Positions 1-64,000 of a DNA stretch of 64,000 nucleotides are shown piece by piece (within the stretch, counting starts at the first letter, position 1; each line of letters opens with the position of its first letter). Below the pieces are notes generated by a model. The model did no database searches, was not told the origin of the DNA, and saw only the letters and a list, made by a program, of their open reading frames with translations. Origin of the DNA: a virus; the IMG/VR virus record IMGVR_UViG_3300029319_000005, positions 83,377 through 147,376 of that record. The stretch is one strand, 5' to 3'. Both the position numbers and the translations under genes were made by a program.

Positions 1-1
1 T

Positions 2-358
2 TATTGTTATAAGGTCTCTTAAAGTTAAGGATTCAACAAAATAAGAAATTTGTAGTGACAGGGTATTTTCCTCGCTATCAAAAAATTTGATATTTAAAAT
101 CTTTATAAAAGGCAAATAAATTTTAACCTGCTCTTTAATTTTTGCTTTGATGTCGTTTTGTACATTTTGTCCTTTATTTTCAAACAAAAAGTTTCTCAAG
201 CCCACTCCATAGCCTGGTATCATCATTCGCTCTCCCGGCGCTGTCAACACTAACATTTTTAAGTTTTGTCTCATTAGAGTTGCATAATCTTTAATTAAAG
301 AATACGGCCCGTCTTCTATATCGATAGTTAAGGGTAATTTTGCGGCTATTCCAGGCAT
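2..358 (-). CDS. GPW/gp25-like baseplate wedge protein (truncated by window edge)
   Basis: Not in the ORF track. Hand translation: MPGIAAKLPLTIDIEDGPYSLIKDYATLMRQNLKMLVLTAPGERMMIPGYGVGLRNFLFE..., containing the gp25 signature NLxxLxLTxPGERxxxPxYGxGL. AGGA SD upstream. Confidence 0.85.
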   Translation of the reverse strand, partial: MPGIAAKLPLTIDIEDGPYSLIKDYATLMRQNLKMLVLTAPGERMMIPGYGVGLRNFLFENKGQNVQNDIKAKIKEQVKIYLPFIKILNIKFFDSEENTLSLQISYFVESLTLRDLITI

Positions 359-399
359 TTTAAGATTCCTTTAAATTAAATAGTTTGATGAAACTATTA

Positions 400-3300
400 T
401 TAACATGGTTCATTAGAGTGATACCCTGCGGTAAGAGTTCCATCAAGAGGATCAAGTTTTCCGGTAACCGAAAGTCCCCAATAAGTCATTCCTAAAGGAG
501 TGATGTGGAAAGGATTAGTAATTCCAGCAGCAAACAGCACTTCTTGTGGAATTAAAGGATAGGGGAGAAGCGATAAAACAATTGGGAACATCGCTTGTGA
601 GCTTCTCCAGTATCTCATTGTTTTATTATCGTAAAGAGATGATGCATCTCCACCAAAAGCAGCCTCTCCTGCTTTAATAGTTGTTTTTACGCCTTGATAG
701 ACAGTATCCTTAATTGCCTTCGCTGTTGCGATCGTTGGGTCTGAAATTTCAGCTAGGCCTTTTAGTATCATTAAACTAGCTTGTAAAATTACCTGTTGAT
801 CAATACCTGTAGCATCGACCGGGTCTGCGGTAGAAAAGGCGTATTGTTCTTCATAAGATCTAAATTCTGCCGCAGAATCATATGATAGTGGCAAGCTAAA
901 TGCTGTCATTGTATTTAATAAATCACTTTTTGTTTGGCTAAACATCTGACTAAGCCCTGGTTTCGCCGTATCAACTATAGTGTTATAAGTGCCTAATGCA
1001 CTCAGAGTAGCTAGGTCTTCAACAGGTAGAGAATAGCCAAAAAGCACTTGAAATTTTTGTTTTTTTAATAATTCTTCTTTGAGTTTAAAAACTTCTTCAT
1101 AAACTTTATTGTAATCATACAAAATATTCCCATCTGGGCCTAGTTGCAATGCAAAGGAAAGAGGAATATCTTTATCTTCAACTCCATAAATGTCACTAAT
1201 CTTAATCTTGCTTTCCGCTATCGGTATTTTATATATTTCTTTATTTATAGTTTGTACTTCTTGTTCATCATCAACAGTCACTTGCTTTGTTTCTCTTTCA
1301 ATTATTTCATATGATTTTTTATATAAAGGAGGATAGTTCCTACCGGGAGAGCCAGCAAATGCTCGGCGGGCCTGAATCATATCTGATAGGCTATTTTTTA
1401 AAAAGACACCGTCTGATGGAATCGACTCTTCAGATTCTTTCGACACTGGTAAAACATAGCTGAGCCTGACACCAGCCTTCAAGGGCTCGTAATAGGTCGT
1501 ATGGGGTTCATCAGCAAAAAATTCGCTACCCTTTACTGCTGGCATGAATTTAATTACTTTGTCGCGCAAATTGTTAATAATTTTAGCTCTTTTATCTCTC
1601 AATTCTTCAATCTTATCATACCAATTCTTTAATAGCTTATAAGCAATTGTTTCTTCGCCTGAGATTCTTTCGTATTCATTCGTTTCAGGATTCAAATAAT
1701 AAAGAGTTCTCGAATTGTACATATTATTATGGTTAGTTTTAGACATGCCTGTCGCGAAAAGAGCCGCATCGTTCATGTGAACCGCAAACTTGTCTATAGA
1801 CATGGGCATATTAAGATACTCACCTTCGACTCCAGGGGCACCCGCTCTTACTAATGGAATATCAACAACTGGCGTGTAAACAGCTTCTTCCCCTGCTTCA
1901 AAATCTTGTCCGTATAAAGTGTCATAATTAATTATAGACATAAATTTATTGAGCGTCGCTCCAATTTCCTGGTCATAGTCGAGGCCGCGAGAGCCAATGT
2001 CTATATTATTTGTCATGGAATTTATTTCATAAAATTTGCCACTTGGCGTAGGTCTTCCAATCCTAATTGATTTTAATTGTAGCGATTCATCAGAGTTCAT
2101 AAAGTTATCTACAGCATCGCTAATGTATAAAATACTCCAATCATTCATATGGCTTTTAGGAAGCGTGTCATAATTTTGGATTTGATTCAGATAGAATTTC
2201 ATGTTTAACAAAAGAGTGTCTAATGTGGCTCGTCTTCTACCATGATCTTCTGTCCAAATTTCTTTAAACTGGTTTAAAAAATATAAAACGCTTTTCGGCC
2301 CAGGATTATTTTCATCACTTAATCCACTAAATCCGAATAAATTGTGAACACCCTCCATGATAGCGAGACCTGCGTCTTTTGCTCCAACCCAGAACCCACT
2401 ATCCCAATCAGGATCCCAATCTTTATGACTACCAAGTGATTCATTTAACAGTGGTGCGTAATTTTTTGATTTAATACCCCAAATTCTAGAATATTGTTGC
2501 GGCTTATAGGAAGCAGCAAGTATGTTCCTCTCAGGAAGCGCATTTTGTGTCACATCATCAGTAAGCACCTTAAACCCTACCCTAGAGGTCTCTTCGTGTA
2601 AATAATCTGGGTGATATCGTTTGCTCATATGTTCACTCACGCTATCTTGGATTATATCGTCTGGGTCCATGTTAACATTTTCACCCATCCAATCGAGTGA
2701 TTTAAAATTAGTTACACTAGAGTTTGGTTGATGAATCGTTGTCTTGCCGAACAATAAAGATGGCTTTACAAACAGCGGCGCTTCGTTAATATCTGTGCCA
2801 AATAAACCGCTGAAGACGGCTATCTGTGAACTGAATTCATAATTTACATCTTCATAATCTAACAAAGGAAGAGAAGTCAAATCTTTTATATTCTTTTTTA
2901 AATTTTTCGTTGTTATTTGTTTTGGGAATATTATTTCCACGTCTGGATTAGAGAACTGTCTCCAAGTTAACCGTGAAACTGCTGAATTACCTTTTTTTAG
3001 GGTAGCGTCTATTTCTCGCTCAACAAGCTCATAGGGGTAATAGTTGAATCCTTGTATACAACTCGACCATTTTACTAGGTTGGCACCAATGCTTTTATCA
3101 GCGAAAAGGCCATAAAAAGTAAGACCTTTTAGCACATGGTCAAAGTGCCAATAGAGTTCTTCAGCGTTAAGATTAAAAACAATCTCATTAACATCTACAT
3201 ATGATGTAGCTAGATTAGAAGAAATTTGTAATTGCTCGCCATTAGTGGCGGTTAAAATATTTAAATCATAAACAGCAGTACCATCTGCAATACCTTTTAA

Positions 3301-6300
3301 CTCGGCTATTTGGCTAATTCCTTTTGACTCTCCAAAAGGTAGTTCAATCGTAGGATAGATAGTATCAAAAATTTTATCCCACTCTTCTCTTTCTGGCGTT
3401 CCCTCCTCCGCTTTTGGTATAGCATATTGTAAATTTAAGAAATTTAAAAGAGATTCTGATGCGTCTTGCACATTTGAAAAATCTGCGTTTCTAATAAATT
3501 CTTTTAAATCTTTTTCAATAGGAAATAATGCTAGATCTTCACTATGTTTATTTTCCATATATAAAATCAATCTAGGAAACAAAGATGACTTTAGTGACAA
3601 GCGCCACTTTCCTTGTTCCGAATCGTAAATCAATTGTCTTATATGAAATCTTTTATCCCAATCAGACCACCCAGGAGACGACATACCTTCGTAAATCTTA
3701 GCAAAAACAGCATAGCAATCTTCCGACGTTATTGGGTTATCGATATCACCTTTACCTAAAACAATTTTGTCTTGATTTTCATAAGCAGTATTATCCCAGA
3801 CATTCCAAGTAAATTTTGATTCATATTCAACGTAGTATTTCATTGAATTTAAATATTTTTGTATATACAGAACGTTAAGCCATGATTTTTGTAAATAAGT
3901 GTCAACCACTGAAAAAGACGCCGGGGCGTGGATTAAATTGGTTCCTTGATTAGGAGAGTAGGGAGCAGCGCCATCAGTCCAATCTAATGATTCTCCAGTA
4001 TAAGGAACAAAATTTGTAAGCAATAAATCTGTTTTAAACTGCTCAAAATCAGTTCCTTGTTTTTTAAGCATTACTTGATATATCGAGATGATAGAATCGA
4101 ATAAGGCACTTTCTTTATCTTTTAAAGAAACAATATCAAGCGCACTCCATTTGCTCCAATCGGTAGCACTCAAATCCGCTTCAAATTTAACAAAGCTGTT
4201 AGGAGTGTACCTTACGACAGATCTTTTTGAATTATTGATACTATCTCCTCCAATATAAAAAGAGAAATTAGCACCTTTCTTTGCCTTAGATGTGTTTGGA
4301 TCAACAAGCCTATGAGCACCAAGGGGAACGTGTGGAAGTCCATCAGTCTTCGCTAGATCCCCTATTGTGGCAATTGATTTAAACACTCGAACATTCCCAT
4401 CCGAATCTATATTATTTATATTTTTAAAGTTAGAGTCTTGGCCTGTAAGATTCAACAATTTTTTGGGAATCGCTGTTGGCCTATATCTAAACTGTTTCCA
4501 GTCTTCAAAAATTTCAAACAATTCTTTATCAATTGCAGACAATTCAGAAAAACCTTCATTAAGATTATTGGTTACTGTAGCCAGTGAATAAAAATCATCT
4601 AGCCCTACATAGCCATTAAATAAAGGTGCTGCTCCATCAATCTCTAAAAAGTCTTTCACATAGTCAAAAGATTGATCGCTTATTTGTCCATATATTCCTT
4701 GGGAAACTGCCTCTTCCGCCGATAGGTTTGAAAACATAGGATTTGAATTAAAATTAACCTTTTTAGCACTTGTTTTAATGGGAGGTATATTTTTCAACTT
4801 CGGCTGATTATTGCCGATATTAAGCTTGGCCTTAACCTCTATGAACTGTTCTAAAACAAATCCTCCATCTTTAAAATATCTTTGATCAATATTATTTTTT
4901 AATATTTGCTTTTCTATAGAAACAATCCTTCCAAGCTCATTGTTATAAAAATTTGGTGGTACATCAAACTTTTCAAAATCAACTTCAAGAGTAGCGAGCA
5001 TATCATTTAAATCAATAGTCCCCTTTTGCGAAGCCTGCGACAGCACTTCTAATAATTCATCATTTTTTGGACCATTATAGGCATAGCTTAGATATCTTGC
5101 GATATCCAAAGCTTGATTAGCAGGGTCCTCAAACATACTAACAAACGTAGGAACGTTTAAGACCTCTGGATAAACCGTTCTTCCCGCAATCTTAAGGTTA
5201 TCATCAGTCAAAGCCTTGTTTTTTAAATCCGGCTGTACAACTCCGTATGTTTGTACGACTGGCGTGTCTAATATTCTACGGAAAAGGCTGTCAGATACTT
5301 CTCCAAACTTTTCAACATCAATATCTAACTCAGAGACTGTCTGGATGTTCTCTTTAACCTTATCTGAGACTTCGTACAGTGTCTTTTCTAAAAGCAATTT
5401 TAAAGCATCAGTGTTTGTCATTTCAATGGCTTCTTCTTGAGTTAAAATGTCATATGAAGCTTGTGCCATTAGACTTAAAATATCGTCCGCGCCGTCTTCG
5501 ACTTCTGCACAAAATAAACTAAATATAAAGCCCATATAGATTTCTTTGTTCACACTGTTTAGGCCAATCTCAGAAAAATAAAATATAGACGGAAGAAATT
5601 TTTCATATATTAGGACTCTCATAAAAGTTTTAGTCAGTCCTGCCATGATCGCTCTTTGCAATGCTGCTTGCTCATCAAGTCCTTGACAAATAAAGTTCTT
5701 TCTGATCGTTTCCATAGATGCCGTTAAAGAGGCCAGGTCCATAAGATCAACTTGCTTTGTAGGACAAAGCGGATCATCAAACAGAGTCATAGTTAAAATT
5801 CTGTTCGAGTCTAAGAATGGTGAATATAAAGATTTTTTAGAAAACCTTCCAGCGAGTGTGTCTAAAGCAGTCGAATAGTGGGCTCGCATGGACGCTCTGA
5901 ACTGTGCCTCAAATTGCTCATTAATTTGACCTAAAATAGGTTTCCAACTGTCTGTCATGACCTGAGAAAACCTTTCTGCTTGGGACGACGGCTGAAACTG
6001 TCCCTCTATCCCCACCGCATAGGGGTCCGGATAAGCGTGAGTTTTTGAAAGAGCCTTCATGGCTTGTTCAAGTTGTGCGCTTGGATTAGGGCTTTTTATT
6101 CTCAAAGACAAGGTTTCATTTTGATTATCTATTTCTATAGAATGCAAGCCTGTAATGTCTATTAGATACTGCGAGGCTCCGTCAGGCGACAATCCAGAAT
6201 AAATTTTATTTTTAAGAATTATTTCTTTATCATATTCCAGATTATTAACAAAATCATTATTTTTTATGTTTTGAGCATTCGTCTTCTTTGTTAAAGATAA

Positions 6301-9270
6301 AGCAGCTACTGCTCTGTTTTCTTTTAATTCACTAAAACGATCAATGCCGTCCAATGATTCTATAAATTCTAATCCCGCAGCAAATCCAGAGGTGTTAAAT
6401 AATCTTCTTAATTTTGCCATGGGATCGATAGTATTAAATCTAACTTCTTGTTTAAAATCGTTAGAAATGACCTCTACTAAGGTGTTATCTTCATCTTTTA
6501 AAAGATTTCTAAAATCTACTAAAAGCTCAACATTTTTCTGTGAAGCTCCTCCTTTGTTTGCGCTCATAGAAGGCACTAGCACTTTGTCATCAAGCTCTAT
6601 AAAGTTGGTAGTAATGTTTAATTTAGAAATTGCATCGCTATCAAACAAAAATACAGGAAAAGCATTCAATTCAACCGTAAACTTTGTCTTAATTGAATCA
6701 AAGGCACTCTGATAGGCGCTTTTATTCATAAAATCGCCAGCCGGATCAGGAATTTTTAACAACTCACACGGCTGTAAAACAAACTCTGGGTCGAATGCCA
6801 GAGCGCTTTCAGGATTTTTATCTGGCAGTCCGCCAATAATTTCATCTAAAAGACCGTCATCATAATTTGAATATTTGTCTTTCATTTGCTGTTTAAAGTC
6901 AGCACAAATTTCGGCGCTTGACATCCTAGCCATTTCATCTATTTTTTCATCTAATAGTGATAAGTTACAATCTTCTCGACCCATAGACGCTAATCCAGAT
7001 TCGACAGCAGCCTTTTCGGACCTGATCCCTAGTTGTTGGTTAAGTCCTCTTGCTATCGCTTCAATTACAGAGTTATTAGCGTTCCCTTGCAAGCAATCTC
7101 TCATTTCCAAAGGAGTAGTAGTGTTGGTAACAATTTTCGCTAATTTTTCGATTTCTTTTTTAGTGCGTAGTAAGTTTGCAGACTTCGGAGATCTTTCCAT
7201 TGATTTTGTAATAACATGGTCTGCAAACTTTAGAAGCGCATCATCTTTATTTGTTAAAAAGTCTCCAAGGTCTGCGGCCCCCTTCTTAAACTGATCGCCT
7301 ACACCTTCAACATTACAAGAAGCGATCATTATCAGCATTTGTTTAAAAAAATCAACAATTGCTCGTTCTACGGTCTCTTTTATAACTCCTTCAATATTGT
7401 TAGTAAAATCACCCCAAAAATCACCAATTGGAGTGGTTTTTTTGAAAGCAGGCATTATCCTAGTATTTCCTAGAGTTACCAAAAATTTGTCAATCCTGTC
7501 AAGAACATCAACATTTGGAGTGCCATATCTATCAGCACAAGTTAATCCTAGTATTAAAAGGTCTCTAACTGTCAACCTTTTCACAATCAAGTTTTCTATA
7601 TCTTTAATTGTTTTAATTCTAGAAAGAAGCCTGCCGGAACTGATCTGCGCTACGGTTGAATCTCTAATAACGTGGCTGGGCCTTATTTTAGCATTGCCAG
7701 GATAACTTAACCAGGGCGCATCATATTGTTCATTTAAAGATGAAAAGTTAAAGCCATCCGATAAAAGAGACCCATATGCCTCATGTAGGCCAGAGGCAGC
7801 GATAGACGCAACCACTCCTCCGGCAACATCGCCAGTCACAAACAAGCCTTTTATATTGGCATCTGCTCCCGCCTCGGCAATACCAGCTAATGAGTTTATT
7901 GCGTCCTCTCTGTCAAAAGGAGCATTTGTCACTTGATCATAAAGTTTTGAAATATCGTGTTTTACTTGTGATAAAATAGCCTTTTCTTTTTCAACATCCT
8001 CAGAACCTTTGTATAGCGCATCTGCTTCATCAAATACTTTCTCTATTTTTTGTAGATTTTCTATACTAATGTCTTTTGGATAGTGATAGGCCTCCAAAAA
8101 TGGCATTAAATCAGTATAATCAGCACCCCCTCCATCTAGAAAACCAGAAGTAACGTCGCTAATAGGATTAGAAGAATCAATTATTTCATTAATATTTCTA
8201 ATGTAGTTAACGAAAGTTGGGTAATATTCTGCTTCAATTGTGCTTTTAGTTCTACCTATGGATGTATCTAAAAACTGGTTGTTACCTAGTGACTCCTCGC
8301 TGCCCTCTAAATTTAGCTCTGCTGTTATTTGTGCTTCAAACTCTGACTCGCCAACCCTAATAGCAGCCGCTGGTAAATTTTTGATAAAACTAAATCCAAA
8401 GTACTGTTTTTCAAACCCTAATCTAGAAAGTGCTTCGTCGCTGTTTAAAGAAGACTCTCTAGGATTTTGCTCTACTAGTCCATAAACCTCTTCCATTAAG
8501 TTAACAGCCTGCTTTTCGCTAGAGTCTGGAATTTCCACTAAGTTTCTAGCTTCAGCCCTAAAAGATTCAAGCCCTCTAGAATCCGGAAAAGTTATACATA
8601 GAATAGGAACCAACCCTTCCAGCCACGACACCGGCCCTTTAGTACTTCCGGCTATTTCATATAAACCCTGTTGGTTCACTTCGCTCGCTTGTTTTTGGGA
8701 AGATTTTTTCTCTTCATAAAATTCTTTCATGTCTGCTACTAACGCATCTTTCCATGCGTCAATATTTTCTATGATATATTTTTCTTTATAAAGATCGACT
8801 TTAATTTTATCTGCCGCTTCAACTATTGCTGTTAAAACAGCCTTTAACTTTCTTAGCTTAGCCACGAAAATAGAATTGTCGCTATAAGTTTCGTCAAATT
8901 CTAGTATCACAAAATCAGTAGCCCCATTAAGAAGGGCGCTGCTAGGAGCATCTCTTCTAACTGCCCCTAAAGAACTTAATACAACATCAGATATCAAAAC
9001 ACTAACAGAAATCGTTGCTGCTGCCGGATCATACTTAAAGTAATCTCCCTTAATAGCTCTAGGTAACGAAATTAAATTAGCATCATTTGTGAGTTCCGAA
9101 TATGCAGAGGGCGATAGCAGATACTCAGTGTCTAGCAATTCAACCGCTCTAGTACGAATTAATTTTTGTACTTCGTTTGTAAACAGTTTTTCATTTTTAT
9201 CAGCAACAAAGTCCTTGCCGCTAGACCAGTCTATTACTATTGGAATTTGTAAATATTTTTTTGTAGCCAC
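400..9270 (-). CDS. very large (2956 aa) protein of unknown function, probably a virion/baseplate component
   Basis: Uninterrupted ORF (GTG start) between gp5-like and gp25-like genes; no recognisable catalytic motif. Confidence 0.6.
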   Translation of the reverse strand: MATKKYLQIPIVIDWSSGKDFVADKNEKLFTNEVQKLIRTRAVELLDTEYLLSPSAYSELTNDANLISLPRAIKGDYFKYDPAAATISVSVLISDVVLSSLGAVRRDAPSSALLNGATDFVILEFDETYSDNSIFVAKLRKLKAVLTAIVEAADKIKVDLYKEKYIIENIDAWKDALVADMKEFYEEKKSSQKQASEVNQQGLYEIAGSTKGPVSWLEGLVPILCITFPDSRGLESFRAEARNLVEIPDSSEKQAVNLMEEVYGLVEQNPRESSLNSDEALSRLGFEKQYFGFSFIKNLPAAAIRVGESEFEAQITAELNLEGSEESLGNNQFLDTSIGRTKSTIEAEYYPTFVNYIRNINEIIDSSNPISDVTSGFLDGGGADYTDLMPFLEAYHYPKDISIENLQKIEKVFDEADALYKGSEDVEKEKAILSQVKHDISKLYDQVTNAPFDREDAINSLAGIAEAGADANIKGLFVTGDVAGGVVASIAASGLHEAYGSLLSDGFNFSSLNEQYDAPWLSYPGNAKIRPSHVIRDSTVAQISSGRLLSRIKTIKDIENLIVKRLTVRDLLILGLTCADRYGTPNVDVLDRIDKFLVTLGNTRIMPAFKKTTPIGDFWGDFTNNIEGVIKETVERAIVDFFKQMLIMIASCNVEGVGDQFKKGAADLGDFLTNKDDALLKFADHVITKSMERSPKSANLLRTKKEIEKLAKIVTNTTTPLEMRDCLQGNANNSVIEAIARGLNQQLGIRSEKAAVESGLASMGREDCNLSLLDEKIDEMARMSSAEICADFKQQMKDKYSNYDDGLLDEIIGGLPDKNPESALAFDPEFVLQPCELLKIPDPAGDFMNKSAYQSAFDSIKTKFTVELNAFPVFLFDSDAISKLNITTNFIELDDKVLVPSMSANKGGASQKNVELLVDFRNLLKDEDNTLVEVISNDFKQEVRFNTIDPMAKLRRLFNTSGFAAGLEFIESLDGIDRFSELKENRAVAALSLTKKTNAQNIKNNDFVNNLEYDKEIILKNKIYSGLSPDGASQYLIDITGLHSIEIDNQNETLSLRIKSPNPSAQLEQAMKALSKTHAYPDPYAVGIEGQFQPSSQAERFSQVMTDSWKPILGQINEQFEAQFRASMRAHYSTALDTLAGRFSKKSLYSPFLDSNRILTMTLFDDPLCPTKQVDLMDLASLTASMETIRKNFICQGLDEQAALQRAIMAGLTKTFMRVLIYEKFLPSIFYFSEIGLNSVNKEIYMGFIFSLFCAEVEDGADDILSLMAQASYDILTQEEAIEMTNTDALKLLLEKTLYEVSDKVKENIQTVSELDIDVEKFGEVSDSLFRRILDTPVVQTYGVVQPDLKNKALTDDNLKIAGRTVYPEVLNVPTFVSMFEDPANQALDIARYLSYAYNGPKNDELLEVLSQASQKGTIDLNDMLATLEVDFEKFDVPPNFYNNELGRIVSIEKQILKNNIDQRYFKDGGFVLEQFIEVKAKLNIGNNQPKLKNIPPIKTSAKKVNFNSNPMFSNLSAEEAVSQGIYGQISDQSFDYVKDFLEIDGAAPLFNGYVGLDDFYSLATVTNNLNEGFSELSAIDKELFEIFEDWKQFRYRPTAIPKKLLNLTGQDSNFKNINNIDSDGNVRVFKSIATIGDLAKTDGLPHVPLGAHRLVDPNTSKAKKGANFSFYIGGDSINNSKRSVVRYTPNSFVKFEADLSATDWSKWSALDIVSLKDKESALFDSIISIYQVMLKKQGTDFEQFKTDLLLTNFVPYTGESLDWTDGAAPYSPNQGTNLIHAPASFSVVDTYLQKSWLNVLYIQKYLNSMKYYVEYESKFTWNVWDNTAYENQDKIVLGKGDIDNPITSEDCYAVFAKIYEGMSSPGWSDWDKRFHIRQLIYDSEQGKWRLSLKSSLFPRLILYMENKHSEDLALFPIEKDLKEFIRNADFSNVQDASESLLNFLNLQYAIPKAEEGTPEREEWDKIFDTIYPTIELPFGESKGISQIAELKGIADGTAVYDLNILTATNGEQLQISSNLATSYVDVNEIVFNLNAEELYWHFDHVLKGLTFYGLFADKSIGANLVKWSSCIQGFNYYPYELVEREIDATLKKGNSAVSRLTWRQFSNPDVEIIFPKQITTKNLKKNIKDLTSLPLLDYEDVNYEFSSQIAVFSGLFGTDINEAPLFVKPSLLFGKTTIHQPNSSVTNFKSLDWMGENVNMDPDDIIQDSVSEHMSKRYHPDYLHEETSRVGFKVLTDDVTQNALPERNILAASYKPQQYSRIWGIKSKNYAPLLNESLGSHKDWDPDWDSGFWVGAKDAGLAIMEGVHNLFGFSGLSDENNPGPKSVLYFLNQFKEIWTEDHGRRRATLDTLLLNMKFYLNQIQNYDTLPKSHMNDWSILYISDAVDNFMNSDESLQLKSIRIGRPTPSGKFYEINSMTNNIDIGSRGLDYDQEIGATLNKFMSIINYDTLYGQDFEAGEEAVYTPVVDIPLVRAGAPGVEGEYLNMPMSIDKFAVHMNDAALFATGMSKTNHNNMYNSRTLYYLNPETNEYERISGEETIAYKLLKNWYDKIEELRDKRAKIINNLRDKVIKFMPAVKGSEFFADEPHTTYYEPLKAGVRLSYVLPVSKESEESIPSDGVFLKNSLSDMIQARRAFAGSPGRNYPPLYKKSYEIIERETKQVTVDDEQEVQTINKEIYKIPIAESKIKISDIYGVEDKDIPLSFALQLGPDGNILYDYNKVYEEVFKLKEELLKKQKFQVLFGYSLPVEDLATLSALGTYNTIVDTAKPGLSQMFSQTKSDLLNTMTAFSLPLSYDSAAEFRSYEEQYAFSTADPVDATGIDQQVILQASLMILKGLAEISDPTIATAKAIKDTVYQGVKTTIKAGEAAFGGDASSLYDNKTMRYWRSSQAMFPIVLSLLPYPLIPQEVLFAAGITNPFHITPLGMTYWGLSVTGKLDPLDGTLTAGYHSNEPC

Positions 9271-9281
9271 AGGCTAATTCC

Positions 9282-10232
9282 TTAAGTTATTATTTTCATG
9301 TTTTTAAAAGCACTTCCGACTTTATTCTCTTTTTGTTCTAAATACTCAAAATAATTATCTAAAGTTGTTATTTTAGATCGATTTATTTCAGACCATTCAC
9401 CATATAAATCTATTATTTTTTGTATGTTTTTATTTTTTGGTCTTTTATTTTTAATCCACTCTAAGTTAGCTAAAATTGTTGGAGAGTAGTAAAAGTTTTC
9501 CTTTTCTTTAGGCCCCCCTTTTGGCGAAGGCCACCAAAACCATCCAGAAGCTTTTGCACTAAAATTCTCACTATGGATATCCTTATTTTTAAATAAGTCT
9601 TTGTTCTGATTTCTCCAGTGAATAGCATCATAATGCATATTATCAATTATATTCCTATTTTCATACATGCCAAGTCTACCGGAAGGTAACAGGCCAGCAT
9701 CTAATAAAACACTAACTGCTGCAATCACTTCAGTAGTGTCAAGTGCTGTATTGTCATCTGCGAAAAAAAATACGGGTTTTGCCGAAGAGCCATAATTTCC
9801 GTGATCCCAAGCAATTCCAGCCGGATGAGCACCGCCTAGCCCGCTGCCTTTGTGTTGAACCAAAGTTCCTATTTGTGGTACATAGTTCACTCTTCTGCCC
9901 GTTGCAATACTAAGGAATTGCTTAGTAATTTCACCGCTTGCTGCATTTAATCTTAATCTAAGATTATCTTGGATTAGTTCATCTTTGAAAGGGGGAAAAG
10001 TTTTTTTACTCTGTGACCTGATGTATTTTGTTCTAATTCCGTTTTTATTTATTTTTTTTACACCATTTTGACAAATTAGGATAAGAAGTTCATAAATATC
10101 AAGAGGAGTCTTGCCTATGGAGACATCAGATGGACTTTTCCCTTGCAATGAATAAAGACTTCCAAGTCCTAAATAAAATTCTTCAAAGGTCTCATCATCT
10201 ATATTAACTTCTTTTGTAATAAATTTGGTCAT
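9282..10232 (-). CDS. peptidase M15-like (Zn peptidoglycan peptidase fold) protein
   Basis: AHPAGIAWD (HxxGxAxD), GRLGMY and MHYD (HxD) motifs in M15 order. Confidence 0.55.
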   Translation of the reverse strand: MTKFITKEVNIDDETFEEFYLGLGSLYSLQGKSPSDVSIGKTPLDIYELLILICQNGVKKINKNGIRTKYIRSQSKKTFPPFKDELIQDNLRLRLNAASGEITKQFLSIATGRRVNYVPQIGTLVQHKGSGLGGAHPAGIAWDHGNYGSSAKPVFFFADDNTALDTTEVIAAVSVLLDAGLLPSGRLGMYENRNIIDNMHYDAIHWRNQNKDLFKNKDIHSENFSAKASGWFWWPSPKGGPKEKENFYYSPTILANLEWIKNKRPKNKNIQKIIDLYGEWSEINRSKITTLDNYFEYLEQKENKVGSAFKNMKIIT

Positions 10233-10240
10233 CGTTTCTT

Positions 10241-11284
10241 TTAGTTAGTATGGTTTTTATAGCTACATATATATTTTTCGCCTAGCAGAGCATCTGTATA
10301 GGTTTTTTTATTAATAATTAACGTTGCTTGATGCGCTTTCAGATTCTGCTGGAAAAAAGACGCCATGACGGCATTTATTCCTTTTCCTACGTTTTCTAGC
10401 CTTTCGGCTGGTCTGGTGGGTCCATTAAAAAACGGCGAACTATGTGTGTGTTTTATAACGTGGGTATTAAAATTCGTCTGGTCGAGCACGAACTTTGATA
10501 AGTGCCCACTTAAACTAGCCACCTGTTGGTAAAGGTCATCAATACATTCTCTTAAATTATTTCCCTTGACCAGCGGCTGAACGTCAGTTGACATATCAAC
10601 TCCTCTTGGATTAGTATTGTTGTTTGCAATCAAGTCGATACCGCCCGAATCGAAAACACGCCCTCCAAGAGAATTCTTTTTACCATTTACCATGTCCGAC
10701 TCTGGGCCGACCCCGAATCCGGAAACAATACGGATGTTTTCTCTACCAATTATCCTAATAACATCCGCCTTCATGCCGATTGCGGCTCTAGGCATTTCTT
10801 GACCATCATCTTTTGCAGTCGGTGCTCCCGGAGAAGACTGAAGTCCAAAATTCGTATCAATATTTGTTTTTTGGCTAATATAGATTCTAGCAGCATCATA
10901 AATAAAATTATTGTCAACATAAGCATCTTTGCCATCAGACCGCTTGCTTTTAGCCAAAAATCCCATTCTTCCAACAACCACATCAATAGTATTAGATCGC
11001 GTGTTGCCAAGCCCCCCATATCCAGAAAAAATATTTCCAGGCCTATCCTTTCCCATGACTATATAAGAATTATTTTTACCTTTTATAACGTGTTCAGATT
11101 CAGTTTCAATAAACTTTGGTTCTGGCTCTGGTTGGAAACTACCGCCGACGCCCGGATAGTTTTTTTTCAAATCTCTAATTAACTCTTGCGCGCCATCAGA
11201 AAATTCATCAGATTCATAGCCGTCATAATCAACTGCTTTTGAAACAGTCTTGTTAGAAGATATCTTATCTTGCGTGTCTTTCAA
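10241..11284 (-). CDS. gp5-like baseplate hub/spike, C-terminal part
   Basis: Beta-rich NSYIVMGKDR/AARIYISQ/KADVIRIIGR segments, PLVKGNNL and a late HTH (HxH) motif typical of spike tips; baseplate context. Confidence 0.6.
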   Translation of the reverse strand: MKDTQDKISSNKTVSKAVDYDGYESDEFSDGAQELIRDLKKNYPGVGGSFQPEPEPKFIETESEHVIKGKNNSYIVMGKDRPGNIFSGYGGLGNTRSNTIDVVVGRMGFLAKSKRSDGKDAYVDNNFIYDAARIYISQKTNIDTNFGLQSSPGAPTAKDDGQEMPRAAIGMKADVIRIIGRENIRIVSGFGVGPESDMVNGKKNSLGGRVFDSGGIDLIANNNTNPRGVDMSTDVQPLVKGNNLRECIDDLYQQVASLSGHLSKFVLDQTNFNTHVIKHTHSSPFFNGPTRPAERLENVGKGINAVMASFFQQNLKAHQATLIINKKTYTDALLGEKYICSYKNHTN

Positions 11285-11287
11285 TTT

Positions 11288-11932
11288 TTAATCCTCTTCT
11301 ACAGCTTCAATGGTCGCACCTATACTAACTTTTGAATCATAATCAGATACATTTACGTTAGAAAACCTATCATTAAAAGTTGTTAACGCTTTCTCTTCTT
11401 GCGTCGAGTTTAAATTTGTTTTTTCAGCACTCTGGCCCTTTACTGGACCTAAGTATCTAGGCCCTATCATATTAACCGGATCTTCATAAATAATATCAAC
11501 AAGCGCTCCTACTTTAGGGATTCTAACACTATCATTCATAGGGAGGGCCACAGGATGTGCCTCTACCAAAAGAGAATCAAAGCCCTCAGAACTGTCTAAA
11601 GTATCAGGTGCCGGTATGCAGGCGTGCATCTCCGGTATTCTAAAAATAATCGGAGGTGGGGCTTGATCCATGAAAACATCTTTCTCAATATTCCCTTGAT
11701 ATGCCGCGCTCGAATTTTTTGATAAAACGGCTAAAACAAATCCTTTAAATACACCTCTCTCTCTAAATGGTATTGCAACCTGCTCGCTAACCCTTTCTTT
11801 AGCAACTTGCGTTAATTGTTCTAATTTATCAGAAACGGTTGCAGCGAGGGGAGACAATTTTCTTTTGTCAACCCTTCTCCTGTGAACATTATTAGTAGGC
11901 GCAGTAAGTCTTTTTTTTAGTTTGTTTCTCAT
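11288..11932 (-). CDS. putative gp5 N-terminal OB-fold-like baseplate protein
   Basis: FRIPEMH...PKVGALVDIIY resembles the gp5/gpV OB-fold PxxGxxVxVxF; lies directly upstream of the gp5-C-like gene. Confidence 0.45.
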   Translation of the reverse strand: MRNKLKKRLTAPTNNVHRRRVDKRKLSPLAATVSDKLEQLTQVAKERVSEQVAIPFRERGVFKGFVLAVLSKNSSAAYQGNIEKDVFMDQAPPPIIFRIPEMHACIPAPDTLDSSEGFDSLLVEAHPVALPMNDSVRIPKVGALVDIIYEDPVNMIGPRYLGPVKGQSAEKTNLNSTQEEKALTTFNDRFSNVNVSDYDSKVSIGATIEAVEED

Positions 11933-12228
11933 CCTTCTAAATTTCCATCCGGCTCGGCCTGTATTAGTTTGAATATTTCGTCTTTGTCAAAAGACGACAA
12001 GTCTTTGCCGCTGGATATCTTTTTCTGGAGTAGCGCTGATACTTTTACCAACTGTTCATTAGAGCGCTGCAATGTCTCTAGATACTTCGCAGCAACAGGT
12101 CCCAAGTCCTTGTGCATCTCTGCTAGCTGTATCTTTTCTAGTATGTCGGTTAGCAAGGTTAGGGCTAATGCCCTATCACTTCTTATGTTTGTAACCGATT
12201 CAGCTAGATATTCTTCTATTTTTTCCAT
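11929..12228 (-). CDS. hypothetical helical protein
   Basis: 99-aa ORF with CTATTTA 7 nt upstream; overlaps the next gene. Confidence 0.6.
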   Translation of the reverse strand: MEKIEEYLAESVTNIRSDRALALTLLTDILEKIQLAEMHKDLGPVAAKYLETLQRSNEQLVKVSALLQKKISSGKDLSSFDKDEIFKLIQAEPDGNLEG

Positions 12229-12249
12229 AGTAAAATAAATAGGAAAAAA

Positions 12250-12942
12250 TTATTTTTTTCCTACAACCCAGTCCTTTTTGAAAGCCCTATACTTTATTCT
12301 TAATTTATTAAGATTATTAACAACTTGTTTAGTATTCAGACCTGTGATTTCCCTTATATACAAATAAATCGCTTTTTTGTTAAAAATTTCTATATCATCT
12401 GCTTTATCAAACAGGAATCTTATTGCCTCTAAAACCTTTTTCTCGTTTTCTTTTAATTTGGAAGTTTCCCAAGTATCGATCTCCACCCAAAGATGTTGCC
12501 AGAATTCATACTTTTCTCTTTCGTTCAAATATTCATTTTGAACAGAAAGGTAGCCCGTCTCTAATTCGCTAGATAAATCATCAAAATTTACTTCTCTTTT
12601 TAAGTTTTTAGAATTCTTTTTAACTTTATAGATGAACCAATTTTTTGTAATAACGCTAAAATAAGAAAAAGCTTTTGAACCTTTCTCTGGGTCGAATTTA
12701 TCTAGAATAGTCGTTAGCCAAATTTTACAGTCTTCCTTTAAATACTCAATATTTGGGAGATTGTTAAATTTGTACGTGAATACTATCTTATCTACCAGTT
12801 CGCTAAAAGCGGGCTCTATTAGTTCTACATAGAGCTTAGTTCTTTCTTCTAAACTATCCGTAGTGGCGTAAGCCACTATTGCTTCCTGATGTATTTTAGT
12901 AAAGTATTTGTTGGTAGTCCTGGGTCTACGGCGTCTCTTCAT
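12250..12942 (-). CDS. phage sigma factor, gp55-like (probable late transcription)
   Basis: Region-2 motif KFDPEKGSKAFSYFSVITKNWF and a C-terminal HTH-like segment (YIREITGLNTKQV). ATG at 12942 preferred over TTG at 12948. Confidence 0.75.
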   Translation of the reverse strand: MKRRRRPRTTNKYFTKIHQEAIVAYATTDSLEERTKLYVELIEPAFSELVDKIVFTYKFNNLPNIEYLKEDCKIWLTTILDKFDPEKGSKAFSYFSVITKNWFIYKVKKNSKNLKREVNFDDLSSELETGYLSVQNEYLNEREKYEFWQHLWVEIDTWETSKLKENEKKVLEAIRFLFDKADDIEIFNKKAIYLYIREITGLNTKQVVNNLNKLRIKYRAFKKDWVVGKK

Positions 12943-13309
12943 TGTCAAAATCTATTTCCTCTATTTCTTGTTCAGCTTCTGTTTGGATAGAAATATATTT
13001 ATCAATATCTTCGACAACATATTGAGAATGTTCTAAAAGTTCTTGTAATACAGTATCTCCATAAAAAGTTTCCATCTCATATATTTTTTCAACATGATTT
13101 GCAAACATGGTTAAAGAGGTTGATATTTCTATTAAATTTTCTTCAGACGTTGATAAATCTTTTAATAAGCTTTTAATATAAAGAAAAGCTAACAAATTTA
13201 AAATCACAGAAAGAAAAAGCAAAAATGGTACGATGCCCACGACTAGAGCAATTAATAGACCATTTAATAGTAATGAAATTACAATTGCTATTCTAGCTTC
13301 CTGGCTCAT
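12926..13309 (-). CDS. membrane protein (N-terminal TM helices plus coiled coil)
   Basis: Hydrophobic residues ~7-45. Confidence 0.6.
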   Translation of the reverse strand: MSQEARIAIVISLLLNGLLIALVVGIVPFLLFLSVILNLLAFLYIKSLLKDLSTSEENLIEISTSLTMFANHVEKIYEMETFYGDTVLQELLEHSQYVVEDIDKYISIQTEAEQEIEEIDFDNEETP

Positions 13310-13562
13310 ATAACTCCTCTTTTAGCTTTTGCTTGTCTTTTTTCAAATCAGAGCGGAATTCTTCTATGCTTTGTTTTACCAAGCTTCCCACTTGATGAGG
13401 ACTATCAACGCTATCTTTGCTCTTTACTGTAAAATTTGATATAGCTCTAGTTACACAATTTTTTTCTTTACAGACCAAGCAGTCCTCCACTGTGTCACCT
13501 ACAGAGTGCCTAACCATAAACGAGACTTGGCACTCACTGCATTTATAGACATATCTAGGCAT
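13293..13562 (-). CDS. FmdB-family zinc-ribbon protein
   Basis: MPRYVYKCSEC...CLVC matches the MPxYxYxCxxC...CxxC pattern. Confidence 0.8.
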   Translation of the reverse strand: MPRYVYKCSECQVSFMVRHSVGDTVEDCLVCKEKNCVTRAISNFTVKSKDSVDSPHQVGSLVKQSIEEFRSDLKKDKQKLKEELYEPGS

Positions 13563-13773
13563 CGTCTGTTAAATCTTCTGTGTCTTGTATTTCTTCTACA
13601 TCAAACTTTACGATTGGAGGATTTAGTACAAATAATTCATCGTTTACAGTTGTAAAGTCTAAATTTTTTAACATGGGCACGATGTCACTCTGGTCCATAA
13701 TGCACTTCTGTAAGCACATCATAACTGCTCCTAATGCCTCATCTGAAAGCTTTGTCTTTTCTTCAATAGCCAT
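13555..13773 (-). CDS. hypothetical protein
   Basis: 72-aa ORF with AGGAG SD, in an operon. Confidence 0.6.
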   Translation of the reverse strand: MAIEEKTKLSDEALGAVMMCLQKCIMDQSDIVPMLKNLDFTTVNDELFVLNPPIVKFDVEEIQDTEDLTDDA

Positions 13774-13785
13774 TGTGGTTCTCCT

Positions 13786-14748
13786 TTACCATTTAAAATT
13801 ATTTTTATAGTGCCAAACAATAGCACTTATTTCTTCATCAAAATTCTTCTTTGGTTCCCATCCAAGATTTCTTAATTTAGTATCATCTAGTGAATACCTA
13901 ACATCTTGTCCAGGTCTTGTATGCTCCAAATCGATATAATCGTTCCAATCTACATCATGAGAAAAATAACATTCTATTATCTTTTTAACAGTTTCTTTAT
14001 TTTTTTGTTCAAACCCGCCAGCGATATTAAAAATTTCATTTATAGCACCAGATTCAATAATCGTCATAACTCCTTGTGCGGTGTCTTCTGCGTGTAGCCA
14101 GTTTCTATACGGCTCTCCTCTATCGTGTAATCTTATCTTTTTCCCTCTTTGTAAAAGCTTAACTGACAATGGTATTAGCTTTTCTGCATTTTGATGGGTA
14201 CCATAATTATTAGTTGGACGCAAAATAATGTAATTAATTCCATAAGTTCTGGCCCAAGCTTCAATTAGCATGTCTGACGACGCCTTAGAAGCAGAATATG
14301 GGTTGCTTGGCTTAAGAGGGTCCTTCTCGGTGTGAGCGCCTTCTATAATGTCTCCATATACTTCATCCGTGCTAAAATGAAACAATACCGGCCTTTGTCC
14401 AACATTTGTTGGCTTGTTCTTTATCAGATCAAGAATATTTTTAACTCCATTAATATTGCTCTTAATAAAGTCTTCACTGTCTATTATGCTATTGCCAACG
14501 TGAGTTTCTGCGGCTGTGTTAATAACATAATCGCAATCAGGTATGGATTTTAAATCGCAAATGTCTGCTCTCTTAAAAACAAAATTATCGTCGTCTTTAT
14601 TAAACGAATAAAATTCTTCTAACAGTTCCTTATTGGCTGCGTAAGTAAGATCGTCAATACCATACACTCTCCAGCCTTTTTTTAAGCAAAGACGAGTAAC
14701 ATGAGAACCAATAAATCCCAAACATCCTGTTACAATTACTAATTTCAT
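13786..14748 (-). CDS. rfbB: dTDP-glucose 4,6-dehydratase-like SDR
   Basis: TGCLGFIG, LTYA, AAETHV, STDEVYG, PYSASKA, RPGQDVRY. Confidence 0.85.
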   Translation of the reverse strand: MKLVIVTGCLGFIGSHVTRLCLKKGWRVYGIDDLTYAANKELLEEFYSFNKDDDNFVFKRADICDLKSIPDCDYVINTAAETHVGNSIIDSEDFIKSNINGVKNILDLIKNKPTNVGQRPVLFHFSTDEVYGDIIEGAHTEKDPLKPSNPYSASKASSDMLIEAWARTYGINYIILRPTNNYGTHQNAEKLIPLSVKLLQRGKKIRLHDRGEPYRNWLHAEDTAQGVMTIIESGAINEIFNIAGGFEQKNKETVKKIIECYFSHDVDWNDYIDLEHTRPGQDVRYSLDDTKLRNLGWEPKKNFDEEISAIVWHYKNNFKW

Positions 14749-15119
14749 TAATCACCCTTTATAACTCTATAAGAATCACTATCAAAATGTTCCGTTGAAA
14801 ATTCGTATAGTTCGCTATCTTCCAATGCGACCATCTGATGTCTTAAGCCCGGATAAACGTAAAAATTATCGCCGGGGTTTAATATTAGTTGTTTAGCCTT
14901 TGTTATATCATCACTTTCAGAATAGTATAGCATCATCTTGCCAGATTGTAGGTAAAACACTTCGTCTTTCAATACATGGTAATGCCAAGAACACCTTTTG
15001 CCTTGTACAAAAAACAAAAGCTTCCCACAATATTCTTTTTTATTAACAATCCACTTTTCATATCCCCACCCTTTTTTAACAAACTTAATCGATGGAGTTT
15101 TGTTGGTTAAAGAATTCAC
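14748..15119 (-). CDS. cupin (mannose-6-phosphate isomerase-like)
   Basis: KGWGYE, SWHYH..KDEVF, PGLRH, EFST. Confidence 0.8.
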   Translation of the reverse strand: MNSLTNKTPSIKFVKKGWGYEKWIVNKKEYCGKLLFFVQGKRCSWHYHVLKDEVFYLQSGKMMLYYSESDDITKAKQLILNPGDNFYVYPGLRHQMVALEDSELYEFSTEHFDSDSYRVIKGD

Positions 15120-15124
15120 TTTAT

Positions 15125-16144
15125 TTATCCTTTAGAGCTTTTGCTAGTTGTATCTACCTGCTTTTTTACCCAAGCATATGTTTCTTTCATTCCATCTAAA
15201 AGAGGCTTTGAAACTCTCCATCCAATCTTTTCTTCGTATAGATTGTTGTCTGAATTTCTGCCATTTACCCCGATAGGACATTTATGCCCGTATTTATTTT
15301 CAAATTCCTCGCCACTAATATTATGTACTGTCAAATTTTTGCCAGATATATCAATAGCCATTTGGGCAAAATCATTGATTGAAATCATCTCATCAGAGCC
15401 AATATTAACTGGTCCCGTAAAATCTGACTGCATAAATCGATAAGTAGCTTCCACGCACTCATCAACATATAAAAAAGATCTAGTTTGGTTTCCAGATCCC
15501 CATACTTCGATTGATTCCCCTTCTTTTGCTTCAGCCGCTTTTCTACACATAGCAGCAGGAGCCTTTTCTCTTCCCCCATCCCAAGTGCCACACGGCCCAA
15601 AAATATTATGATACCTAGCAACTCTAACTTGTAGGTTTTTATTTCTCATAAAAGCAAGATAAAGCCTCTCCGAAAAAAGCTTTTCCCAGCCGTACTCAGA
15701 GTCGGGGTTGGCTGGATACGCAGAATCTTCGACGCAGTTTGGATTATCGGGATCAAGTTGGTTGTGCTCGGGATACATACACGCAGAAGACGAATAAAAG
15801 ATCTTTTTAACGCCCTTGCTAGTTGCTTCATGTACCATATTTAAATTAATTAAAGCAGAATTGTGCATAATATCAGCGTCATTTTCACCAGTAAAAACAA
15901 ACCCCGCGCCGCCCATATCTGCCGCAAGTTGATAAACCTCGTCCATATCCTTATCCACAACGCGGGCGACAACATGAGGGTCTCTCAAATCTCCAATAAC
16001 AAAATCATCTGCTATTTCATCTACGGGCTGGTACTCGTTAAGCTTTAGGTCAACCCCTCTAACCCAATACCCTCTCTCTTTCAAATATTTTACAAGATGT
16101 CCGCCAATAAAGCCACCGGCTCCACAAACTAAAGCTTTCTTCAT
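15125..16144 (-). CDS. NAD-dependent epimerase, GDP-mannose 3,5-epimerase-like
   Basis: GAGGFIG, LAADMGGAGF, SSACMYP, YGWEK, REKAPAA, GRNSDN. Confidence 0.85.
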   Translation of the reverse strand: MKKALVCGAGGFIGGHLVKYLKERGYWVRGVDLKLNEYQPVDEIADDFVIGDLRDPHVVARVVDKDMDEVYQLAADMGGAGFVFTGENDADIMHNSALINLNMVHEATSKGVKKIFYSSSACMYPEHNQLDPDNPNCVEDSAYPANPDSEYGWEKLFSERLYLAFMRNKNLQVRVARYHNIFGPCGTWDGGREKAPAAMCRKAAEAKEGESIEVWGSGNQTRSFLYVDECVEATYRFMQSDFTGPVNIGSDEMISINDFAQMAIDISGKNLTVHNISGEEFENKYGHKCPIGVNGRNSDNNLYEEKIGWRVSKPLLDGMKETYAWVKKQVDTTSKSSKG

Positions 16145-16148
16145 TATG

Positions 16149-16928
16149 TTATCCTTTTAAATTTTTAGGTATTTCACAAACAGGTGGCATTTGTAATTTG
16201 TGTTTAGTATTATAGTGCCTTTCTCTATATATTTTAAGAACTTTTTGTTGTCTTTCAGTAAGCTCTTCTTCAATGCCACGATCATTGTATTCAAGAGCCC
16301 ACTCTAGTTCATCATAAGATGCGCCAATTTGATCCTCGTCCGATCTATTATCATTCCATAATCCATCAGTCGGTATAGCGTCCTGTATAGAGTTCGGGAC
16401 TCCCATATAAGATGCTAACTCATAAACTTCAGATTTTAAAAGATCCGCTATGGGGCTTATATCAACTCCGCCATCCCCATATTTAGTAAAAAATCCTATA
16501 CCATAATCCTCAACTTTGTTGCCAGTTCCAACAACCATGTAATTTTTTGAATTGGCACAGGCATAAAGAGTCATCATCCTTAATCTAGAAGCAGAGTTCG
16601 CAACCGCAAGATTTGTTAGCTCGGATACAGACATCGCACCTCTAAAAGCATTAAAAGATTCTGTTAAATCTATTTCATAAGAACTAACATTATTATATTT
16701 TTCTTTCAGCCATTTAATCTGCTCATTAGATCTATTATATTGCCCCTCTTCTTGTGAAATAGGCATATTTAAAACTAAAACAGGTCTTCCTGTATTAGCA
16801 GCTAAGGTAGAAGTCAAGGCAGAATCAATGCCTCCAGAGACACCTACAATAAAGCCATTACAATCCGCTTCTTCTATGATGTTGTCAAGCCATCCCGTTA
16901 TAAAGTCTATTGTCTGTTTATTATTCAT
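16149..16928 (-). CDS. nadE: NH3-dependent NAD+ synthetase
   Basis: SGGIDS PP-loop, SRLRM, GTGNKVE, GFFTKYGDGG, PTDGLW. Start re-called at MNNKQT. Confidence 0.9.
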   Translation of the reverse strand: MNNKQTIDFITGWLDNIIEEADCNGFIVGVSGGIDSALTSTLAANTGRPVLVLNMPISQEEGQYNRSNEQIKWLKEKYNNVSSYEIDLTESFNAFRGAMSVSELTNLAVANSASRLRMMTLYACANSKNYMVVGTGNKVEDYGIGFFTKYGDGGVDISPIADLLKSEVYELASYMGVPNSIQDAIPTDGLWNDNRSDEDQIGASYDELEWALEYNDRGIEEELTERQQKVLKIYRERHYNTKHKLQMPPVCEIPKNLKG

Positions 16929-18036
16929 CGCTATTAAACTCTCTCTCTTGGTATACAAAAAGATTTCCAAATTTTTGTTTAAGTTTATTAACAACTTCTT
17001 TAGATTCTTTAATTACAACAGTAAAACCCTTTTTTGCTATCTGAGCGGCATATTCTAGCTGTTGGGATTCTTCAATTATTGTTGTGTTCGGCTTATAGGT
17101 AACTGAATCGAAAGAAACCAAATCCGACTTTGCATTCTTACAAAAGTCTTCCACCTGAAACTTTAAATGCTCCTTATTGCTCTCGTCGGAAGCTAGGCTG
17201 ATAAGGGCTTTAATATTCTTATCGCTTGCATAGATCGCTAAAGCCCTATTATCTCTTGGGAAACAAGGTCCACCATATCCGAATCCATAGCCAAGATACT
17301 TTAATCCAATTCTAGAATCTGCTCCAATTGCATTCAAAATCTTTTGTGGGCTGCATCCGGAAGCTATTGCAATATCCCCAACCATATTGGCAAATGCAAT
17401 TTTAGTTGTCAAAAAACAATTAAGAGATATTTTAGTTAATTCTGCTTCAGTCCTATTCATTTTATGAATAAATGGATTATTGTTTGTCATATCTTTGTAT
17501 GCCTTTTCAATAATCATTCCAGCATCTTTATTGCCTTCTCCTATTAAAACCATATCGGGTTGTAGCTGGTCTCTTAGGATGCTGCCCTGCGCAATAAATT
17601 CAGGATTATAGCTAACAATATAATTAAAGTCCTTAAGTCTCTCCTGCACTGTATCGCAATATCCAGGCATAGTTGTGCAGCAAATAACCAAATGTTTCGT
17701 TTCTTTTGCAGGCCCAAGTTTAATTAAAGATTTTGCCAGTTCGTCTACTTGAGAATGATCATATCTGCCATTTTCTAAAGACGGAGTTGCTACAACAACA
17801 AACAAAAGATTTGAGAAATCTATCGCCTCTTGAAGATCTGTAGTGGCCTTAAATCTTTTAGACTCTTGAAGATATTCCTCCACATTTGGTTCAACACTAG
17901 AAAGCTGCTTCGAATTAATTAAATCAACATAATCCTGATTGACGTCTACTCCAACTACGTCGTATGATGCTCTCTCTAGCGTTAAGGAGAAGCAGAGACC
18001 CAGCCTCCCAATTCCTATTACTGATGCCTTATTCAC
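16921..18036 (-). CDS. UDP-glucose/GDP-mannose 6-dehydrogenase family
   Basis: GIGRLG, YNPEF, GYGGPCFPRD (catalytic Cys). Confidence 0.85.
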   Translation of the reverse strand: MNKASVIGIGRLGLCFSLTLERASYDVVGVDVNQDYVDLINSKQLSSVEPNVEEYLQESKRFKATTDLQEAIDFSNLLFVVVATPSLENGRYDHSQVDELAKSLIKLGPAKETKHLVICCTTMPGYCDTVQERLKDFNYIVSYNPEFIAQGSILRDQLQPDMVLIGEGNKDAGMIIEKAYKDMTNNNPFIHKMNRTEAELTKISLNCFLTTKIAFANMVGDIAIASGCSPQKILNAIGADSRIGLKYLGYGFGYGGPCFPRDNRALAIYASDKNIKALISLASDESNKEHLKFQVEDFCKNAKSDLVSFDSVTYKPNTTIIEESQQLEYAAQIAKKGFTVVIKESKEVVNKLKQKFGNLFVYQEREFNSDE

Positions 18037-18047
18037 TATTACAACTC

Positions 18048-18920
18048 CTATATAAGATGCCAGTCTTCTGGTGTTTGCCCTTCCCTGTGCGCGTCGGGGT
18101 TGTCAACAAAATAATTTTTAGGGGCTACAACTATCTTTTCTTTATTATCATTTAAGTATGCAGCCCACCATCCAAATGATGTATTATGACAAGTGATATT
18201 GTGATCACAGGCCTTCATAATTGCAAAGTCCATTATATCATCTTTACCTTCGCAATATAAAATATTTTCACCATTTATATTATTCTTACACCATTCTATA
18301 TCTTTTTCGTTTCCAACTTGTCCTCTACTGCCGCCAGTAAAGATAAGATATTTTACTTTCTTACTTTTAAATTTAGTTTTTGCCTCTTTAAAATATCTAC
18401 CGAATATACTATCCCAAGTAAAAATATCATTTTCCCCATAATAATGGCCTAGCTCAGGATTTGTGCCATCCGTGTTGTCTCCACGACGAACATGCACACT
18501 GACTAATTCGCTGCCGTCTTCTTTCAATCGATTAACATATTCTTCGGCTTCTTGTTCTAAATGATCTAAAAGTCTAAATTCTTTTCTTATTTGTTCTTCT
18601 ATATTTTGAAAATAGTAGATACTTTGAAAGAATCCATATAAATCAGTATTAGGAGGAACATTAAATATATCAGGATACCACTTCATGTGATCAGGCTCCA
18701 CAAAGCGCGCCTGTATATCATTATATTCACTTAATTCTAGATATTCACATTCAATTTTAAAATTTTTCAGCAAGCATTTTTGACCATGCCAGGACATATG
18801 ATCGGGATCAGGAATTTTTAAAACATTACCAGTCTTAATAGCTACAGATTTTGCCGTCGCATATTGATATAGTTGGTTGCCAAGTCTTCCCAACATGCCT
18901 AGTTGACTAAAAGTAATCAT
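18048..18920 (-). CDS. GT11 alpha-1,2-fucosyltransferase-like
   Basis: GRLGNQLYQ, GFFQS, HVRRGD, SFGWWAAYL. Confidence 0.85.
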   Translation of the reverse strand: MITFSQLGMLGRLGNQLYQYATAKSVAIKTGNVLKIPDPDHMSWHGQKCLLKNFKIECEYLELSEYNDIQARFVEPDHMKWYPDIFNVPPNTDLYGFFQSIYYFQNIEEQIRKEFRLLDHLEQEAEEYVNRLKEDGSELVSVHVRRGDNTDGTNPELGHYYGENDIFTWDSIFGRYFKEAKTKFKSKKVKYLIFTGGSRGQVGNEKDIEWCKNNINGENILYCEGKDDIMDFAIMKACDHNITCHNTSFGWWAAYLNDNKEKIVVAPKNYFVDNPDAHREGQTPEDWHLI

Positions 18921-19537
18921 CTTACCTCTATATTCTCAAAAAGTTTAAATTCGGTTAAATCTCTATAAGGTGGATCTTCCGGTATGTCCGGCATATGTTC
19001 CGGATAGTTTTGCATCAAAGTTAGTCCTCTTGCTGCTTGTTCAGGTGTCATGTACATATTCCACCCTTCTTCGTCAATCATGTCTTCGTGATATTTCATC
19101 CCATCTGTCCTGCCTTCATATCTTCTAGCTTTTAGCCATTTGACAGCATCCATACTATCACAAAGAATCATGCCTCCCTTGCCTATTTTTAAATGTTTTT
19201 TAATGTGAAAAGATAGGCACATAAGAGTCCCAGGAATATACATATTAGAAGTCAGTCTTTTCGCTGCGTCGTAGATCGGAAACGGTTTAAATTGATAGAT
19301 TCCTTCCCACTCAATATCTTCGAATACTAACTCCCCTCCTGCTTGCATAATAGATTGCGGAGGAGATAGATAGGTTCTCTTTGGTATAGTGACCTCTTTG
19401 CCTTCAACTCCTACCCATTTACATGCAAGAAATAGAGCGTTTGTGCAACTATTCACAGAAACGGCAAAAGGCGCTCCCGTATAGTGTGCAATCTCTTCTT
19501 CAAACATTTTTACTATTTTATATGGATTATGTAACAT
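18917..19537 (-). CDS. short DegT/DnrJ/EryC1 PLP aminotransferase
   Basis: FEEEIA, VNSCTNAL, DAA, SFHIKKHLKIGKGG. Start is GTG/TTG. Confidence 0.75.
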   Translation of the reverse strand: MLHNPYKIVKMFEEEIAHYTGAPFAVSVNSCTNALFLACKWVGVEGKEVTIPKRTYLSPPQSIMQAGGELVFEDIEWEGIYQFKPFPIYDAAKRLTSNMYIPGTLMCLSFHIKKHLKIGKGGMILCDSMDAVKWLKARRYEGRTDGMKYHEDMIDEEGWNMYMTPEQAARGLTLMQNYPEHMPDIPEDPPYRDLTEFKLFENIEVR

Positions 19538-20435
19538 GATTGTCTCCTAAATTAAGATTTGCTTTAGCCAAGCCAAAACCCTCTCGTCCGTATTTGTCTC
19601 CATTGTAAAGCATGTATAAGTTTTCCTTGTGTTTAAAAACATGGGGATAACATACCATATTTTTATCCCACCCTTTAGCAGAAATATTTAAATTGCTTTG
19701 TTTCATGGACCAAGCTTCTCCATTTTTACTAAAAGCATATCCAATTCTATATGGTGTCCCGTCGCCTGATCTGTAGGAAAACCACATGTGATATCCATCT
19801 ATATCTTTATGGACAGATGGTTTAGAGAAGGCTTGTGCTTTACCTATTTCATAAGGTATTGCTACACCTTTAAAGTCCCAAGTTTCACAATCTTTAGATG
19901 TGGCGTACTTTATGACGTGAACCATTTCTCCATTGACAGACGTCCAGCTTATTGTAGAGCCATACCACATTTTATACAACCCATTTTCATGAATAATGTG
20001 AGGGTAAGATAGGCTAACTTTGTCTTCTTCGTTAGTACCCAGGAGCATTGATATTTCTTTTGTTCTTAAATTTACTTTTCCAATATCTCCTCTCCAATGA
20101 TGACCTTCCCTTTGTTGCCAGCCCATAAAACCAATATAGTCATCGCCATCCTGATTCCAGCAGTTGCCAATAGTTATTCCATGAGAATAGAAAGTATTCT
20201 CTTTTGGCTCAGCTATGGGATTTTTATGATCATTAACAATCTTTCTCTGCTCGATATCAAAATCAACATAAGAAATAGAAGACCTATTTTGGCTATCCCT
20301 TCCGGAGTAAAATATTCTAAATATGTCGCCGCCTAAATGATAAGCTAAAGGATTAGAAGCATGAGTCACCAAAGACGGATGATCATTGTCCACCTCATAT
20401 ATCATTCCTAGTTTTTCCCAAGCACATTCTTTCAT
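19527..20435 (-). CDS. five-bladed beta-propeller glycosidase-like protein (GH32/43 clan)
   Basis: Repeated blades YPHII..YKMWY, KPSV..YHMWFSYR, YPHV..YMLYNG..GFGLA. Confidence 0.7.
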   Translation of the reverse strand: MKECAWEKLGMIYEVDNDHPSLVTHASNPLAYHLGGDIFRIFYSGRDSQNRSSISYVDFDIEQRKIVNDHKNPIAEPKENTFYSHGITIGNCWNQDGDDYIGFMGWQQREGHHWRGDIGKVNLRTKEISMLLGTNEEDKVSLSYPHIIHENGLYKMWYGSTISWTSVNGEMVHVIKYATSKDCETWDFKGVAIPYEIGKAQAFSKPSVHKDIDGYHMWFSYRSGDGTPYRIGYAFSKNGEAWSMKQSNLNISAKGWDKNMVCYPHVFKHKENLYMLYNGDKYGREGFGLAKANLNLGDNHVT

Positions 20436-20436
20436 G

Positions 20437-21102
20437 TCAAAGCTTAAAACTACTACTTGGCTTATCTAATTTGGTGCTTCTAGCAGGCACGTACACTGAG
20501 CCTTTCTCTGTGTTTTTAGTTACTACAGAACCGGCTCCTATTAGACTTTCTTCCCCAATTTCGACCATATGTCCTATAGTGCTGTTAACCCCAATAAAGC
20601 AATGAGAACCTACAGTACATTGTCCAGAAACAACAACATGAGAACTTATAAAGTTGTGACTCTTTATAGTGCTATGGTGCCCAATGTGATTGCCGCTCCA
20701 AAGAATAACGTTATCTTCAACTTTAACAAACGGTTGAATAGTATTGTCTTCAAAAATAAAACAGTTCTCTCCAATCGCTTCTTTTGTCATGATACTACTT
20801 TTTGAACTAATATAAGACGGAAGATTGTAGCCCATATCTTTTGCTTCATAAAATTTTCTCTTCCTCAAATGATTTAGTTCAGTGTAGCTTAAAGCTATAT
20901 GCATATCGTGACTTTCGGGAGGGTATAGATCGCGCACTTTAGAAAATGGAACCATGGGGAGCCCCAAGTATTCATTATTAGTTATGTAATCGTCATCTTT
21001 TGTAAAACAAACGACTTCATATTCAGTATCATCATTGAAATATTGGTGAGCTATTTCTGTATAAAGTCCTTCTCCAAAAAGTATCAGTTTTTTGTTTTTC
21101 AT
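20437..21102 (-). CDS. NeuD/PglD-like sugar acetyltransferase (left-handed beta helix)
   Basis: Hexapeptide repeats; IGHH. Confidence 0.85.
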   Translation of the reverse strand: MKNKKLILFGEGLYTEIAHQYFNDDTEYEVVCFTKDDDYITNNEYLGLPMVPFSKVRDLYPPESHDMHIALSYTELNHLRKRKFYEAKDMGYNLPSYISSKSSIMTKEAIGENCFIFEDNTIQPFVKVEDNVILWSGNHIGHHSTIKSHNFISSHVVVSGQCTVGSHCFIGVNSTIGHMVEIGEESLIGAGSVVTKNTEKGSVYVPARSTKLDKPSSSFKL

Positions 21103-21159
21103 TTTTTACCTCTTCTGTAGTTCTAATAAAATAGATAAGTTCATTATACACCATATTAA

Positions 21160-21858
21160 TCACTTCCAATTAAAATATTTTATAGTCTGGTCTCCTAAAT
21201 TAAAGAACATATCGACGATACTAACATAGTGATCAAAGCCCTGCCACATTTGTGTATATTCAGGAAAATTATCTAAATCATAATAAGTTAATTTTATATT
21301 ATTCTTTTCAAACAAGCCTTCATCCATATACCCCTTTGCGGCAGGCCCAGTAAAATATTCATTCGCATCCATATCATTACACAAATTAATAAGTTTTTCA
21401 GTCTTCCCGCCCCTTATATCAAATTCTCTTGAATCTAAAATGCTTATATCTAGTTCTAAAAGACTAATACATCTTTGTAATAATACTCTATTAATATCCG
21501 ACAAGTAATCATAATTTTTTAGTTCTTTGAGATAAAGTTCTTCAAAGTAAACGGAATATTCTTTAAAGTATGGTGCTTTCCGATAATTCTCAGTTATTTT
21601 GTTCCAATGATTCAAAGACCAGTTATTATCTTTTACTTTCGCTTCGTTTATCTTTTGATGAAACTTGCCTTTAACATCAACTGGAATTGATAGCCAGGAT
21701 GGTCCGTTTGGAGTTATTATTTTATTTCTATTTCTCCAATCTCGCTTTGTATATTGGGCGTTATCATATAAGATAATATGAGTAGCCTTTTTCATGGTGG
21801 TAAAATAGCCTTTCCATGGTATATAATTTGATTGTGTTATGATTATTTTATTCGGCAT
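21160..21858 (-). CDS. WbqC-family protein
   Basis: QSNYIPWKGYF, DWRNRNKI, YFTGPAAKGY, SIVDMFFN. Confidence 0.9.
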   Translation of the reverse strand: MPNKIIITQSNYIPWKGYFTTMKKATHIILYDNAQYTKRDWRNRNKIITPNGPSWLSIPVDVKGKFHQKINEAKVKDNNWSLNHWNKITENYRKAPYFKEYSVYFEELYLKELKNYDYLSDINRVLLQRCISLLELDISILDSREFDIRGGKTEKLINLCNDMDANEYFTGPAAKGYMDEGLFEKNNIKLTYYDLDNFPEYTQMWQGFDHYVSIVDMFFNLGDQTIKYFNWK

Positions 21859-22594
21859 TGTTATTTCTATTAAGTCGGTATGTTCTAAAATCCATCACAC
21901 TTAGAAATTCATTACTCTCAAATCCTAAAAGTCTATTTAATCTATCATCTTGTGTTTTTTTTCTTAAACAGTGTGGATATTTTATTTGTTGTTTTATAAA
22001 TGGCAATGTAAACATATTATTTACACCGCATCTTGATTGATTTGTTTTATTGTCTCCGGCACTATGATAAACCATAGAATCAAACAAAATGACAGAGCCT
22101 GCCTCCACGCCGGGTGTTTCTTCATTATTATAAGAAGTTAATTTTTCAACCATATGGCTCCCTGGTATAAAAGAAGTCCCTCCATTGCTTTCATTATAGT
22201 CATCTAGGCAATAATACAAATTTATAGATAAAGGTCTAGACGATGTAAACTCTTGATATATGAGATCTCTGTGAAAAAAGCTTTGGTGGTGTTTTTTCAT
22301 GGGAGGTATGAAAATACCATTTTGCAAGCTTAATATCGCATGGTCTCCTAGAATATCTTCAACAATCTTCCGTGAAAAATCATTATAAAAAAGATATTGA
22401 AATTTTTGATCTTGCAAAAAAGGGGACCGAACTGTGTTGTCTTCTCCAATCTTTTTAAGGTTGTCTTCTCCAAAATCATCCTTTTGTTGTTCATATAAAT
22501 CAAGAATTCTATTTTTGTAGAAATCAACTTGAGACTTCTCCAAGACATCATGGAATACTTGAAATCCTTTTTCTTTAAAATCTTTATATTCCAT
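21848..22594 (-). CDS. PhyH-family 2OG-Fe(II) dioxygenase
   Basis: FHRD (HxD), NGGT..IPGSH, VYHSAGDN. Start re-called at MEYKDF. Confidence 0.8.
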   Translation of the reverse strand: MEYKDFKEKGFQVFHDVLEKSQVDFYKNRILDLYEQQKDDFGEDNLKKIGEDNTVRSPFLQDQKFQYLFYNDFSRKIVEDILGDHAILSLQNGIFIPPMKKHHQSFFHRDLIYQEFTSSRPLSINLYYCLDDYNESNGGTSFIPGSHMVEKLTSYNNEETPGVEAGSVILFDSMVYHSAGDNKTNQSRCGVNNMFTLPFIKQQIKYPHCLRKKTQDDRLNRLLGFESNEFLSVMDFRTYRLNRNNNAE

Positions 22595-23954
22595 GATTAT
22601 TAAAAAACTCTTCCCATTTGCCAACAAGCCTATCAGTATCCATTAGGCTCTTATAAGTCTCATACATATTAAAAGAAATTTGTCTTTTCTGTTTTTCACT
22701 ATAATTGGCAAACCTATACATCTCCTCTGCAAACCTTTTTGTATCATAAGCCGGTACAAGTGCACCGTTACTCTCATTAACAAAATCAGAGGCATTGCAG
22801 CTATCAAAAGAGATCACTGGCGTTGCCAAGGCAGCAGACTCATATGTTGTTCTTGGACCAGCATCTCCAATAGTAGTAGAACAACTTATGTCACTAGCCG
22901 ATAGGATAGTGTTATAGGTATCTTTATCTACATGGCCGGTGAAAACTACCGGTATGTTTAAGTCTTGTATCTGTGTCGCAACGTTTTTATCGCCCACTTG
23001 TGCACATACAAGCAATAGCATCTCATTGTACCTGTCTATCTTCATTAAGTGTTTTAATATTTTTAAAGAAGTTATAAAATATTCCATACCCTTTCTTTTT
23101 ATTGCTATGTCATGTGCTGCCCAGGTCATAATAAATTTTATATTTTCAACATTAATAGAGCTTTGATTTTCGATAGATTGTAAAATATTTTTTCTTTGCT
23201 CTACTTTAGTTTGCCACAAAATATCAAAATCATAGTCATAAAAAGAATTTTTTAAAGGTATAAGCACTTTTTCAACATCTTTAAAAATAAAACTTTGATT
23301 TGCCTCTTGATAAGAAAAATTATTTCCCACGTTCAATATAACCGCGTCTTGATTTCTTTTTACGAAATTTTTTGTACTGTTAAAGTTTGATATTAATAAT
23401 TCCTCACTACCGCTCGCTTTCCCAAATAAGTCAGGACAAGGCGAGCGACATCCCTCTTTAGTTTTGAATTTATCACAATTATGCTCACTCGGATATGAGC
23501 AGCCGCCTGTCCATGTATTATTAACAGCAGATAAAATAATAACTTTAGATTTAAAGTGCTTTAAAACTAGTTCTAAAATCGGCAAATTAATATCTGCTTT
23601 ATCGGCAAGAGCAATAAATTTGTGATCCGGCAAATTTTTTATCAAAATATCAGCAGCGCGTTTTATATATTGTTCATGATCATCTTTTACATTTAAATAA
23701 ATAAAATCATGATTAATTTGTTGCGCTAAGCGCATATTATCACCTAAAAGACTAACATCAAAAACATCAATATTGTTTTTATATAGACTTTCTAATGTAT
23801 TTACAAAAATAGATTTTATTTTTAAATTATTTCTAAAAAAATCAAACATTTGAAAAAGTCCATGATTAGGCTTGCCTTCATTGTGATCAAATGCACTAAA
23901 AAATATAACATCGATATTTTTTAAATTTTTAAGTTCCTTGTTATCCAGATTCAT
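22584..23954 (-). CDS. glycosyltransferase (GT4/WcaC-like)
   Basis: TGGCSY, RKGM, DAGPRTTYESAALATPVI. Confidence 0.75.
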   Translation of the reverse strand: MNLDNKELKNLKNIDVIFFSAFDHNEGKPNHGLFQMFDFFRNNLKIKSIFVNTLESLYKNNIDVFDVSLLGDNMRLAQQINHDFIYLNVKDDHEQYIKRAADILIKNLPDHKFIALADKADINLPILELVLKHFKSKVIILSAVNNTWTGGCSYPSEHNCDKFKTKEGCRSPCPDLFGKASGSEELLISNFNSTKNFVKRNQDAVILNVGNNFSYQEANQSFIFKDVEKVLIPLKNSFYDYDFDILWQTKVEQRKNILQSIENQSSINVENIKFIMTWAAHDIAIKRKGMEYFITSLKILKHLMKIDRYNEMLLLVCAQVGDKNVATQIQDLNIPVVFTGHVDKDTYNTILSASDISCSTTIGDAGPRTTYESAALATPVISFDSCNASDFVNESNGALVPAYDTKRFAEEMYRFANYSEKQKRQISFNMYETYKSLMDTDRLVGKWEEFFNNHGI

Positions 23955-24339
23955 GTTCTTTTTCCAAGATGTAGTATTTTTTCTTAAAACCGGCTTTTTC
24001 GAACAACCTCACGCTAGCCTCGTTATCCAACTTGACTTTTGCCAAGGCGTTTGGATGTCTTTTCATAAGTTCATTGATCATAAAGATGGCCACCCCTCTT
24101 TTCTGGTAGTCGGGATGTGTGGCTACTCTTATATCATTGTCAATTACTCCGGCATACCCAGCAGGCTTATTGCTTATCAAGCAAATATAAAACTTATCCC
24201 CATGCAACTTCATATATTTTTCATGATCTTTCTTAGTTATCTCTTCCTGTTGAATAAACCCTTTTTTAACCTCTTCATGGTTTCTTAAGTTTCTAATAAA
24301 TTCCCAAAATGTTTTATTGTTTAAAACAAACTCTTTCAT
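23941..24339 (-). CDS. GNAT acetyltransferase
   Basis: HPDYQKRGVA, NEASVRLFEKAGF. Confidence 0.85.
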   Translation of the reverse strand: MKEFVLNNKTFWEFIRNLRNHEEVKKGFIQQEEITKKDHEKYMKLHGDKFYICLISNKPAGYAGVIDNDIRVATHPDYQKRGVAIFMINELMKRHPNALAKVKLDNEASVRLFEKAGFKKKYYILEKEHESG

Positions 24340-24346
24340 ACTTTTC

Positions 24347-25123
24347 CTAAGAACAACTTTTAATTAAGTCCGGATGAAAAACACTATGGTGATATGCTCT
24401 TAGATAATCCCTTGAAAGTTCCATGCCCATATAGGGGTGTAAAGTAGTACCAACATCAATATAGGTGTTATTATGATTATACTTAAAAAGTTCGTAAATT
24501 AAAACCTCACTTAAGCTACTTGCAGAAAATAGAAAAATGTGATTTTCTATTTTATTATCGTTTATATAACTCTTTATCTCATCGAGCACATCATGATCAT
24601 TTACAATACAATTTTTACCAACTCTAAAGTCTTTTTGCACTTGAAATGGCAACTTGCTTAAATCAGCGTTCTCGTTACATATCATTACCACTTTATGATT
24701 AGAAAACTCCGGGATGAAATGATTTACAAACATGGGGTAATTAGAGTTGACCAGCAGATTAGCTGACATAGCGTGCTCGTCGTCAGAGCCGTACAAGTCT
24801 CTCATCCAAGGCTTAAATTCTCTAGAGGCACAAGTGCAATTTCTACAAATACCGCCAACAAAGTAATTATCTTTCTTATATTTGTATGCCTCTATTAATT
24901 TATCAGTTAAAAACTTATCTCTTTTAGGATCAAACTCCTTATGATCATTTTCAGAATATCCAAAATTATAAACCGTTTCTCCCAATATAACTTTATCACT
25001 ACCGAGAACCAAAAGTTTTCCTTGCATGATAGCTATTTCCCCATCTGAAAATCTGCTAAAAGCAAAGCTTTCCCCGTTTTGCAGTTTATGCAAAAGCTTG
25101 TAAAAATCTTTTTTAAAATCCAT
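24347..25123 (-). CDS. GT-D-fold-like glycosyltransferase
   Basis: FSRFSDGE and YIDVG motifs. Confidence 0.6.
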   Translation of the reverse strand: MDFKKDFYKLLHKLQNGESFAFSRFSDGEIAIMQGKLLVLGSDKVILGETVYNFGYSENDHKEFDPKRDKFLTDKLIEAYKYKKDNYFVGGICRNCTCASREFKPWMRDLYGSDDEHAMSANLLVNSNYPMFVNHFIPEFSNHKVVMICNENADLSKLPFQVQKDFRVGKNCIVNDHDVLDEIKSYINDNKIENHIFLFSASSLSEVLIYELFKYNHNNTYIDVGTTLHPYMGMELSRDYLRAYHHSVFHPDLIKSCS

Positions 25124-26117
25124 GTTTTTCCTTCAATATTTTACATATTTTTTCAGCAGACTTGCCGTCTCCATACGGACACTCTTCTTTTTCATCCGGA
25201 ATATGATCTTCATCCACCCACTCTACAAGGCCAGGTAAATCGTCCACCCCCATACACAAAAAAGCAAAAGTCCCCATACCTTCGATTCTTTCTGTCGTTT
25301 CTCTACAAACGATACACTTTTTTCTAAAGAAGGACGATTCTTCCTGTAGCCCTCCGCTGTCGGTGATTACAAACTTACAAGAAGCTAAAAGTTCAATAAA
25401 TTCGCCATACTCCATTGGCCTCACAACATTTACATGATGCAATAAATCTTTATGTTTATAAACATTAGGATTTGGATGGATCGGCAATATAAACTCTAGA
25501 TGCTTATTCTTTTTTGCGATTTCATCAAGCTTGCGAAACCACTGCGGGATTAAATTGTGATTTTCTCGACGATGCATTGTTATAACAACTTTATTTGTAT
25601 ATTCGGCTTTTATATCTACAATATTATCCAAAACAGTGTTACCAACAACATATGAACTGCCTCGTACTCTTTCTGCTTTTAGGTTTCTTTCTGCTCCCTC
25701 CGTTGGGCACAGGTTTATGTCTGACATCCTTGATATTGCCTGTCTATTAAACTCTTCCGGATAAGGGTTTAGCATATCATAAGTTCTAAGCCCTGCTTCA
25801 AGATGAATTATTTTTATTTTTCTATGAAACGCCGCCAAAGCAACAGAAAAAGCAGAGGTTGTGTCTCCTTGAATTAACACCGCGCTAACTCCATCAAAGA
25901 TGTGGTCGTTGTTCATTACAGATGATACAATTGAGTCTAGGCGACTATCTCCATCTATAATTTCAAGCCTGCTGACGTCTTCTTCTATTGAAGATAAGAG
26001 ATCTGTATGTTGTCCCGTCAAAAGCAACTTATAATCGATATCTTGTTTAGAAAAGGCGTTTAATAATGGTTTTATTTTTATATATTCAGGTCTTGTGCCA
26101 AAGCTTATAAGTATCAT
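25113..26117 (-). CDS. wecB: UDP-N-acetylglucosamine 2-epimerase (non-hydrolysing)
   Basis: GTRPEYIK, TGQH, QGDT, HLEAGLR, PEEFNR, HRREN, TDSGGLQEE. Start re-called at 26117. Confidence 0.9.
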   Translation of the reverse strand: MILISFGTRPEYIKIKPLLNAFSKQDIDYKLLLTGQHTDLLSSIEEDVSRLEIIDGDSRLDSIVSSVMNNDHIFDGVSAVLIQGDTTSAFSVALAAFHRKIKIIHLEAGLRTYDMLNPYPEEFNRQAISRMSDINLCPTEGAERNLKAERVRGSSYVVGNTVLDNIVDIKAEYTNKVVITMHRRENHNLIPQWFRKLDEIAKKNKHLEFILPIHPNPNVYKHKDLLHHVNVVRPMEYGEFIELLASCKFVITDSGGLQEESSFFRKKCIVCRETTERIEGMGTFAFLCMGVDDLPGLVEWVDEDHIPDEKEECPYGDGKSAEKICKILKEKHGF

Positions 26118-27739
26118 ATTTTTACTCCTCGAACTGTTTCCCAACCATTCTTTATACCATGTATAACACACATATCTCTTTCACTAAAGAATTGTTGATG
26201 AGTTGTCTCATTATTATTTGATGTTGCCTTAGAATCAATACCTAACTCGTTACCAAGCGTAGACCCATGCATCTCTTTATTATCAGGAGGGTGTGGAGGA
26301 CAGAAAGTTTTTATACCTCCATATGTTTTAGCAGAGTAGGCAAACTGTATATCTTCTCCGTTGTCCCAGGTCGGGGGCTTCTCTTTCCAAAGATATTGAA
26401 GCCATTCTCTTTTAAAAAACCAAGCATGCCCTACCAAATCAACCTCTTCCGTCTCCGGGTTTTGCGTCGGCCAGCCACATCGATCATGTTTGACGTAATG
26501 ATAATCATTCAAAATTATACCAGCGCTACCTAGAATACCCTCGTGTGTTTCCATGGTGTCTAAGCAATTTTTAAACCACAGGTTCCCTGGTATGGTGTCG
26601 TCATCAAAAATTGCAATATATTCCGTATCAGCCAACAAAGCTCCAGCAAAACGTCCATAAAACTTCCAATTATGATTATTGTGAAATATTTTGTCTAGCC
26701 CAAGCTCAGAATAATCAAAATCATGATTATCTTCATGATCATTTACCCAAAGCCATATTTCTTTACATCCTACGATTTGACTTCTTATAGCCTCTATTTG
26801 TCTCTTTAAATTATATGGTCTTCTATATGAGTTCAATATAACTGTTATATCCGCAATATTCGAAGACCTTTCTTTTTTGAAAAAATTAATCCCCTCTGTA
26901 CCCGCCACAACAGACGCTACCGTATCAATGATCTCTTCCCTTTTAGATTCAACAAAATTTAGAAGCTCCTCTCCTTCTAGCTTCCCAAACCACTCCTCCG
27001 AAGTACATCCGTTATTCCCGTTTGTTACAAGCTTGCATCCAAGAATCCTGGCCTCTACAGCTAACCTACAAAAGGTTTCCAGAACCTGCGAAAAAAAGAC
27101 TAGGCTTTTAAATTCAGCCAGTTGTGGGATCAAATCTTCAAAAGAGCACGGCTGGATTAACTCATAGGGGTTGTTTAATTTTCTACAGAACGCCTCTGCC
27201 TGTCGCGTCCCTTTAACGGCATTTGTAGAAGCAATAATTGCTTTGTTTCTTTTCTTATCTTTGTTTAAGTTTTCTCTAAGTACACGAATATGGTTGTCAG
27301 ACCACATGCTACAACCCAAATTAACAACATTGTTTATAAGTAAGTTTTTATTAACAACTTCGGAATGTATCTTAGATTGACAAAAGACAGCCTTTGCTCT
27401 TTTATAAAATTCCTTGTTTATAATTTGATCTTCAGTAGCCAAATAGTTAGGAAATAGAGAAGGGTCTCTAGTCTTTAGATATTTGTGATCATGTTCAAAT
27501 ATCACATATTCTTTCTGATGAAGCGCAGATAGAGAGGCGGAGTCTAAAGCTACGAAATTAGCAACAATAAAAAAATCATTACTTTGTTTAATAAAATCCT
27601 CTGTGACTTCTTGGCTTTTTAGCTTACGAACACTAAAACCTCTATTCTTGAGACCATCGATTAAAACTTCATTAACGAGTTCTCCGCCACCAGGAACTTC
27701 ATTAGCATAAAAGTCCGCTATAAAGATTATAGTTCTCAT
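26114..27739 (-). CDS. fused glycosyltransferase (GT-B-like N-terminus plus GT2-like C-terminus)
   Basis: GGGE, ETFCRLAVEARILG, then LNSYRRP, FDDDTIP, GEDI. Confidence 0.7.
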   Translation of the reverse strand: MRTIIFIADFYANEVPGGGELVNEVLIDGLKNRGFSVRKLKSQEVTEDFIKQSNDFFIVANFVALDSASLSALHQKEYVIFEHDHKYLKTRDPSLFPNYLATEDQIINKEFYKRAKAVFCQSKIHSEVVNKNLLINNVVNLGCSMWSDNHIRVLRENLNKDKKRNKAIIASTNAVKGTRQAEAFCRKLNNPYELIQPCSFEDLIPQLAEFKSLVFFSQVLETFCRLAVEARILGCKLVTNGNNGCTSEEWFGKLEGEELLNFVESKREEIIDTVASVVAGTEGINFFKKERSSNIADITVILNSYRRPYNLKRQIEAIRSQIVGCKEIWLWVNDHEDNHDFDYSELGLDKIFHNNHNWKFYGRFAGALLADTEYIAIFDDDTIPGNLWFKNCLDTMETHEGILGSAGIILNDYHYVKHDRCGWPTQNPETEEVDLVGHAWFFKREWLQYLWKEKPPTWDNGEDIQFAYSAKTYGGIKTFCPPHPPDNKEMHGSTLGNELGIDSKATSNNNETTHQQFFSERDMCVIHGIKNGWETVRGVKI

Positions 27740-28992
27740 CCAAATACCTGCACATCTTCTTCCTTCTCTTGTGGTATTGCATCAAGAATTGCATCAGACA
27801 TCTTTTTGTACATTTTCTCCTCTTCAAATTCTTCAGCAATCCAGCTTTGTAGATTCTTTGCTTGTTTTTTAAATCTAGAGTGATCTTTGAAAATGTCTCT
27901 TAGTTTGTTTTTATACGACTTCGGGTCTGGGTAGCACCAGGCAGTTTGTTCTTCTATAACCCCTTCCCATCTAGCCTCTGGCTGGACTTGTCCTAGTTCA
28001 TAGTCAACTTTAGCAAACATGGCTTTTTTCTTAACTTTGCCTTTTTTGTTTTCAACAGGCATGTATAAGAAATCAAGATGCCCGCTCCAGTCTGGTGCCA
28101 AAACCGGGAGTCCTGCCTGTGCAGCTTCGAACAGCGGCAAACCAAATCCTTCTCCGTGTGCAAGATTGATTATAGCTTTTATTTTGTTATTCCTGTATAA
28201 GCCATGTATCTCCTCATCGTGCAGACCTCCGTGCAATAGATATACGCTGCATTTTCTATCCGGGTATCCTTGTAATATTGTTCTTATCTTTTGTTCGCAA
28301 TTGTACCTATCGTATACACAATTTTTTGCAAGATTCGCCTTAACAACAAGACCTACTTCATCATTAGCAAATTCTTCCACAAACCACTTGATTGTGTTGT
28401 CTAAATTTTTTCTGGGCGACCATTGGGCCACACAAAGAAAATTAAAATCATTTGCAAGCTCTAGATTTAGATCGACTGGCTGCAACTCTTTGGCGGGGTA
28501 GTTTACAACCTCTATTGGTTTTGTACACTTAAAGTCGTTTCGAATCACTTCTCCGCCAGGACCATGAACAGTGCAAACTGTTCTAAGAAAGCCTTCTTTT
28601 GCGTGCTCAGAAGTTACAATGATTTTATCAATAACCTCTTCTGTCTTTTGAATCCACGAAGGTGACACCATGTTTGTTTCTATACCGGCTGTTATTCCAA
28701 TATTTGTCTTTGCTATTCTTTCCCATTCATTAGGAATTGTTACTTGTAAAGAAATATCAAATTGCGCATTGTCTTGCTGTACAGCATGTATAGTCTTATG
28801 AATTAAAAAATCTATCCACTTTCTTTCTTCTGTATCTTCCGGTGTGACACCGGTTGCTCCCCAGTTAATGTTTATTACATGAATATCAAAAATATCCTCT
28901 CGTCTTTTCAAAGATCTTAAAACAAACCTAGCATGCTCCCCATAGCCAGACCTAGAAAGCACAGGAGCTTTTAGTACAATTTTATATCTCAT
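27736..28992 (-). CDS. GT4 glycosyltransferase
   Basis: SGYGEHAR, RKN, GEGFGLPLFEA. Start re-called at MRYKIV. Confidence 0.8.
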   Translation of the reverse strand: MRYKIVLKAPVLSRSGYGEHARFVLRSLKRREDIFDIHVININWGATGVTPEDTEERKWIDFLIHKTIHAVQQDNAQFDISLQVTIPNEWERIAKTNIGITAGIETNMVSPSWIQKTEEVIDKIIVTSEHAKEGFLRTVCTVHGPGGEVIRNDFKCTKPIEVVNYPAKELQPVDLNLELANDFNFLCVAQWSPRKNLDNTIKWFVEEFANDEVGLVVKANLAKNCVYDRYNCEQKIRTILQGYPDRKCSVYLLHGGLHDEEIHGLYRNNKIKAIINLAHGEGFGLPLFEAAQAGLPVLAPDWSGHLDFLYMPVENKKGKVKKKAMFAKVDYELGQVQPEARWEGVIEEQTAWCYPDPKSYKNKLRDIFKDHSRFKKQAKNLQSWIAEEFEEEKMYKKMSDAILDAIPQEKEEDVQVFG

Positions 28993-30236
28993 CTCATCTC
29001 CTTTAGAGACCAACGGTTATGCTTCTTTCTGCTTTCCCAAGACCCATGTTCATTATGAATTTTATCCATAAGGTCCACCCATTGCTTGCCATAGTTTTCA
29101 AAATTATAATTATTCAAAATATATTCGCGACCAGCTTTCCCCATCTTCTTTCTTTCTTCATCAGTTTTGTTATACATATCAAGCAGTGCTTGTACTACGT
29201 CTTCTTGAGAAACTCTATCCTCACGTATATAAGGTACCTGCAAAGAGCCAATAACTGAGGATGCCGCCGGATTAAGACCAATTCCAAACCAATTCTCTCC
29301 GTCCGTCACTTGCTCTTGAAGACCGCCCGTCATCGTAACAATAATCGGTGTCTCACAGGATAAAGATTCCATCGTACCAAGGCCAAACCCCTCAGCGTCA
29401 GCTATATTTATTGTACAATCGGCGGCATTATATAATAATGATAAGATTTCTGGGGGGTGTTTTTGTGTTGAGAAAACCACTTCACGATTTGTCAACCCAA
29501 GCTCTTCAACAATCGCTCCTAAATCTTGGCCGTGGGGGTCTCTAATATCGGTGTGCATTATAAGCCTAGCGTTCTCCTTACCAACAACTTTTAAAAATTC
29601 ATTAAACCACCATATAAGAGTGCCGCTTTGTTTTCTTCTCGCATTTCTATTGTTCCAAAAAACTGTGAACTTTCCATCATCTAAAGAATGCTGCTTTTTA
29701 AACTCGGCTAAAGCTTGATCATCTGCTTTAGAAAAAATGTCATTATTGACCGCATGAGGTATGTAGTAGCTCTCTACGCTAGGCGCAACCGTTTTAACAA
29801 TGTCGTCAGTGACTTTAGAAATGCTAACAACAACATCACAGGATTCATAGTGACGCTTATTGAATTTGGGATAAGGGTAATTGTCCCAAACATGATAATA
29901 TACCATTGGTATTAAAGGCCGAATCTCATTTTCTATATCCCATAACCACTCATAAAACCTCGGATCAGTCATAAACCACAATATATCTGGCTTATGAGTC
30001 CTTATAATTGATCTAACGCTATCATGATTTCCATACCCGTCGACTGGGAAAATCAGAACGTCGTCTCCGTATTTGATCGGTTCATAACTGTGATGCTTTA
30101 CTGCCCCTCCAAAGCAAACAAACTCATATCTGCCCGTCTTTAGCAGAGCATCAACCATGTATTTTGTCTGAGTGCCTACTCCAGACGGCGACAAAATCAT
30201 ATCGCTAAGTATAAAGACTTTCGTTTTCTTATTCAC
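28989..30236 (-). CDS. GT4 glycosyltransferase
   Basis: SGVG, NRNARRK, EGFGLGTMES, TGGLQEQ. Confidence 0.8.
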   Translation of the reverse strand: MNKKTKVFILSDMILSPSGVGTQTKYMVDALLKTGRYEFVCFGGAVKHHSYEPIKYGDDVLIFPVDGYGNHDSVRSIIRTHKPDILWFMTDPRFYEWLWDIENEIRPLIPMVYYHVWDNYPYPKFNKRHYESCDVVVSISKVTDDIVKTVAPSVESYYIPHAVNNDIFSKADDQALAEFKKQHSLDDGKFTVFWNNRNARRKQSGTLIWWFNEFLKVVGKENARLIMHTDIRDPHGQDLGAIVEELGLTNREVVFSTQKHPPEILSLLYNAADCTINIADAEGFGLGTMESLSCETPIIVTMTGGLQEQVTDGENWFGIGLNPAASSVIGSLQVPYIREDRVSQEDVVQALLDMYNKTDEERKKMGKAGREYILNNYNFENYGKQWVDLMDKIHNEHGSWESRKKHNRWSLKEMR

Positions 30237-30245
30237 ACTTTCCTC

Positions 30246-31025
30246 TTATGTGCAGTGTTCTGTCTTATAAAACTCACAGACAAATCCACTTGTACAAGCA
30301 AGCCTATTTTTGACGTGGTTTTCTTTAAGTATATTATGCACTGTATTATTCAACATTTTAAGAGCATTCTCTGTTTTTTTATTTCCGCTAGTTACACGAA
30401 AAATTTCAACTTTATTATCTTTTGCCGTTCTTTTTAACAGACCAAAGTAAGTCTCAATCATAGATGGATCTATATTATGCTTCTGTGCATAATATTTTTT
30501 GTATAAAGTCAGTTGGTAAGTAGTCATTTTGTCCGACTTCTTTTTAGCATCCCAACCCCAACTACAAGTTTTCCAATCTAAAATATGATGTTTTCCATCT
30601 TCAGTTTTTATAACTAAATCAATGTAGCCTTTAAATATTTGACTATCAAAGTTTTCCATACTTTCATAAAGACCCTCTTCGGTAGAAACAACTTCAAAGT
30701 TGCCAAAATAGCTCTCTAGAGCAGGAACCGCCCCTTCGGCTAAATCAGGCCCTTCTCGATACATACTATCAATTAAATCTTGATTTAGGTTTTCTTTTGT
30801 AGCTTCTGGTAGTTTGGCTAGTTCGTTTGCGAAAGCTTCACGAAAATGTTTTGCTTTGTCAAAAGTGTCAGAAACAACAGAATTTTCACAAACAGAATGA
30901 ATAGCGGTTCCAAATGCAGTATGTTCGCTTCCTTGAAAGTCATAAACTTTATCTAAATACTTAAGCTTATGTTTATAAGGGCACTCGTTCCAAATTCGAA
31001 ACTCAGAATATGATATGTGAGACAT
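30246..31025 (-). CDS. PD-(D/E)XK nuclease (RecB/Cas4-like)
   Basis: SYS..CP, FGTAIH, KGYIDL..ILDWKT, QLTLY, C-terminal Cys. Confidence 0.85.
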   Translation of the reverse strand: MSHISYSEFRIWNECPYKHKLKYLDKVYDFQGSEHTAFGTAIHSVCENSVVSDTFDKAKHFREAFANELAKLPEATKENLNQDLIDSMYREGPDLAEGAVPALESYFGNFEVVSTEEGLYESMENFDSQIFKGYIDLVIKTEDGKHHILDWKTCSWGWDAKKKSDKMTTYQLTLYKKYYAQKHNIDPSMIETYFGLLKRTAKDNKVEIFRVTSGNKKTENALKMLNNTVHNILKENHVKNRLACTSGFVCEFYKTEHCT

Positions 31026-31035
31026 TTTACCTCTT

Positions 31036-31353
31036 TTAAGATTTTTTAGTATTATCTAAACGCTTTACTTTAACACTATTATTACTCTTTTTCAAGGATT
31101 TGTTTTTGGTAGAAAATACCCAAGTCACATCTTGATCCGAGTACTTGTTTCTTACATGTCCCTCTTGTACAACTGCTTTAATCTTATGTCCGCTCTCTGC
31201 TAGCCAACTAATCACATCTTGAGTTGAGATCCAAACCAAGGCATCTGTGTTTCTATTTTTATATACAGGGGCGATGACTCTAACCTCTATTGTTCCATTG
31301 CTTTTATTTAATTGAGCGTTGTTTTTTAAATACTCAGAACTTTCCTGTTTCAT
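31036..31353 (-). CDS. hypothetical protein
   Basis: 105-aa ORF in operon with GGAGG SD. Confidence 0.55.
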   Translation of the reverse strand: MKQESSEYLKNNAQLNKSNGTIEVRVIAPVYKNRNTDALVWISTQDVISWLAESGHKIKAVVQEGHVRNKYSDQDVTWVFSTKNKSLKKSNNSVKVKRLDNTKKS

Positions 31354-32032
31354 TATTTTCCTCCATGTTATTTAAGTTATTAACTTTATTATATAATTTT
31401 GGACTTATTTCTGCCAAGGCTCTTCTATCTCCTAAATAGTATTCCTCGAACCCACTAGCAAAATATTCTCTTAAAGATGTGACAGGATAGGGTGATATAA
31501 ATAAACCTAATACAAAGTTGTTTAATTTAGCATAGCCCACTTCTTCATAAAAGAACTCGTCTAGATCCCTGACATACTCTGTATTTAAAAAATTATGGGG
31601 GGATATATTATAACCATGAGATCCAAGAATTCTACGCAAAGTGTTTCTCTTAGCTAAAAATTCTCCACGAATTTGATCGTCTCCGTAAACATCTTGGTTA
31701 TAGTTTTCCTCCACCAAATGAGCTATTTCATGAACAAGGTCATCCAGCATGTCCAAATTGTCATCCTGCTCATTCGTTAAATATATAGCACCAGAATCAT
31801 ACATCGCATTGACATCTCTATCTCTAAGATGATCAAAATCACCAATATATACAACATCCAAATTTCTAGTAAAGTTTGCTGGAATGATTGTCTCTAATTC
31901 TTTTAAGACTTGTCTTAAATCAATATCCTCTGGGAGGGGGTCCTTCACGAAGACGTCCACATCTCCAAAAATTACAAGATGCTCCTGCCTCTTCCTGGCT
32001 CTTTTGCTACTCTCCAGAATGTAGTGTTTCAT
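31334..32032 (-). CDS. zincin-type metalloprotease (HExxH)
   Basis: LVHEIAH with downstream REYFASGFE glutamate ligand motif. Confidence 0.65.
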   Translation of the reverse strand: MKHYILESSKRARKRQEHLVIFGDVDVFVKDPLPEDIDLRQVLKELETIIPANFTRNLDVVYIGDFDHLRDRDVNAMYDSGAIYLTNEQDDNLDMLDDLVHEIAHLVEENYNQDVYGDDQIRGEFLAKRNTLRRILGSHGYNISPHNFLNTEYVRDLDEFFYEEVGYAKLNNFVLGLFISPYPVTSLREYFASGFEEYYLGDRRALAEISPKLYNKVNNLNNMEENNETGKF

Positions 32033-32288
32033 TTTGTTCTTCCTGGGCTAATCTTTGACCCTCTTCGACGTCTTCCAGCGCCTGTTGGTACCCTCTAACC
32101 CAGTTTTCTTCAGCTACCGCCATTAAGAATTCGGGAAATTCTTTTGCTAAGACATCAATAATGTTTTCAACAGTGACATTTTCATCGTTAGGATTAGTTT
32201 TGTTTCCAACATAATCAACAAGCAATGATTTTAATTCATTTTCCGGCTCTACTGTTTCAATTAAAGTAGTATTTTGTAATTCCATCAT
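32007..32288 (-). CDS. hypothetical protein
   Basis: 93-aa ORF with AGGAGG SD. Confidence 0.6.
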   Translation of the reverse strand: MMELQNTTLIETVEPENELKSLLVDYVGNKTNPNDENVTVENIIDVLAKEFPEFLMAVAEENWVRGYQQALEDVEEGQRLAQEEQNETLHSGE

Positions 32289-32339
32289 TTCCTCCTGACT
32301 TCAACAGGATAGCACACGAATATTCATAAATTAAAAATT

Positions 32340-33653
32340 TTAAAGAATCTTTGCCGCCAAAGTCGCTGTTTTGGATCTTTCGCCTTTTTTAAGGGTAATG
32401 TGTCCTGCCAAAGATTGTGATTTGAATTTTTCAATCGCATGCGATAAGCCGTTGGAAGTGGCGTCCAAATAAACGTTATCAATTTGTTCGATATCCCCCG
32501 TTAAAATTATTTTTGTATTTTCACCCACACGGGTAATAATAGTCTTAAGCTCGTGAACAGATAGATTCTGAGCTTCATCTATTATTATATAGGCATTAGA
32601 TATTGAACGTCCCCTGATATATGAAAGAGCTTCAATTTCTATTGTTCCATTTTCAAACATTAATTCCATGGTGGATTTGTTGCCTGACATTAAGTATTCC
32701 AAGTTATCCTGTACAGGCATTAGCCACGGGCTCATCTTTTCTTCTAAAGTACCGGGCAGAAATCCAATATCTTTCCCCACTGGCTGTATGGGTCTCGACA
32801 CGACAAGTTTCTTATATTTTTTGCTTCTTTCTTCTAACACCTGCTCTAAGCCCGCTGCTAAAGCAAGAAGTGTTTTTCCCGAACCAGCCCTTCCTATTAT
32901 ACTTACTATTGGTATATCTGGGTCCATAAGAAGGTCAAGAGCAAACATTTGTTCTTTGTTTCTTGGACTAACATTCCAAACCCCATCCGAATAACCATGA
33001 ACTTTTTTTATCGGACTGTTGTAGTCTCTGAACTTAGTAAGACATGTCTTCTTTTCGTTTGCATTTGAAACGAGCATTATATATTGGTTTGGTTGTATGA
33101 TTACGTCTTCTTTGTCAAAATATATTTCTTCCCCTTCGTAGATCCTATCGACCAATTGGTCGTCTACAAGATGAGAGAGCACCCCAGTATAGAGTTCATC
33201 TGTATTTTCGATCGCGTCTTCTGTAATAAAATCTTCAGACTGTATTTCAAGAGAATCACACTTTACGCGCATGTTTATGTCTCTAGATATAACAATAACT
33301 TTTCTTCTAGACGAGTTTTGTATTTCTGTTAACGCAGTACAAATTATTTGGTTGTCTGCACTGGCCATATCAAATCCAAATGGAACATCATCTAGTGCGT
33401 AATCTTTAACAAAAAGCTTTCCTAGTCCTGTTGCCAGTCTAACGCCTTTATGCAGATTTCCCTTTGCTCTCAAAGAGTCAAGAATTCTAATCGTATTTCT
33501 AGCATTTACTCCAACACCGTCTTGTCTTTTTTTATGTTTATCTATCTCATCTAGAACCTTTAGGGGAACTACTATGTCATTGTTTTTATAAAGAAAGATA
33601 GAATTTGCATTAGTTAAAAAAACATTAGTATCAAGAATATAAGTTTTTTTCAT
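32340..33653 (-). CDS. phoH: PhoH-family ATPase with N-terminal PIN domain (PhoH2/YlaK type)
   Basis: ILDTNV PIN motif; GRAGSGKT; GFLPG; RGRS; DEAQN; GDIEQID. Confidence 0.9.
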   Translation of the reverse strand: MKKTYILDTNVFLTNANSIFLYKNNDIVVPLKVLDEIDKHKKRQDGVGVNARNTIRILDSLRAKGNLHKGVRLATGLGKLFVKDYALDDVPFGFDMASADNQIICTALTEIQNSSRRKVIVISRDINMRVKCDSLEIQSEDFITEDAIENTDELYTGVLSHLVDDQLVDRIYEGEEIYFDKEDVIIQPNQYIMLVSNANEKKTCLTKFRDYNSPIKKVHGYSDGVWNVSPRNKEQMFALDLLMDPDIPIVSIIGRAGSGKTLLALAAGLEQVLEERSKKYKKLVVSRPIQPVGKDIGFLPGTLEEKMSPWLMPVQDNLEYLMSGNKSTMELMFENGTIEIEALSYIRGRSISNAYIIIDEAQNLSVHELKTIITRVGENTKIILTGDIEQIDNVYLDATSNGLSHAIEKFKSQSLAGHITLKKGERSKTATLAAKIL

Positions 33654-33736
33654 GTTACTTCCTGCGTATAAGTAAATAGTGGTAATTGAATCTTTACACT
33701 AGTTATTATGCAGGAGTTGGGCCTAAAACGATACTT

Positions 33737-34477
33737 ATGAAACTTAAAAAAATACTTTCTTGTTTATTTTTAATAGTGTTAACGTCTTCATGTGTTAGGC
33801 CAGATATGACTTCGGATATAAGTGTTGGAAAGATACTTCCGAGAAAGTCTTTTGTAAAGGTAATAACTACATACAGGGCAACATCTTGTGTTGAGCCTAA
33901 AAGCGAGAAAGACGCCGGTAATCAATGTGATTATCACTTTTTAAACACAACCTCCTCTGGTGCTGTGGTGAAGGCCAGGAAGGATGGGTCTTTTATCTTA
34001 ACGACAGGTCACTCTTGTTCTAGCAAGAATATACAGTACGCGCCAAATCCAGAAGCCATTATAGATGTTGAACTTTTTGTTTTTGACATAAGAGGCGGTA
34101 AACACATAGCAAAAATAATTAAGATTGATGAAGTAAAAGACATGTGTATGCTACATGTTCCAAGTTTAGTTTGGACTCCGGTAAAAATAAGCTATGTAGA
34201 GCCTAAAAAAGGAGACAAAATTTACAATCTTTCTGCTCCACAGGGTGTTTTTCAAAAAGACACCGTAGTCATATTAGAAGGTAGATATACAGGATATTTT
34301 TGGGGATATTCAATGTATACAGTTCCAGCAATTGGCGGATCTTCCGGCTCACCTTTGTTTAATAAATCAGGTAAGTTAATCGGAATGATACATTCAGTTC
34401 ACAGAAGATTTCATCATCTATCGTTTTCTCCAAAGCACAAAGAGTTGATAGATTTTATTAAAAGTAATACAAAATAA
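33737..34477 (+). CDS. trypsin-like serine protease, lipoprotein
   Basis: Lipobox LTSSC, TTGH, KDM, GGSSGSP. Start re-called at MKLKK. Confidence 0.8.
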   Translation: MKLKKILSCLFLIVLTSSCVRPDMTSDISVGKILPRKSFVKVITTYRATSCVEPKSEKDAGNQCDYHFLNTTSSGAVVKARKDGSFILTTGHSCSSKNIQYAPNPEAIIDVELFVFDIRGGKHIAKIIKIDEVKDMCMLHVPSLVWTPVKISYVEPKKGDKIYNLSAPQGVFQKDTVVILEGRYTGYFWGYSMYTVPAIGGSSGSPLFNKSGKLIGMIHSVHRRFHHLSFSPKHKELIDFIKSNTK

Positions 34478-34481
34478 TCTA

Positions 34482-35270
34482 TTACGGATGATCTTCTACA
34501 ATATCTGATGCTTCCATGTTTGTCGCAGTTCCATTCCCCCCACCTCTTCCAAGATCAGTTAGCTCAGGAAAATTATTGAAATCAGGCCCGTTGCCAAAGA
34601 TATAGTAGTGTTCTGGGAATAGCTCCCTTTCGTTAAAGCACTTGCCATTATTATAAACAATCCCGGCTTTAGTAGAGCTAAGCTCATAATCATAGATTGC
34701 TAATTGAGCTATTTTTCCTGTAACCGGAAAAGATAGGCTAGAGCCGCCAACAAGTCGTGCTCCTATAGTAAAAACATCAGGAAGCAAAACTCCAGCACCT
34801 ACAGAAATAGTAGTTGGGTTGCCGCCATCAAAATATCCTTTCAGGGTGTCTGACCCATTGTATGTAACGAGTAGATGATGCCATGCATCATCGTCTTGAC
34901 CGGCATCGGACAAGGGCAACCCTGACCCGCTTCCCCAAAGCCTTCCAGATCCAGCTTTCCATCCAAAGATACGAACAGTGCCATTTGCGGCAAGGGAACA
35001 CCAATATCTAACATTATTATCAGAAGTCTTGGTAAATGACCATAAAGCGTGATAAGCAGGAGTAGTAAATGCAGGCGTTCTAAACCATACAGACACACTA
35101 TGAGGTTTGCTGTTAAATTCTATCGGTTTAACAGCGCCGTCGCCTCTTACGTATTCATTTGTGCCACCGAAATTATAACATCTATCGCCTGTCGGCAAGG
35201 TTAAATTAGAGGATCTCGATGATGATATTTTTATTTTATTTGTAGAAGAAACAAAGTTTACTTTAGACAT
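34482..35270 (-). CDS. LamG/concanavalin A-like domain protein (probable virion protein)
   Basis: SVSVWF, DDAWHHLLVTY, GKIAQLAIYDYELS. Start re-called at MSKVNF. Confidence 0.8.
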   Translation of the reverse strand: MSKVNFVSSTNKIKISSSRSSNLTLPTGDRCYNFGGTNEYVRGDGAVKPIEFNSKPHSVSVWFRTPAFTTPAYHALWSFTKTSDNNVRYWCSLAANGTVRIFGWKAGSGRLWGSGSGLPLSDAGQDDDAWHHLLVTYNGSDTLKGYFDGGNPTTISVGAGVLLPDVFTIGARLVGGSSLSFPVTGKIAQLAIYDYELSSTKAGIVYNNGKCFNERELFPEHYYIFGNGPDFNNFPELTDLGRGGGNGTATNMEASDIVEDHP

Positions 35271-35295
35271 TTTTGTTACCCTTTCAAATAAGTAG

Positions 35296-35775
35296 TCATT
35301 TAGAGTGTTTATCAGCAATAGAAGCTGCCGCAAATGCATGTGGTTTGATCTTGCAGTTAAAGCCTGCCCCCTTTGCGTATCCTACCAACATATCAGAAAA
35401 TCTACTAGTGGCCTGCTGTCTATCTGTTGCCGAAACGTCTAAATGAATATCAATATCTATAACAGGATTGTGTTCAAGAAGAACCATACCTATTTCAACA
35501 GAATCTTGAACCTCTTTCATTATTCTTTGTAAAAGAGTTGAAAATCTTTTCTTTTTAAAAGTGACTCTTCTTATAAAATATCTTCCACCGGATTGTCCAT
35601 CAGCGCCATATAAACATATAGCTGTCGAGAATATACACTCTTGCTTTCTTATAAAGCTATCACTCCCAACAGAAACTTGCCCATCTTTTTCAGTGTGGTC
35701 TTTTATTATATCAACAATTTCGGAAAATGATAGTGCTTCTCCGGCTCCTGTATTCCATGTATGATCATCTTTCAT
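35296..35775 (-). CDS. RNase H-like YkuK (DUF458) protein
   Basis: VGSDS, RIMKEV, IHLDV, KPHAFAAASIAD. Confidence 0.8.
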   Translation of the reverse strand: MKDDHTWNTGAGEALSFSEIVDIIKDHTEKDGQVSVGSDSFIRKQECIFSTAICLYGADGQSGGRYFIRRVTFKKKRFSTLLQRIMKEVQDSVEIGMVLLEHNPVIDIDIHLDVSATDRQQATSRFSDMLVGYAKGAGFNCKIKPHAFAAASIADKHSK

Positions 35776-36325
35776 TATATTTCCTTACATAATCATACAT
35801 CGCAATTCCAGAGGTTGTCCCAACGTTCATACTTCTAACAGATCCATACTGCCTTATTGATATAACATGGTCCGCAAGTTCTAACATTTCAGGAGTCACC
35901 CCTTCCCCCTCCTCTCCAAAAATCATCAAAGCGTTTTCAGGCCATTCAAAATCTTCCATGGGAACAACGCCTTCAATGTTATTGTCAAGACAAACAAAAG
36001 TATAGCTTTCCTTCAACTTCCACAAGTCATCAAAAGTATCGATATGTTTTAAATCAATATAATGATGGGTGCCAACAGCGCCTCGACGGTCATACTTTTT
36101 TTGACCAACATAGAAGACTTCCCTGGCGTTAAAGGCATTTGAATTCCTGATCAACGTACCGATATTAAAATCCCCTTTCCAGTGTTCCATTAGAACAGCA
36201 AAAGGATGTTTAGTAAGATCTAGAGATTCTTTTATCTCTTCTTTAGTCTTGCCTTTGAATTCGTCAACTACGTTGTATTGCCAACTGTTCCACTGAATAT
36301 TTTGTCTTTGAGTTTTTCCTGACAC
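35765..36325 (-). CDS. SpoU/TrmH-family RNA 2'-O-methyltransferase
   Basis: NIGTLIR, FGEEGEG, SMNV knot motifs. Confidence 0.85.
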   Translation of the reverse strand: MSGKTQRQNIQWNSWQYNVVDEFKGKTKEEIKESLDLTKHPFAVLMEHWKGDFNIGTLIRNSNAFNAREVFYVGQKKYDRRGAVGTHHYIDLKHIDTFDDLWKLKESYTFVCLDNNIEGVVPMEDFEWPENALMIFGEEGEGVTPEMLELADHVISIRQYGSVRSMNVGTTSGIAMYDYVRKYNER

Positions 36326-36564
36326 GGGTCCTCCACTGTAAGTCTCTGATTGAATATTTTCCTATGCTCATCTAGAATAGCTTTAGCGGCAGATTCTAGA
36401 TCTTCAAAAGATCCTATACAAGAGAGCCTTTCATTGCAGTATGCCATGTAAGTGCATATATGCTTGTCTTCAATTTTACAAGCTAGTTCACCAATTAGTA
36501 TTGATTTATACCAAACATCTACCATAGTAGTGTGAGGTTTTTTTGTAAAAGCGAAGTTGGACAT
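36268..36564 (-). CDS. hypothetical protein
   Basis: ORF in tightly packed operon. Confidence 0.5.
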   Translation of the reverse strand: MSNFAFTKKPHTTMVDVWYKSILIGELACKIEDKHICTYMAYCNERLSCIGSFEDLESAAKAILDEHRKIFNQRLTVEDPCQEKLKDKIFSGTVGNTT

Positions 36565-36565
36565 A

Positions 36566-36766
36566 TTACTCCTCTGGACCTATTTCTCTTAGCATATAGT
36601 CCATACTAGTTGTGGCTGGCCAAGCATCTCCGATACGCCAAACAGAGTCAGCGTCAGTACAGCAAACAGGCACAAGCCTTTCGGGATTGGTGTCTTTTTC
36701 TGTTTTCACTTCTTCGCACCCGAATAGCGCGAAAGACAATAATATAATAAGTAATAAATTCTTCAT
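36566..36766 (-). CDS. small lipoprotein
   Basis: Signal peptide with LFGC lipobox. Confidence 0.6.
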   Translation of the reverse strand: MKNLLLIILLSFALFGCEEVKTEKDTNPERLVPVCCTDADSVWRIGDAWPATTSMDYMLREIGPEE

Positions 36767-37050
36767 TCTATCTTCTCCAGATGTTTAAAATCATCAGTTT
36801 GGAAGTATAAGTATTCCCCATTAGAAGAAAAGAACTTATGCAATGTAATTTTCATCCAGTTATCAAAAACTTTTTCGGTTCCAACATAAACCATGGGCTT
36901 AAATAAATGGCTCGGAGTTCGCTTCTTCTGGCTCTCGGATATGTTCCCCCAAACAACCTTATTGATCTCGCCGTTAAAAGAAATAATAGGCCAAATTCTT
37001 TTAGGACTCTCTATTATAGCCATATCGCCTTTTTTTATATCTTCTATCAA
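36763..37050 (-). CDS. hypothetical protein
   Basis: ORF overlapping both neighbours by 4 nt. Confidence 0.5.
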   Translation of the reverse strand: MIEDIKKGDMAIIESPKRIWPIISFNGEINKVVWGNISESQKKRTPSHLFKPMVYVGTEKVFDNWMKITLHKFFSSNGEYLYFQTDDFKHLEKIE

Positions 37051-37502
37051 TTTAGAAACTCGCTAAGGCAATCCGACAAAGCCGATAAGGCCGATATGTC
37101 GCTCATTCTATGATCTTCACCGATTTCTATTAGCTTGACTCCATCATTGTTTATCATAATCTTGGAGCTATCAAGATACGGCACAACATCATCTTTAAAA
37201 GAATGTAAGACTTTTGTACCATAAGGGACGGTCGGATGAACTCCATATTTCTCCCAAGCAGGAGCTATCAAAATAAGATTAGTAGTAAAATGAGCTACCT
37301 GCATCGCCAACGCTCCGCCTCTCGATGATCCTATCACCACGTCAGGTTTGCTTAACATCATTTCCGATGCGATCTTAACGCTATCAGACCAACTATCCTT
37401 TGGTAAGGATGGGTTCAGCACCTCGTGTCCTAGACTTTCAAGGTGCCTTACCTTACTTCCTCCAGGTCTTGACTCCAAGCCGTGCAAAAAAAGTATCTTC
37501 AA
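37047..37502 (-). CDS. YqiA/YcfP-like alpha/beta hydrolase
   Basis: FLHG, GSSRGG nucleophile elbow, DDVV, DHR. TTG start at 37502. Confidence 0.8.
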   Translation of the reverse strand: MKILFLHGLESRPGGSKVRHLESLGHEVLNPSLPKDSWSDSVKIASEMMLSKPDVVIGSSRGGALAMQVAHFTTNLILIAPAWEKYGVHPTVPYGTKVLHSFKDDVVPYLDSSKIMINNDGVKLIEIGEDHRMSDISALSALSDCLSEFLN

Positions 37503-37702
37503 TTTTCTTTCTCCATTTGGCTTTGTCGATAGCAGGCGCATCCCCTCTCCAGAACTGTTATTTTTCGCAGTAAAGTGTCTCTCTCAGATTGCAGTGACAC
37601 GAACTGTTGAGTCATTTCCCAACACCACTTTATAAGATCACCATCTGTAATCTCATTAGAGCTTAAAACTCTCTCTCTAAATTCATCAAGCGTTTCTTTC
37701 AT
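37499..37702 (-). CDS. hypothetical coiled-coil protein
   Basis: First gene after a sigma70-type promoter. Confidence 0.5.
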   Translation of the reverse strand: MKETLDEFRERVLSSNEITDGDLIKWCWEMTQQFVSLQSERDTLLRKITVLERGCACYRQSQMEKEN

Positions 37703-37709
37703 GATTTAT

Positions 37710-37736
37710 ATTATACACAAAAAAAAGAATAAGTCA

Positions 37737-37737
<1 letters not shown>
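37710..37737 (-). promoter_or_regulatory. sigma70-type promoter TTGACT-N16-TATAAT
   Basis: Read directly; the ATG is 8 nt after the -10, so the transcript is likely leaderless. Confidence 0.7.
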
Positions 37738-37810
<73 letters not shown>

Positions 37811-37815
37811 ATCTA

Positions 37816-38433
37816 CTAGATTATTTCGTCTATGAGTCCATACTTAAGACAGGTTTTTGCATCCCACCAGAGATCATGTTTTAGGATCTCGCCAAGCTGC
37901 TTTTTAGGAATTTTGGTATTTTCCTCGTATATTTTTTTAATTGTTTTCATCAAAAGATCACAATTTTGTAAGTCATCTTTCATGTCTTCATACTTGCCCC
38001 ACATCCCGGAAGACAATTGGTGTATTAGCATAAAAGAATGTTCACGCATGTATCTCTTGTCGCCAACAACACTCATAAGAGTCGCTGCCGAGGCTGCACA
38101 TCCATCGATAATAGTATTTACAGGAACCTTGCAATTCTTGATATAGTCCACGCTGGAAAAGCCCGCAAAAACACTGCCACCGTAAGAATTAATGTGCAAG
38201 TTTATATGGATGTCCGGAACGTCCAATATATTAGCACTGTTGCTGTATCTGTTGGATAAGGTGACTATGTACTTATTTAAGTACAGATTGTTCGGTCGAG
38301 TTACTTCAGAATAGAAGTAAATATTGTTATTCTCCCACTCAATCTTGTTGTTTGGTCCAAACCCTGTTCCTTTACTTGTAGTAGTTGTGGTTTGGGGTTT
38401 ATTTGCTTTTGAAAACCAATAGTCTTCGTTCAA
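37816..38433 (-). CDS. clpP: ClpP-like protease subunit
   Basis: INSYGG, AASAA (catalytic Ser), LIHQ, DLWWDA..YGLIDEI. Confidence 0.85.
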   Translation of the reverse strand: MNEDYWFSKANKPQTTTTTSKGTGFGPNNKIEWENNNIYFYSEVTRPNNLYLNKYIVTLSNRYSNSANILDVPDIHINLHINSYGGSVFAGFSSVDYIKNCKVPVNTIIDGCAASAATLMSVVGDKRYMREHSFMLIHQLSSGMWGKYEDMKDDLQNCDLLMKTIKKIYEENTKIPKKQLGEILKHDLWWDAKTCLKYGLIDEII

Positions 38434-38458
38434 AACTATTCTCCTAAATAACTTACAA

Positions 38459-38487
38459 ATTATAGCACATAACTTACTTTTTTTAAA
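38459..38487 (-). promoter_or_regulatory. sigma70-type promoter with extended -10 (TTTAAA-N17-TATAAT, TGn)
   Basis: Minus strand tttaaa aaaagtaagttatgtgc tataat upstream of clpP. Similar sites occur near 31070-31095, 32310-32335 and 41912-41940. Confidence 0.55.
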
Positions 38488-38499
38488 TCAAATTTGGAA

Positions 38500-39390
38500 T
38501 TATCTAAAGTTGGCATAACCTATGTCAATAATAGCTATCTGTCCATTTTTTTCCATAATGTTTGAAGTTTTCAAATCATTAAAGATAATGCCATTGTCGT
38601 ATAAAAAAGTTAGTCCGGATGCAAGTTGGTTAAGATATAAACTTCTCGGGTCACTTAAAACTTTATTTGCGTGTTCTGTTGCCGACAGAGAGTCAGATAA
38701 AGTAGAATTATACATACCGACACTTAAGGTCCAAAATTCAGTAAAAAGTCTTTTTTGTAGTTCATCCCATCCTAAAGTATTAGAAATAGAATCAATTTTT
38801 GGTTCTATCGAGTCCCACTTATTGGAAGAAGGAGTTAAAACGATGGAATCCTTAGACAGGGCATTCAAAAATTGTTTTATAAGATTCTCTGCTTCAGATA
38901 AGTAAGATTCTTTCCACTGGTAGTAAAACTTATCTTTTTTTATTTTATGGAACATAAGCTCTGCTACATCAACCATTAATCTATTTGGATATTCTAAGTA
39001 AGAATATACAATGGCGTATCTCTGATTTTCCAAAGGTCTAAATTCTACGGGCAACTCTTGTGCTTTATAAATTGTGTAAACATTCGGGTGTTCTTTACCA
39101 GCTATCATTTTAGCGGCGCGATACTCTGTGTCATCCGACGTTATCTTCAACACTTTTTTATCAAACAAATAGGCAGAACCTTTTGATCCAGAACCAAGAA
39201 AATCAGGGTCTCCCTTTAGATCTCCCCATTTTTTAAATGATTCTATAGCCCTAGAAGTAAGAGGTATTCTTTTTTGTTCATCAGTTACTTTAGCTAAAGA
39301 ATCATTAATAAATCTTCTTCCGCTGTCTAATGTATTGATACGCTCGTCTAGACTTTTATATGCTCTCCATCCTGCAAAAATATCTCGCAT
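38500..39390 (-). CDS. protein-kinase-like protein with leader motif
   Basis: LGSGSKGSAY, VLKIT, DLKTSNIM, IIDIG; N-terminus WRAYKSLDE. Confidence 0.75.
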   Translation of the reverse strand: MRDIFAGWRAYKSLDERINTLDSGRRFINDSLAKVTDEQKRIPLTSRAIESFKKWGDLKGDPDFLGSGSKGSAYLFDKKVLKITSDDTEYRAAKMIAGKEHPNVYTIYKAQELPVEFRPLENQRYAIVYSYLEYPNRLMVDVAELMFHKIKKDKFYYQWKESYLSEAENLIKQFLNALSKDSIVLTPSSNKWDSIEPKIDSISNTLGWDELQKRLFTEFWTLSVGMYNSTLSDSLSATEHANKVLSDPRSLYLNQLASGLTFLYDNGIIFNDLKTSNIMEKNGQIAIIDIGYANFR

Positions 39391-39391
39391 G

Positions 39392-39976
39392 TTATTTCTC
39401 TATGTCTTCTAATAGACGAGATATCGCCCAGCGTTTATTACGAGAAAAATTCTCGTAATACTCTATTTCGGCAGCTTCTTTGAAATGAAATGGACGCCCC
39501 TTAACCCGCGACATAAATTCTGATTCTTCGCCCATCTTAATCCCACCAACATCCATTGTCTCACCAAAAGGGGGGTATTCATTGTCAGGCCTAGTTCCTA
39601 CAAGAAAAGCGTCGCTCGCGCCGCGAGGTATTAGAAGAACAGAGTCTTGCTCGTACTCAATGCCAAAATTTTCTATCGATTTAAAGAAATTAGGCTTATT
39701 ATGTTTGTTTACAACAAGCAGGCTCTCTTCTGTAACTTCTACTGCCTCTGGAGTTTCAAAGTTTTCAATAAATGAGCCCACAAGTTTAGCGACACCATAG
39801 CCTCTTTTGAGTAGACGAGCTTTTAATATTTGTCCTTTTTCTTTGTTCTCTTTTGCGGTATTTTCTGCACGATAAGCAGAAATGATAGCAGTGTCGTATT
39901 CTTTCATATGAGAGTAAAATCTAGATAAAGATGATTCTGCTAAAAATATTCTCCATTCATGTAGTATATCTTGCAT
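39392..39976 (-). CDS. SAM lyase (T3 SAMase-like) with leader motif
   Basis: ISAYR..EN..GSFIE..TEES..EYEQDSVL parallels T3 SAMase VSAFR..GCYRE..TEEK..EWEQDCVL (T3 sequence recalled from memory). Confidence 0.7.
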   Translation of the reverse strand: MQDILHEWRIFLAESSLSRFYSHMKEYDTAIISAYRAENTAKENKEKGQILKARLLKRGYGVAKLVGSFIENFETPEAVEVTEESLLVVNKHNKPNFFKSIENFGIEYEQDSVLLIPRGASDAFLVGTRPDNEYPPFGETMDVGGIKMGEESEFMSRVKGRPFHFKEAAEIEYYENFSRNKRWAISRLLEDIEK

Positions 39977-40047
39977 AATTTTTAGTGCCTCGCTAGTAAG
40001 TAGGGTTCGTCAAATAAAAGATATCTAATATATCTACTTACTATACT

Positions 40048-40665
40048 ATGAGCAAAGTCTCAACAAATAAGTCTAACATAGAAAAAGAAAAATTCAAGAA
40101 AAGATTTCAGAAAAGAACAATGTTAGAAATCTCCGCCTTAGTTCTTGAACTTGAAGAGGCTGAAGAGTTGGACATAGAGTACAGCAAAAAGTTTTCTGCG
40201 GACTTTAAGGATGAGTTAAAGTATAAAGCTGCTCTCTTAGACGAGATTGAAAATGCTCCTACAGAGGAGGAAAACATCTCAAAGTCTAAAAAGTCAGAGC
40301 CACATGATTTTATAAAAACTCTATACAGAGAAATAGCTAAAAAGACACATCCTGACAGATTTGGAGATGAGTACCAAGACCAATTTAAAACTGCCAGTGT
40401 TGCCTATGAAGAAGAGGAGTGGCTTACACTGCTAATGATAGCTGCCGATTTAAGTATTAACATGCCCCTCTTTGATCAAGATGCTCAACAAATAATAAGT
40501 AAAGAGATAGAACACAAAAGACGATTACTAGAAAAAAAGAAAGAGTCCCTAGTATGGGCCTGGGCTTCGTCGGATGACTGTCCAGAGACAAGGCGCAAAG
40601 CTAGGTCTTACATGGACATCGATGAAGATAAATTCCAAGAATTTTTAAAAAAAGACTCTATGTAG
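40048..40665 (+). CDS. J-domain-containing protein
   Basis: LYREIAKKTHPDR...FKTASVAYE. Confidence 0.75.
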   Translation: MSKVSTNKSNIEKEKFKKRFQKRTMLEISALVLELEEAEELDIEYSKKFSADFKDELKYKAALLDEIENAPTEEENISKSKKSEPHDFIKTLYREIAKKTHPDRFGDEYQDQFKTASVAYEEEEWLTLLMIAADLSINMPLFDQDAQQIISKEIEHKRRLLEKKKESLVWAWASSDDCPETRRKARSYMDIDEDKFQEFLKKDSM

Positions 40666-40918
40666 CACCATCAGAGAGGTCCGCAATTTCTTCTTCAGAG
40701 TCCTCTAATCTAGTGAAATGAACTTCCATAAAGCTGTCGTCCGTGAGCCAAACAGGCCTAAACTTTAGGGAATTGTTGTCCTCGCTAATCTCTTGTAAGT
40801 CTGGGTTGTGGTTTACGAGATAGTTAACCACAATCTTTTGTACTTGATCTTTTTCTAGAGAAATGCTACCAAGGTAGGTAACTTCTCCTTCAGCATTTTG
40901 TTCAGTATCGGTACTCAT
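40658..40918 (-). CDS. hypothetical protein
   Basis: ORF in small operon. Confidence 0.5.
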   Translation of the reverse strand: MSTDTEQNAEGEVTYLGSISLEKDQVQKIVVNYLVNHNPDLQEISEDNNSLKFRPVWLTDDSFMEVHFTRLEDSEEEIADLSDGAT

Positions 40919-40920
40919 TT

Positions 40921-41112
40921 TTAATCCTTATTTTCGTATTGTTTGTCTACTGCTGAAACAATTGACCACGTTTCAGATCCTTCTCTACGGTTATTGCACG
41001 CTACATAAGCTTCAGTGGAAGCTTGGGGGAAGGTATGTGCCTCTACAAGTATACTCTCTCTCTTACCAGTTGAAGAGCTTTGTATAATAAATTCAAATTG
41101 TTTAATTGGCAT
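40921..41112 (-). CDS. hypothetical protein
   Basis: ORF in small operon. Confidence 0.5.
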   Translation of the reverse strand: MPIKQFEFIIQSSSTGKRESILVEAHTFPQASTEAYVACNNRREGSETWSIVSAVDKQYENKD

Positions 41113-41116
41113 TTTA

Positions 41117-41350
41117 TTATCCTAAAATAAGCTTTTTATTTTCTTTAACAGAGGTTTCTTTTTCTTCCAGCACTTCTTCAAGTTGAAGAGAGGCTAGATG
41201 TGGGTATTTTTCAAATACTTCAGGAAGAGTTAATTTTTCTTCTATCTGAATTTTCTTTATCTGTTCTGCTACTTTACCCATCGTTCCCTCTATAAAATTC
41301 TTCTTGTACTCTCTTTTCCGTATCTTCAAACTTTTTTTCGAATTTGTCAA
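41117..41350 (-). CDS. hypothetical protein (true start probably MGKVAE at ~41281)
   Basis: GAGGG SD before the internal ATG. Confidence 0.45.
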   Translation of the reverse strand: MTNSKKSLKIRKREYKKNFIEGTMGKVAEQIKKIQIEEKLTLPEVFEKYPHLASLQLEEVLEEKETSVKENKKLILG

Positions 41351-41546
41351 TCTTTTTTTTTAAAAGATCGCAGTCTTCCTTATTTCTTATTTCAAGACAC
41401 CTAGAATATACTTGCATTATAAACGCCTGATCTCTACCATCATTGAACCCATGTATATAACCAAGATCATGACTATAATATCTGTTATTTGTACAAGAAA
41501 TAAAAAGTGGAAGTAATAAAAAGTTAAGAAATAAAGATCTTACCAT
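41274..41546 (-). CDS. small lipoprotein
   Basis: Signal peptide with FISC lipobox. Confidence 0.55.
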   Translation of the reverse strand: MVRSLFLNFLLLPLFISCTNNRYYSHDLGYIHGFNDGRDQAFIMQVYSRCLEIRNKEDCDLLKKKIDKFEKKFEDTEKRVQEEFYRGNDG

Positions 41547-41797
41547 TTGTGAGTTGGTTCAATCTTCTTTGCTAAGGTTCGAAGATGTTCTGAGAACGTG
41601 TTCTGAGTAGTGCTTAGCTGGTTCTTGAGGATTGCTACTTCGTCAACAAGATCGCTAATCCTGCTTCTCATAGCACCAAGCTTGTTGTTGGTTTCCAGTA
41701 GCTGCTCTTGTAAAGCTATAGTCTTTGTAGATAGCTCTTCATTTGTCTGTAGGTTTAGTAGTCCTTCGTCGACTACATTCTTCTTTCTTCCTGCCAT
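41540..41797 (-). CDS. coiled-coil protein
   Basis: Heptad pattern; AGGAG SD. Confidence 0.55.
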   Translation of the reverse strand: MAGRKKNVVDEGLLNLQTNEELSTKTIALQEQLLETNNKLGAMRSRISDLVDEVAILKNQLSTTQNTFSEHLRTLAKKIEPTHKW

Positions 41798-41809
41798 TTT
41801 CTAACTCCT

Positions 41810-41905
41810 TTAGAATCCGGGGCAATGTATAAAAATACTAGCGGTTGATACAATTCCAAAGCAAATTATAGCAACCATAAGAAACTTTTGAAAGTTTTCT
41901 TTCAT
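41810..41905 (-). CDS. 31-aa single-TM peptide (MKENFQKFLMVAIICFGIVSTASIFIHCPGF)
   Basis: Hand translation; lies just downstream of a sigma70-like promoter. Confidence 0.4.
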   Translation of the reverse strand: MKENFQKFLMVAIICFGIVSTASIFIHCPGF

Positions 41906-42049
41906 ATAAATACAATAACATATATAATATATTATTTAAATAAATATAAATATTTATTATTCTTTTTGATCAAACAGATATTTTAGTCCAATAATAAATA
42001 AAATTAAATATACTAGCCATTTTATTTTAGTAAACAAAGGGTGCTCCAT

Positions 42050-42457
42050 TTACTTTTCTTTAAGGTCTAGTACCCATTCGCCATTTACTTTCTTAGCACT
42101 TACTCTCATTCCAAGAAAATACCAACGCTCGAACACGCTAGCGTCTAACTCCGGTACAAGGCCTTTCTCAATGTCTCTAAAAAATCCAACTGCTCCCTGG
42201 ATAATCTGCGACTCAACCGAGTGGTCATCTCCAATCTCAAAAACTTTTTTACTCTTGTGCTTTATATCTAGCCATGCTACTGTGTCTGCCAATGTTTGTT
42301 TCATTCTTTTATTTTTGGCAATGTGGGCAGCATGATACAAATGCCCCTTTAGTGTATCAATATGGATTCCCATAAATGGGTGCCCACCGTAAGTTACCTT
42401 TGCGGAAGCGCTCACGGATATAAAACACAAAATTATAGCTAATATTAATTTTTTCAT
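42050..42457 (-). CDS. secreted hypothetical protein
   Basis: Signal peptide ending ASA. Confidence 0.55.
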   Translation of the reverse strand: MKKLILAIILCFISVSASAKVTYGGHPFMGIHIDTLKGHLYHAAHIAKNKRMKQTLADTVAWLDIKHKSKKVFEIGDDHSVESQIIQGAVGFFRDIEKGLVPELDASVFERWYFLGMRVSAKKVNGEWVLDLKEK

Positions 42458-43059
42458 TAGATTACTCCTCTATCCATCTTCTGGATTTGTAGCTTTATGT
42501 CTTCAGTATACACTAGTCTAGGATCTTTTTCCTCGTATAATGAAAATTTAGACTTATCAAAATCATCAATCGATAGGCTGACAACCATCATCTCTCCGCC
42601 GTGCCTATCGACGCTAGCTGCTGCATTACTTTCGGCTAATTCATAATTTCCCCATTCGCTTGGAGCAGGAACTCCGTTTTCAACTAATGAGTCTTTTAGT
42701 GCGGTCGACGTACCATAGAAAAGTTCAGTTATGTTGTCTAAACGCTTAGATTTAGGAGGATCGATGCCTTTAAAATAACTGGGAAGGCCCATTTCGCCTG
42801 TAGCTCTCCAATCTCCGCTGTTGACTGCTTCTAAGGCAGAATAGAGATCTATCTCTCCTCCCCCAAGACTATCAGTCCACGAGACGCCATTTTCATCTAC
42901 TTTTTCAATTTTAATGATAAGAGGCTTTTCCTCTGAAAACTCATGGTCTCGTATCACGGCACCAGGGACAATGCCAGCGGCCTCTAACTTCTGCAAGTAC
43001 TGTGTGCTAACTCTCGATTCTTTCAAAAACTTCCGCCACTCTGTTAGTAGTTTTTTCAT
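42457..43059 (-). CDS. leader-tagged protein with possible degenerate ADP-ribosyltransferase-like C-terminus
   Basis: MKKLLTEWRKFLKES; LFYGTS..SLVENG resembles LYHGT..I..xG. Confidence 0.45.
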   Translation of the reverse strand: MKKLLTEWRKFLKESRVSTQYLQKLEAAGIVPGAVIRDHEFSEEKPLIIKIEKVDENGVSWTDSLGGGEIDLYSALEAVNSGDWRATGEMGLPSYFKGIDPPKSKRLDNITELFYGTSTALKDSLVENGVPAPSEWGNYELAESNAAASVDRHGGEMMVVSLSIDDFDKSKFSLYEEKDPRLVYTEDIKLQIQKMDRGVI

Positions 43060-43676
43060 TCTTTTTTTACCAGTTCCTTATTTATGATATCATAGCCTTC
43101 CACAACTCCCACCTTTTCGTAATCAAAATCGGGGAGTAGAGCAATCTTTTGTTCTGGAAATTTACCATTTACAATAAATGAACAAGCTTGACCTACCACT
43201 TCTGTGAAAAGGGCTGGATGTGACTTAGGTGGCATTGTTTGTATGTGTGCATTATAAGAAGCAATTTCGCCTTTGGCATCGAACTTTGTACCTCGTTGGA
43301 TGTGAGACATGAAGTCGTGGACTGCTCTAAATTTTGCGTTTGTCTTGGGATCAAAGATATCGTGTTCTGCATCAAGCGTAGAAATTTTTAAAACACCATT
43401 CTGTTTCACATCTTGCTTTAATTCTTCTGCTGTAGCATAAGGATGTTCCTCAACAAACTCTACATCGATAACACCTTCAATTCTTTTAAACATCTTATCA
43501 ACAAAAGGCTTCATCGCTTCAAAATAGGGAACAGCGGCTGAATCAAACCTGGGCGCTTTAGCATAAGCTTCTGCAACCAACTGGCAATACTTATCCCAAC
43601 CATTTGGTCCGGGCTTAAGCATTAATTTTTCATCTAATACGACGAATTTACGCCAATTTTCAAGTAAGAGTTTCAT
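43056..43676 (-). CDS. leader-tagged protein with FRAVHDxxxH motif (possible metal-binding enzyme)
   Basis: MKLLLENWRKF; NAKFRAVHDFMSH..GE..ALFTEVVGQ. Confidence 0.55.
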   Translation of the reverse strand: MKLLLENWRKFVVLDEKLMLKPGPNGWDKYCQLVAEAYAKAPRFDSAAVPYFEAMKPFVDKMFKRIEGVIDVEFVEEHPYATAEELKQDVKQNGVLKISTLDAEHDIFDPKTNAKFRAVHDFMSHIQRGTKFDAKGEIASYNAHIQTMPPKSHPALFTEVVGQACSFIVNGKFPEQKIALLPDFDYEKVGVVEGYDIINKELVKKE

Positions 43677-43677
43677 A

Positions 43678-44217
43678 TTACCATGCCTTACAAGACCAAT
43701 ATCTTGCTTTCCATTTAGGCCCAGGGTTTTTGCAATTATGTCGAGCCCTGAAAGATTTTCTAGCCTTTGGATTAGATTTTCTAATTTTCATATTAGGATC
43801 ACCGAAGTTTACTTTAACAACGTTGCCTTTTGCATTCTTAACATAGACCTTAGATTTTTTAACATCACCCTTCATAGGCTTATTTAATGTTACTTTGCGA
43901 CCTTGGTATTCTGCTTCTTCTAAAACCTCGCCTTCTGCGAGCATCTCATAGTAGGCTTGCTCGTCTACATCTTCGGTAGTAACTTTCTTTTGTTGCTTGG
44001 CTTTTTTAACTTTGCTTTTAAGACGATTCATATTATATTTACCAATCTTAGACAGCTTCGACAAAGCCTGCACCGCTGATGGACTACTATGCCCAGCCAT
44101 TATGGCATCGATTGCTTGTTTCTCTAGTTCAGCTATGTTTGGAGAATCGTCTTCACTTAACAAGGCATTAAGTTCTTCTTTTACAATTTTTCTAATCTGT
44201 TCTTTTGTGATATTCAT
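43678..44217 (-). CDS. leader-tagged protein with basic C-terminal domain (FGDP..SFRARHNC..YWSC)
   Basis: MNITKEQIRKIVKEEL; basic domain follows VLEE. Confidence 0.65.
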   Translation of the reverse strand: MNITKEQIRKIVKEELNALLSEDDSPNIAELEKQAIDAIMAGHSSPSAVQALSKLSKIGKYNMNRLKSKVKKAKQQKKVTTEDVDEQAYYEMLAEGEVLEEAEYQGRKVTLNKPMKGDVKKSKVYVKNAKGNVVKVNFGDPNMKIRKSNPKARKSFRARHNCKNPGPKWKARYWSCKAW

Positions 44218-44339
44218 CGGTCTGCTCCTATTGGCTTTTTCCTTATTTTTCCCTTTTCTAACATTTTCCGACCCACCTGGCCAGTCAAGTTCATCCGGTC
44301 ATATGTGTGGCTCATACCAGCCTTGTTTACTATCTTTCA

Positions 44340-45368
44340 TTATCCTTTTTTTCCTGCTTTAGATTTTTTGCCAGATTTTTTTGAGGTCCCACAATCAGAT
44401 GGTGTTGGGCGACAATGTGGATACTTTGCTCTTTTTTCGCCCTCTTTTCTTCCGCACGATTTGCAAGTTTTCCTACCAGTCTTCTCGTCTTTTCTACAGG
44501 TATTGCAGTCCACCCAGCCTTTTGATTTGCCTTTACCACCTTGTCGGGAAAACCAACCGTGTAGACCGGATTCTTTTTCTTTAGAGTAGTCAGTTTTCTT
44601 TTTCTTTTCTTCTAGCTCGTTCTCTTGAACGGGCACACAATTGGGAACCATACGATCGCCCTTTTTCTTCATCCCAACTTGCTCATATCCCTGCCAGCAC
44701 GCTTCACCTAATACGTTTTGTATTTCTTCTTCTACTATCTTTCTAATATCTTCTTTTACACCTTTCCAAATCTTTCCTTGTCGGCATTTGACCACTGCTC
44801 CGGATGCATATGCAGATGGCCAAACATCATACTTACGCTTTGCTATTCTAGTGCAGCGGTCCCCCTTCTTCTTTTTCTTCTTTTTCTTCTTCTTGCGTTT
44901 TTTTTCTTCTAGCGAATCTTGATTTTTTTCTTGCCATTCCGCAGACTTATCATCTTCTGTAATTGGGCCGCCTTTCGCCCATGTCCGGCAAGACCTGGCG
45001 GAGTGGCATTTAAAGTGGTGCATCCAACAGTACCCAAGCTCACCATCATCATCGGATGTTTCTCCAGGCATGCAGTCTTTCATTCTTGGTGAGATATCAA
45101 ATGCTACACAATTGCCACATAATGATGCCTTAGCGGCCTTTTCATCGGTATTCCAATACTCAGCTATGTCTTTCCAGTAATCCCCCGGTTCATCGACGTT
45201 TAAAGGGCCATATTGAATATGATCTTCGTGGATAGCTGCATCGCGGTTCTTTGTGTTTAATTTTAGATCTTGAGTTGCCGGTGGGCAAACAAGCTCCGTT
45301 GCTGCTTTAACAACAACATCAACACTTTCTTTTAGATATCTTTGCCACTCTGTTAACAATTTTTTCAT
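44340..45368 (-). CDS. leader-tagged multi-module basic/Cys-rich protein
   Basis: MKKLLTEWQRYLKES; modules separated by LEE/LGE; internal IRKIVEEE. Confidence 0.7.
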   Translation of the reverse strand: MKKLLTEWQRYLKESVDVVVKAATELVCPPATQDLKLNTKNRDAAIHEDHIQYGPLNVDEPGDYWKDIAEYWNTDEKAAKASLCGNCVAFDISPRMKDCMPGETSDDDGELGYCWMHHFKCHSARSCRTWAKGGPITEDDKSAEWQEKNQDSLEEKKRKKKKKKKKKKGDRCTRIAKRKYDVWPSAYASGAVVKCRQGKIWKGVKEDIRKIVEEEIQNVLGEACWQGYEQVGMKKKGDRMVPNCVPVQENELEEKKKKTDYSKEKESGLHGWFSRQGGKGKSKGWVDCNTCRKDEKTGRKTCKSCGRKEGEKRAKYPHCRPTPSDCGTSKKSGKKSKAGKKG

Positions 45369-46993
45369 TATTCATTTACTCCCTTTGGTAATCCTAAAAG
45401 TATCTTCGTTTCTTTAGAACCGCCAATATCCCTTATATACCAACCATTATAATTAGGATATTTACCTTCAGGATGACCACCTAGCCATGTTATTTCTTTA
45501 CCTAACACTCTTTCGACATCTTCTTGACTATCCACAAACGGGACACCGTACTTGGTTATCATAATGTGAGCAATTGCTTTTGACATCTCAGAAAAATATC
45601 CAGGAGTATTCAATAATTGCGCTGACTTATCTATATAAGCAGTTATAGCTTCTTTGCTTCCATCGTGGCCCGCAACAGTCATCTTTTTGCCTGCTGGCTT
45701 GTTAGAAGACACGCGCAAAGCGTCTGGCTCCGGATCAGAGTCTATATCAGTTGCAATGTATTCATCGTATTTGCCCGGTAAATCCGATGCAGATCTTATA
45801 TTCGAATGTCCACCAATTTTCTTATAGGCATTATTTATAAGATTATATAACTCATCGGCTAGGTTTATTTCGCCGCCACGATCTCTAGCAGCAGAAGCAA
45901 TATCTTCGATAGGTATATCAAGCCACTGGCCTTTGGGGGCGTCGTAGTCTGCCCATTTATTTTCATTCAAATTAACTTCTCTTTGAAATAGAAAGTATAC
46001 AGGCACCTGTTCAAGACCAAGTTCCTGTGCAATTTGATGTCTATGGTTCCCCTCGCCAATTTTGGCTACACCATTCGATCCAAATTGAATAAGCAAGGGC
46101 TCACGTATACCGTTTTCTTTTATGTCCGCCCTTAACTCTTCGTATTTGCCAGTTTTTATTCTACGTAGCCGGTCCTTAACGTACTCTCTGTAAGGGGCGA
46201 GTTCTTCAGTTGGGTAATAAACGGGATCACTGGAATCGACGTTACTTTCCATGATAGTACCTCGATTTTCAACCCAACATTTTAAAAGCTGTTCAATGGA
46301 AGGAGGATTATTTTTATTAATTGTATAATACGCTTTGCCATAAGGGTCTATTTCGGGACAAACAAAGTTATCTCTTCCGACATCATCGTATGTAAACGAT
46401 TCATTCAAAAACTTCCGCCAATCTACTCTCCCTACTAGTTGTAAGATCTTGGCAACGTTTTTGTGACTGTTTGGCTGAGCAATAATTTTATAAGCCTTTA
46501 AGTCAGCATTTGCCTTTTGGGCCAAAAATGCCCTGTGGTTCCCATCAGTAACTTCACCATTTTCATCAATAGTAATGGGAGGAAATTTGGAAAAATCAAC
46601 TTCGCGTGGGTCGGCTGGATTATTTCTAAAATAGAGCGCATCTTTCCCGGCGGCTTTATCTTTGATGTATTGTTGATATTTTCTCTCTCGTTCTTTTACC
46701 GCCTCATCTGATATTTTATAATCACTTGGACTTACTAAAAACGGGCCTTCTAAAATATATTTGTCTATGCCATGTATAAATCGTTTCAATTCTGGGTATG
46801 AGTCACGACCTTCGTTGTAATGATAATCTAATAATCGCTTTTGCTTTGGGAACATGCCTATTAATAGTTGGTGGATTTCGTTAGCTTTTTTGGGATCTCG
46901 CAAAGCATTACCTACATTTTCCCAATCACTAGTTTTCATCGAATGGATCTCTTCATTCAAAAACTTCCGCCACTCTGTTAGTAGTTTTTTCAT
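45368..46993 (-). CDS. leader-tagged protein with two ParB/Srx-like domains and a third unknown domain
   Basis: PPITI..DGNHR and EPLLI..EGNHR, separated by WRKFLNES. Confidence 0.7.
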   Translation of the reverse strand: MKKLLTEWRKFLNEEIHSMKTSDWENVGNALRDPKKANEIHQLLIGMFPKQKRLLDYHYNEGRDSYPELKRFIHGIDKYILEGPFLVSPSDYKISDEAVKERERKYQQYIKDKAAGKDALYFRNNPADPREVDFSKFPPITIDENGEVTDGNHRAFLAQKANADLKAYKIIAQPNSHKNVAKILQLVGRVDWRKFLNESFTYDDVGRDNFVCPEIDPYGKAYYTINKNNPPSIEQLLKCWVENRGTIMESNVDSSDPVYYPTEELAPYREYVKDRLRRIKTGKYEELRADIKENGIREPLLIQFGSNGVAKIGEGNHRHQIAQELGLEQVPVYFLFQREVNLNENKWADYDAPKGQWLDIPIEDIASAARDRGGEINLADELYNLINNAYKKIGGHSNIRSASDLPGKYDEYIATDIDSDPEPDALRVSSNKPAGKKMTVAGHDGSKEAITAYIDKSAQLLNTPGYFSEMSKAIAHIMITKYGVPFVDSQEDVERVLGKEITWLGGHPEGKYPNYNGWYIRDIGGSKETKILLGLPKGVNE

Positions 46994-47409
46994 TCGTATA
47001 CCACGCTCATTCCCATAGAAGTCTCTGTTGACTTGCCAGAGTTTCTACCAAGCGCGTGCAAGACTTCAATTGGATCATATCCAACTATTATTCTATCGTT
47101 AACAACAAATAGTGGAATAGCGTTTAATGTGCCTTCGTATCCTATCTGTTTTGCGATCAACTTAAGTTGTTCTTTAACAGCCTTATTTTCAAAATCTTTT
47201 TCAATAAAAGTAACATCGTTATCAATTAAAAATTTCTTTGCTGTTTTACACCATCCACACCAAGGAGCAGAATAAAGTATGACAGTATTTTTTGGGATAT
47301 TTATCTTTTGAACTGTTACTATAACGTTCTGTCTTAGAGGTATAGAACTTTCCGGAATACAGGAAGAGGTTAGAAATAAGGAGAGTATTGCTAAAATTAT
47401 TTTTTTCAA
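46990..47409 (-). CDS. glutaredoxin-like lipoprotein
   Basis: LTSSC lipobox; LYSAPWCGWC; IPLF..IIVGY. Confidence 0.8.
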   Translation of the reverse strand: MKKIILAILSLFLTSSCIPESSIPLRQNVIVTVQKINIPKNTVILYSAPWCGWCKTAKKFLIDNDVTFIEKDFENKAVKEQLKLIAKQIGYEGTLNAIPLFVVNDRIIVGYDPIEVLHALGRNSGKSTETSMGMSVVYE

Positions 47410-47412
47410 TTA

Positions 47413-48612
47413 TTAACCCTCTTTATGTTTAAAATAGTTAACTTGTTTTTCTCTCTTTTCCGCGCCCTTTTTTGAATCGTAGCAACCGAGATTACGACCT
47501 GTTTTTGCAATCAAACAATACTTTCCATCTTTCTTTCTAATGACTTCAAATAAGCCTCTTATTATAGCCTCTCTTAACACTTGACGTATTGTAATAGAGC
47601 TAGATTCTCTTAAGAGACTCTCAAACATCTCAGAGGGATGGTGTTGTCGCGAAATATCTTTACCAGTGATTTTACCCATCCACTGATCCCTAAATTTTCC
47701 TGCCAAATCTGCGTCGCTTTTTGATGCTCTTTTGGAGTAGTCATTTGGAATTTTAAACTTTTTACCTCCGGGCATTATCACTTCAAGGTCACCCTCCAGG
47801 TTAATTTTTTTAGCCACAATCTCGACCCAAGTGTCCCAAAGAGACTTCGATACGCTAGCTTCAGTAGTTTTATTCATAGCAGCAATTTGCCTTAAGAACT
47901 CGACATACTTCTCAGCCATCTTAACTCCGCCTTTTGTAAGCTGATATAAGTTAGAGCTTGTGTCCAGCTTCTTTCCAGCGGTTTTAAAGCCGACACGACC
48001 GTCTTTGTCTGTTTTTATTAATTTACCTTCAGGATCAAGACCTTTATAAATATTAAGATTGATGCTGTCTATGCATCCTAGTCTACCTATTATTAGCTGT
48101 GAAGCAAAGGCTGCTTTTGGCAAGCCAAGACCCGGAACTCTTAAAAACTTAAGATAAGTATTGAACATTGCCTCTTCTTTTTCGATGCTTCCGGATTTAG
48201 CATTATTATATTTGTTTATGTCTGACATTATAGAGGAATACATTTTTCCTCGATTGTTCCAAATATAATCGATTGCTCTCTTCCTGAATCCTAGTATTAA
48301 CATTTTTATAGACTGCGGGAAGTCTTGGAATTCTTCTCCGGTTAATAGGCCATCATTTTGTTTGATGTATTTCATCAAGATAGGAAATCTTGGAACAACT
48401 TCATACCATCTCTGTTGCTGAGTTGCGATAACGAAAATTAACATTTCTGCTAAATTTTCTGGGCTCTCTTGTGCATAAGAGTTGATGGCGGGATTGTAAA
48501 TACAAAAGCCACTGTCACCAATGTCTGCAACATTTAAGACTAGCGGATCCGGTTCGTCGAGTCTGTCTTCTTCTTTTAAGAACCGCTTCCAAGATTCAAG
48601 TAGTAATTTCAT
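47413..48612 (-). CDS. leader-tagged HhH (DNA glycosylase-like) protein with C-terminal micro-domain
   Basis: MKLLLESWKRFLKEE; LRVPGLGLPKA..CID. Confidence 0.55.
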   Translation of the reverse strand: MKLLLESWKRFLKEEDRLDEPDPLVLNVADIGDSGFCIYNPAINSYAQESPENLAEMLIFVIATQQQRWYEVVPRFPILMKYIKQNDGLLTGEEFQDFPQSIKMLILGFRKRAIDYIWNNRGKMYSSIMSDINKYNNAKSGSIEKEEAMFNTYLKFLRVPGLGLPKAAFASQLIIGRLGCIDSINLNIYKGLDPEGKLIKTDKDGRVGFKTAGKKLDTSSNLYQLTKGGVKMAEKYVEFLRQIAAMNKTTEASVSKSLWDTWVEIVAKKINLEGDLEVIMPGGKKFKIPNDYSKRASKSDADLAGKFRDQWMGKITGKDISRQHHPSEMFESLLRESSSITIRQVLREAIIRGLFEVIRKKDGKYCLIAKTGRNLGCYDSKKGAEKREKQVNYFKHKEG

Positions 48613-48651
48613 ACTATTAAATAGTATTTAAATCAATAAGATGACGTAAAA

Positions 48652-48961
48652 TGGTGGAGGTGTCGGGAGTCGAACCCGAGTCCTAAATATATCGAATAAA
48701 ACGTCGTTCACAAGGTTAGTTGGTTTTTGGCTCCAACAAGCACAAGACACAAATTCTTTACTATTGGGTAAGGCTAGTAAAGAAGCCTTTATTTGCAGCT
48801 TTGGTTAACAAGGTTGCTGCCACCCCGTGGTTATGCCGCTAGGGCGTAATCAAAAGCAACGTTATCGTTGGCAATTAAAGTTTTGAGTGTTTTTACTGTG
48901 CCGCACTCACACAGCCTTGCACATTCTATTTTCAATACCCAGTCGATACCAATTCACCCCC
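48652..48961 (-). ncRNA. ssrA: tmRNA, tag (A)ANDNVAFDYALAA
   Basis: 5' GGGGGTG pairs with 3' CACCTCC-ACCA, giving the G3.U Ala determinant; T arm TCGGG-TTCGACT-CCCGA; tag ORF at 48872-48831. Confidence 0.95.
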
Positions 48962-48966
48962 GTGTT

Positions 48967-49068
48967 TTAGCACTTGCCGGAACAATTTGCACACGAGCAG
49001 CAGCCGCAACAGCAGCAGCAATGGCTATTATTAAACAGATTTACTAATTTGTGAAGTAATAATTTCAT
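48967..49068 (-). CDS. 33-aa Cys-rich peptide MKLLLHKLVNLFNNSHCCCCCGCCSCANCSGKC
   Basis: Hand translation; GGAGAGGGGG SD and CTAATTA motif upstream; below the ORF-track size cutoff. Confidence 0.65.
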   Translation of the reverse strand: MKLLLHKLVNLFNNSHCCCCCGCCSCANCSGKC

Positions 49069-49091
49069 TAGTTTTACCCCCTCTCCAATAA

Positions 49092-49433
49092 TTAGTTTTG
49101 TTCACTCTCAAAAAGCTTCTCTCTGCGTATATAATAGTTAAGTTGCTTGATGCTCATTCCAAGAAACATAGAAGCTTCTTTTTTACTTTGAGCCGCAGAA
49201 ATAGCGTATTTAAAAATAGCATTTTTGCATATTTTACCAATTCTATCATAAATCCGCAAACCATACAATTTATGCTTTACCACTCTTCCCGCCGTTTCCA
49301 ATTTTAGACCTATTAATTCTTCTAAAGTCAAATTAGAAAGCATTATTTCAAACTCATCGTTTGATTTACCTTCTTCTTTTAAAACTTTAGATAATGAATA
49401 GTTTTTAAGCGGTGACTGCTTGTTCATAAGCAT
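49092..49433 (-). CDS. Fis-like HTH protein
   Basis: SKKEASMFLGMSIKQLNYYI. Confidence 0.55.
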   Translation of the reverse strand: MLMNKQSPLKNYSLSKVLKEEGKSNDEFEIMLSNLTLEELIGLKLETAGRVVKHKLYGLRIYDRIGKICKNAIFKYAISAAQSKKEASMFLGMSIKQLNYYIRREKLFESEQN

Positions 49434-50406
49434 CCGTAGTTGGTTCTACTGCTGCCGGATTCAGTTCTTCTTCAAACTTATCAAAGTACAACTTGAGATT
49501 TGTTAGCAGATAATCATAAAAAAGTTCTTGATCTTCTTTATCTGACAAGAGATCGTAGGAATCTAATATATTGGCTTCTACCTTTTTAAAACTTTGATAT
49601 GCCATATTTCTGCCCGTTTCGTTTTGTCCTTCAATACCAAATTCTTGAACAGGGTCTGTCTCTTCCGGCTTTTCGTCATCAATTGGAATAAAATCGTCTC
49701 TATCGTCCAATCCTAATCCGCCGTCTTCAATATCAACATCTATCTCTTCTGTTAGTTCGGGTTCGTCGAGAATTGAATCTTGACCAGCGGCGTTATTAAT
49801 CATAGCGGGTTTAATAGTGTTTTCTACAGCATTTAAGATATGTGCTCTAAAAGAATTTCTTTGCTCTTTATTTGTAGTTAAAGTTTTATAGTCGGTCTCT
49901 AAGACTGGGATTATCTTTTTTAGCAACTCTTCTAATACATTAATTCCTGTAGCTCGACTTGGAGCAGGGTCCACATCTGGCGTTGCTGTTTCTTTTATTA
50001 GTTTTTTTATAATTGATCTAAGCTGAAGCTCTTGCTTTATTTCCTGTTTTCTTTCCTCTTTAATAATTCTAATAGCCTTTTGAACAAATTCTCTAAGCTT
50101 TAATTGTTCAACAAATTCATCTCTAGAAATACCACCCTCGACAGCACCGGCTGCCATTGAAGACATTTCGTCTAATTCTTCGATATCTTCTTCCATTGGT
50201 TGAAAACTTGTACTGGTACCTTCGTGGTCGGTTGATTTTGCTTGATCGCGAAGCTCACCAAAATCATGCTCTTCTTCCTCATCTGTTTCTTCTAAGTTAG
50301 CAACTCTTTTTTTGCTAATGTCGTCCCCAGAGGGAGTACCTTCGCCAAAACCTAAAGATTGACTTTCAGAGAGTACCTCTTGAATTAAAGAAAACAAATC
50401 CATCAA
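49405..50406 (-). CDS. acidic protein with internal LR..I...I.E motifs (possible head core protein)
   Basis: LIQEVLSE, LREFVQKAIRIIKEE, LRSIIKKLIKE. Confidence 0.55.
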   Translation of the reverse strand: MMDLFSLIQEVLSESQSLGFGEGTPSGDDISKKRVANLEETDEEEEHDFGELRDQAKSTDHEGTSTSFQPMEEDIEELDEMSSMAAGAVEGGISRDEFVEQLKLREFVQKAIRIIKEERKQEIKQELQLRSIIKKLIKETATPDVDPAPSRATGINVLEELLKKIIPVLETDYKTLTTNKEQRNSFRAHILNAVENTIKPAMINNAAGQDSILDEPELTEEIDVDIEDGGLGLDDRDDFIPIDDEKPEETDPVQEFGIEGQNETGRNMAYQSFKKVEANILDSYDLLSDKEDQELFYDYLLTNLKLYFDKFEEELNPAAVEPTTDAYEQAVTA

Positions 50407-50414
50407 TCTTTCCC

Positions 50415-50609
50415 TCAGTCTTTATTAATCTTATCTAGAACTTTCTTTACTACGCCTTTTTTTCCTTTTTTAGGTGCATCTTTTTCCGTTTTTGGCGCAG
50501 GCTTTGGCGCAGGAGTTGATGCAGTAGGCTCAGGGCTGGCGATCTCTGTTCTTTCTTGCCTTTGAATACGAGCCAACTTTCTTAATTTTCTTTTTCTTGG
50601 GCTTGCCAT
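50415..50609 (-). CDS. small basic protein
   Basis: K/R/P-rich 64 aa. Confidence 0.55.
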   Translation of the reverse strand: MASPRKRKLRKLARIQRQERTEIASPEPTASTPAPKPAPKTEKDAPKKGKKGVVKKVLDKINKD

Positions 50610-50621
50610 TATAATAATTCC

Positions 50622-51275
50622 TTATTTACACCACTTTTCCATAAGCAGTTTGTTAATGTTTTTGTTTTTCCACTCTGTGAGTGTTGTTTCTTCTTCAACA
50701 GACTCTTCTTCTACAACTTCCTCTTCCGTGACCTCTTCTTCCTCTAGGGGCTTCAAACGATCTGCGGGCGTATCAGAAGGCGCTCTGTCTGGCGAGTCTG
50801 TTTTTGTTTTTTCTAAAAGAAAGCTTCTGACGACTTCTCTAATTTTGTTTTCTAATGTTGATTCCATTTTATTTGAGTCCTCCCAATCACGAAAACACAG
50901 GTTTCCTATTAAATAGGCTTCTTCTTCCATTTTTCTCAAATGTTTGTTATTTTGTGCATAGCCTTCGTTAGTTTCAATTTCTCCATCAAACTCTCCTCTA
51001 CAATTTTGCGAGTGATGTACAAGTTCGTGAGAAAAAGATCTTAAAATATCTTTGATATGTCTGTTATCTGTATATATAACAATTTCTCTATCACTAGGGC
51101 TATAATATGCTGTCTTGCCAAGAGGATTTTGAGAGTTCTCCTGATCAGACACAAAAGATAAACGCAGAGGGCCTGAAAAATTCATTGTCCTCTGCGCGTA
51201 GGGGTAAAATTTATTTACTAATCCTTCTAAAATTGATAAATCTTTGTTAGTCTTGTTTTGAATTTTCAAGCTCAT
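50622..51275 (-). CDS. HExxH metallopeptidase-like protein with acidic tail
   Basis: LRSFSHELVHHSQ..MEEEAY. Confidence 0.65.
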   Translation of the reverse strand: MSLKIQNKTNKDLSILEGLVNKFYPYAQRTMNFSGPLRLSFVSDQENSQNPLGKTAYYSPSDREIVIYTDNRHIKDILRSFSHELVHHSQNCRGEFDGEIETNEGYAQNNKHLRKMEEEAYLIGNLCFRDWEDSNKMESTLENKIREVVRSFLLEKTKTDSPDRAPSDTPADRLKPLEEEEVTEEEVVEEESVEEETTLTEWKNKNINKLLMEKWCK

Positions 51276-51870
51276 CTTTAATCATTGCCATTAGGCCTTC
51301 TTTTGTAATTTTCAGATCACTATCTATATTCTCAGCCATTGCACCAAGACCTCTAGTTGTGGCTGTGCCGCCTCTTTTAATGGCGTCTCCACCAGAAACC
51401 CCACGACCACGCGGTCTACGACCAGCGCCCAGACCAGGAGTAGTATCTTGTGAGGCCGCAATGTCAGCAGCCAACTTAGGATCTTGAATAAGCTCAAGAG
51501 CATCAACTAGGTTAGCTAATCTTGTATTTCCGCCCTTTGACCAAGACAACACTCTTTTAATCGAAGAAGAAAGCTCTGGGCTCAATTCAACTAGCTGATC
51601 TAGGTCTAAACTGCCTAGTCTTTTAACCATCTTCTTGCGATCGTTTGCAAAAGCGCTTGCAAAATCTTTTACAGCGTCTAGAGCAACATCGGCTGCATTT
51701 TGTGCAGCTTCTGAAGATAACTCTTCGGGAGTTTTAGCAAAAGCGTCTTTAGCCGCCCCAAATCCCCTCTTTAATCGATCCATAAAGCCTTCATCAATAG
51801 AATTCTCTTCAACAACTCTATTAAATTCTTCTAAAATGATGTTTTTCAACTCAGATTCAGTGATTTTCAT
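51247..51870 (-). CDS. leader-tagged hypothetical protein (motif at both ends)
   Basis: MKITESELKNIILEE and C-terminal LKITKEGLMAMIKDE. Confidence 0.6.
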   Translation of the reverse strand: MKITESELKNIILEEFNRVVEENSIDEGFMDRLKRGFGAAKDAFAKTPEELSSEAAQNAADVALDAVKDFASAFANDRKKMVKRLGSLDLDQLVELSPELSSSIKRVLSWSKGGNTRLANLVDALELIQDPKLAADIAASQDTTPGLGAGRRPRGRGVSGGDAIKRGGTATTRGLGAMAENIDSDLKITKEGLMAMIKDELENSKQD

Positions 51871-51950
51871 GTTTTTTAACCCCTCTAGATGGTTTTGTAA
51901 CTATAAATAGGACCAATTATTATAAAAAACCATAAAAAACCACAACCATA

Positions 51951-52706
51951 TTACCCACCCGGAGGTGCAGATTTTGATCTTTTATAAGATGGTTTTTTGC
52001 TATATGGTGGCATATTAGCTTGATTCCCGTGCTTAATTAGGCGTTTTTTCATTCTAGAATGCTTACTTTTTACCATTTGTTGGTATTTTTCTATCTCTTC
52101 TAGCTTATCAAAGTGCTTTTCGACTCCATTTTTCACCAAAAATGCTTTAATTAACACTTCAGGATGGTCGATTTCTAGCGATTTAACGGCATAAAGGTTC
52201 TCAATCATGTCATCCCAAAAGAATACCTCCGAAAATCCCTTAGAAAGCTGTTTTTTGACCCATGAAGCCTTTCTTTCGGGGCCTTCCCCTTCTAAATGAG
52301 AATATTTTGGTGAATTTACAGCAACAATCTCAACGTCGACGTCAAATTCTTCTTGCAAATATGATTTAATAGGCTTCCAAACCTCCCTTGCGGTCAAAAC
52401 TACAATTTTGTCGTCATTTGAGAGCTTCTTTATTGTTCTTATCATTAGATTTAGCGTTTTTTCGATTGGTTTAGGGTTTATTATTGTTTTAAACTCACTA
52501 AAATCAAAGTTATCCTCGGAGATATCCGAACCAGACAGCTTTAAGCGCTCCCATTCCTCTGGCTCTAACCTTTTTCCACTAGATTTGTGAATTATTTGTC
52601 CGTCTGTGTGTACCAAAGTATTATCAAAGTCAAAAGCAAATAGCTTCCTCCTCTTCTTTTGATCACTTTCAAGTAATTTGCGCCAATTTTCTAGTAATTC
52701 TTGCAC
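51951..52706 (-). CDS. leader-tagged HAD-family phosphatase with basic tail
   Basis: (GTG)QELLENWRKLLES; FDFDNT, LTAR, FWDD. Confidence 0.75.
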   Translation of the reverse strand: MQELLENWRKLLESDQKKRRKLFAFDFDNTLVHTDGQIIHKSSGKRLEPEEWERLKLSGSDISEDNFDFSEFKTIINPKPIEKTLNLMIRTIKKLSNDDKIVVLTAREVWKPIKSYLQEEFDVDVEIVAVNSPKYSHLEGEGPERKASWVKKQLSKGFSEVFFWDDMIENLYAVKSLEIDHPEVLIKAFLVKNGVEKHFDKLEEIEKYQQMVKSKHSRMKKRLIKHGNQANMPPYSKKPSYKRSKSAPPGG

Positions 52707-52707
52707 A

Positions 52708-53532
52708 TCAAGAGGCCTCTTCAACTTCTTTAAGATAGTTTTGCCAATCTCGCTTTAAATTTTCGTTAATAGACATGAGCCTATCATAAGAATTATCTCT
52801 TAGATCGCTAAGTTTACCAAGATAATTGTTTCTTCTTAAAACTTTAAACGCCAAATTCTCTGGGGAGTACGCTCCGGCTGGGCTTTCTAGGCCGCATTGT
52901 CTAAATTTTCTTATTTTTTGTTTTAAAAGCTCGGAAGAAACATACGCTTCCCTTAATTTGTTTTGTCTATACAGCCTTTCGATGTCATCTACGAGGTCCA
53001 TAAGATTTTGCGCTTTCATTTTTGTGGTCTTAAGATCCAATTCAGGCTTATCTTTAGTTGGTTTAACAACCCATTCGTCTTCTAATAGAGAATAGATACC
53101 GGTCGAGATATGCGGCTCGTCAATGTCCTGCACATAGATTTCAACCTCAAAGCCTCTAAGTTTAATATCATGGCGATCATTCCAATTGCCGCTCTTTCCA
53201 CGAAAGAATTCTCTCACTAGTTCCTCATTTTCATCCAAATCATCAAAATCCACCATGACGTGAAGATCTAAATCCGAGTACTGTGACCAATTATAGTTCG
53301 ACAAAGAACCTGTAAGCACAATATCTTTTATCTCAATGTCCCCTAGACCAAGGTTAGACATAAAATTTTTAGCAATTTCAATTAGTTTAACAGCTATTTC
53401 GGGTCTGATCTTATTATCGTCGGTCCAGATGTCGCGGTTAAGTTCATCTTTGAGTTTAAAGCTCTCTAAGTCTATTTTTTTATTGTCTTGTAGGAACTCT
53501 TCCCAAAGCTTTTTGTTTATTTCCATAATCAT
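52708..53532 (-). CDS. Pol-beta-superfamily nucleotidyltransferase
   Basis: LTGSL..SDLDLH..VEIY; leader-like LWEEFLQD and C-terminal WQNYLKE. Confidence 0.8.
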   Translation of the reverse strand: MIMEINKKLWEEFLQDNKKIDLESFKLKDELNRDIWTDDNKIRPEIAVKLIEIAKNFMSNLGLGDIEIKDIVLTGSLSNYNWSQYSDLDLHVMVDFDDLDENEELVREFFRGKSGNWNDRHDIKLRGFEVEIYVQDIDEPHISTGIYSLLEDEWVVKPTKDKPELDLKTTKMKAQNLMDLVDDIERLYRQNKLREAYVSSELLKQKIRKFRQCGLESPAGAYSPENLAFKVLRRNNYLGKLSDLRDNSYDRLMSINENLKRDWQNYLKEVEEAS

Positions 53533-53538
53533 AAATAT

Positions 53539-55437
53539 TTACTTACAGGCGTTTTCGTCAATAATTTCCATTAGGTTATTATACATAGTCACCATATCGT
53601 CAGTTAACTGATACCATTTGCCGCCAGACGCGACACAAAGGGGATCCCACCCCTCAAGTGCAATCCAGTTGTCCTTATGGTTTGTTTGAGAAAATATATA
53701 TATCTTAGTATTTGTAACTTTACCTATCAATTCAAGCAAGATATCTTGTGTGATATCTGGAATAGTGTAACTTTGGGAACCCTCGTCGGTAAACAGTACG
53801 ATAACTCTTTTAACCTCTGGATCGGTTCGCCAGTTAATGATAAAATCTTTCATTGGAGGTTGAGATTCAGTAACCCCAGTGCCTGTGGCCCATTTCAGCG
53901 GGGGAATGGTAATTGGCAAAGACCCAGCCCCAACGAGATTATGCAATGAGAGATATATTGCGTCCATCATCATCTCTCTAGCGCCCGACATTGCCCAAGA
54001 ACTTATATTTAATTGTGACATTGAAGATAGAAAGTCACTGAATCCACTAAGATTGTGGTAAAGATTTAAATATTCTGAATTGTTCCAAGCGTTATCGAGA
54101 GGTCCTAGAATAGTACCCCATTGTAAAACCTCTTCGTCACTGTAGCTAGCGGCAAACTTATTAAGAGCAGACATAACAGCATATATCTCTGTATCCATCG
54201 AACCTGACCAATCAACGATAAAGAGAACATCAACAGGCCCCAACTCTTCCCCTGAGTCTGTTTCGCCGTCACAATCGTTATCTACACCATCACAAATTTC
54301 TTCTTGAGGTGTTACTTCATCTTTGCAAAGGCCCGGTACGAAATAATCAGGTATGCCTTCAAAGTAGTTACCCCAAGTTCCTTTATAGCACGTCAAAATC
54401 CCAGGCTCACAAATACCTACAAACAGCGTATCTGGATCAGCAGTATAACACATTTCAAATAAGTCTTCATCAATTAATTGATTACAATTGTCGTCGTAAT
54501 TATTGCACTCTTCGGCAGCAACAGCGCCTTTTGTGGGATCGCATTCTTCGCCCGGTACTGGAAAATATACACAAGGAGATACACAATCCGTTGTCAAAAT
54601 CTCTGAACAGTCCGGCGTTGTACATTCGCAAGTTTTATATCCTTCCCCGCATATTAAAGGCTCTTCTTTACAAGGGAAAAGAACTCCAACGTCTGCGATT
54701 GTACACTCACAATTTATACCTTCATCAATTTGTCCATCGCAATCGTTGTCGAATCCGTCACATATCTCTGTCTGGACCGGGGGCGCTGTGCAAGAAACCC
54801 AGATGCCACCAACGCAGTACTCAATGCCATTCCCACAAGCAGAATAACAGTCTTGAATCAAGTCCTCATCAGTACCGCCATCACAATCGTTGTCCACATT
54901 ATCACAAGTTTCTTCCGGCAGGAAACCACATTCATCACAAGCGTTCCTCTGTCCCTCATCGATATGACCATCACAATCATTATCCTCGTAGTCGCAGATT
55001 TCTTCAGAACACAAAGAGGTACAATCAGTATATTTTATTTTACCTTTATCACAAATTTTCTTTTGAGTACCGGGATACCCATCATCAGTTGTACAATCAA
55101 CATCTCCCAAGTCCGGCGTGCTTGGGTCACATTCAAAGATTTCAAAGCACTCACTAATAGAAATGATTTCAGGAGGATCTTTGCAGATATCTGTTGTAAC
55201 CTGCATTTGCCAAACTTCGTCTAGTGGGGGACAAAAGTAAAATTCAAATTTATAACATCTTTTTTCATAATTGTTTTTTGCAAAATAGCGAATCATTTCC
55301 GCAGAGAGAGATTTATTAAAGATATGCGACTTTGTATCAAACGTAAGCTCTGGCCTCTCGTTTTGATTCTCAGAACAAGTCATCAATGCTACTGTTAATA
55401 ATAATAGCGTAAGAACTCTAATAAATTGTTTCGTCAT
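53539..55437 (-). CDS. lipoprotein with Cys/Asp-rich ExCDxxDNDCDG repeats and a C-terminal vWA domain
   Basis: LMTC lipobox; ~5 EICDGFDNDCDGQIDE-type repeats; MIDAS DWSGSM; FTDE. Confidence 0.8.
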   Translation of the reverse strand: MTKQFIRVLTLLLLTVALMTCSENQNERPELTFDTKSHIFNKSLSAEMIRYFAKNNYEKRCYKFEFYFCPPLDEVWQMQVTTDICKDPPEIISISECFEIFECDPSTPDLGDVDCTTDDGYPGTQKKICDKGKIKYTDCTSLCSEEICDYEDNDCDGHIDEGQRNACDECGFLPEETCDNVDNDCDGGTDEDLIQDCYSACGNGIEYCVGGIWVSCTAPPVQTEICDGFDNDCDGQIDEGINCECTIADVGVLFPCKEEPLICGEGYKTCECTTPDCSEILTTDCVSPCVYFPVPGEECDPTKGAVAAEECNNYDDNCNQLIDEDLFEMCYTADPDTLFVGICEPGILTCYKGTWGNYFEGIPDYFVPGLCKDEVTPQEEICDGVDNDCDGETDSGEELGPVDVLFIVDWSGSMDTEIYAVMSALNKFAASYSDEEVLQWGTILGPLDNAWNNSEYLNLYHNLSGFSDFLSSMSQLNISSWAMSGAREMMMDAIYLSLHNLVGAGSLPITIPPLKWATGTGVTESQPPMKDFIINWRTDPEVKRVIVLFTDEGSQSYTIPDITQDILLELIGKVTNTKIYIFSQTNHKDNWIALEGWDPLCVASGGKWYQLTDDMVTMYNNLMEIIDENACK

Positions 55438-55744
55438 AAAAACTCTCTAAATTAAAATATTCATAATCTCTGTTTATTTCCCACAAGTTAGCGACTCTTC
55501 TTCCTGCATCTATCTCACTATCAAAAGTTTCGTCTAAATCTATTGTGTGACTATTGGGTAGAAAAAAATATACATCTATGTTCCACTTTAGAGTAAACGG
55601 TTTTCTAAAAACCTTTCCTATTATAGTCAAATCTCCTTTGTCATCTTCATAAGATATTTCTACTTCGTTTTCGGAGATGCTTTTCCACCTAGTCTTTTTC
55701 TTCGGCAAGAAAATTTTTGATCCTTTTTTCTGCATATTTGTCAA
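55418..55744 (-). CDS. hypothetical protein
   Basis: ORF in operon; start uncertain. Confidence 0.45.
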   Translation of the reverse strand: MTNMQKKGSKIFLPKKKTRWKSISENEVEISYEDDKGDLTIIGKVFRKPFTLKWNIDVYFFLPNSHTIDLDETFDSEIDAGRRVANLWEINRDYEYFNLESFYDETIY

Positions 55745-55845
55745 ACACTTTTTTTTCTAGTGATAAATCTAAATTTCCAAAACTTAAGATAAATAAAGTT
55801 TTTTCTATAACGCATATAAATGCTAGAAAAATAAAAAAAGCTCGT

Positions 55846-56073
55846 CTACCGATAGTCACTCATAAAACCCTCATTTATATGTCCGCAAGATGTACACTCA
55901 AAGGTTTGCAATGGCACAAACCCCTCCTGGCCGCTTGGAGACAATAACGCAGCAACCTTTCTAACCTTAAAGACAACTGTAAACTTATCGTTGCCACATT
56001 CATCACAAGTAACCTCGGTTGTTTGGCTTATATCGAGTGACGGGCCACGCTGGCCTTGTACAAACTGTTTCAT
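55846..56073 (-). CDS. zinc-ribbon protein
   Basis: CDECG..CTSCGH. Confidence 0.65.
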   Translation of the reverse strand: MKQFVQGQRGPSLDISQTTEVTCDECGNDKFTVVFKVRKVAALLSPSGQEGFVPLQTFECTSCGHINEGFMSDYR

Positions 56074-56097
56074 CTTAACCTCTTTAATAATTAGTGT

Positions 56098-56502
56098 TTA
56101 TCCGATAAAAGACTTTTTAATGACATTCTTGTAGTTTCTAGAGATGTCATGATTGTCAATGTCGGATTTTGATATGAAGCGATACTCTGTGTGTTCGCCA
56201 CTTAATGATATTATACCGTCAGGTAGCGGGAGTTTATAATAAAATTTATGTGCGTTTTTTTGTACTAACTCGGCAACGCTGGTATCTATGTAAAGCCCAG
56301 TCTCTTCTTTAACTTCTCTTTTTAGTCCTTGCAACACTGCTTCTCCTTGGATAAGATGCCCACCAGGGAGATCCCATTTTGAATTTTTTGCTTTTTTTAA
56401 CATAAGAATTTTTTCATCAACGTATATAACTGCTTTAGCGACAATTTTCGTGTCGCCCTCTAACTCATTTAAAAAGTTGTTCCAACTTTTAAACTTTTTC
56501 AT
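56098..56502 (-). CDS. leader-tagged NUDIX hydrolase
   Basis: MKKFKSWNNFLNE; PGG..GE..LKREVKEETGL. Confidence 0.85.
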   Translation of the reverse strand: MKKFKSWNNFLNELEGDTKIVAKAVIYVDEKILMLKKAKNSKWDLPGGHLIQGEAVLQGLKREVKEETGLYIDTSVAELVQKNAHKFYYKLPLPDGIISLSGEHTEYRFISKSDIDNHDISRNYKNVIKKSFIG

Positions 56503-56507
56503 TGAAC

Positions 56508-56744
56508 TTACCTTTTTCGTGTAAAGGCCCAAGATAAGGCAAGTACAGCCAAAACTAAGTACAAACCAGACGAGCCAAGATCTCCTGACAGTTGTATCAT
56601 GTTCTCTAGTGTGTTTATAGGGAACATCAAGTGATCAGGGCCAATTAATACTTGTAGTGTAAAAAGAAGTGCTATTATTCCAATGCCTAGTTGAGTTAAC
56701 GACTTTAAAATGGTTGTGATTGAATCAATACGCTCAGGGTTCAT
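56508..56744 (-). CDS. two-TM membrane protein
   Basis: Two hydrophobic helices; GGAG SD. Confidence 0.55.
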   Translation of the reverse strand: MNPERIDSITTILKSLTQLGIGIIALLFTLQVLIGPDHLMFPINTLENMIQLSGDLGSSGLYLVLAVLALSWAFTRKR

Positions 56745-56753
56745 GTTTTTCTC

Positions 56754-57029
56754 CTATTTGAAAACTTTTTCTTTGGATGTCTTAAAAAGCTTTGGTAAGA
56801 AGCTCTTCTTTAAACGCAACAGTCTATCAAATTTTGTTATTGTATGAGAGTCTGTATATAGCGTGCTTGGTTTTTTTATTTCCCCGTCAATTAATTGCTC
56901 ATTGAAGTCGTAAAACTTTGCTTTTGGGCTCCGTGCCCTGCTATCAGGCACTGCTAGCACAAAGAGGGCGATGAGCAGAATTGTTATTAGGATTGTAAAA
57001 GTCCAAGAGTCGACAAATCGTTGTTTCAT
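56754..57029 (-). CDS. CglF/GltF-like (myxobacterial gliding motility) small exported protein
   Basis: Signal/TM followed by YDFNEQLIDGEIKKP..Y..FDRLLRLKKSFLPKL, resembling the DF..I.GE..KP..F..LI..R..F.P.L pattern as recalled. Confidence 0.6.
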   Translation of the reverse strand: MKQRFVDSWTFTILITILLIALFVLAVPDSRARSPKAKFYDFNEQLIDGEIKKPSTLYTDSHTITKFDRLLRLKKSFLPKLFKTSKEKVFK

Positions 57030-57116
57030 ATGGGTAATTAGTAGGAGCGGAACGCTCCCGAAAAATTTAAATTCTCAAAATTAAGCCCGAAAATTTTCTT
57101 CTCCAAAATTTTTTCA

Positions 57117-57494
57117 TTACATATCCCCTATATTTGTCTTATTATCACCTTTCCCTAAGACATTCTCTATGATATCAGCGGTAGCTTCCATGGTTTTTTC
57201 TAAAAGTTGTAGAGCCATAATAATTTTCATCATATCTTTTATGGTTTTCATGGAATCATCTATACCACCCACCCCTTGGCTCAACGTTACAAAGTCCTTA
57301 GTGCTCATTCTTTCGGTCATAGAATCAAAGCTTGGACCCAAAACGGCATCCTCCCTAGAGTCTACGTTAGAAACGCCTTGTAGGGCACTTTCTGCTTGCC
57401 CTACGGGTGCTACTTCCTTGGGTGCCGATTGACCTTGTGTGTTACTAGCGGGCGCTACTTGCGATCCTACCCCTCCTACTGCTCCAACTGTCAT
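57117..57494 (-). CDS. hypothetical protein
   Basis: AGGAGG SD; 125 aa. Confidence 0.55.
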   Translation of the reverse strand: MTVGAVGGVGSQVAPASNTQGQSAPKEVAPVGQAESALQGVSNVDSREDAVLGPSFDSMTERMSTKDFVTLSQGVGGIDDSMKTIKDMMKIIMALQLLEKTMEATADIIENVLGKGDNKTNIGDM

Positions 57495-57517
57495 ACTAAA
57501 CCTCCTTACTAGACAAG

Positions 57518-57799
57518 CTAGTCGTTAGATCCTATGGGATAGTCATCGTCATCGCTAATCGAACCACTGCCTCCTATGGGAACAGGCTCATGTAAAAAGA
57601 CTCTAGATGCTATCTCTAGGTCGTGACCTTCAAAATAGAAAGGTTGATTAAACGGCCACCAATGCACTTTATATAATAAAGTTTCATTAAGTTTCTCATA
57701 AGCGAGTATAACACCTAGCTTGCATTGCCTAGCCGTATGCTTACGATTTTCTCTAGATACGTCTTTAAGAGTGACTAAATCACCTATCTTAAACTTCAT
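57518..57799 (-). CDS. small SH3/KOW-like phage protein
   Basis: MKFKIGDLV..GVI..YKVHW. Confidence 0.5.
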   Translation of the reverse strand: MKFKIGDLVTLKDVSRENRKHTARQCKLGVILAYEKLNETLLYKVHWWPFNQPFYFEGHDLEIASRVFLHEPVPIGGSGSISDDDDYPIGSND

Positions 57800-57846
57800 T
57801 AACTATCCTGGGATCTTTATATCCGTAAATAGTTTCTGGGTATATT

Positions 57847-58125
57847 TTAACAGTCCGCCTTTTTCTTCGTGACCATCATCGCCTTTACAGCGGTATCAGT
57901 ATCTAAATCATCTAGAACTCCCAGCCACGCCTCTTTCTCAGCGTTAGTCATTGCGTCCATCATGGCCCACAGGCTATCAATCTCATCTTGCATTTGTAGG
58001 TTTCTATCTAAGAGTCTTGTATTCTCTTCAATTAAAAGCTCTAACTCTTTTTGGAGCGTATCAATTAATTCTTCCAATGTTAAGCCTTCTAATGTTCTTT
58101 TTTCTTCAGTCATATCATCTATCAA
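57847..58125 (-). CDS. coiled-coil protein
   Basis: Heptad pattern. Confidence 0.5.
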   Translation of the reverse strand: MIDDMTEEKRTLEGLTLEELIDTLQKELELLIEENTRLLDRNLQMQDEIDSLWAMMDAMTNAEKEAWLGVLDDLDTDTAVKAMMVTKKKADC

Positions 58126-61100
58126 ATACTACTGGCTGATCATCTGCTAAATGGAATCCTATATTTCCGGCGTGGACATCTGCCGTTTCTTCGTCGAATA
58201 CCAAATGGTCTCCTTTTTTAAGAGCAATTTCTAATACCTCTTTGAGCATCTTAGCTAAAGTAGCCGTGCCATAACCGTGCTCTGACTCTTTAGGAAGTCC
58301 AACGTTGCTTTTATGTATAATTTCTAAAAGATATTTTACGTATTGAATTTTATCTTTACTATTTGGATTTTCCTTAATAGGTTCTATATCTCTATCATCA
58401 GGATGCACGTTGGGATTATATTGAAAAGCTAAATTCTGAAGGAGCGTGTGTACGTCATCAAAATGCGCCGCAGCAATTAGGGGGCTTGCGCCCTTTTGCC
58501 TAGCCCACATTTTTAGAGGAACTACTTGTCCGATCTCTGCCCAAGCAACATCAAAATTACTAGTCTCTAAATTGCCTGAGCCGAAGACAGCAAGTTCTCC
58601 TCTTCGTGATGCCCCTGTAAATTGGTCGCTTTTCATTTCTTCGTACCATTCTAGCTCTTCTTCCGCTCCTCGGATCCCACCAGAAAAAAGCTTAAGAGCA
58701 TGGCCGTTATCTAACTCAAAAACGACACCATAGGCCCCAGCGCCCAGAAGATCAACAATCTTGTTTGATTTCAACGGGTTATCATTTGGAATTTCGTTAA
58801 CAACATCTGTAAAAACAGAAAGATTTTTCTTGCGAAACTCATCCGGATATTTTGCTACTTTTAATTTTCCTATGTCTATATCAAAATAGTCCGGGATACG
58901 AGCCATCATGACATTGTCGAAAATCTCATGAATATTGTGAATATAGGTTTCATTACCTTTCTCCAGTGCTCGCTGGGCATATGCCTTTTCTTTTTCTGTA
59001 CTAAATCTTTCTTGCTCTTTGGCTTTAGCCAATTTTTTTAATGCGCTATAAACTTGTAAATCTTTTTCTTTTCTTGAACGCTGTTCCTTTACAAATTTTT
59101 TCCATTTTTTAAATTGCTTTACAACTTTTTGCTCGTAAATAGCTAATTTTAAACGACTATTTTTCGTCTCTTGTAAAGAGGCACCAAACTGTGCTGTCGC
59201 ATCTTGAGAAGCTATGTGATCATCATTAGGATCGTATTGTGGTCGAGGAGTGTCAAAAGTATTATCTGTCATTCTAAGTCTGGCAATTCGATCTACACGA
59301 AACATTCTCCACCCAGGAAGATTGTCTGGCGTGTCTGATGCGCCTTGAACTTGCCATGCACGGACTACTGGATTCCCCGACTGGTAGTGCGTACCAAGAA
59401 CGACAGGTTCAATAGCTCTAGCTCCTCTGCTAACTGTATTGTCTCCCTCATAAAATATAATAACAACTCTTTTGTCGTTTATTGCTTGCCCTAAGTTATT
59501 GTATTTATTAGATAATCCTAAGAGAGTTGTTTGTTCTTTAAGTTTCTTCTTCCACTTCTTATGGAAGTTTTCTTTTTTTGGAAAGTTTGGACTGCTTTCA
59601 ATTTTCTTTAAAAGTTTTTCTCTCTTGTTTGTCTCCCAGTTCCCATCAGTCATACCCGCCCTCTCCCAAGCGGCGTCTAATAGTTCTTTTTGTATTTTGT
59701 AAACTTTCATTAAAGTTTTCGGGCTAGTCTTGGGGTTTTCTATAACCGCTAATGCTACATCTTCTCCTTCTGCCGGTGCGGGTGATAGCTTTGCACGACG
59801 TCCTGAAGGAAGAGGTTTTTCCGAGAATCTAGCTGGCATTGATACAATTTTATCAATTATTTGTGGGCTGCTATTAGGATGGGCCATTATTTGTTTCAAA
59901 TCAGCTATCTCGTCATGCCCGAGGGCGCTCATTCGTTCCACAATGTCGTTGAGGAACGCCTCATCCAAGTTTGGATGTTTAAGTATTTCTTCTCGCGCTT
60001 TCCAAGAAAAATCTATATTGTAATCACTTTTACCGAAAAAGATTTTTTTAACAATATCAAGCGGCATGTTTGGATGTTTTAAAAGCGAAATGTACATTAG
60101 ATTGCTAGTGAGCTTTCTAACGTTTGGATTCTTTTTAAGATTAAATTTATCCAGTATCCTTACGACAGTTTCGGTAGGCGTAGAAGGATTTTTTATGAGT
60201 GCCCCCGTGACGACAAATTGAGCCATCCCGCCATCACCACGAACTCGACGCTTTTTGTCACCAGAGGTTACCCCCATTGTCTCCTCGGCCTTTGTCAGCA
60301 GACTAGGAGGGGTTCCTGGGTTAGCAAACAAATCTCTCAGACGTTCAGGATTACCATCTTTGTATATCCTAGTTGCTTCCTCTTCTGATATATTTGGATC
60401 CCTAGCAAGCAAGACTTCATCATACGTTGAGATAATTTTATATTTTTGTCTAGCTTTCGTCTTACTCAACAATTGATGAAGTTGGACGATCTTTTCGTCC
60501 GGAATCTCGTAATCTCTTCGGTCCATAAATTGTTCTGTACCGTAATGAAACTGAAACTTGTTCTCAGGATCATCTTTCGGAACGAAAACGAATAAGGGAT
60601 CGCCAGGCTTGTAGTATTGAGCAAAATAATCCAACCCAGGTGCCGCAGTACACCACTCGGTACCTTTTCCAAGCTCACAGGCTGCTCCTTTGTTGTGTAT
60701 AGCGGCAATGTACCACTCATCATCATCCCTGAATACTTCTGTGCCTTCCGCAGCATCTAAAAATTTCTGCTTTTCTTGATACGCTTTAATGTCCGGCCAA
60801 GCCTTGTCAGTAATATCAAGTAACTGGTCTGGACTTTGGATTCTATTTAAGTCCTTGGTTCCCATAAAATCTGAATACTGGAAGAACATTTCAAGACTCC
60901 GATTTACAGAGAAAAGGTAATTGGTCATATCAGAAGCATCAATGTCGAGTAGTGCTGTATCAAGTACATGGCTAGCCTCTGTGGACACGATATGGTCTCG
61001 AAGTGATGAAACGGCTTGCGCCATGGTTGTTTTTACCTTTACATTTTTTCGAAGCAAACGAACAATCCAAAGTATTGCTGCGCCCTTTTGATTATCCGTT

Positions 61101-61423
61101 ATGTCTTGCGGTATCACCGTTTCTTCAATAGTGTCTGCTATCATACCCTTAAGTTCAGGACCGTACCTATTTCGGAATTTTTTTCCTGGCATCATCAGTG
61201 CATATGTAGCCACGATTTCCTCTAATTCTTCAAGCTCTTCCGAGGCACCTGTCCAACCGTCACGCGCATTCTTCGCATTGTCGTAGTTTTCCTTAGCTAT
61301 TTGAAGCATGTCGTAGGCCCAGGCGTTAAGAATCTTATCCCCAGCCGAGCCCCTTAGATTTTGCATTGCATCTGCCGAGGAAACCTCGACTAAAAAATTT
61401 TTCCACTTTTCTTGAAAGTTCAC
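58115..61423 (-). CDS. leader-tagged multi-domain protein: GTxWC domain, NP/HPN helical repeats, WYL domain, kinase-like domain
   Basis: GKGTEWCTA; NPxTP repeats; RAIEP..WRMFRVDRI; LGAGAYGVV..ALK..DVHAGN..VFD. Confidence 0.75.
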   Translation of the reverse strand: MNFQEKWKNFLVEVSSADAMQNLRGSAGDKILNAWAYDMLQIAKENYDNAKNARDGWTGASEELEELEEIVATYALMMPGKKFRNRYGPELKGMIADTIEETVIPQDITDNQKGAAILWIVRLLRKNVKVKTTMAQAVSSLRDHIVSTEASHVLDTALLDIDASDMTNYLFSVNRSLEMFFQYSDFMGTKDLNRIQSPDQLLDITDKAWPDIKAYQEKQKFLDAAEGTEVFRDDDEWYIAAIHNKGAACELGKGTEWCTAAPGLDYFAQYYKPGDPLFVFVPKDDPENKFQFHYGTEQFMDRRDYEIPDEKIVQLHQLLSKTKARQKYKIISTYDEVLLARDPNISEEEATRIYKDGNPERLRDLFANPGTPPSLLTKAEETMGVTSGDKKRRVRGDGGMAQFVVTGALIKNPSTPTETVVRILDKFNLKKNPNVRKLTSNLMYISLLKHPNMPLDIVKKIFFGKSDYNIDFSWKAREEILKHPNLDEAFLNDIVERMSALGHDEIADLKQIMAHPNSSPQIIDKIVSMPARFSEKPLPSGRRAKLSPAPAEGEDVALAVIENPKTSPKTLMKVYKIQKELLDAAWERAGMTDGNWETNKREKLLKKIESSPNFPKKENFHKKWKKKLKEQTTLLGLSNKYNNLGQAINDKRVVIIFYEGDNTVSRGARAIEPVVLGTHYQSGNPVVRAWQVQGASDTPDNLPGWRMFRVDRIARLRMTDNTFDTPRPQYDPNDDHIASQDATAQFGASLQETKNSRLKLAIYEQKVVKQFKKWKKFVKEQRSRKEKDLQVYSALKKLAKAKEQERFSTEKEKAYAQRALEKGNETYIHNIHEIFDNVMMARIPDYFDIDIGKLKVAKYPDEFRKKNLSVFTDVVNEIPNDNPLKSNKIVDLLGAGAYGVVFELDNGHALKLFSGGIRGAEEELEWYEEMKSDQFTGASRRGELAVFGSGNLETSNFDVAWAEIGQVVPLKMWARQKGASPLIAAAHFDDVHTLLQNLAFQYNPNVHPDDRDIEPIKENPNSKDKIQYVKYLLEIIHKSNVGLPKESEHGYGTATLAKMLKEVLEIALKKGDHLVFDEETADVHAGNIGFHLADDQPVVFDR

Positions 61424-61438
61424 GTTTTATCTCCGGTG

Positions 61439-61747
61439 TTACTCAGACTTAGGCCAAGGTGTACCAGGCCCTTTCCAACCTTTCGCGTACATCGAACGAA
61501 AAAAGTTATCAGCTTGCTCCTGTCCAGACAAACGGTCTTTAACAAGAGGATTTGGCTTAGGCTCGCCATGCTCATCCTCGTAAGCGTCCTTCATTTTTTC
61601 CATCTCGTGGTCGCCATGTTCGTCTTCATCAAGCTCGATGCCCTCTTTATAGCTAGGATTTACGTCGGCTCCCATATTTGCAACCTCTTCGAACTTAGCT
61701 AGCTCTTCTTTGATTATCTCTACCAATCTATTTTTCTTGATTATCAT
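61439..61747 (-). CDS. leader-tagged acidic protein
   Basis: MIIKKNRLVEIIKEEL. Confidence 0.6.
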   Translation of the reverse strand: MIIKKNRLVEIIKEELAKFEEVANMGADVNPSYKEGIELDEDEHGDHEMEKMKDAYEDEHGEPKPNPLVKDRLSGQEQADNFFRSMYAKGWKGPGTPWPKSE

Positions 61748-61949
61748 CTAGTGCATTCCTTAGTGTAAGTAGTGGCTCACCGTCCACCCAATCTATTGTC
61801 GCTCTTCCTTGTTCGTATAATTCTATAGCCATCTCTAGTTGTGCTACCATGTCGAACCATGCTATCCTTCGCGCCTCCTCGCGCATTCTTTTTAACTTTA
61901 CCAAAGTGAAGTCAATTAAATTTGTTGTATCATAAGCCATTTCATTCAT
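61728..61949 (-). CDS. hypothetical protein
   Basis: CTAATTA immediately upstream. Confidence 0.5.
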   Translation of the reverse strand: MNEMAYDTTNLIDFTLVKLKRMREEARRIAWFDMVAQLEMAIELYEQGRATIDWVDGEPLLTLRNALDDNQEK

Positions 61950-61981
61950 AATAATTAGTTCCTAAAATTCTAATTACTTAC

Positions 61982-62230
61982 ATGGATATAAAGGTTGGTG
62001 ATTTAGTAAGTATAAAAAGCAAGTACCCAGGAAGAAATTTTAACATACATTATCTTCCTTGTTTAGGGGTGATTACTAAATTATTCCAAAGCGCGACACT
62101 CAAGACAGCCAAGTCAAAGCATTACTACGAAGATTACGCAGAGGTAGAGTGGATCAAATTTGAAGAGTTTAAAGGAAGGCCCGATCAAGTGCAGCCAGTC
62201 AACAACCTAATCGTAGTCTCGGAATCCTAA
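61982..62230 (+). CDS. small SH3/KOW-like phage protein
   Basis: MDIKVGDLV..GVI..VEW; CTAATTA 5 nt upstream. Confidence 0.55.
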   Translation: MDIKVGDLVSIKSKYPGRNFNIHYLPCLGVITKLFQSATLKTAKSKHYYEDYAEVEWIKFEEFKGRPDQVQPVNNLIVVSES

Positions 62231-62299
62231 ATTTTTTTTTCCCGGTATTTTTGGCGTTGCCAATTATAGGCATAGGTTTAAAATGGCAGGAATAGCCGT

Positions 62300-62533
62300 T
62301 TATTCGCCCTTGTTGGGCTTTTGACGCTCTATAGGCCATGGTTTCTCGTTCGGATCATTGCCGTTCTTTATATCGGCCATTATCTGTAGCAACTGTTTCT
62401 CTGTTTTCTCTTCAAGTAAACGGTTAGCTAGTCGATCGACGTTTGCCTTTAGCTTATCAATTTCTTTTTTTAATTTGTCTACAATCTCGGAATGGTTTTC
62501 CTGTTGTAGTTCCCCCGTATTGTTTTCTTCCAT
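62300..62533 (-). CDS. coiled-coil protein
   Basis: CTAGTTA 5 nt upstream. Confidence 0.55.
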   Translation of the reverse strand: MEENNTGELQQENHSEIVDKLKKEIDKLKANVDRLANRLLEEKTEKQLLQIMADIKNGNDPNEKPWPIERQKPNKGE

Positions 62534-62576
62534 AATAATAACTAGTGGGTATAGGGATTAAGAGCCTTTAGGGTCT

Positions 62577-62882
62577 TTATAAACCCATCTTATGGGCTGG
62601 ATGATTCCGCATGGAAGGCAACTTCAGGATATCCACCAGTATAGACTGTGCCCCTTGACTTAAAGACCACCAATCAGATCGCTTGCTAGCTAAAATGTCT
62701 CTTGCCACCTGCTGTTCTTTGGGGAGCATCTTGTTAAGCAGGTAATCGACATCTTGTTGTGCTGCTTCTTCATCGCTTAATTCGGGCGTCCCGTCTGTTC
62801 CTATATCGATGTCGAAGGTTTCGCTAAGCTTGCTTATCTCTTCTTTGATTATCTTTTTTAGTTTTGATTTGGTGAGTTTCAT
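62577..62882 (-). CDS. leader-tagged hypothetical protein
   Basis: MKLTKSKLKKIIKEEI. Confidence 0.65.
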   Translation of the reverse strand: MKLTKSKLKKIIKEEISKLSETFDIDIGTDGTPELSDEEAAQQDVDYLLNKMLPKEQQVARDILASKRSDWWSLSQGAQSILVDILKLPSMRNHPAHKMGL

Positions 62883-63235
62883 AATGATTTCTTCTGCTCA
62901 AAATAGCCCTGTTTGATACTAATTCCTAGCTCGTCGGCTAAAGCTTCTAGAGCCTGAGCCCTAACATCATACTCGGCATCTTCTAGGTCTTCTACAGCCG
63001 CCCGGACCCAAGGTAGCTCCCCATACGACACCGCACCAGTATTATAGTAGCCCCAATCACCTTTGTAAGGGTCCCCTCTCTTTGTGCGCATGTCTATGTC
63101 TTGCTTAGCCCCTGCTAAGCTAGCGTATTGAGGGTCGTCACGGGTCATATCTCGGCCACGAACGTCTGTTATCTCTTCAACCTTAGCTAGCTCTTCTTTG
63201 ATAATTTGTCTTAGTTTTGATTTAGTTAATTTCAC
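62879..63235 (-). CDS. leader-tagged hypothetical protein
   Basis: MKLTKSKLRQIIKEEL. Confidence 0.65.
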   Translation of the reverse strand: MKLTKSKLRQIIKEELAKVEEITDVRGRDMTRDDPQYASLAGAKQDIDMRTKRGDPYKGDWGYYNTGAVSYGELPWVRAAVEDLEDAEYDVRAQALEALADELGISIKQGYFEQKKSL

Positions 63236-63474
63236 AATGATTCCTCGCGGTTGTGATATAAATAGTTAGCGAGAAGTCAAAATCTGGAAAATTTCCTGGC
63301 GATATAACGCGGGGTCTTGGTCGGCTCCTAAGTGTCCGGAATCATTGGGGATTAGATTCCGGGTAGGTAGGGGGGAGGGGGGACCTCCCACTTGGTTGTC
63401 AAGCTTTTTCTTTGTCAAGCTTTTTTATTTGCCTCACAAAGAAAGTTGCCTGTCAAGGTTAGAGCACATTCTTT

Positions 63475-63723
63475 TTAGATGCTCCCATATCGCCCGATGT
63501 AGTACATGCTTCGCGGGTCAGTGAACCAACGCATCGACGACGCAGGCGCTGTGATAACATACAAGCCGCGTCCATTGGGTACTGCTTCGAACTCGACGAA
63601 GCCGCCAAGAATCGTCCCGTCAGCCGTGTAGGTTCCGCTCTTCTCGCGAACAACCTTAGCACCATCCCGGCGCATGATTCGAACAACCCTTTTCATGTCT
63701 TTGTCGGTGCAAGTGAAAGCCAT
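63475..63723 (-). CDS. hypothetical (probable early) protein
   Basis: GAGGGG SD, sigma70-type promoter upstream, GC-rich codons. Confidence 0.6.
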   Translation of the reverse strand: MAFTCTDKDMKRVVRIMRRDGAKVVREKSGTYTADGTILGGFVEFEAVPNGRGLYVITAPASSMRWFTDPRSMYYIGRYGSI

Positions 63724-63773
63724 CTCGATTCCCCTCGTCAGAGTCAGGGCTGATTCCCTTACCTCTTGACTAC

Positions 63774-63802
63774 ATGGTATCGCAATCAGGAGGTAAGGTC
63801 AA
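63774..63802 (-). promoter_or_regulatory. sigma70-type promoter TTGACC-N17-TACCAT overlapped by a 13-bp inverted repeat
   Basis: Read directly from the sequence. Confidence 0.6.
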
Positions 63803-63805
63803 CAC

Positions 63806-64000
63806 CTAAGACAGTTTATTTTTCATGTGACTCTTGAGAGCGTTCTTCAGGTCAGTCTCAATCTGACCAACGCGCTGCTTCGAGGTGCCCAGGGAGTCAG
63901 CGACCTCATCCATGGTCAGAACGTCCTCTCCATTCAGGATGGGAAGCAGGCGACCGTTGAAGACTGCCACGTACTTGTCGTGTGCACGTCGCTGCTTCGT
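63806..64000 (-). CDS. C-terminus of a sigma70-family factor (region 4 HTH), truncated by window edge
   Basis: Hand translation ...LTMDEVADSLGTSKQRVGQIETDLKNALKSHMKNKLS*. Confidence 0.7.
   Translation of the reverse strand, partial: TKQRRAHDKYVAVFNGRLLPILNGEDVLTMDEVADSLGTSKQRVGQIETDLKNALKSHMKNKLS

Follow-up and report, generated by a model that had tools for sequence, protein, structure and literature searches.

About one-ninth of the genes of an uncultured marine T4-like phage begin with a common tag of 14 residues, here called the leader. We interpret the leaders as prohead-core targeting propeptides, functionally equivalent to the capsid targeting sequence (CTS) of bacteriophage T4, and we estimate at roughly 0.55 the probability that the cargo behind them is packaged, trimmed and injected. 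A preliminary description of the same DNA had proposed a T4-like tag; all computational checks that were run fit that proposal, and encapsidation, cleavage after Glu14 and injection are what we infer from it. The window studied comprises 64,000 nucleotides of the 147-kb genome (IMG/VR record IMGVR_UViG_3300029319_000005), and coordinates refer to this window unless genome positions are indicated.

Two leader classes in a single register

Leader A has the consensus MKKLLTEWRKFLKE among the tagged proteins of the window, and a second class, leader B (MKITKSQLRQIIKEE), is in identical register. All eleven of the W-x-x-F/Y-L-x-E-like leaders listed in the preliminary description were recovered at their genes and belong to leader A, but leader B and the internal leader copies had been overlooked. 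Five further genes of the window begin with leader B, as do two genes outside it. After correction of three starts (to GTG at 52706 in the HAD-like gene, to the second ATG, at 53526, in the nucleotidyltransferase gene and to ATG at 56502 in the NUDIX gene), the Trp of leader A is residue 8 in nine of the eleven genes and residue 7 in the NUDIX protein and the 1102-aa protein.

Both classes have hydrophobic residues at positions 8, 11 and 12 and finish at residue 14 with [L/I]-x-Glu. Across the leaders, residue 8 is Trp or Leu and residue 11 is Phe, Tyr or Ile, while K2 and E14 are conserved in at least 90% of 29 tagged proteins (two relatives), with L/I as the majority at residue 12. The strict leader-A pattern gave eight N-terminal matches, all between 39.4 and 61.4 kb of the window; it heads no other gene of the 147-kb genome. 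The preliminary description had noticed the motif at no gene start left of 38 kb. With a position matrix, 31 matches were obtained in three genomes compared with 0.45 in shuffled proteins, and 28 of them fell in the first 25 residues.

As read from the sequence, Leu4, Leu5, Trp8, Phe11 and Leu12 form a single hydrophobic face with Lys and Arg on its flanks. The same face and flanks would suit a membrane-targeting amphipathic helix that anchors the enzymes to the host inner membrane during infection, a function to which we give a low probability: leader B is far less hydrophobic, yet it swaps with leader A on the same cargo, and neither the conserved Glu7 and Glu14 nor the depletion of [L/I]-x-E in the cargo bodies (see below) would be expected of an anchor.

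Tagged genes of the island

All tagged genes and promoter-like sites described here are on the minus strand. The leader-A SAM lyase (39392..39976, 194 aa) matched PF23780 from residue 31 onwards (E = 4.7e-14). Thirteen of its 17 homologues carry the Trp leader and two begin after it; the remaining two have a different N-terminus, yet one ending in I-N-E. The AF2 model of the SAM lyase has low confidence (pLDDT < 50) over exactly residues 1-14, which form a helix separate from the fold. The same operon, preceded by a CTACTTA promoter-like site (39997..40003), encodes a leader-A protein of 296 aa (38500..39390, Trp8) with a kinase-like C-terminal part (Pkinase, E = 2e-9, residues 244-294).

A CTATTTA promoter-like site (48618..48624) stands at the head of an eight-gene operon (48612-42050). 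It opens with a leader-A protein of 399 aa (47413..48612), for which there is a weak lead to HhH/Ogg-like glycosylases. The leader-A protein of 541 aa (45368..46993) has a ParB-like domain (ParB_N, E = 4e-4, plus ParB PHROGs). At residue 192 it carries a second, internal copy of the leader, the DNA of which (46397-46424) is 93% identical to that of the leader. Next to it, a leader-A fusion protein of 342 aa (44340..45368) contains basic modules and, near residue 208, an internal copy resembling leader B; contig G8 encodes the three parts separately, one gene beginning with leader A and the other two with leader-B-type peptides. The leader-B protein of 179 aa (43678..44217) has a small basic C-terminal domain, and its last 79 aa are homologous to Pelagibacter phage Kolga gp56, which stands alone; in contigs G11 and G20 this cargo follows leader A. 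In the leader-A protein of 206 aa (43056..43676, phrog_3170; 89% identical orthologue in contig G6), residues 34-181 share 40% identity with a mycobacteriophage cluster-C protein, the similarity beginning past the leader. The body of the leader-A protein of 200 aa (42457..43059) has no known family, and the first 38 nt of its gene are identical to the start of the 541-aa gene at 46993.

Further on, a leader-B protein of 207 aa (51247..51870, CTATTTA 40 nt upstream) is followed by a leader-A HAD-like protein of 251 aa with a GTG start (51951..52706, weak match to PHROG 415) and a leader-A nucleotidyltransferase-like protein (52708..53526; phrog_36119, E = 1.8e-42). The latter has a C-terminal leader-like remnant at residue 263 and a tagged orthologue in contig G5. 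The leader-A NUDIX hydrolase (56098..56502; NUDIX, E = 3.9e-12) has a homologue in residues 1417-1532 of a tagged 1868-aa protein of G5. In the leader-A protein of 1102 aa (58115..61423), internal leader copies are present at residues 624 and 774, and a WYL match (residues 642-718) lies between them. Three small leader-B proteins complete the island: 102 aa (61439..61747, CTACTTA 25 nt upstream), 101 aa (62577..62882) and 118 aa (62879..63235, CTATTTA 30 nt upstream).

The bodies behind the leaders are thus unrelated, as had been described (a Pkinase fragment, S-AdoMet lyase, weak ParB_N, NUDIX, weak nucleotidyltransferase and several without family), and PHROG and Atlas searches assigned them chiefly to families of unknown function. 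When the island is compared with its relatives, cargo modules join and separate at leader copies. In this regard, the repeated gene start might be mainly a DNA-level cassette, serving as recombination patch, good translation start or both, with no sorting role. The 38 identical nucleotides at two gene starts, the recurrence of a canonical leader DNA version in G0, G5 and G8 and the position of fusions and remnants at leader copies all agree with this. Many copies differ, however, by synonymous codons at the Leu, Arg, Phe, Ile and Glu positions, and the peptide is kept across contigs of 33-46% G+C. Since synonymous codons vary while the peptide is maintained, selection acts on the peptide, and a cassette without sorting seems very improbable. 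Recombination through the tag is known for the T4 internal protein genes, and it is therefore compatible with sorting.

Distribution of the tag

A tag match was considered N-terminal when a start codon was found exactly four codons upstream. This was the case for 40 of 62 matches in viral contigs and for 2 of 100 in cellular genomes, with a Met-Lys start in neither of those two. Nine related contigs have 5-17 tagged genes each, clustered for the most part, and their cargo includes SAM lyase, NUDIX, ADP-ribosyltransferase, ParB-like, kinase-like and small basic proteins. ART-PolyVal exceeded its cut-off in a leader-A protein of G8; the window itself had no match to an ART domain.

Searches with the leader profiles, for which the positive control G005 gave 12 matches, showed the tag to be absent from the cultured phages T4, S-CAM9, HTVC008M and Kolga, and gave only weak partial matches in Flavobacterium phage immuto and Microcystis phage Mel-JY01. 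A protein search for the leader within the first 40 residues returned only 30 candidates and was useless as a census. No relevant paper emerged from full-text searches on the leader-A core.

Head genes, protease and predicted cleavage motif

The genome carries Portal_T4 (6e-77), Peptidase_S77 (4.7e-32) and Gp23 (1e-74), all outside the window. The prohead protease, correctly placed beyond the window in the preliminary description, is the S77 gene at genome positions 45222-45863. Among records at least 90% complete, S77 is present in both of those with leader A and in all five with leader B, an association that could simply reflect a single clade. Leader-like starts also occur in the head module. 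The small gene directly after the protease begins with a leader-B-like peptide in G0, G5, G14 and G3, as does a 101-aa gene between portal and protease, and the N-terminus of the protease resembles leader A. In addition, the capsid propeptide has conserved L-L-E and L-L-K-E sites near the aligned T4 cut position.

In the cargo bodies of three genomes, [L/I]-x-E was depleted relative to the genome norm (ratio 0.77, z = -2.9), while nine control motifs were not. The signal is modest, and weaker in seven more contigs (ratio 0.84, z = -1.8), in which [V/M]-x-E also fell (ratio 0.82). This depletion is an indirect sign that the tag may be cleaved off in the prohead.

Amphipathic helices fixed at the N-terminus of unrelated bodies would also suit a leader that acts as a docking helix for another assembly, such as a different part of the virion, a phage-encoded hub or a chaperone, and not as a cleaved capsid-interior signal. 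We rate this as unlikely: the near-invariant Glu14 and the L/I at residue 12 suit a Glu-specific protease, proteins of the head module show leader-like starts, and the island has no conserved partner gene, its untagged genes being mostly unconserved in the relatives. Recognition of the leader by a modifying enzyme, of RiPP-like or radical-SAM type, is extremely improbable, given that the genome has no radical-SAM gene and that tagged clusters occur without any conserved untagged enzyme.

Promoter-like motif and timing

CTAnTTA was confirmed upstream of the tagged operons. In G0, G5 and G8 it precedes the sheath, tube, scaffold, capsid and baseplate genes as well as the tagged operons, and this sharing of a promoter-like motif with structural genes suggests that the tagged operons are expressed late. 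A sigma-70 promoter scan barely exceeded shuffles and was uninformative.

Comparison with T4 and other phage systems

In the T4 CTS, which has 10 residues, targeting depends on residues 4 and 7 and processing on residues 8 and 10, with cleavage by gp21 following L/I-x-E (PMC9026906). Trp8, Phe11, Leu12 and Glu14 of leader A coincide with these four functionally mapped positions. Counted back from the cut, which is a predicted one in the leader, positions -6 and -3 are hydrophobic or aromatic in both peptides and position -2 is I/L, while the cut itself follows Glu. As in T4, a short N-terminal tag is common to otherwise unrelated proteins, a gp21-family protease accompanies T4-type portal and capsid genes, and the tag DNA apparently acts as a recombination patch. 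The leader differs from the CTS in its length (14 versus 10 residues) and in having two classes. Tagged genes number 16-18 per genome versus 3-4 in T4. Unlike that of T4, the cargo consists largely of enzymes, a number of them very large, and part of it is joined into multi-cargo proteins that contain further tag copies.

It must be noted that the T4-like role of the leader is predicted and that its resemblance to the CTS is one of a short motif and not a demonstrable homology. The leader profiles gave nothing meaningful in T4; for homology to be shown, the peptide is too short. A weak match in that genome sits inside trna.3 and not in an internal protein gene. The T4 ADP-ribosyltransferase Alt is loaded into the head, undergoes trimming by gp21 and is injected. 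A likeness to it is found in the ART-family domain (ART-PolyVal) behind leader A in a related genome; homology to Alt itself was undetectable.

Polyvalent proteins of phages and conjugative elements join 2-15 effector domains in one polypeptide and include an embedded peptidase, of MPTase or papain-like type, for processing (Iyer et al. 2017, PMC5512222). They share with the tagged cargo overlapping effector domains (ART, ParB-like DNase and others) and a late-gene context, predicted in the case of the cargo, and for each of the two, delivery together with the DNA and subsequent processing into units have been proposed. Unlike them, most tagged genes encode a single domain with an address tag, fusions being few (342, 541, 1102 and 1868 aa). 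Pfam scans found no peptidase family among the tagged proteins, and in place of an embedded peptidase, processing would fall to the head protease. In phiKZ and SPN3US, a diverged gp21 homologue cleaves many of the proteins inside the head after Glu (PMC9026906); the propeptides of these proteins exceed the leader in length and do not share a single conserved 14-mer, and these phage lineages differ from the present one.

A proposed prohead-loading propeptide

According to the prohead-loading interpretation, the leader, as an amphipathic helix, would attach freshly synthesized cargo to the scaffolding core during formation of the head shell. The S77 (gp21-type) protease would then cut after Glu14 and, in fused cargo, also at the internal leader copies. 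Once released, the enzymes and small basic proteins would remain in the head with the DNA and would enter the host at infection, where they may serve in counter-defence or takeover. The cargo set, with ART-PolyVal, ParB-like, SAM lyase, NUDIX and small basic proteins, matches known packaged effectors. Against packaging, the 16-18 cargo species per genome, which include proteins of 1102 and 1868 aa, far exceed the T4 load. In addition, the SAM lyase of T3 functions as an early-expressed enzyme, so that packaging is not needed for SAM lyase function.

We read the tag system as a new variant of the T4 system. More broadly, we tentatively propose, at a little short of even odds, that a clade of abundant uncultured marine T4-like phages tags its whole injected arsenal, that the head protease trims the cargo and splits the fusions, and that the tag DNA drives cassette exchange. 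The arsenal so conceived comprises 16-18 proteins per genome, including SAM lyase, NUDIX, ADP-ribosyltransferase, kinase-like enzymes, a ParB-like nuclease and DNA-binding basic proteins.

Proteins injected with phage DNA act prior to any phage gene expression, and they therefore decide the first minutes of the contest with the host defences. Their detection requires virion proteomics, which is why they are known in just a few model phages. If the prohead-loading interpretation is true, injected proteins and virion-delivered effectors would be predictable from sequence, that is, from metagenomes alone. With a conserved tag readable in this manner, candidates for injected counter-defence enzymes could be catalogued across uncultured marine phages, and engineering would gain a second natural cargo-loading tag alongside that of T4.

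Leader Sequences and Their Register

All eleven N-terminal leaders listed in the preliminary description were present at their genes and, after three start codons had been corrected, Trp was residue 8 in nine of them and residue 7 in two. The consensus of leader A was MKKLLTEWRKFLKE, and the strict form of this pattern gave 8 N-terminal matches, all within window positions 39.4-61.4 kb, and none at gene starts elsewhere in the 147-kb genome. A second class, leader B (MKITKSQLRQIIKEE), which had been missed, opens 5 further window genes and 2 outside the window. The claim that unrelated proteins share a leader was thus confirmed and extended. A position matrix yielded 31 matches in three genomes (28 of them N-terminal) vs 0.45 in shuffled proteins. 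The register common to both classes comprises hydrophobic residues at positions 8, 11 and 12, Lys13 and Glu14, while K2 and E14 were the only positions at least 90% conserved in 29 tagged proteins of two relatives.

Copies of the leader use different synonymous codons for the conserved Leu, Arg, Phe, Ile and Glu, which indicates selection on the leader peptide and contradicts the alternative that the leader is purely a DNA cassette. The DNA is nevertheless conserved in part: the first 38 nucleotides were identical between two tagged genes and one canonical leader DNA version was found repeatedly, in three genomes. Both observations point to exchange through the tag. At window 52708-52750 and 52647-52706, tandem leader copies in different frames form the C-terminal end of the nucleotidyltransferase and then the start of the HAD-like gene; they look like the scar of leader-to-leader recombination.

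Cargo Proteins

The protein bodies behind the leaders (cargo) in the window include the SAM lyase, NUDIX, a kinase-like fragment, ParB-like, nucleotidyltransferase-like, HAD-like and WYL proteins and small basic modules; those of relatives include ART-PolyVal above its cut-off, a weak GNAT match and NUDIX. Some are modular. The 342-aa protein is a three-part fusion whose parts are separate tagged genes in the related contig G8, and in G5 the NUDIX cargo lies inside a tagged protein of 1868 aa. The SAM lyase of G25 follows another module, from which an internal leader copy separates it. Further internal copies occur at residue 192 of the 541-aa protein and at residues 624 and 774 of the 1102-aa protein, on either side of its WYL match. 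The 179-aa protein ends in a basic domain that is found behind leader A or leader B, depending on the genome, and stands alone and untagged in pelagiphage Kolga. Small Cys-containing basic modules (window 43678-43920 and 44340-44900) share about 75% DNA identity with pelagiphages Kolga and Aegir, and modules of the same type occur in a 696-aa protein of cyanophage S-CAM9, which suggests that they belong to a family of DNA-binding-like domains that is exchanged widely.

Distribution

A back-translated leader-A pattern, run against IMG/VR and 596 Gb of cellular genomes, matched 53 stretches in IMG/VR. The start codon was exactly four codons upstream in 40 of 62 viral leader-A matches, with differing bodies; among the 100 cellular stretches this register was kept in only 2, and none had a Met-Lys start. 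Leader B was found in at least 120 viral stretches. All records carrying leaders are fragments of large phages. An S77 (gp21-type) prohead protease was detected in 10/30 leader-A and 20/28 leader-B records, and in all seven leader-bearing records at least 90% complete. The nine relatives retrieved (33-46% G+C) had 5-17 tagged genes each, mostly clustered. Leader A was not found in T4, S-CAM9, HTVC008M, Kolga, immuto or Mel-JY01 (the positive control gave 12 matches), and a literature search found no paper containing the motif.

Genome Setting and Promoter-like Sites

The window is the final 64 kb of the 147,376-bp record, and the minus strand bears nearly all genes. The head module lies outside the window and is of T4 type: portal (Portal_T4, 6e-77), major capsid protein (Gp23, 1e-74) and prohead protease (Peptidase_S77, 4.7e-32; genome 45222-45863), the last in agreement with its reported absence from the window. 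The closest cultured capsid relatives, Microcystis phage Mel-JY01, Flavobacterium phage immuto and Rhodothermus phage RM378, were all distant. The capsid propeptide retains the T4 gp23 pattern Leu-Leu-x-x-Trp ... Leu-Leu-Glu-Gly, with conserved L-L-E and L-L-K-E sites near the aligned T4 cleavage site. The N-terminus of the protease resembles leader A; a leader-B-like peptide opens the small gene immediately after it (in this phage, G5, G14 and G3), as well as a gene of 101 aa located between those for portal and protease. The head module also encodes a 71-aa basic protein like ribosomal protein bS21 (genome 44354-44569, minus strand); at the corresponding position Mel-JY01 carries a gene annotated as RpsU.

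CTAnTTA sites were indeed located just upstream of the tagged operons, as previously described, and they also closely precede the sheath, tube, scaffold, capsid and baseplate genes; none occurred in the replication-gene block (genome 8.2-33 kb). They were strand-biased (50 vs 22 sites in this phage, 59 vs 7 in G5, 43 vs 16 in G8), and the motif fits a candidate late promoter. ACTATTTA-type sites, which in three genomes precede PhoH, structural genes and island genes (e.g., window 33679, 12242 and 383), are a candidate late-promoter consensus of this phage clade. A phage tmRNA gene (window 48652-48961, minus strand), whose tag peptide is predicted to have 13 residues, is immediately upstream of the largest tagged operon, and a tRNA-Thr (TGT) gene (37737-37810, minus strand) adjoins the island on the left. 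Untagged island genes with lipoprotein-like signal peptides (42050-42457, 46990-47409 and 53539-55437) include one that encodes a thioredoxin-like protein and another for a protein of 632 aa that has metal-binding repeats of the MopE type.

A Putative Capsid-Targeting Tag

The internal proteins of T4 begin with the 10-residue capsid targeting sequence (CTS); residues 4 and 7 serve targeting, residues 8 and 10 processing, and gp21 cleaves after L/I-x-E (PMC9026906). Trp8, Phe11, Leu12 and Glu14 of leader A align with CTS residues 4, 7, 8 and 10. In the cargo bodies of this phage, G5 and G8, [L/I]-x-E was rarer than the genome norm (ratio 0.77, z=-2.9), with no depletion of nine control motifs. 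Seven further contigs gave a ratio of 0.84 (z=-1.8), [V/M]-x-E being also lowered (0.82), so that the depletion is suggestive but not decisive. The SAM lyase was modelled with AF2 from 17 homologues; in this model residues 1-14 were exactly the first low-confidence stretch, a predicted helix separate from the fold. A membrane anchor would suit the hydrophobic face of leader A; it fits neither the less hydrophobic leader B nor the conserved Glu nor the [L/I]-x-E depletion. No radical-SAM gene was found in the whole genome, nor any conserved untagged partner gene in the island. The best-supported reading, inferential throughout and somewhat better than even in our estimate (about 0.55), is that the leader is a capsid-targeting tag.

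The T4 internal proteins are described as diverse defence proteins with only the CTS in common (PMC3012670). Unlike them, the cargoes of this phage are mostly enzymatic, larger and far more numerous, with fused multi-cargo forms, and the leader is longer and of two classes. The cargo repertoire overlaps with that of proteins for which packaging and injection are established or have been proposed, among them T4 Alt, P1 DdrB and the polyvalent proteins (PMC5512222), and the leader system would be the T4 system in altered form.

Follow-up and report, generated by a model that had tools for sequence, protein, structure and literature searches.

The open reading frame at positions 39392-39976 (-) encodes a T3-type SAM lyase, as established by family and fold, and sequence comparison identifies its first 14 residues as a modular leader shared with unrelated proteins. 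The leader has the register of the T4 capsid-targeting signal, and we consider packaging of this lyase in the phage head and its injection with the DNA to be probable. The source is an uncultured marine T4-like phage; the window, that is the whole stretch of 64,000 nucleotides analysed here, corresponds to the final 64 kb of a 147,376-bp IMG/VR record rated 81% complete. The complete chain of events, from leader-directed packaging through injection to SAM cleavage, is the account that we favour for the window lyase, and we hold it with moderate confidence. The idea of a SAM hydrolase that travels in the virion and enters with the DNA dates from a publication of 2023. What the present analysis adds is a leader of the W-type, together with evidence from relatives that leaders go with the phage.

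The enzyme and its T3-type fold

A motif-by-motif similarity to the T3 SAMase had been noted in the preliminary description, with profile and structure comparison to the T3 and Svi3-3 lyases proposed as a check. The similarity was confirmed at the levels of family, profile and fold. The protein (194 amino acids, N-terminus MQDILHEWRIFLAE) matches the S-AdoMet_lyase family PF23780 with 52.9 bits (E 4.7e-14; residues 31-132 against model positions 2-99 of 133), the curated cut-off of this family being 28 bits. PF23780 is also present in 17 of 17 close homologues, and PHROGs 30877, 12788 and 2226 match the window lyase as well. Comparison of the family alignment with T3 gp0.3 using hhalign gave an E value of 1.6e-5 over residues 30-125 against 13-109, with the motifs SAFR, G-x-Y/F-x-E, TEE and EQD(S/C)VL paired. 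When the family profile was run against PDB sequences, the T3 SAM lyase was the sole match (E 0.014); a phmmer search of PDB sequences with the single window lyase returned no matches.

An AlphaFold model was obtained from 17 homologues, with a mean pLDDT of 75 and a pLDDT of 39 for residues 1-14. The best six PDB matches found by Foldseek are all SAM lyases (8bb1_E, E 1.9e-4). Using VIA-align, residues 22-168 of the model were superimposed on residues 5-146 of the T3 SAM lyase chain 8bb1_E (Z 10.7, rmsd 3.6 A, 127 of 147 residues). The other SAM lyases gave Z values of 9.8 (7ock) and 6.6 (Svi3-3, 6zm9), and the best unrelated fold a value of 5.7. The SAM-lyase core, residues 22-168 (39473..39913, -), is defined by PF23780, by VIA-align and by the hhalign and profile alignments. 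It is followed by a C-terminal helix, residues 169-194, and the stop codon (39392..39472, -); this helix is seen in the secondary structure of the model and lies outside the T3 alignment.

T3 gp0.3 (PDB 8BB1, 7OCK) and Svi3-3 (PDB 6ZM9) have in common with the window lyase the family PF23780, the PII-like fold and the Gly, Glu-x-Ser and Gln-Asp(Glu) residues, and presumably the reaction, in which SAM is converted to MTA and homoserine lactone. Unlike the T3 enzyme, to which it is about 16% identical, the window lyase carries an E-S-S-L-S-R segment, the C-terminal helix and a Phe in place of the active-site Tyr. Lyases of this kind form oligomers whose active sites lie between subunits. In Svi3-3, Gly56, Glu69 and Gln104 are the sole strictly conserved residues, and further contacts are made by Ser71, Tyr58 and Glu105 (PMC7877911). 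The residues G67, E83/S85 and Q110/D111 of the window lyase correspond to G56, E69/S71 and Q104/E105 of Svi3-3 and to G55, E67/E68 and Q94/D95 of T3; G67, E83-x-S85 and Q110-D111 are invariant in the 17-sequence alignment. The candidate substrate-binding residues are G67, F69, E83, S85, Q110 and D111. Although hhalign pairs E83 with T3 E67, the E-x-S/T pattern suggests a shift by one residue, with E83 equivalent to T3 E68. At the position of Tyr58, which stacks on the sulfonium in Svi3-3, the window lyase and its two nearest relatives have Phe69. Across 112 family members, this position is occupied by Tyr (90), Phe (14) or Trp (5) and is thus aromatic in 109. The Svi3-3 Y58F variant retains about 20% of its activity, a 5-fold drop, and its trimer is weakened (PMC7877911). 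SAM-lyase activity of the window protein is likely.

The replacement of Tyr by Phe at a sulfonium-contacting position, as well as the N-terminal motif and C-terminal helix of the subfamily that are missing from T3, could also point to a packaged protein having another substrate or another job. Such a protein would act on SAM-AMP or on another sulfonium or nucleotide signal, in an anti-CRISPR-like manner, or would serve mainly as an internal head protein, with little or no enzyme activity left. One phage enzyme with this fold does cleave SAM-AMP and leaves SAM intact (PMC12255297). The type III CRISPR SAM-AMP lyases and the phage AcrIIIB4 candidate (PDB 9GAD) belong to the same PII-like superfamily, with the catalytic-site Glu conserved (PMC12255297); these lyases are SAM-AMP-specific and not known to be virion-borne. 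However, the window model aligns with the Clostridium botulinum SAM-AMP lyase 9gad_A with a Z value of only 4.7, as compared to 10.7 with the T3 SAM lyase, and neither phmmer nor the family profile found a sequence match to a SAM-AMP lyase in PDB sequences, substrate preference not being readable from either result. Moreover, the SAM-binding Gly, Glu and Gln are conserved across the family, and the Tyr58 position is nearly always aromatic, as described above. Another substrate or function is unlikely in our view, and a packaged SAM lyase is retained as the preferred reading.

The leader and the head module

In the 152 ORFs, which total 47,263 residues, there are 14 copies of the pattern W-x-x-F/Y/L-L/V-x-E, 11 of them within the first 17 residues of an ORF. 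This N-terminal placement is far beyond chance. The 11 N-terminal copies, in which the W is mostly at position 8, are all found at 38.5-61.4 kb of the window. The bodies behind them are unrelated. They include the SAM lyase, a kinase-like protein, a NUDIX hydrolase (56098-56532, -; E 3.9e-12), proteins with weak ParB-like and nucleotidyltransferase-like matches and several proteins without family. In the longest ORF of the NUDIX hydrolase, the W-type leader begins at Met11; therefore, the true start is probably an internal ATG. In the lyase, the leader or propeptide covers residues 1-14 (39935..39976, -) and ends in L12-A13-E14. It leads into the E-S-S-L-S-R motif (39920..39937, -), which marks the junction of leader and enzyme and is the top conserved motif of the subfamily.

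The T4 internal proteins IPII and IPIII start with MKTYQEFIAE (read from NC_000866). For encapsidation, the ten N-terminal residues of IPIII are enough; positions 4 and 7 serve targeting and positions 8 and 10 serve processing by gp21, which cuts after L/I-x-E (PMC9026906). W8, F11, L12 and E14 of the window leader match Y4, F7, I8 and E10 of IPII and IPIII in register (-6, -3, -2, 0), with four additional residues ahead of the T4-register part. The likeness extends to the T4 proteins IPI, IPII, IPIII and Alt as a group. These also have a short N-terminal propeptide with aromatic or hydrophobic residues at -6 and -3 and a terminal L/I-x-E, the leader is common to several unrelated cargoes, and a gp21-type protease is encoded by the phage. 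IPI and Alt exert their functions, anti-restriction and host takeover, in the cell that has just been infected. The window leader differs from that of T4 by its length (14 versus 10 residues), by Trp in place of Tyr and by an added hydrophobic K-K-L-L-like start. Its cargo, a metabolite-degrading enzyme, is also unlike the T4 internal proteins. There is a precedent for oligomeric enzymes, as beta-galactosidase and GFP fused to the T4 signal were packaged, ejected and active (PMC9026906).

A Peptidase_S77 protease of the gp21 type (PF03420, E 3.6e-33) is encoded at G000:C1:45222-45863. It sits between the T4-type portal and the major head protein, within a T4-like portal-protease-scaffold-capsid module whose products match phrog_207 (protease), phrog_213 (portal) and phrog_138 (major head protein). 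Cleavage by this type of protease is predicted after E14 of the lyase. The leader that the preliminary description had placed on the lyase was thus recovered on 11 ORFs with unrelated bodies, in the T4 capsid-targeting register and in a phage encoding a gp21-type protease.

A second protease, ClpP-like, is encoded at 37816-38433 (-) and was considered as the leader-processing enzyme. It is not favoured, because the gp21-type protease lies in the head module and the leader ends in a gp21-type site. This ClpP-family gene has its own sigma-70-like extended -10 promoter, TGCTATAAT. Campylobacter phage IBB_35 and the Tara relative L019 have ClpP genes as well. A tRNA-Thr (TGT) gene at 37737-37810 (-) is located between the ClpP-like gene and an alpha/beta-hydrolase-like gene.

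A separate question is whether the leader of the lyase is translated at all. If it were an annotation artefact, translation would start at Met24 and produce an enzyme without leader. The database entries P0003 and P0013 begin at the equivalent Met, and T3 gp0.3 likewise has an annotated in-frame internal start. However, the 23 codons preceding Met24 are open and conserved at the protein level in more than 40 relatives, and the contig of P0013 carries the leader in frame right behind an upstream stop codon. In addition, a Shine-Dalgarno-like GAGG (39988..39991, -) is read 11 nt 5′ of the first ATG, whereas none is found 5′ of Met24. We therefore regard a start at Met24 as highly improbable and keep the full-length frame. 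In the public gene calls for two relatives, P0003 and P0013, which begin at the Met24 equivalent, the leader is hidden; in L019 (4836-5426, +) it is in frame directly after the dUTPase stop.

The lyase gene is followed by that of a leader-tagged, short protein-kinase-like protein of 296 amino acids (38500..39390, -), which starts immediately past the lyase stop codon. The two genes probably form one operon. The kinase-like protein has its leader W at position 8 and matches Pkinase (E 2e-9) over residues 244-294 only. Its ORF ends right past the catalytic-loop region, so that the Pkinase match covers the last ~50 residues. A SAM lyase beside a kinase recalls T3 genes 0.3 and 0.7, as well as the virion proteins ORF6 and ORF14 of cyanophage S-CREM2.

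The window phage also has a second type of leader, resembling M-K-L/I-T-K-S-K-L-K-x-I-I-K-E-E, on at least seven small ORFs, two of them inside the head module. The corresponding ORFs are at 43678, 51247, 61439, 62577 and 62879 (-) in the window and at 44579, 45913 and 57389 in G000:C1. The same type precedes SAM-lyase homologues in contigs L062, L081 and L095.

Leader and enzyme in relatives and in virions

The family profile retrieved 2,827 representative proteins at E <= 0.001, and in nearly all of them the core starts with L/I/V-x-E-S-S/G-L-S-R. Among 166 relatives inspected, E-S-S-L-S-R is kept in nearly all, including internal copies in tandem fusions. The stretch ahead of the core varies. 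It can be of the W-type, of the 'LK-x-II-KEE' type also seen on small ORFs of the window phage, of the classical T4 type, or be made of just 4-5 residues. In the T4-like Paraglaciecola phage GD1, the homologue gp48 starts with MKTFSEFLGE, and at least 11 further GD1 ORFs start alike, among them the neighbours gp41-46, the head-module gp8, an RNA phosphodiesterase and a RelA/SpoT protein. In Campylobacter phage CP220, likewise T4-like, gp189 is the homologue; it shares an MKF-x-DY start with gp188 and gp187 next to it. For a Tara relative whose lyase is 56% identical to that of the window, the true start brings back a W-type leader, and the next gene has a W-type leader too. By these sequence comparisons, the enzyme behind the leader remains homologous and the type of leader varies with the phage, as a modular targeting signal predicts.

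Clustering of leader-bearing genes was surveyed at 80 related viral loci. A second W-leader ORF was found within +/-10 kb at 8 of the 37 W-type loci and at none of the other 29; local clustering of the leader is therefore not general. A loose tblastn search (E 10) gained nothing but chance matches to Salmonella phage scaffold genes. In contig L082 (IMGVR_UViG_3300030102_003093), five ORFs with a near-identical MKLLLENWR-type leader are located less than 10 kb from a SAM-lyase homologue, the own N-terminus of which is unlike that leader.

Virion data are available for the cyanophage S-CREM2. In virions purified on CsCl, its ORF6, named 'SAM hydrolase (virion protein)', was identified (19 unique peptides, coverage 26%), and ORF12, ORF13, ORF15 and the kinase ORF14 were likewise present (PMC10665884, Table 3). 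The authors proposed that the enzyme enters with the DNA and protects it from restriction (PMC10665884, Front Microbiol 2023). ORF6 and the window lyase are related (BLASTP E 1e-15, 31% identity over 172 residues including E-S-S-L-S-R). We observed that the N-terminus of ORF6 is MKDFDSFLEE and that the virion-detected gp13 and kinase gp14 carry the same T4-type leader. A targeting sequence or protease site is not mentioned in the S-CREM2 paper (PMC10665884), and our literature search found no paper linking a SAM lyase to a capsid-targeting sequence. As for the window lyase, ORF6 belongs to a T4-like phage, has a leader whose final L-x-E runs into E-S-S-L-S-R and adjoins a leader-tagged kinase. 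It differs by a classical T4-type leader (~10 residues, F/F pair) and by its size of 414 amino acids with a long basic tail, whereas the window lyase has the longer W-type leader and no tail.

The same comparisons bear on the idea that the window protein is an ordinary cytoplasmic SAM lyase, like T3 gp0.3. The 14-mer would then serve another end, for instance as a helix for oligomerisation or regulation, as a cassette for translation initiation or as a handle for recombination that spreads between genes. The L-x-E-S junction persists in members with N-termini of 4-5 residues and in internal domain copies; with such conservation, it could be a part of the enzyme instead of, or besides, a cleavage site. 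This family-wide conservation of L-x-E-S-S-L-S-R would fit a cytoplasmic enzyme, and so would the location of a relative's gene in a replication/nucleotide cluster. In addition, the homologue of Campylobacter phage IBB_35 (gene 5-9) was absent from 38 virion proteins identified by gel-band MS in 2012. This absence is a weak negative, because the 2012 study also missed several known structural proteins. Several observations speak against a cytoplasmic enzyme. Homologous lyases carry different leader types in different phages, and the register is identical to the one defined by experiment for the T4 signal. In S-CREM2, both the homologue and the leader-tagged proteins encoded next to it were detected in virions, and the window phage encodes a gp21-type protease. 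Taken with this evidence, a purely cytoplasmic lyase appears quite unlikely, and we maintain that the window lyase is probably packaged.

The packaging account may be extended to the whole E-S-S-L-S-R subfamily, whose members number in the thousands across large phages, T4-like and Lak phages among them. These would form a head-packaged, protease-released class, in which the prohead protease would cut between E and S of the L-x-E-S junction and lineage-specific leaders (W-type, 'LK-x-II-KEE', classical T4) would be swappable. On this view, the W-type 14-mer would represent a novel class of capsid-targeting signals and drive an injected effector set of 11 proteins. We put this extension forward as tentative, its chances being below even.

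Expression, proposed route and meaning

The preliminary description had pointed to a CTACTTA site ahead of the gene and had supposed that the enzyme is made late. The site is indeed present (39997..40003, -), promoter-like and 20 nt 5′ of the ATG. As a bare 7-mer, CTACTTA is not enriched, with 6 copies in the window versus ~10 expected. Among its 10 copies in the genome, three lie within 20 nt 5′ of starts, those of the lyase, of the divergent gene at 40048 (+) and of the gene at 61766. We therefore rejected CTACTTA as an enriched motif by itself and retained it solely as a variant, one mismatch away, of CTATTTA. The latter is the most enriched upstream 7-mer, found in 13 of 43 upstream regions (~30-fold), and 16 of its 26 coding-strand copies are within 40 nt of a start codon. 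Copies of CTATTTA stand ahead of the genes for sheath, tube and scaffold, and also ahead of cargo operons (48618, 51904, 63259). The T4 late-promoter word TATAAATA was tried as the upstream motif of the window phage and rejected.

No sigma-70-like site was found in 39977-40047. Together with the CTACTTA site, this fits co-expression of the lyase with the head genes, as far as upstream motifs can indicate. Late-only expression is not conserved, however, because in the 56%-identical Tara relative the lyase start is located directly behind the dUTPase stop, in a replication/nucleotide cluster and without a CTATTTA-type motif. For the window gene, late synthesis may be suggested by its CTATTTA-variant site and missing sigma-70-like promoter, and the suggestion does not carry over to this relative. 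Phage DNA methyltransferases (PF02086, PF01555), which could conflict with a late SAM lyase, were not found in the 81%-complete record, a result that carries no weight either way.

Some further features of the upstream regions were observed. The dominant upstream motif, (a)ACTATTTA(a/t), is a late-promoter candidate unlike T4 TATAAATA, with examples at 377, 33673, 48618, 51904, 57826 and 63259 (-). At 48618 it ends 5 nt before the ATG, which would imply a nearly leaderless mRNA. A tmRNA gene (48652-48961, -; Rfam RF00023, 125.9 bits, E 1.5e-49; ARAGORN tag peptide ANDNVAFDYALAA) is directly upstream of the CTATTTA site heading a five-gene leader-cargo operon. The 10-mer CTACTTACTA occurs twice, inverted, in the 71-bp divergent intergenic region, at 39994-40003 (-) and 40034-40043 (+). 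The first of these is directed towards the lyase and the second towards a DnaJ-like ORF on the + strand (40048-40665), ending 4 nt before its ATG.

For the window lyase, we infer packaging, cleavage, ejection, the substrate, the benefit and protection from type I restriction or BREX, along the following route. The protein would consist of two modules. Residues 1-14 would be this phage's version of the T4 capsid-targeting sequence, probably an amphipathic helix, in which W8 and F11 occupy the two prohead-core targeting positions of T4 IPIII and the L-A-E end provides a gp21-type site. The second module, from about residue 15 to residue 194, would be the T3-type SAM lyase. The precursor would be made during head assembly, its leader would bind the scaffolding core, and it would thereby become enclosed in the prohead. 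The gp21-like protease of the phage would then cut the leader off after E14, and the mature lyase would remain in the DNA-filled head and be ejected with the DNA. In the new cell, the lyase would re-form its oligomer and convert SAM to methylthioadenosine and homoserine lactone. The loss of SAM would weaken type I/III restriction and BREX ahead of any phage gene expression. The leader may possibly also keep the lyase sequestered or less active in the producing cell.

The T3 SAMase counters SAM-dependent type I restriction and BREX. In T3, gp0.3 is expressed before all other genes once the phage DNA is inside, and it lacks a targeting leader, whereas the window lyase has a leader of 14 residues. 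If the proposed route is correct, SAM depletion would begin at DNA entry and close the gap during which T3-like phages transcribe their SAMase, and a pre-made enzyme could beat SAM-dependent restriction and BREX. The combination of a T4-type leader with a gp21 site would also offer a testable explanation of how the SAM hydrolase described in 2023 comes to be in cyanophage virions. More generally, the data suggest T4-like phages with swappable leader-cargo cassettes. Should this be true, the leaders would be usable to load chosen proteins into non-coliphage heads, and they would predict which 'hypothetical' genes encode injected effectors.

Follow-up and report, generated by a model that had tools for sequence, protein, structure and literature searches.

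The window analysed here, a 64,000-nucleotide stretch of DNA from an uncultured marine T4-like phage, carries on its minus strand a gene for a protein of 1102 residues, which starts with GTG and is preceded by a ribosome-binding-like site (Table 1). The distance to a small upstream gene, which also begins with the N-terminal tag described below, is only 15 nt, and the two are therefore probably co-transcribed. The reading frame is unbroken in nine full-length orthologues. Another orthologue, P0010 (635 aa), was considered as a natural split of the gene and rejected because a run of N in its contig breaks the frame. Neither blastn against isolate phages nor tblastn of P0044, a central member of the family of the N-terminal domain, against isolates gave a match, and no cultured model phage was found.

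Table 1 Features of the 1102-aa gene and its upstream sequence, in window coordinates.
Feature	Residues	Position	Strand	Remarks
GGAG, ribosome-binding-like site		61431..61434	(-)	8 nt 5' of GTG; upstream sequence inspected
Whole ORF, precursor of ~124-125 kDa	1-1102	58115..61423	(-)	GTG start; stop codon 58115-58117
Leader 1, (M)NFQEKWKNFLVE	1-13	61385..61423	(-)	L-x-E type end; exact motif aa 2-13 = 61385-61420; predicted cut between E13 and V14
N-domain, VSSADAM... GKGTEWCTAAPG ... FQFHYGTEQFMD	14-~340	60404..61384	(-)	large uncharacterised phage family
Alpha-solenoid	~341-612	59588..60403	(-)	NPxTP/HPNxx repeats, LRV/HEAT-like; confident in full-length model
Leader copy 2, NFHKKWKKKLKE	619-630	59534..59569	(-)	predicted cut between E630 and Q631
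WYL-like module	631-~745	59189..59533	(-)	Pfam WYL match aa 642-718 = 59270-59500
Linker	746-768	59120..59188	(-)	two conserved hydrophobic-x-Glu sites, LQE752 and IYE764
Leader copy 3, KQFKKWKKFVKE	769-780	59084..59119	(-)	11.5 bits; predicted cut between E780 and Q781
Charged helical spacer	781-870	58814..59083	(-)	K/E-rich; between leader copy 3 and kinase
Truncated protein-kinase-like module	871-1102	58118..58813	(-)	core ~880-1102; fold and catalytic residues

The protein can be divided into three cassettes, each headed by a copy of a short amphipathic leader peptide of the form ..F..KWK..[LV]xE: cassette A contains the N-domain and the solenoid, cassette B the WYL-like module and cassette C the charged spacer and the kinase-like module. 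A sequence-only reading of the same DNA had already pointed out the leader copies at the domain borders. They proved to be real, its approximate coordinates are off by no more than a few bases, and the two internal copies are directly followed, as it had stated, by QTTLLG and QRSRKE.

The copies were scored with a leader matrix of 12 columns, for which non-orthologous proteins of other phages supplied 23 independent N-terminal leaders. The three top-scoring windows of the 1102-aa protein are the three motifs (12.7, 11.5 and 2.1 bits), and the best remaining window scores -6.7. A combination of one window of at least 11.5 bits and a second of at least 2.1 bits has P = 0.0002 in 5000 composition-preserving shuffles. 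Copy 2 is a weak match to the matrix, with K in place of the F/Y of the leaders; in the orthologue alignment its residues F620-W624 and L628-E630 are invariant. All three motifs are kept in the nine full-length orthologues (55-82% identity), and the terminal tripeptides LVE13, LKE630 and VKE780 are conserved in nine out of nine. No DNA-level repeat was found among the three copies; they share 20-21 of 36 bases, so that their likeness is held at the peptide level and does not stem from a recent DNA repeat. The protein contains 19 hydrophobic-x-Glu sites, nine of them conserved and four of these nine inside folded parts; because such sites are common, a site of this kind predicts little by itself. 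A literature search for the leader strings gave spurious matches only.

The full-length AlphaFold model is poor (pLDDT 48), so a structural border can be read for the solenoid only, which is the sole confident part of the model. VIA comparisons with known solenoids gave Z scores of 8-9.6 and ended at model residues 609-637, mostly at 610-621; a relative, P0011, carries PF01816. A search with the N-domain returned 3302 matches at E<=1e-3, most of them to residues ~100-335, and no Pfam model matched the domain or nine of its relatives at E<=1. A PcfJ-like assignment (PF14284), suggested by an Atlas feature of 0.88 and the presence of this family on 32-33% of the cluster members, was not confirmed in the same Pfam comparison. 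A distant relative of the N-domain, from phage PA5oct, carries the annotation of a structural protein on the basis of ESI-MS/MS.

The assignment of the middle module as WYL, made in the sequence-only reading, was supported: excised residues 631-768 matched PF13280 at 24.0 bits, a borderline score against a gathering cut-off of 21.8, with the match covering the whole 70-position model, while the entire protein reached 19.9 bits only. Six of nine relatives match WYL at E<=0.01, and a WYL profile matched no PDB sequence. The full-length model, the only one that covers this module, has a pLDDT of 25-30 (<40) here and does not confirm the Sm/SH3-like beta-barrel expected of a WYL domain. The full-model match is what the module shares with WYL-domain proteins, which bind ligands or nucleic acids in defence regulators. 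Bacterial WYL regulators carry an attached HTH or effector domain, and the WYL-like module here has neither.

For the kinase module, the earlier label had the support of the fold and the catalytic residues, and none from Pfam. The module contains a Gly loop (GAGAYG), a Lys (ALK), DVHAGN and a final FD(R), and the chain ends one residue past the DFG-type Asp. Residues G28, G30, G33, K45, D216, N221 and D235 of the module do not vary among 16 sequences, the most distant of which has 25% identity. Modelled separately (pLDDT 88.9), it forms a bilobal fold with an N-lobe, a hinge and a catalytic loop. The Foldseek matches listed are protein kinases, as are, judged by E-value, the best 500, an Atlas shape search agrees with the fold, and VIA superimposed the model on ULK4 with Z 10.2 and an rmsd of 3.3 Å over 135 residues and on PknB with Z 8.8; the kinase chains aligned to the module stop at their own DFG. 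No Pfam kinase model, PF00069 included, matched the 1102-aa protein or its excised modules at E<=1. Given this result and the end of the chain just after the DFG-type Asp, which leaves no activation segment and no alphaF-alphaI of the C-lobe, the module is best described as a kinase-like fold and not as a Pkinase member. A PDB sequence search with the module gave nothing useful, and a 296-aa ORF at 38500-39390 of the window has no similarity to it. In the Atlas clusters closest to it in language-model features, 10-17% of the members carry PF27024, which serves as a lead only, and no PF27024 HMM match to the module was obtained in the Pfam copy searched. The likeness to the T7 gp0.7-type kinases of this family lies in a small phage protein kinase directed at host proteins, an activity that is speculative here. 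Unlike the cargo proposed below, T7 gp0.7 is not a packaged protein; it is synthesized early, from the injected DNA.

The proposal of the sequence-only reading that three tagged cassettes had been fused into one gene gained support when each module also turned up as an independent gene that carries a leader. These stand-alone relatives were recovered by exhaustive search and contig scans; word-index searches for shorter relatives yielded fragments and one WYL protein only. The N-domain occurs alone behind leaders of the MKLLFENWRxYLNE type in dozens of proteins, the WYL-like module (133-294 aa) behind peptides ending in ISE, LNE or LKE, and the kinase module behind leaders such as FLGRWREFLIE, MEAWRGFLNE and LLLKEWKTFTE; the N-terminal peptides of all three modules end in hydrophobic-x-Glu. 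In the stand-alone kinase relatives, too, leader and kinase are separated by a stretch, which differs in length and sequence. In proteins with several copies of the N-domain, every internal copy opens, like the N-terminal one, with LLxE followed by (V/I)(S/T)xx(D/E); at these internal junctions the LLxE part is kept and the Trp part is not. The motifs of the 1102-aa protein lie outside folded domains: the first internal copy follows the end of the solenoid (~612-620), the two internal copies flank the WYL match, and the last precedes the kinase core. Across the orthologues, the modules diverge independently, the WYL-like module remaining ~90% identical in all orthologues and the tag copies 89-100% while the solenoid drops to 29%.

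The tag is also common outside this gene. Eight genes of the genome, including the 1102-aa gene, begin with ..W[KRQN]x[FY]LxE; the other seven are on the minus strand. The tag, also written ..W[KR]x[FY]LxE, thus stands at the start of at least seven genes besides the 1102-aa gene, and their products include a SAM lyase and a weak, below-cut-off ParB-like match, the others being without names. Related contigs show the same tag at the N-terminus of whole runs of genes. The genome encodes a T4-type prohead protease (Peptidase_S77, PF03420; 111 bits, G000:C1:45339-45767) at G000:C1:45222-45863 on the minus strand. The isolate proteins closest to it come from Flavobacterium phages and cyanophages and carry prohead protease annotations, and an S77 prohead protease is present in four of the five contigs bearing relatives of the modules. 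Beside the protease lie prohead core-like proteins that start with related peptides such as MKLTEENLKKFILE, and the putative propeptide junction of the capsid protein reads ..QLLKE|SS. On the contig, ~95 kb separate the protease and capsid genes from the tagged genes.

Thus, motif conservation, the occurrence of the tag on other genes, the presence of the protease, the stand-alone modules, the inter-domain position of the motifs and the kinase fold together make the origin of the 1102-aa gene as a fusion of three tagged cassettes well supported.

In phage T4, the capsid-targeting sequence (CTS) loads unrelated proteins into the prohead, and the protease gp21 cuts after Glu in I/L-x-E; T4 Alt is cut by gp21 at both ends, after ITE-6 and LTE-619 (PMC5694885, PMC3012670). 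By analogy, we hypothesize that the ORF encodes a capsid-cargo precursor that is packaged by means of its tag and then cut by the prohead protease, delivering three products to the host, a reading to which we give an even chance. The N-terminal tag would carry the entire precursor into the core of the prohead, as the CTS does, and the S77 protease of the phage would, like gp21, cut after Glu13, Glu630 and Glu780, perhaps with further cuts after Glu752 and Glu764. The predicted products, of ~70 kDa, 15-17 kDa and 36 kDa, would be present in equal numbers within the head and would reach the host together with the DNA. Speculatively, right at the onset of infection the kinase might phosphorylate host proteins and the WYL-like protein might bind nucleic acid or a nucleotide ligand. 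The pairing of WYL domain and kinase, called unusual in the sequence-only reading, does exist within one precursor; its unusual character is weaker than claimed, since the two are separate in other phages and nothing but the common precursor connects their functions.

The resemblance to T4 IPI, IPII, IPIII and Alt lies in a short amphipathic N-terminal tag common to unrelated cargo. As in T4, the tag ends in hydrophobic-x-Glu and an S77 protease homologous to that of T4 is encoded, both recognized here by sequence. Host-directed enzymes belong to the T4 cargo and, putatively, to the cargo proposed here. The tag is longer than the T4 CTS (MKTYQEFIAE), differs from it in sequence and has an invariant Trp, so the similarity is one of pattern only. 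Furthermore, it recurs within the chain at module borders, whereas T4 cargo genes encode one protein each, and through this recurrence one precursor would yield three proteins. To our knowledge, the T4 CTS occurs at N-termini only.

The precursor could instead be packaged and remain uncut internally, as one ~124 kDa "polyvalent" effector in which the internal tags are relics of fusion or helices that bind the scaffold core, with only the N-terminal tag, if any, removed. Phage polyvalent proteins, which combine numerous effector domains in a single polypeptide, are well documented (PMC5512222). In their account of the polyvalent proteins of phages and conjugative elements, Iyer, Burroughs, Anand, de Souza and Aravind (2017) described a clade of kinases that lack the entire C-terminal subdomain, keep the active-site residues and also occur as stand-alone genes, and drew the analogy with viral polyproteins (PMC5512222). 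The 1102-aa protein similarly joins unrelated conflict-type domains (N-domain, solenoid, WYL-like and kinase) in one polypeptide. The release of domains from polyvalent proteins has been ascribed to an embedded peptidase, whereas the cuts proposed here would be made in trans, at the tag copies, by the prohead protease; Pfam and PHROG scans of the 1102-aa protein revealed no peptidase family, and the full-length model gives no confident fold for the N-domain. An uncut chain would also fit the existence of relatives whose leader-like copies lack the terminal Glu or lie at the extreme C-terminus, as well as the full-length model, in which motif 3 lies in the opening part of a single long helix (aa 759-846). 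It accounts poorly for the [LV]-K-E ending of both internal copies in all nine orthologues amid variable flanks, and for the multi-copy relatives, whose internal junctions retain precisely what a cut site needs; mere relics would not stay nearly identical next to a solenoid that has diverged so far. We regard an uncut precursor as unlikely.

Less probable still is an N-terminal amphipathic helix with another role, such as binding to a membrane or a partner, or regulating translation or stability, on a protein that is not packaged and acts in the infected cell. The pattern-only likeness to the T4 CTS and the distance of the tagged genes from the head gene block would suit such a role. Against it, the tag invariably closes with a Glu site of the kind that the encoded S77 protease should recognize, unrelated enzymes bear it as in T4, the core-like proteins beside the protease open with related peptides, and the distant N-domain relative is a virion protein detected by mass spectrometry. 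That the motif recurs by chance alone, as an outcome of Lys-rich helical linkers, and has no common function, as the shortness and Lys content of the motifs and the weak match of motif 2 might suggest, is barely credible in view of the shuffle test, the invariance of the motifs across orthologues and the leaders at the same positions in stand-alone relatives.

Returning to the cleaved-precursor hypothesis, multiple cuts per substrate have precedents among giant phages: ejection or inner-body proteins of phiKZ, 201phi2-1 and SPN3US are processed by gp175/gp245 at several sites (PMC5694885, PMC10052503). These proteases are homologous to the one encoded here and likewise cut after Glu in a three-residue motif, which in their case is (S/A/G)-x-E. 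The giant-phage cuts mostly remove long propeptides and do not separate functional modules, and those phages, unlike the one studied here, are not known to have a repeated targeting tag.

More generally, and only tentatively, the tag may combine a head address, a protease cut site and a recombination seam of a plug-and-play cargo system of marine T4-like phages, in which cassettes would be strung into precursors so that pre-made enzymes, here a truncated kinase together with a WYL-type binder of ligands or nucleic acid, are delivered to the host in fixed ratios before phage gene expression; we hold this to be possible and rather doubtful. If the cuts do occur, the T4 internal-protein idea, with a single tag on each protein, would extend to polyproteins delimited by tags, and abundant uncultured marine phages would pre-load several host-directed activities, a kinase among them, for time zero of infection. 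The tag together with its Glu site would then offer a simple sequence rule for recognizing packaged effectors in metagenomes, and the tag itself a portable means of loading foreign proteins into capsids.

Leader-like copies are also found in P0127 and P0058, at internal or C-terminal positions and without a terminal Glu or without a following module. These copies suggest that the tag helix may bind something instead of marking a cut.

The three leader-like peptides described in the sequence-only reading are present in the precursor, within a few bases of the approximate positions it had given, and the two internal copies are followed by QTTLLG and QRSRKE as it had stated. The window forms the 3'-most 64 kb of an IMG/VR virus contig of 147,376 bp (estimated by CheckV as 81% complete), and the gene starts only 15 nt from the preceding small gene. 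Non-orthologous proteins on other contigs supplied 23 distinct N-terminal leaders for a 12-column leader matrix, and the three top-scoring windows of the whole precursor were exactly the three motifs (12.7, 11.5 and 2.1 bits), with the fourth-ranked window at −6.7 bits. The weakest copy is motif 2, which has Lys in place of the leader Phe/Tyr. Among 5000 shuffles of the precursor, one window of at least 11.5 bits plus a second of at least 2.1 bits arose at a rate of 0.0002. Eight of eight further full-length proteins from marine metagenomes (55–82% identity) retain every motif together with its closing [LV]-x-E. Only 20–21 of 36 bases are common between the DNA of the copies; thus, conservation is at the peptide level.

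Features of the precursor and of two other tagged genes in the window (aa, precursor residues)
Feature	Position	Strand	Remarks
Precursor ORF	58115–61423	-	1102 residues, start codon GTG
GGAG	8 nt upstream of precursor GTG	-	sequence 5' of ORF
Tag copy 1	61385–61420	-	aa 2–13; then VSSADA
N-domain	aa 14–~340	-	very large uncharacterised family
Alpha-solenoid	aa ~341–612	-	sole confident part of full-length model
Tag copy 2	59534–59569	-	aa 619–630; then QTTLLG
WYL-like module	aa 631–~745	-	Pfam WYL match
Tag copy 3	59084–59119	-	aa 769–780; then QRSRKE
Charged spacer	aa 781–870	-	between tag copy 3 and kinase
Kinase module	aa 871–1102	-	predicted fold and catalytic residues
SAM lyase	39392–39976	-	PF23780, E 4.7e-14; tag MQDILHEWRIFLAE
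541-aa protein, weak ParB_N match	45368–46993	-	E 4e-4, below gathering score; N-terminus MKKLLTEWRKFLNE

A fusion of three tagged cassettes predicts homologues encoded separately, and all three modules were found elsewhere as separate genes with their own leaders. Stand-alone kinases start with FLGRWREFLIE/GW (P0102; slash, predicted cut), MEAWRGFLNE/GW (P0128/L018), LLLKEWKTFTE/N (L008) or MNLLLNEWKTFLED (L025). Stand-alone WYL-like proteins of 133 aa carry MKLLNNLKNIISE/AAA (L036/L037/L040), while others (L035, L038, L039, L041, P0161) end their leaders in ..LRSLNE/, ..QLLKE/ or ..RILNE/; stand-alone N-domains number in the dozens. The related phage L003 encodes both a 1085-aa fusion and, 1.4 kb upstream, a separate leader-plus-kinase paralogue. 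The precursor is thus a fusion of three tagged cassettes whose tags have been retained and selected. In six proteins with two or three N-domains (P0015, 1420 aa; P0016–P0018; P0021; P0130) every copy, internal ones too, opens with LLxE/(V/I)(S/T)xx(D/E), so tandem precursors form entire families. Relatives from other metagenomes have two to five N-domain copies per chain, with five in P0093 (1844 aa). Across orthologues, identity to the window protein is 87–91% in the WYL-like module and falls to 29% in the solenoid and 57% in the kinase, and the modules evolve as units. An apparent natural gene split, the 635-aa "short form" P0010, was rejected as an artefact of an N run in a TARA scaffold (L042:~370–420).

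The N-domain, which has no Pfam match in the precursor or in nine relatives, gave 3302 matches at E ≤ 1e-3 in an exhaustive search, nearly all of them to aa ~100–335; PcfJ is a weak Atlas lead only. Most family members begin with this tag and run straight on into (V/I)(S/T)xx(D/E)A, as in the precursor. Phage PA5oct has a distant relative (E 2e-6) whose annotation, structural protein, comes from ESI-MS/MS. A conserved N-domain motif at aa 177–195 (~60850–60900), E.FFQ(W/Y)..FM.E+DLN+I, looks like the leader and is picked up by its matrix in the relatives P0099 and P0043; either the tag originated from the N-domain or this is a look-alike inside the fold. Structure prediction, proposed for defining domain borders, succeeded for the solenoid, which matches HEAT, ARM, PUF and LRV solenoids (Z 8–9.6) in alignments ending at model residues 609–637, most at 610–621; it left the surroundings of motifs 2 and 3 at low confidence. 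On its own, the putative WYL module reaches an HMM score of 24.0 bits (gathering score, 21.8), and six of nine relatives also match.

The kinase core model (16-sequence alignment; pLDDT 88.9, pTM 0.85) drew Foldseek matches that, among those listed, are protein kinases (E down to 7e-7; the best 500 all at E ≤ 0.001). An independent all-against-all structural search returned ULK4 (Z 10.2, rmsd 3.3 Å over 135 residues) and PknB (Z 8.8), and shape searches of BFVD and Atlas agree. Even at 25% identity, relatives share an unchanged Gly loop, Lys, Asp, Asn and Asp, although no match to a Pfam kinase model was obtained. The aligned kinase chains end at their own DFG and the phage module ends one residue past the equivalent Asp, so everything beyond the DFG is absent. 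C-terminally truncated kinases have been described in phage polyvalent proteins (Iyer et al. 2017, PMC5512222).

Translated in six frames, the whole genome contains the pattern W[KR]xx[LVIFM]xE 10 times: five copies are N-termini of minus-strand genes in the window, and another three lie within two of these genes. A slightly looser pattern gives eight tagged genes, among them the SAM lyase and the ParB_N-match protein. The tag is amphipathic, with hydrophobic-x-Glu as its last three residues. If packaged, the SAM lyase would be a pre-made anti-restriction enzyme. The ParB_N-match protein has a second exact WRKFLNE ~190 residues in (46400–46420; VGRVDWRKFLNE/SF) and is a candidate second tag-delimited precursor. 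Related contigs contain runs of genes starting MKLLLENW[RK]xYLNE, and this tagged-cargo island is a conserved genomic unit. On two marine phage contigs (L008:5794–10770, L025:601–3587) five to six such genes are consecutive, a stand-alone kinase among them. Small ORFs just upstream of the precursor (61439–61747, 62577–62882, 62879–63235, minus strand) start with leaders of a second class (MKLTKSKLKKIIKE/E.., MIIKKNRLVEIIKE/E..), which is also found on some stand-alone kinase relatives on other contigs (L020–L024, QLKQLINE/ELNKLLLE/).

In T4, unrelated internal proteins join the prohead core via the CTS, which gp21 removes by cutting after Glu; in Alt the cuts fall at ITE-6 and LTE-619 (PMC3012670, PMC5694885). 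The genome encodes a Gp23-type capsid protein and a Peptidase_S77 (gp21-type) protease, whose nearest isolate relatives, from Flavobacterium phage immuto and from cyanophages, carry prohead protease annotations; the protease is present in four of five contigs with module relatives, the fifth being only 71% complete. By analogy, the N-terminal tag would load the whole precursor into the head, where the protease would cut after E13, E630 and E780 into products of ~70, 15–17 and 36 kDa; conserved LQE752 and IYE764 could further trim the second. What the kinase and WYL-like protein would do in the host is speculative. We give load and cut an even chance, because sites of the hydrophobic-x-Glu type are frequent (the precursor has 19, including four conserved ones within folded parts), leader-like copies in some relatives lack the Glu or stand at the extreme C-terminus, the model is of low confidence around motifs 2 and 3, and no cultured relative was found among isolate phages (blastn; tblastn with the N-domain family member P0044). 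Such leader-like copies fit binding as well as cleavage. Packaging without internal cuts is rather unlikely. A role unrelated to the capsid is a poorer prospect still, and small core-like proteins adjoining the protease have N-termini related to the tag (e.g., MKLTEENLKKFILE). Chance repetition is scarcely credible given the shuffle rate and the retention in all eight proteins.

The T4 CTS system, polyvalent proteins with truncated kinases (PMC5512222) and the cutting of giant-phage head proteins at multiple sites (PMC5694885, PMC10052503) are already published; the searchable literature yielded no precursor with tag-delimited parts that a prohead protease cuts in trans. Elsewhere in the window, a giant 2956-aa ORF (400–9270, minus strand) matches no Pfam family at E ≤ 0.01. 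A 632-aa Cys-rich protein (53539–55437, minus strand) has a hydrophobic N-terminus and metal-binding repeats of the MopE type (PF11617). Its gene lies downstream of the precursor, with a few small genes in between, a place kept in the related contigs L003 and L005.
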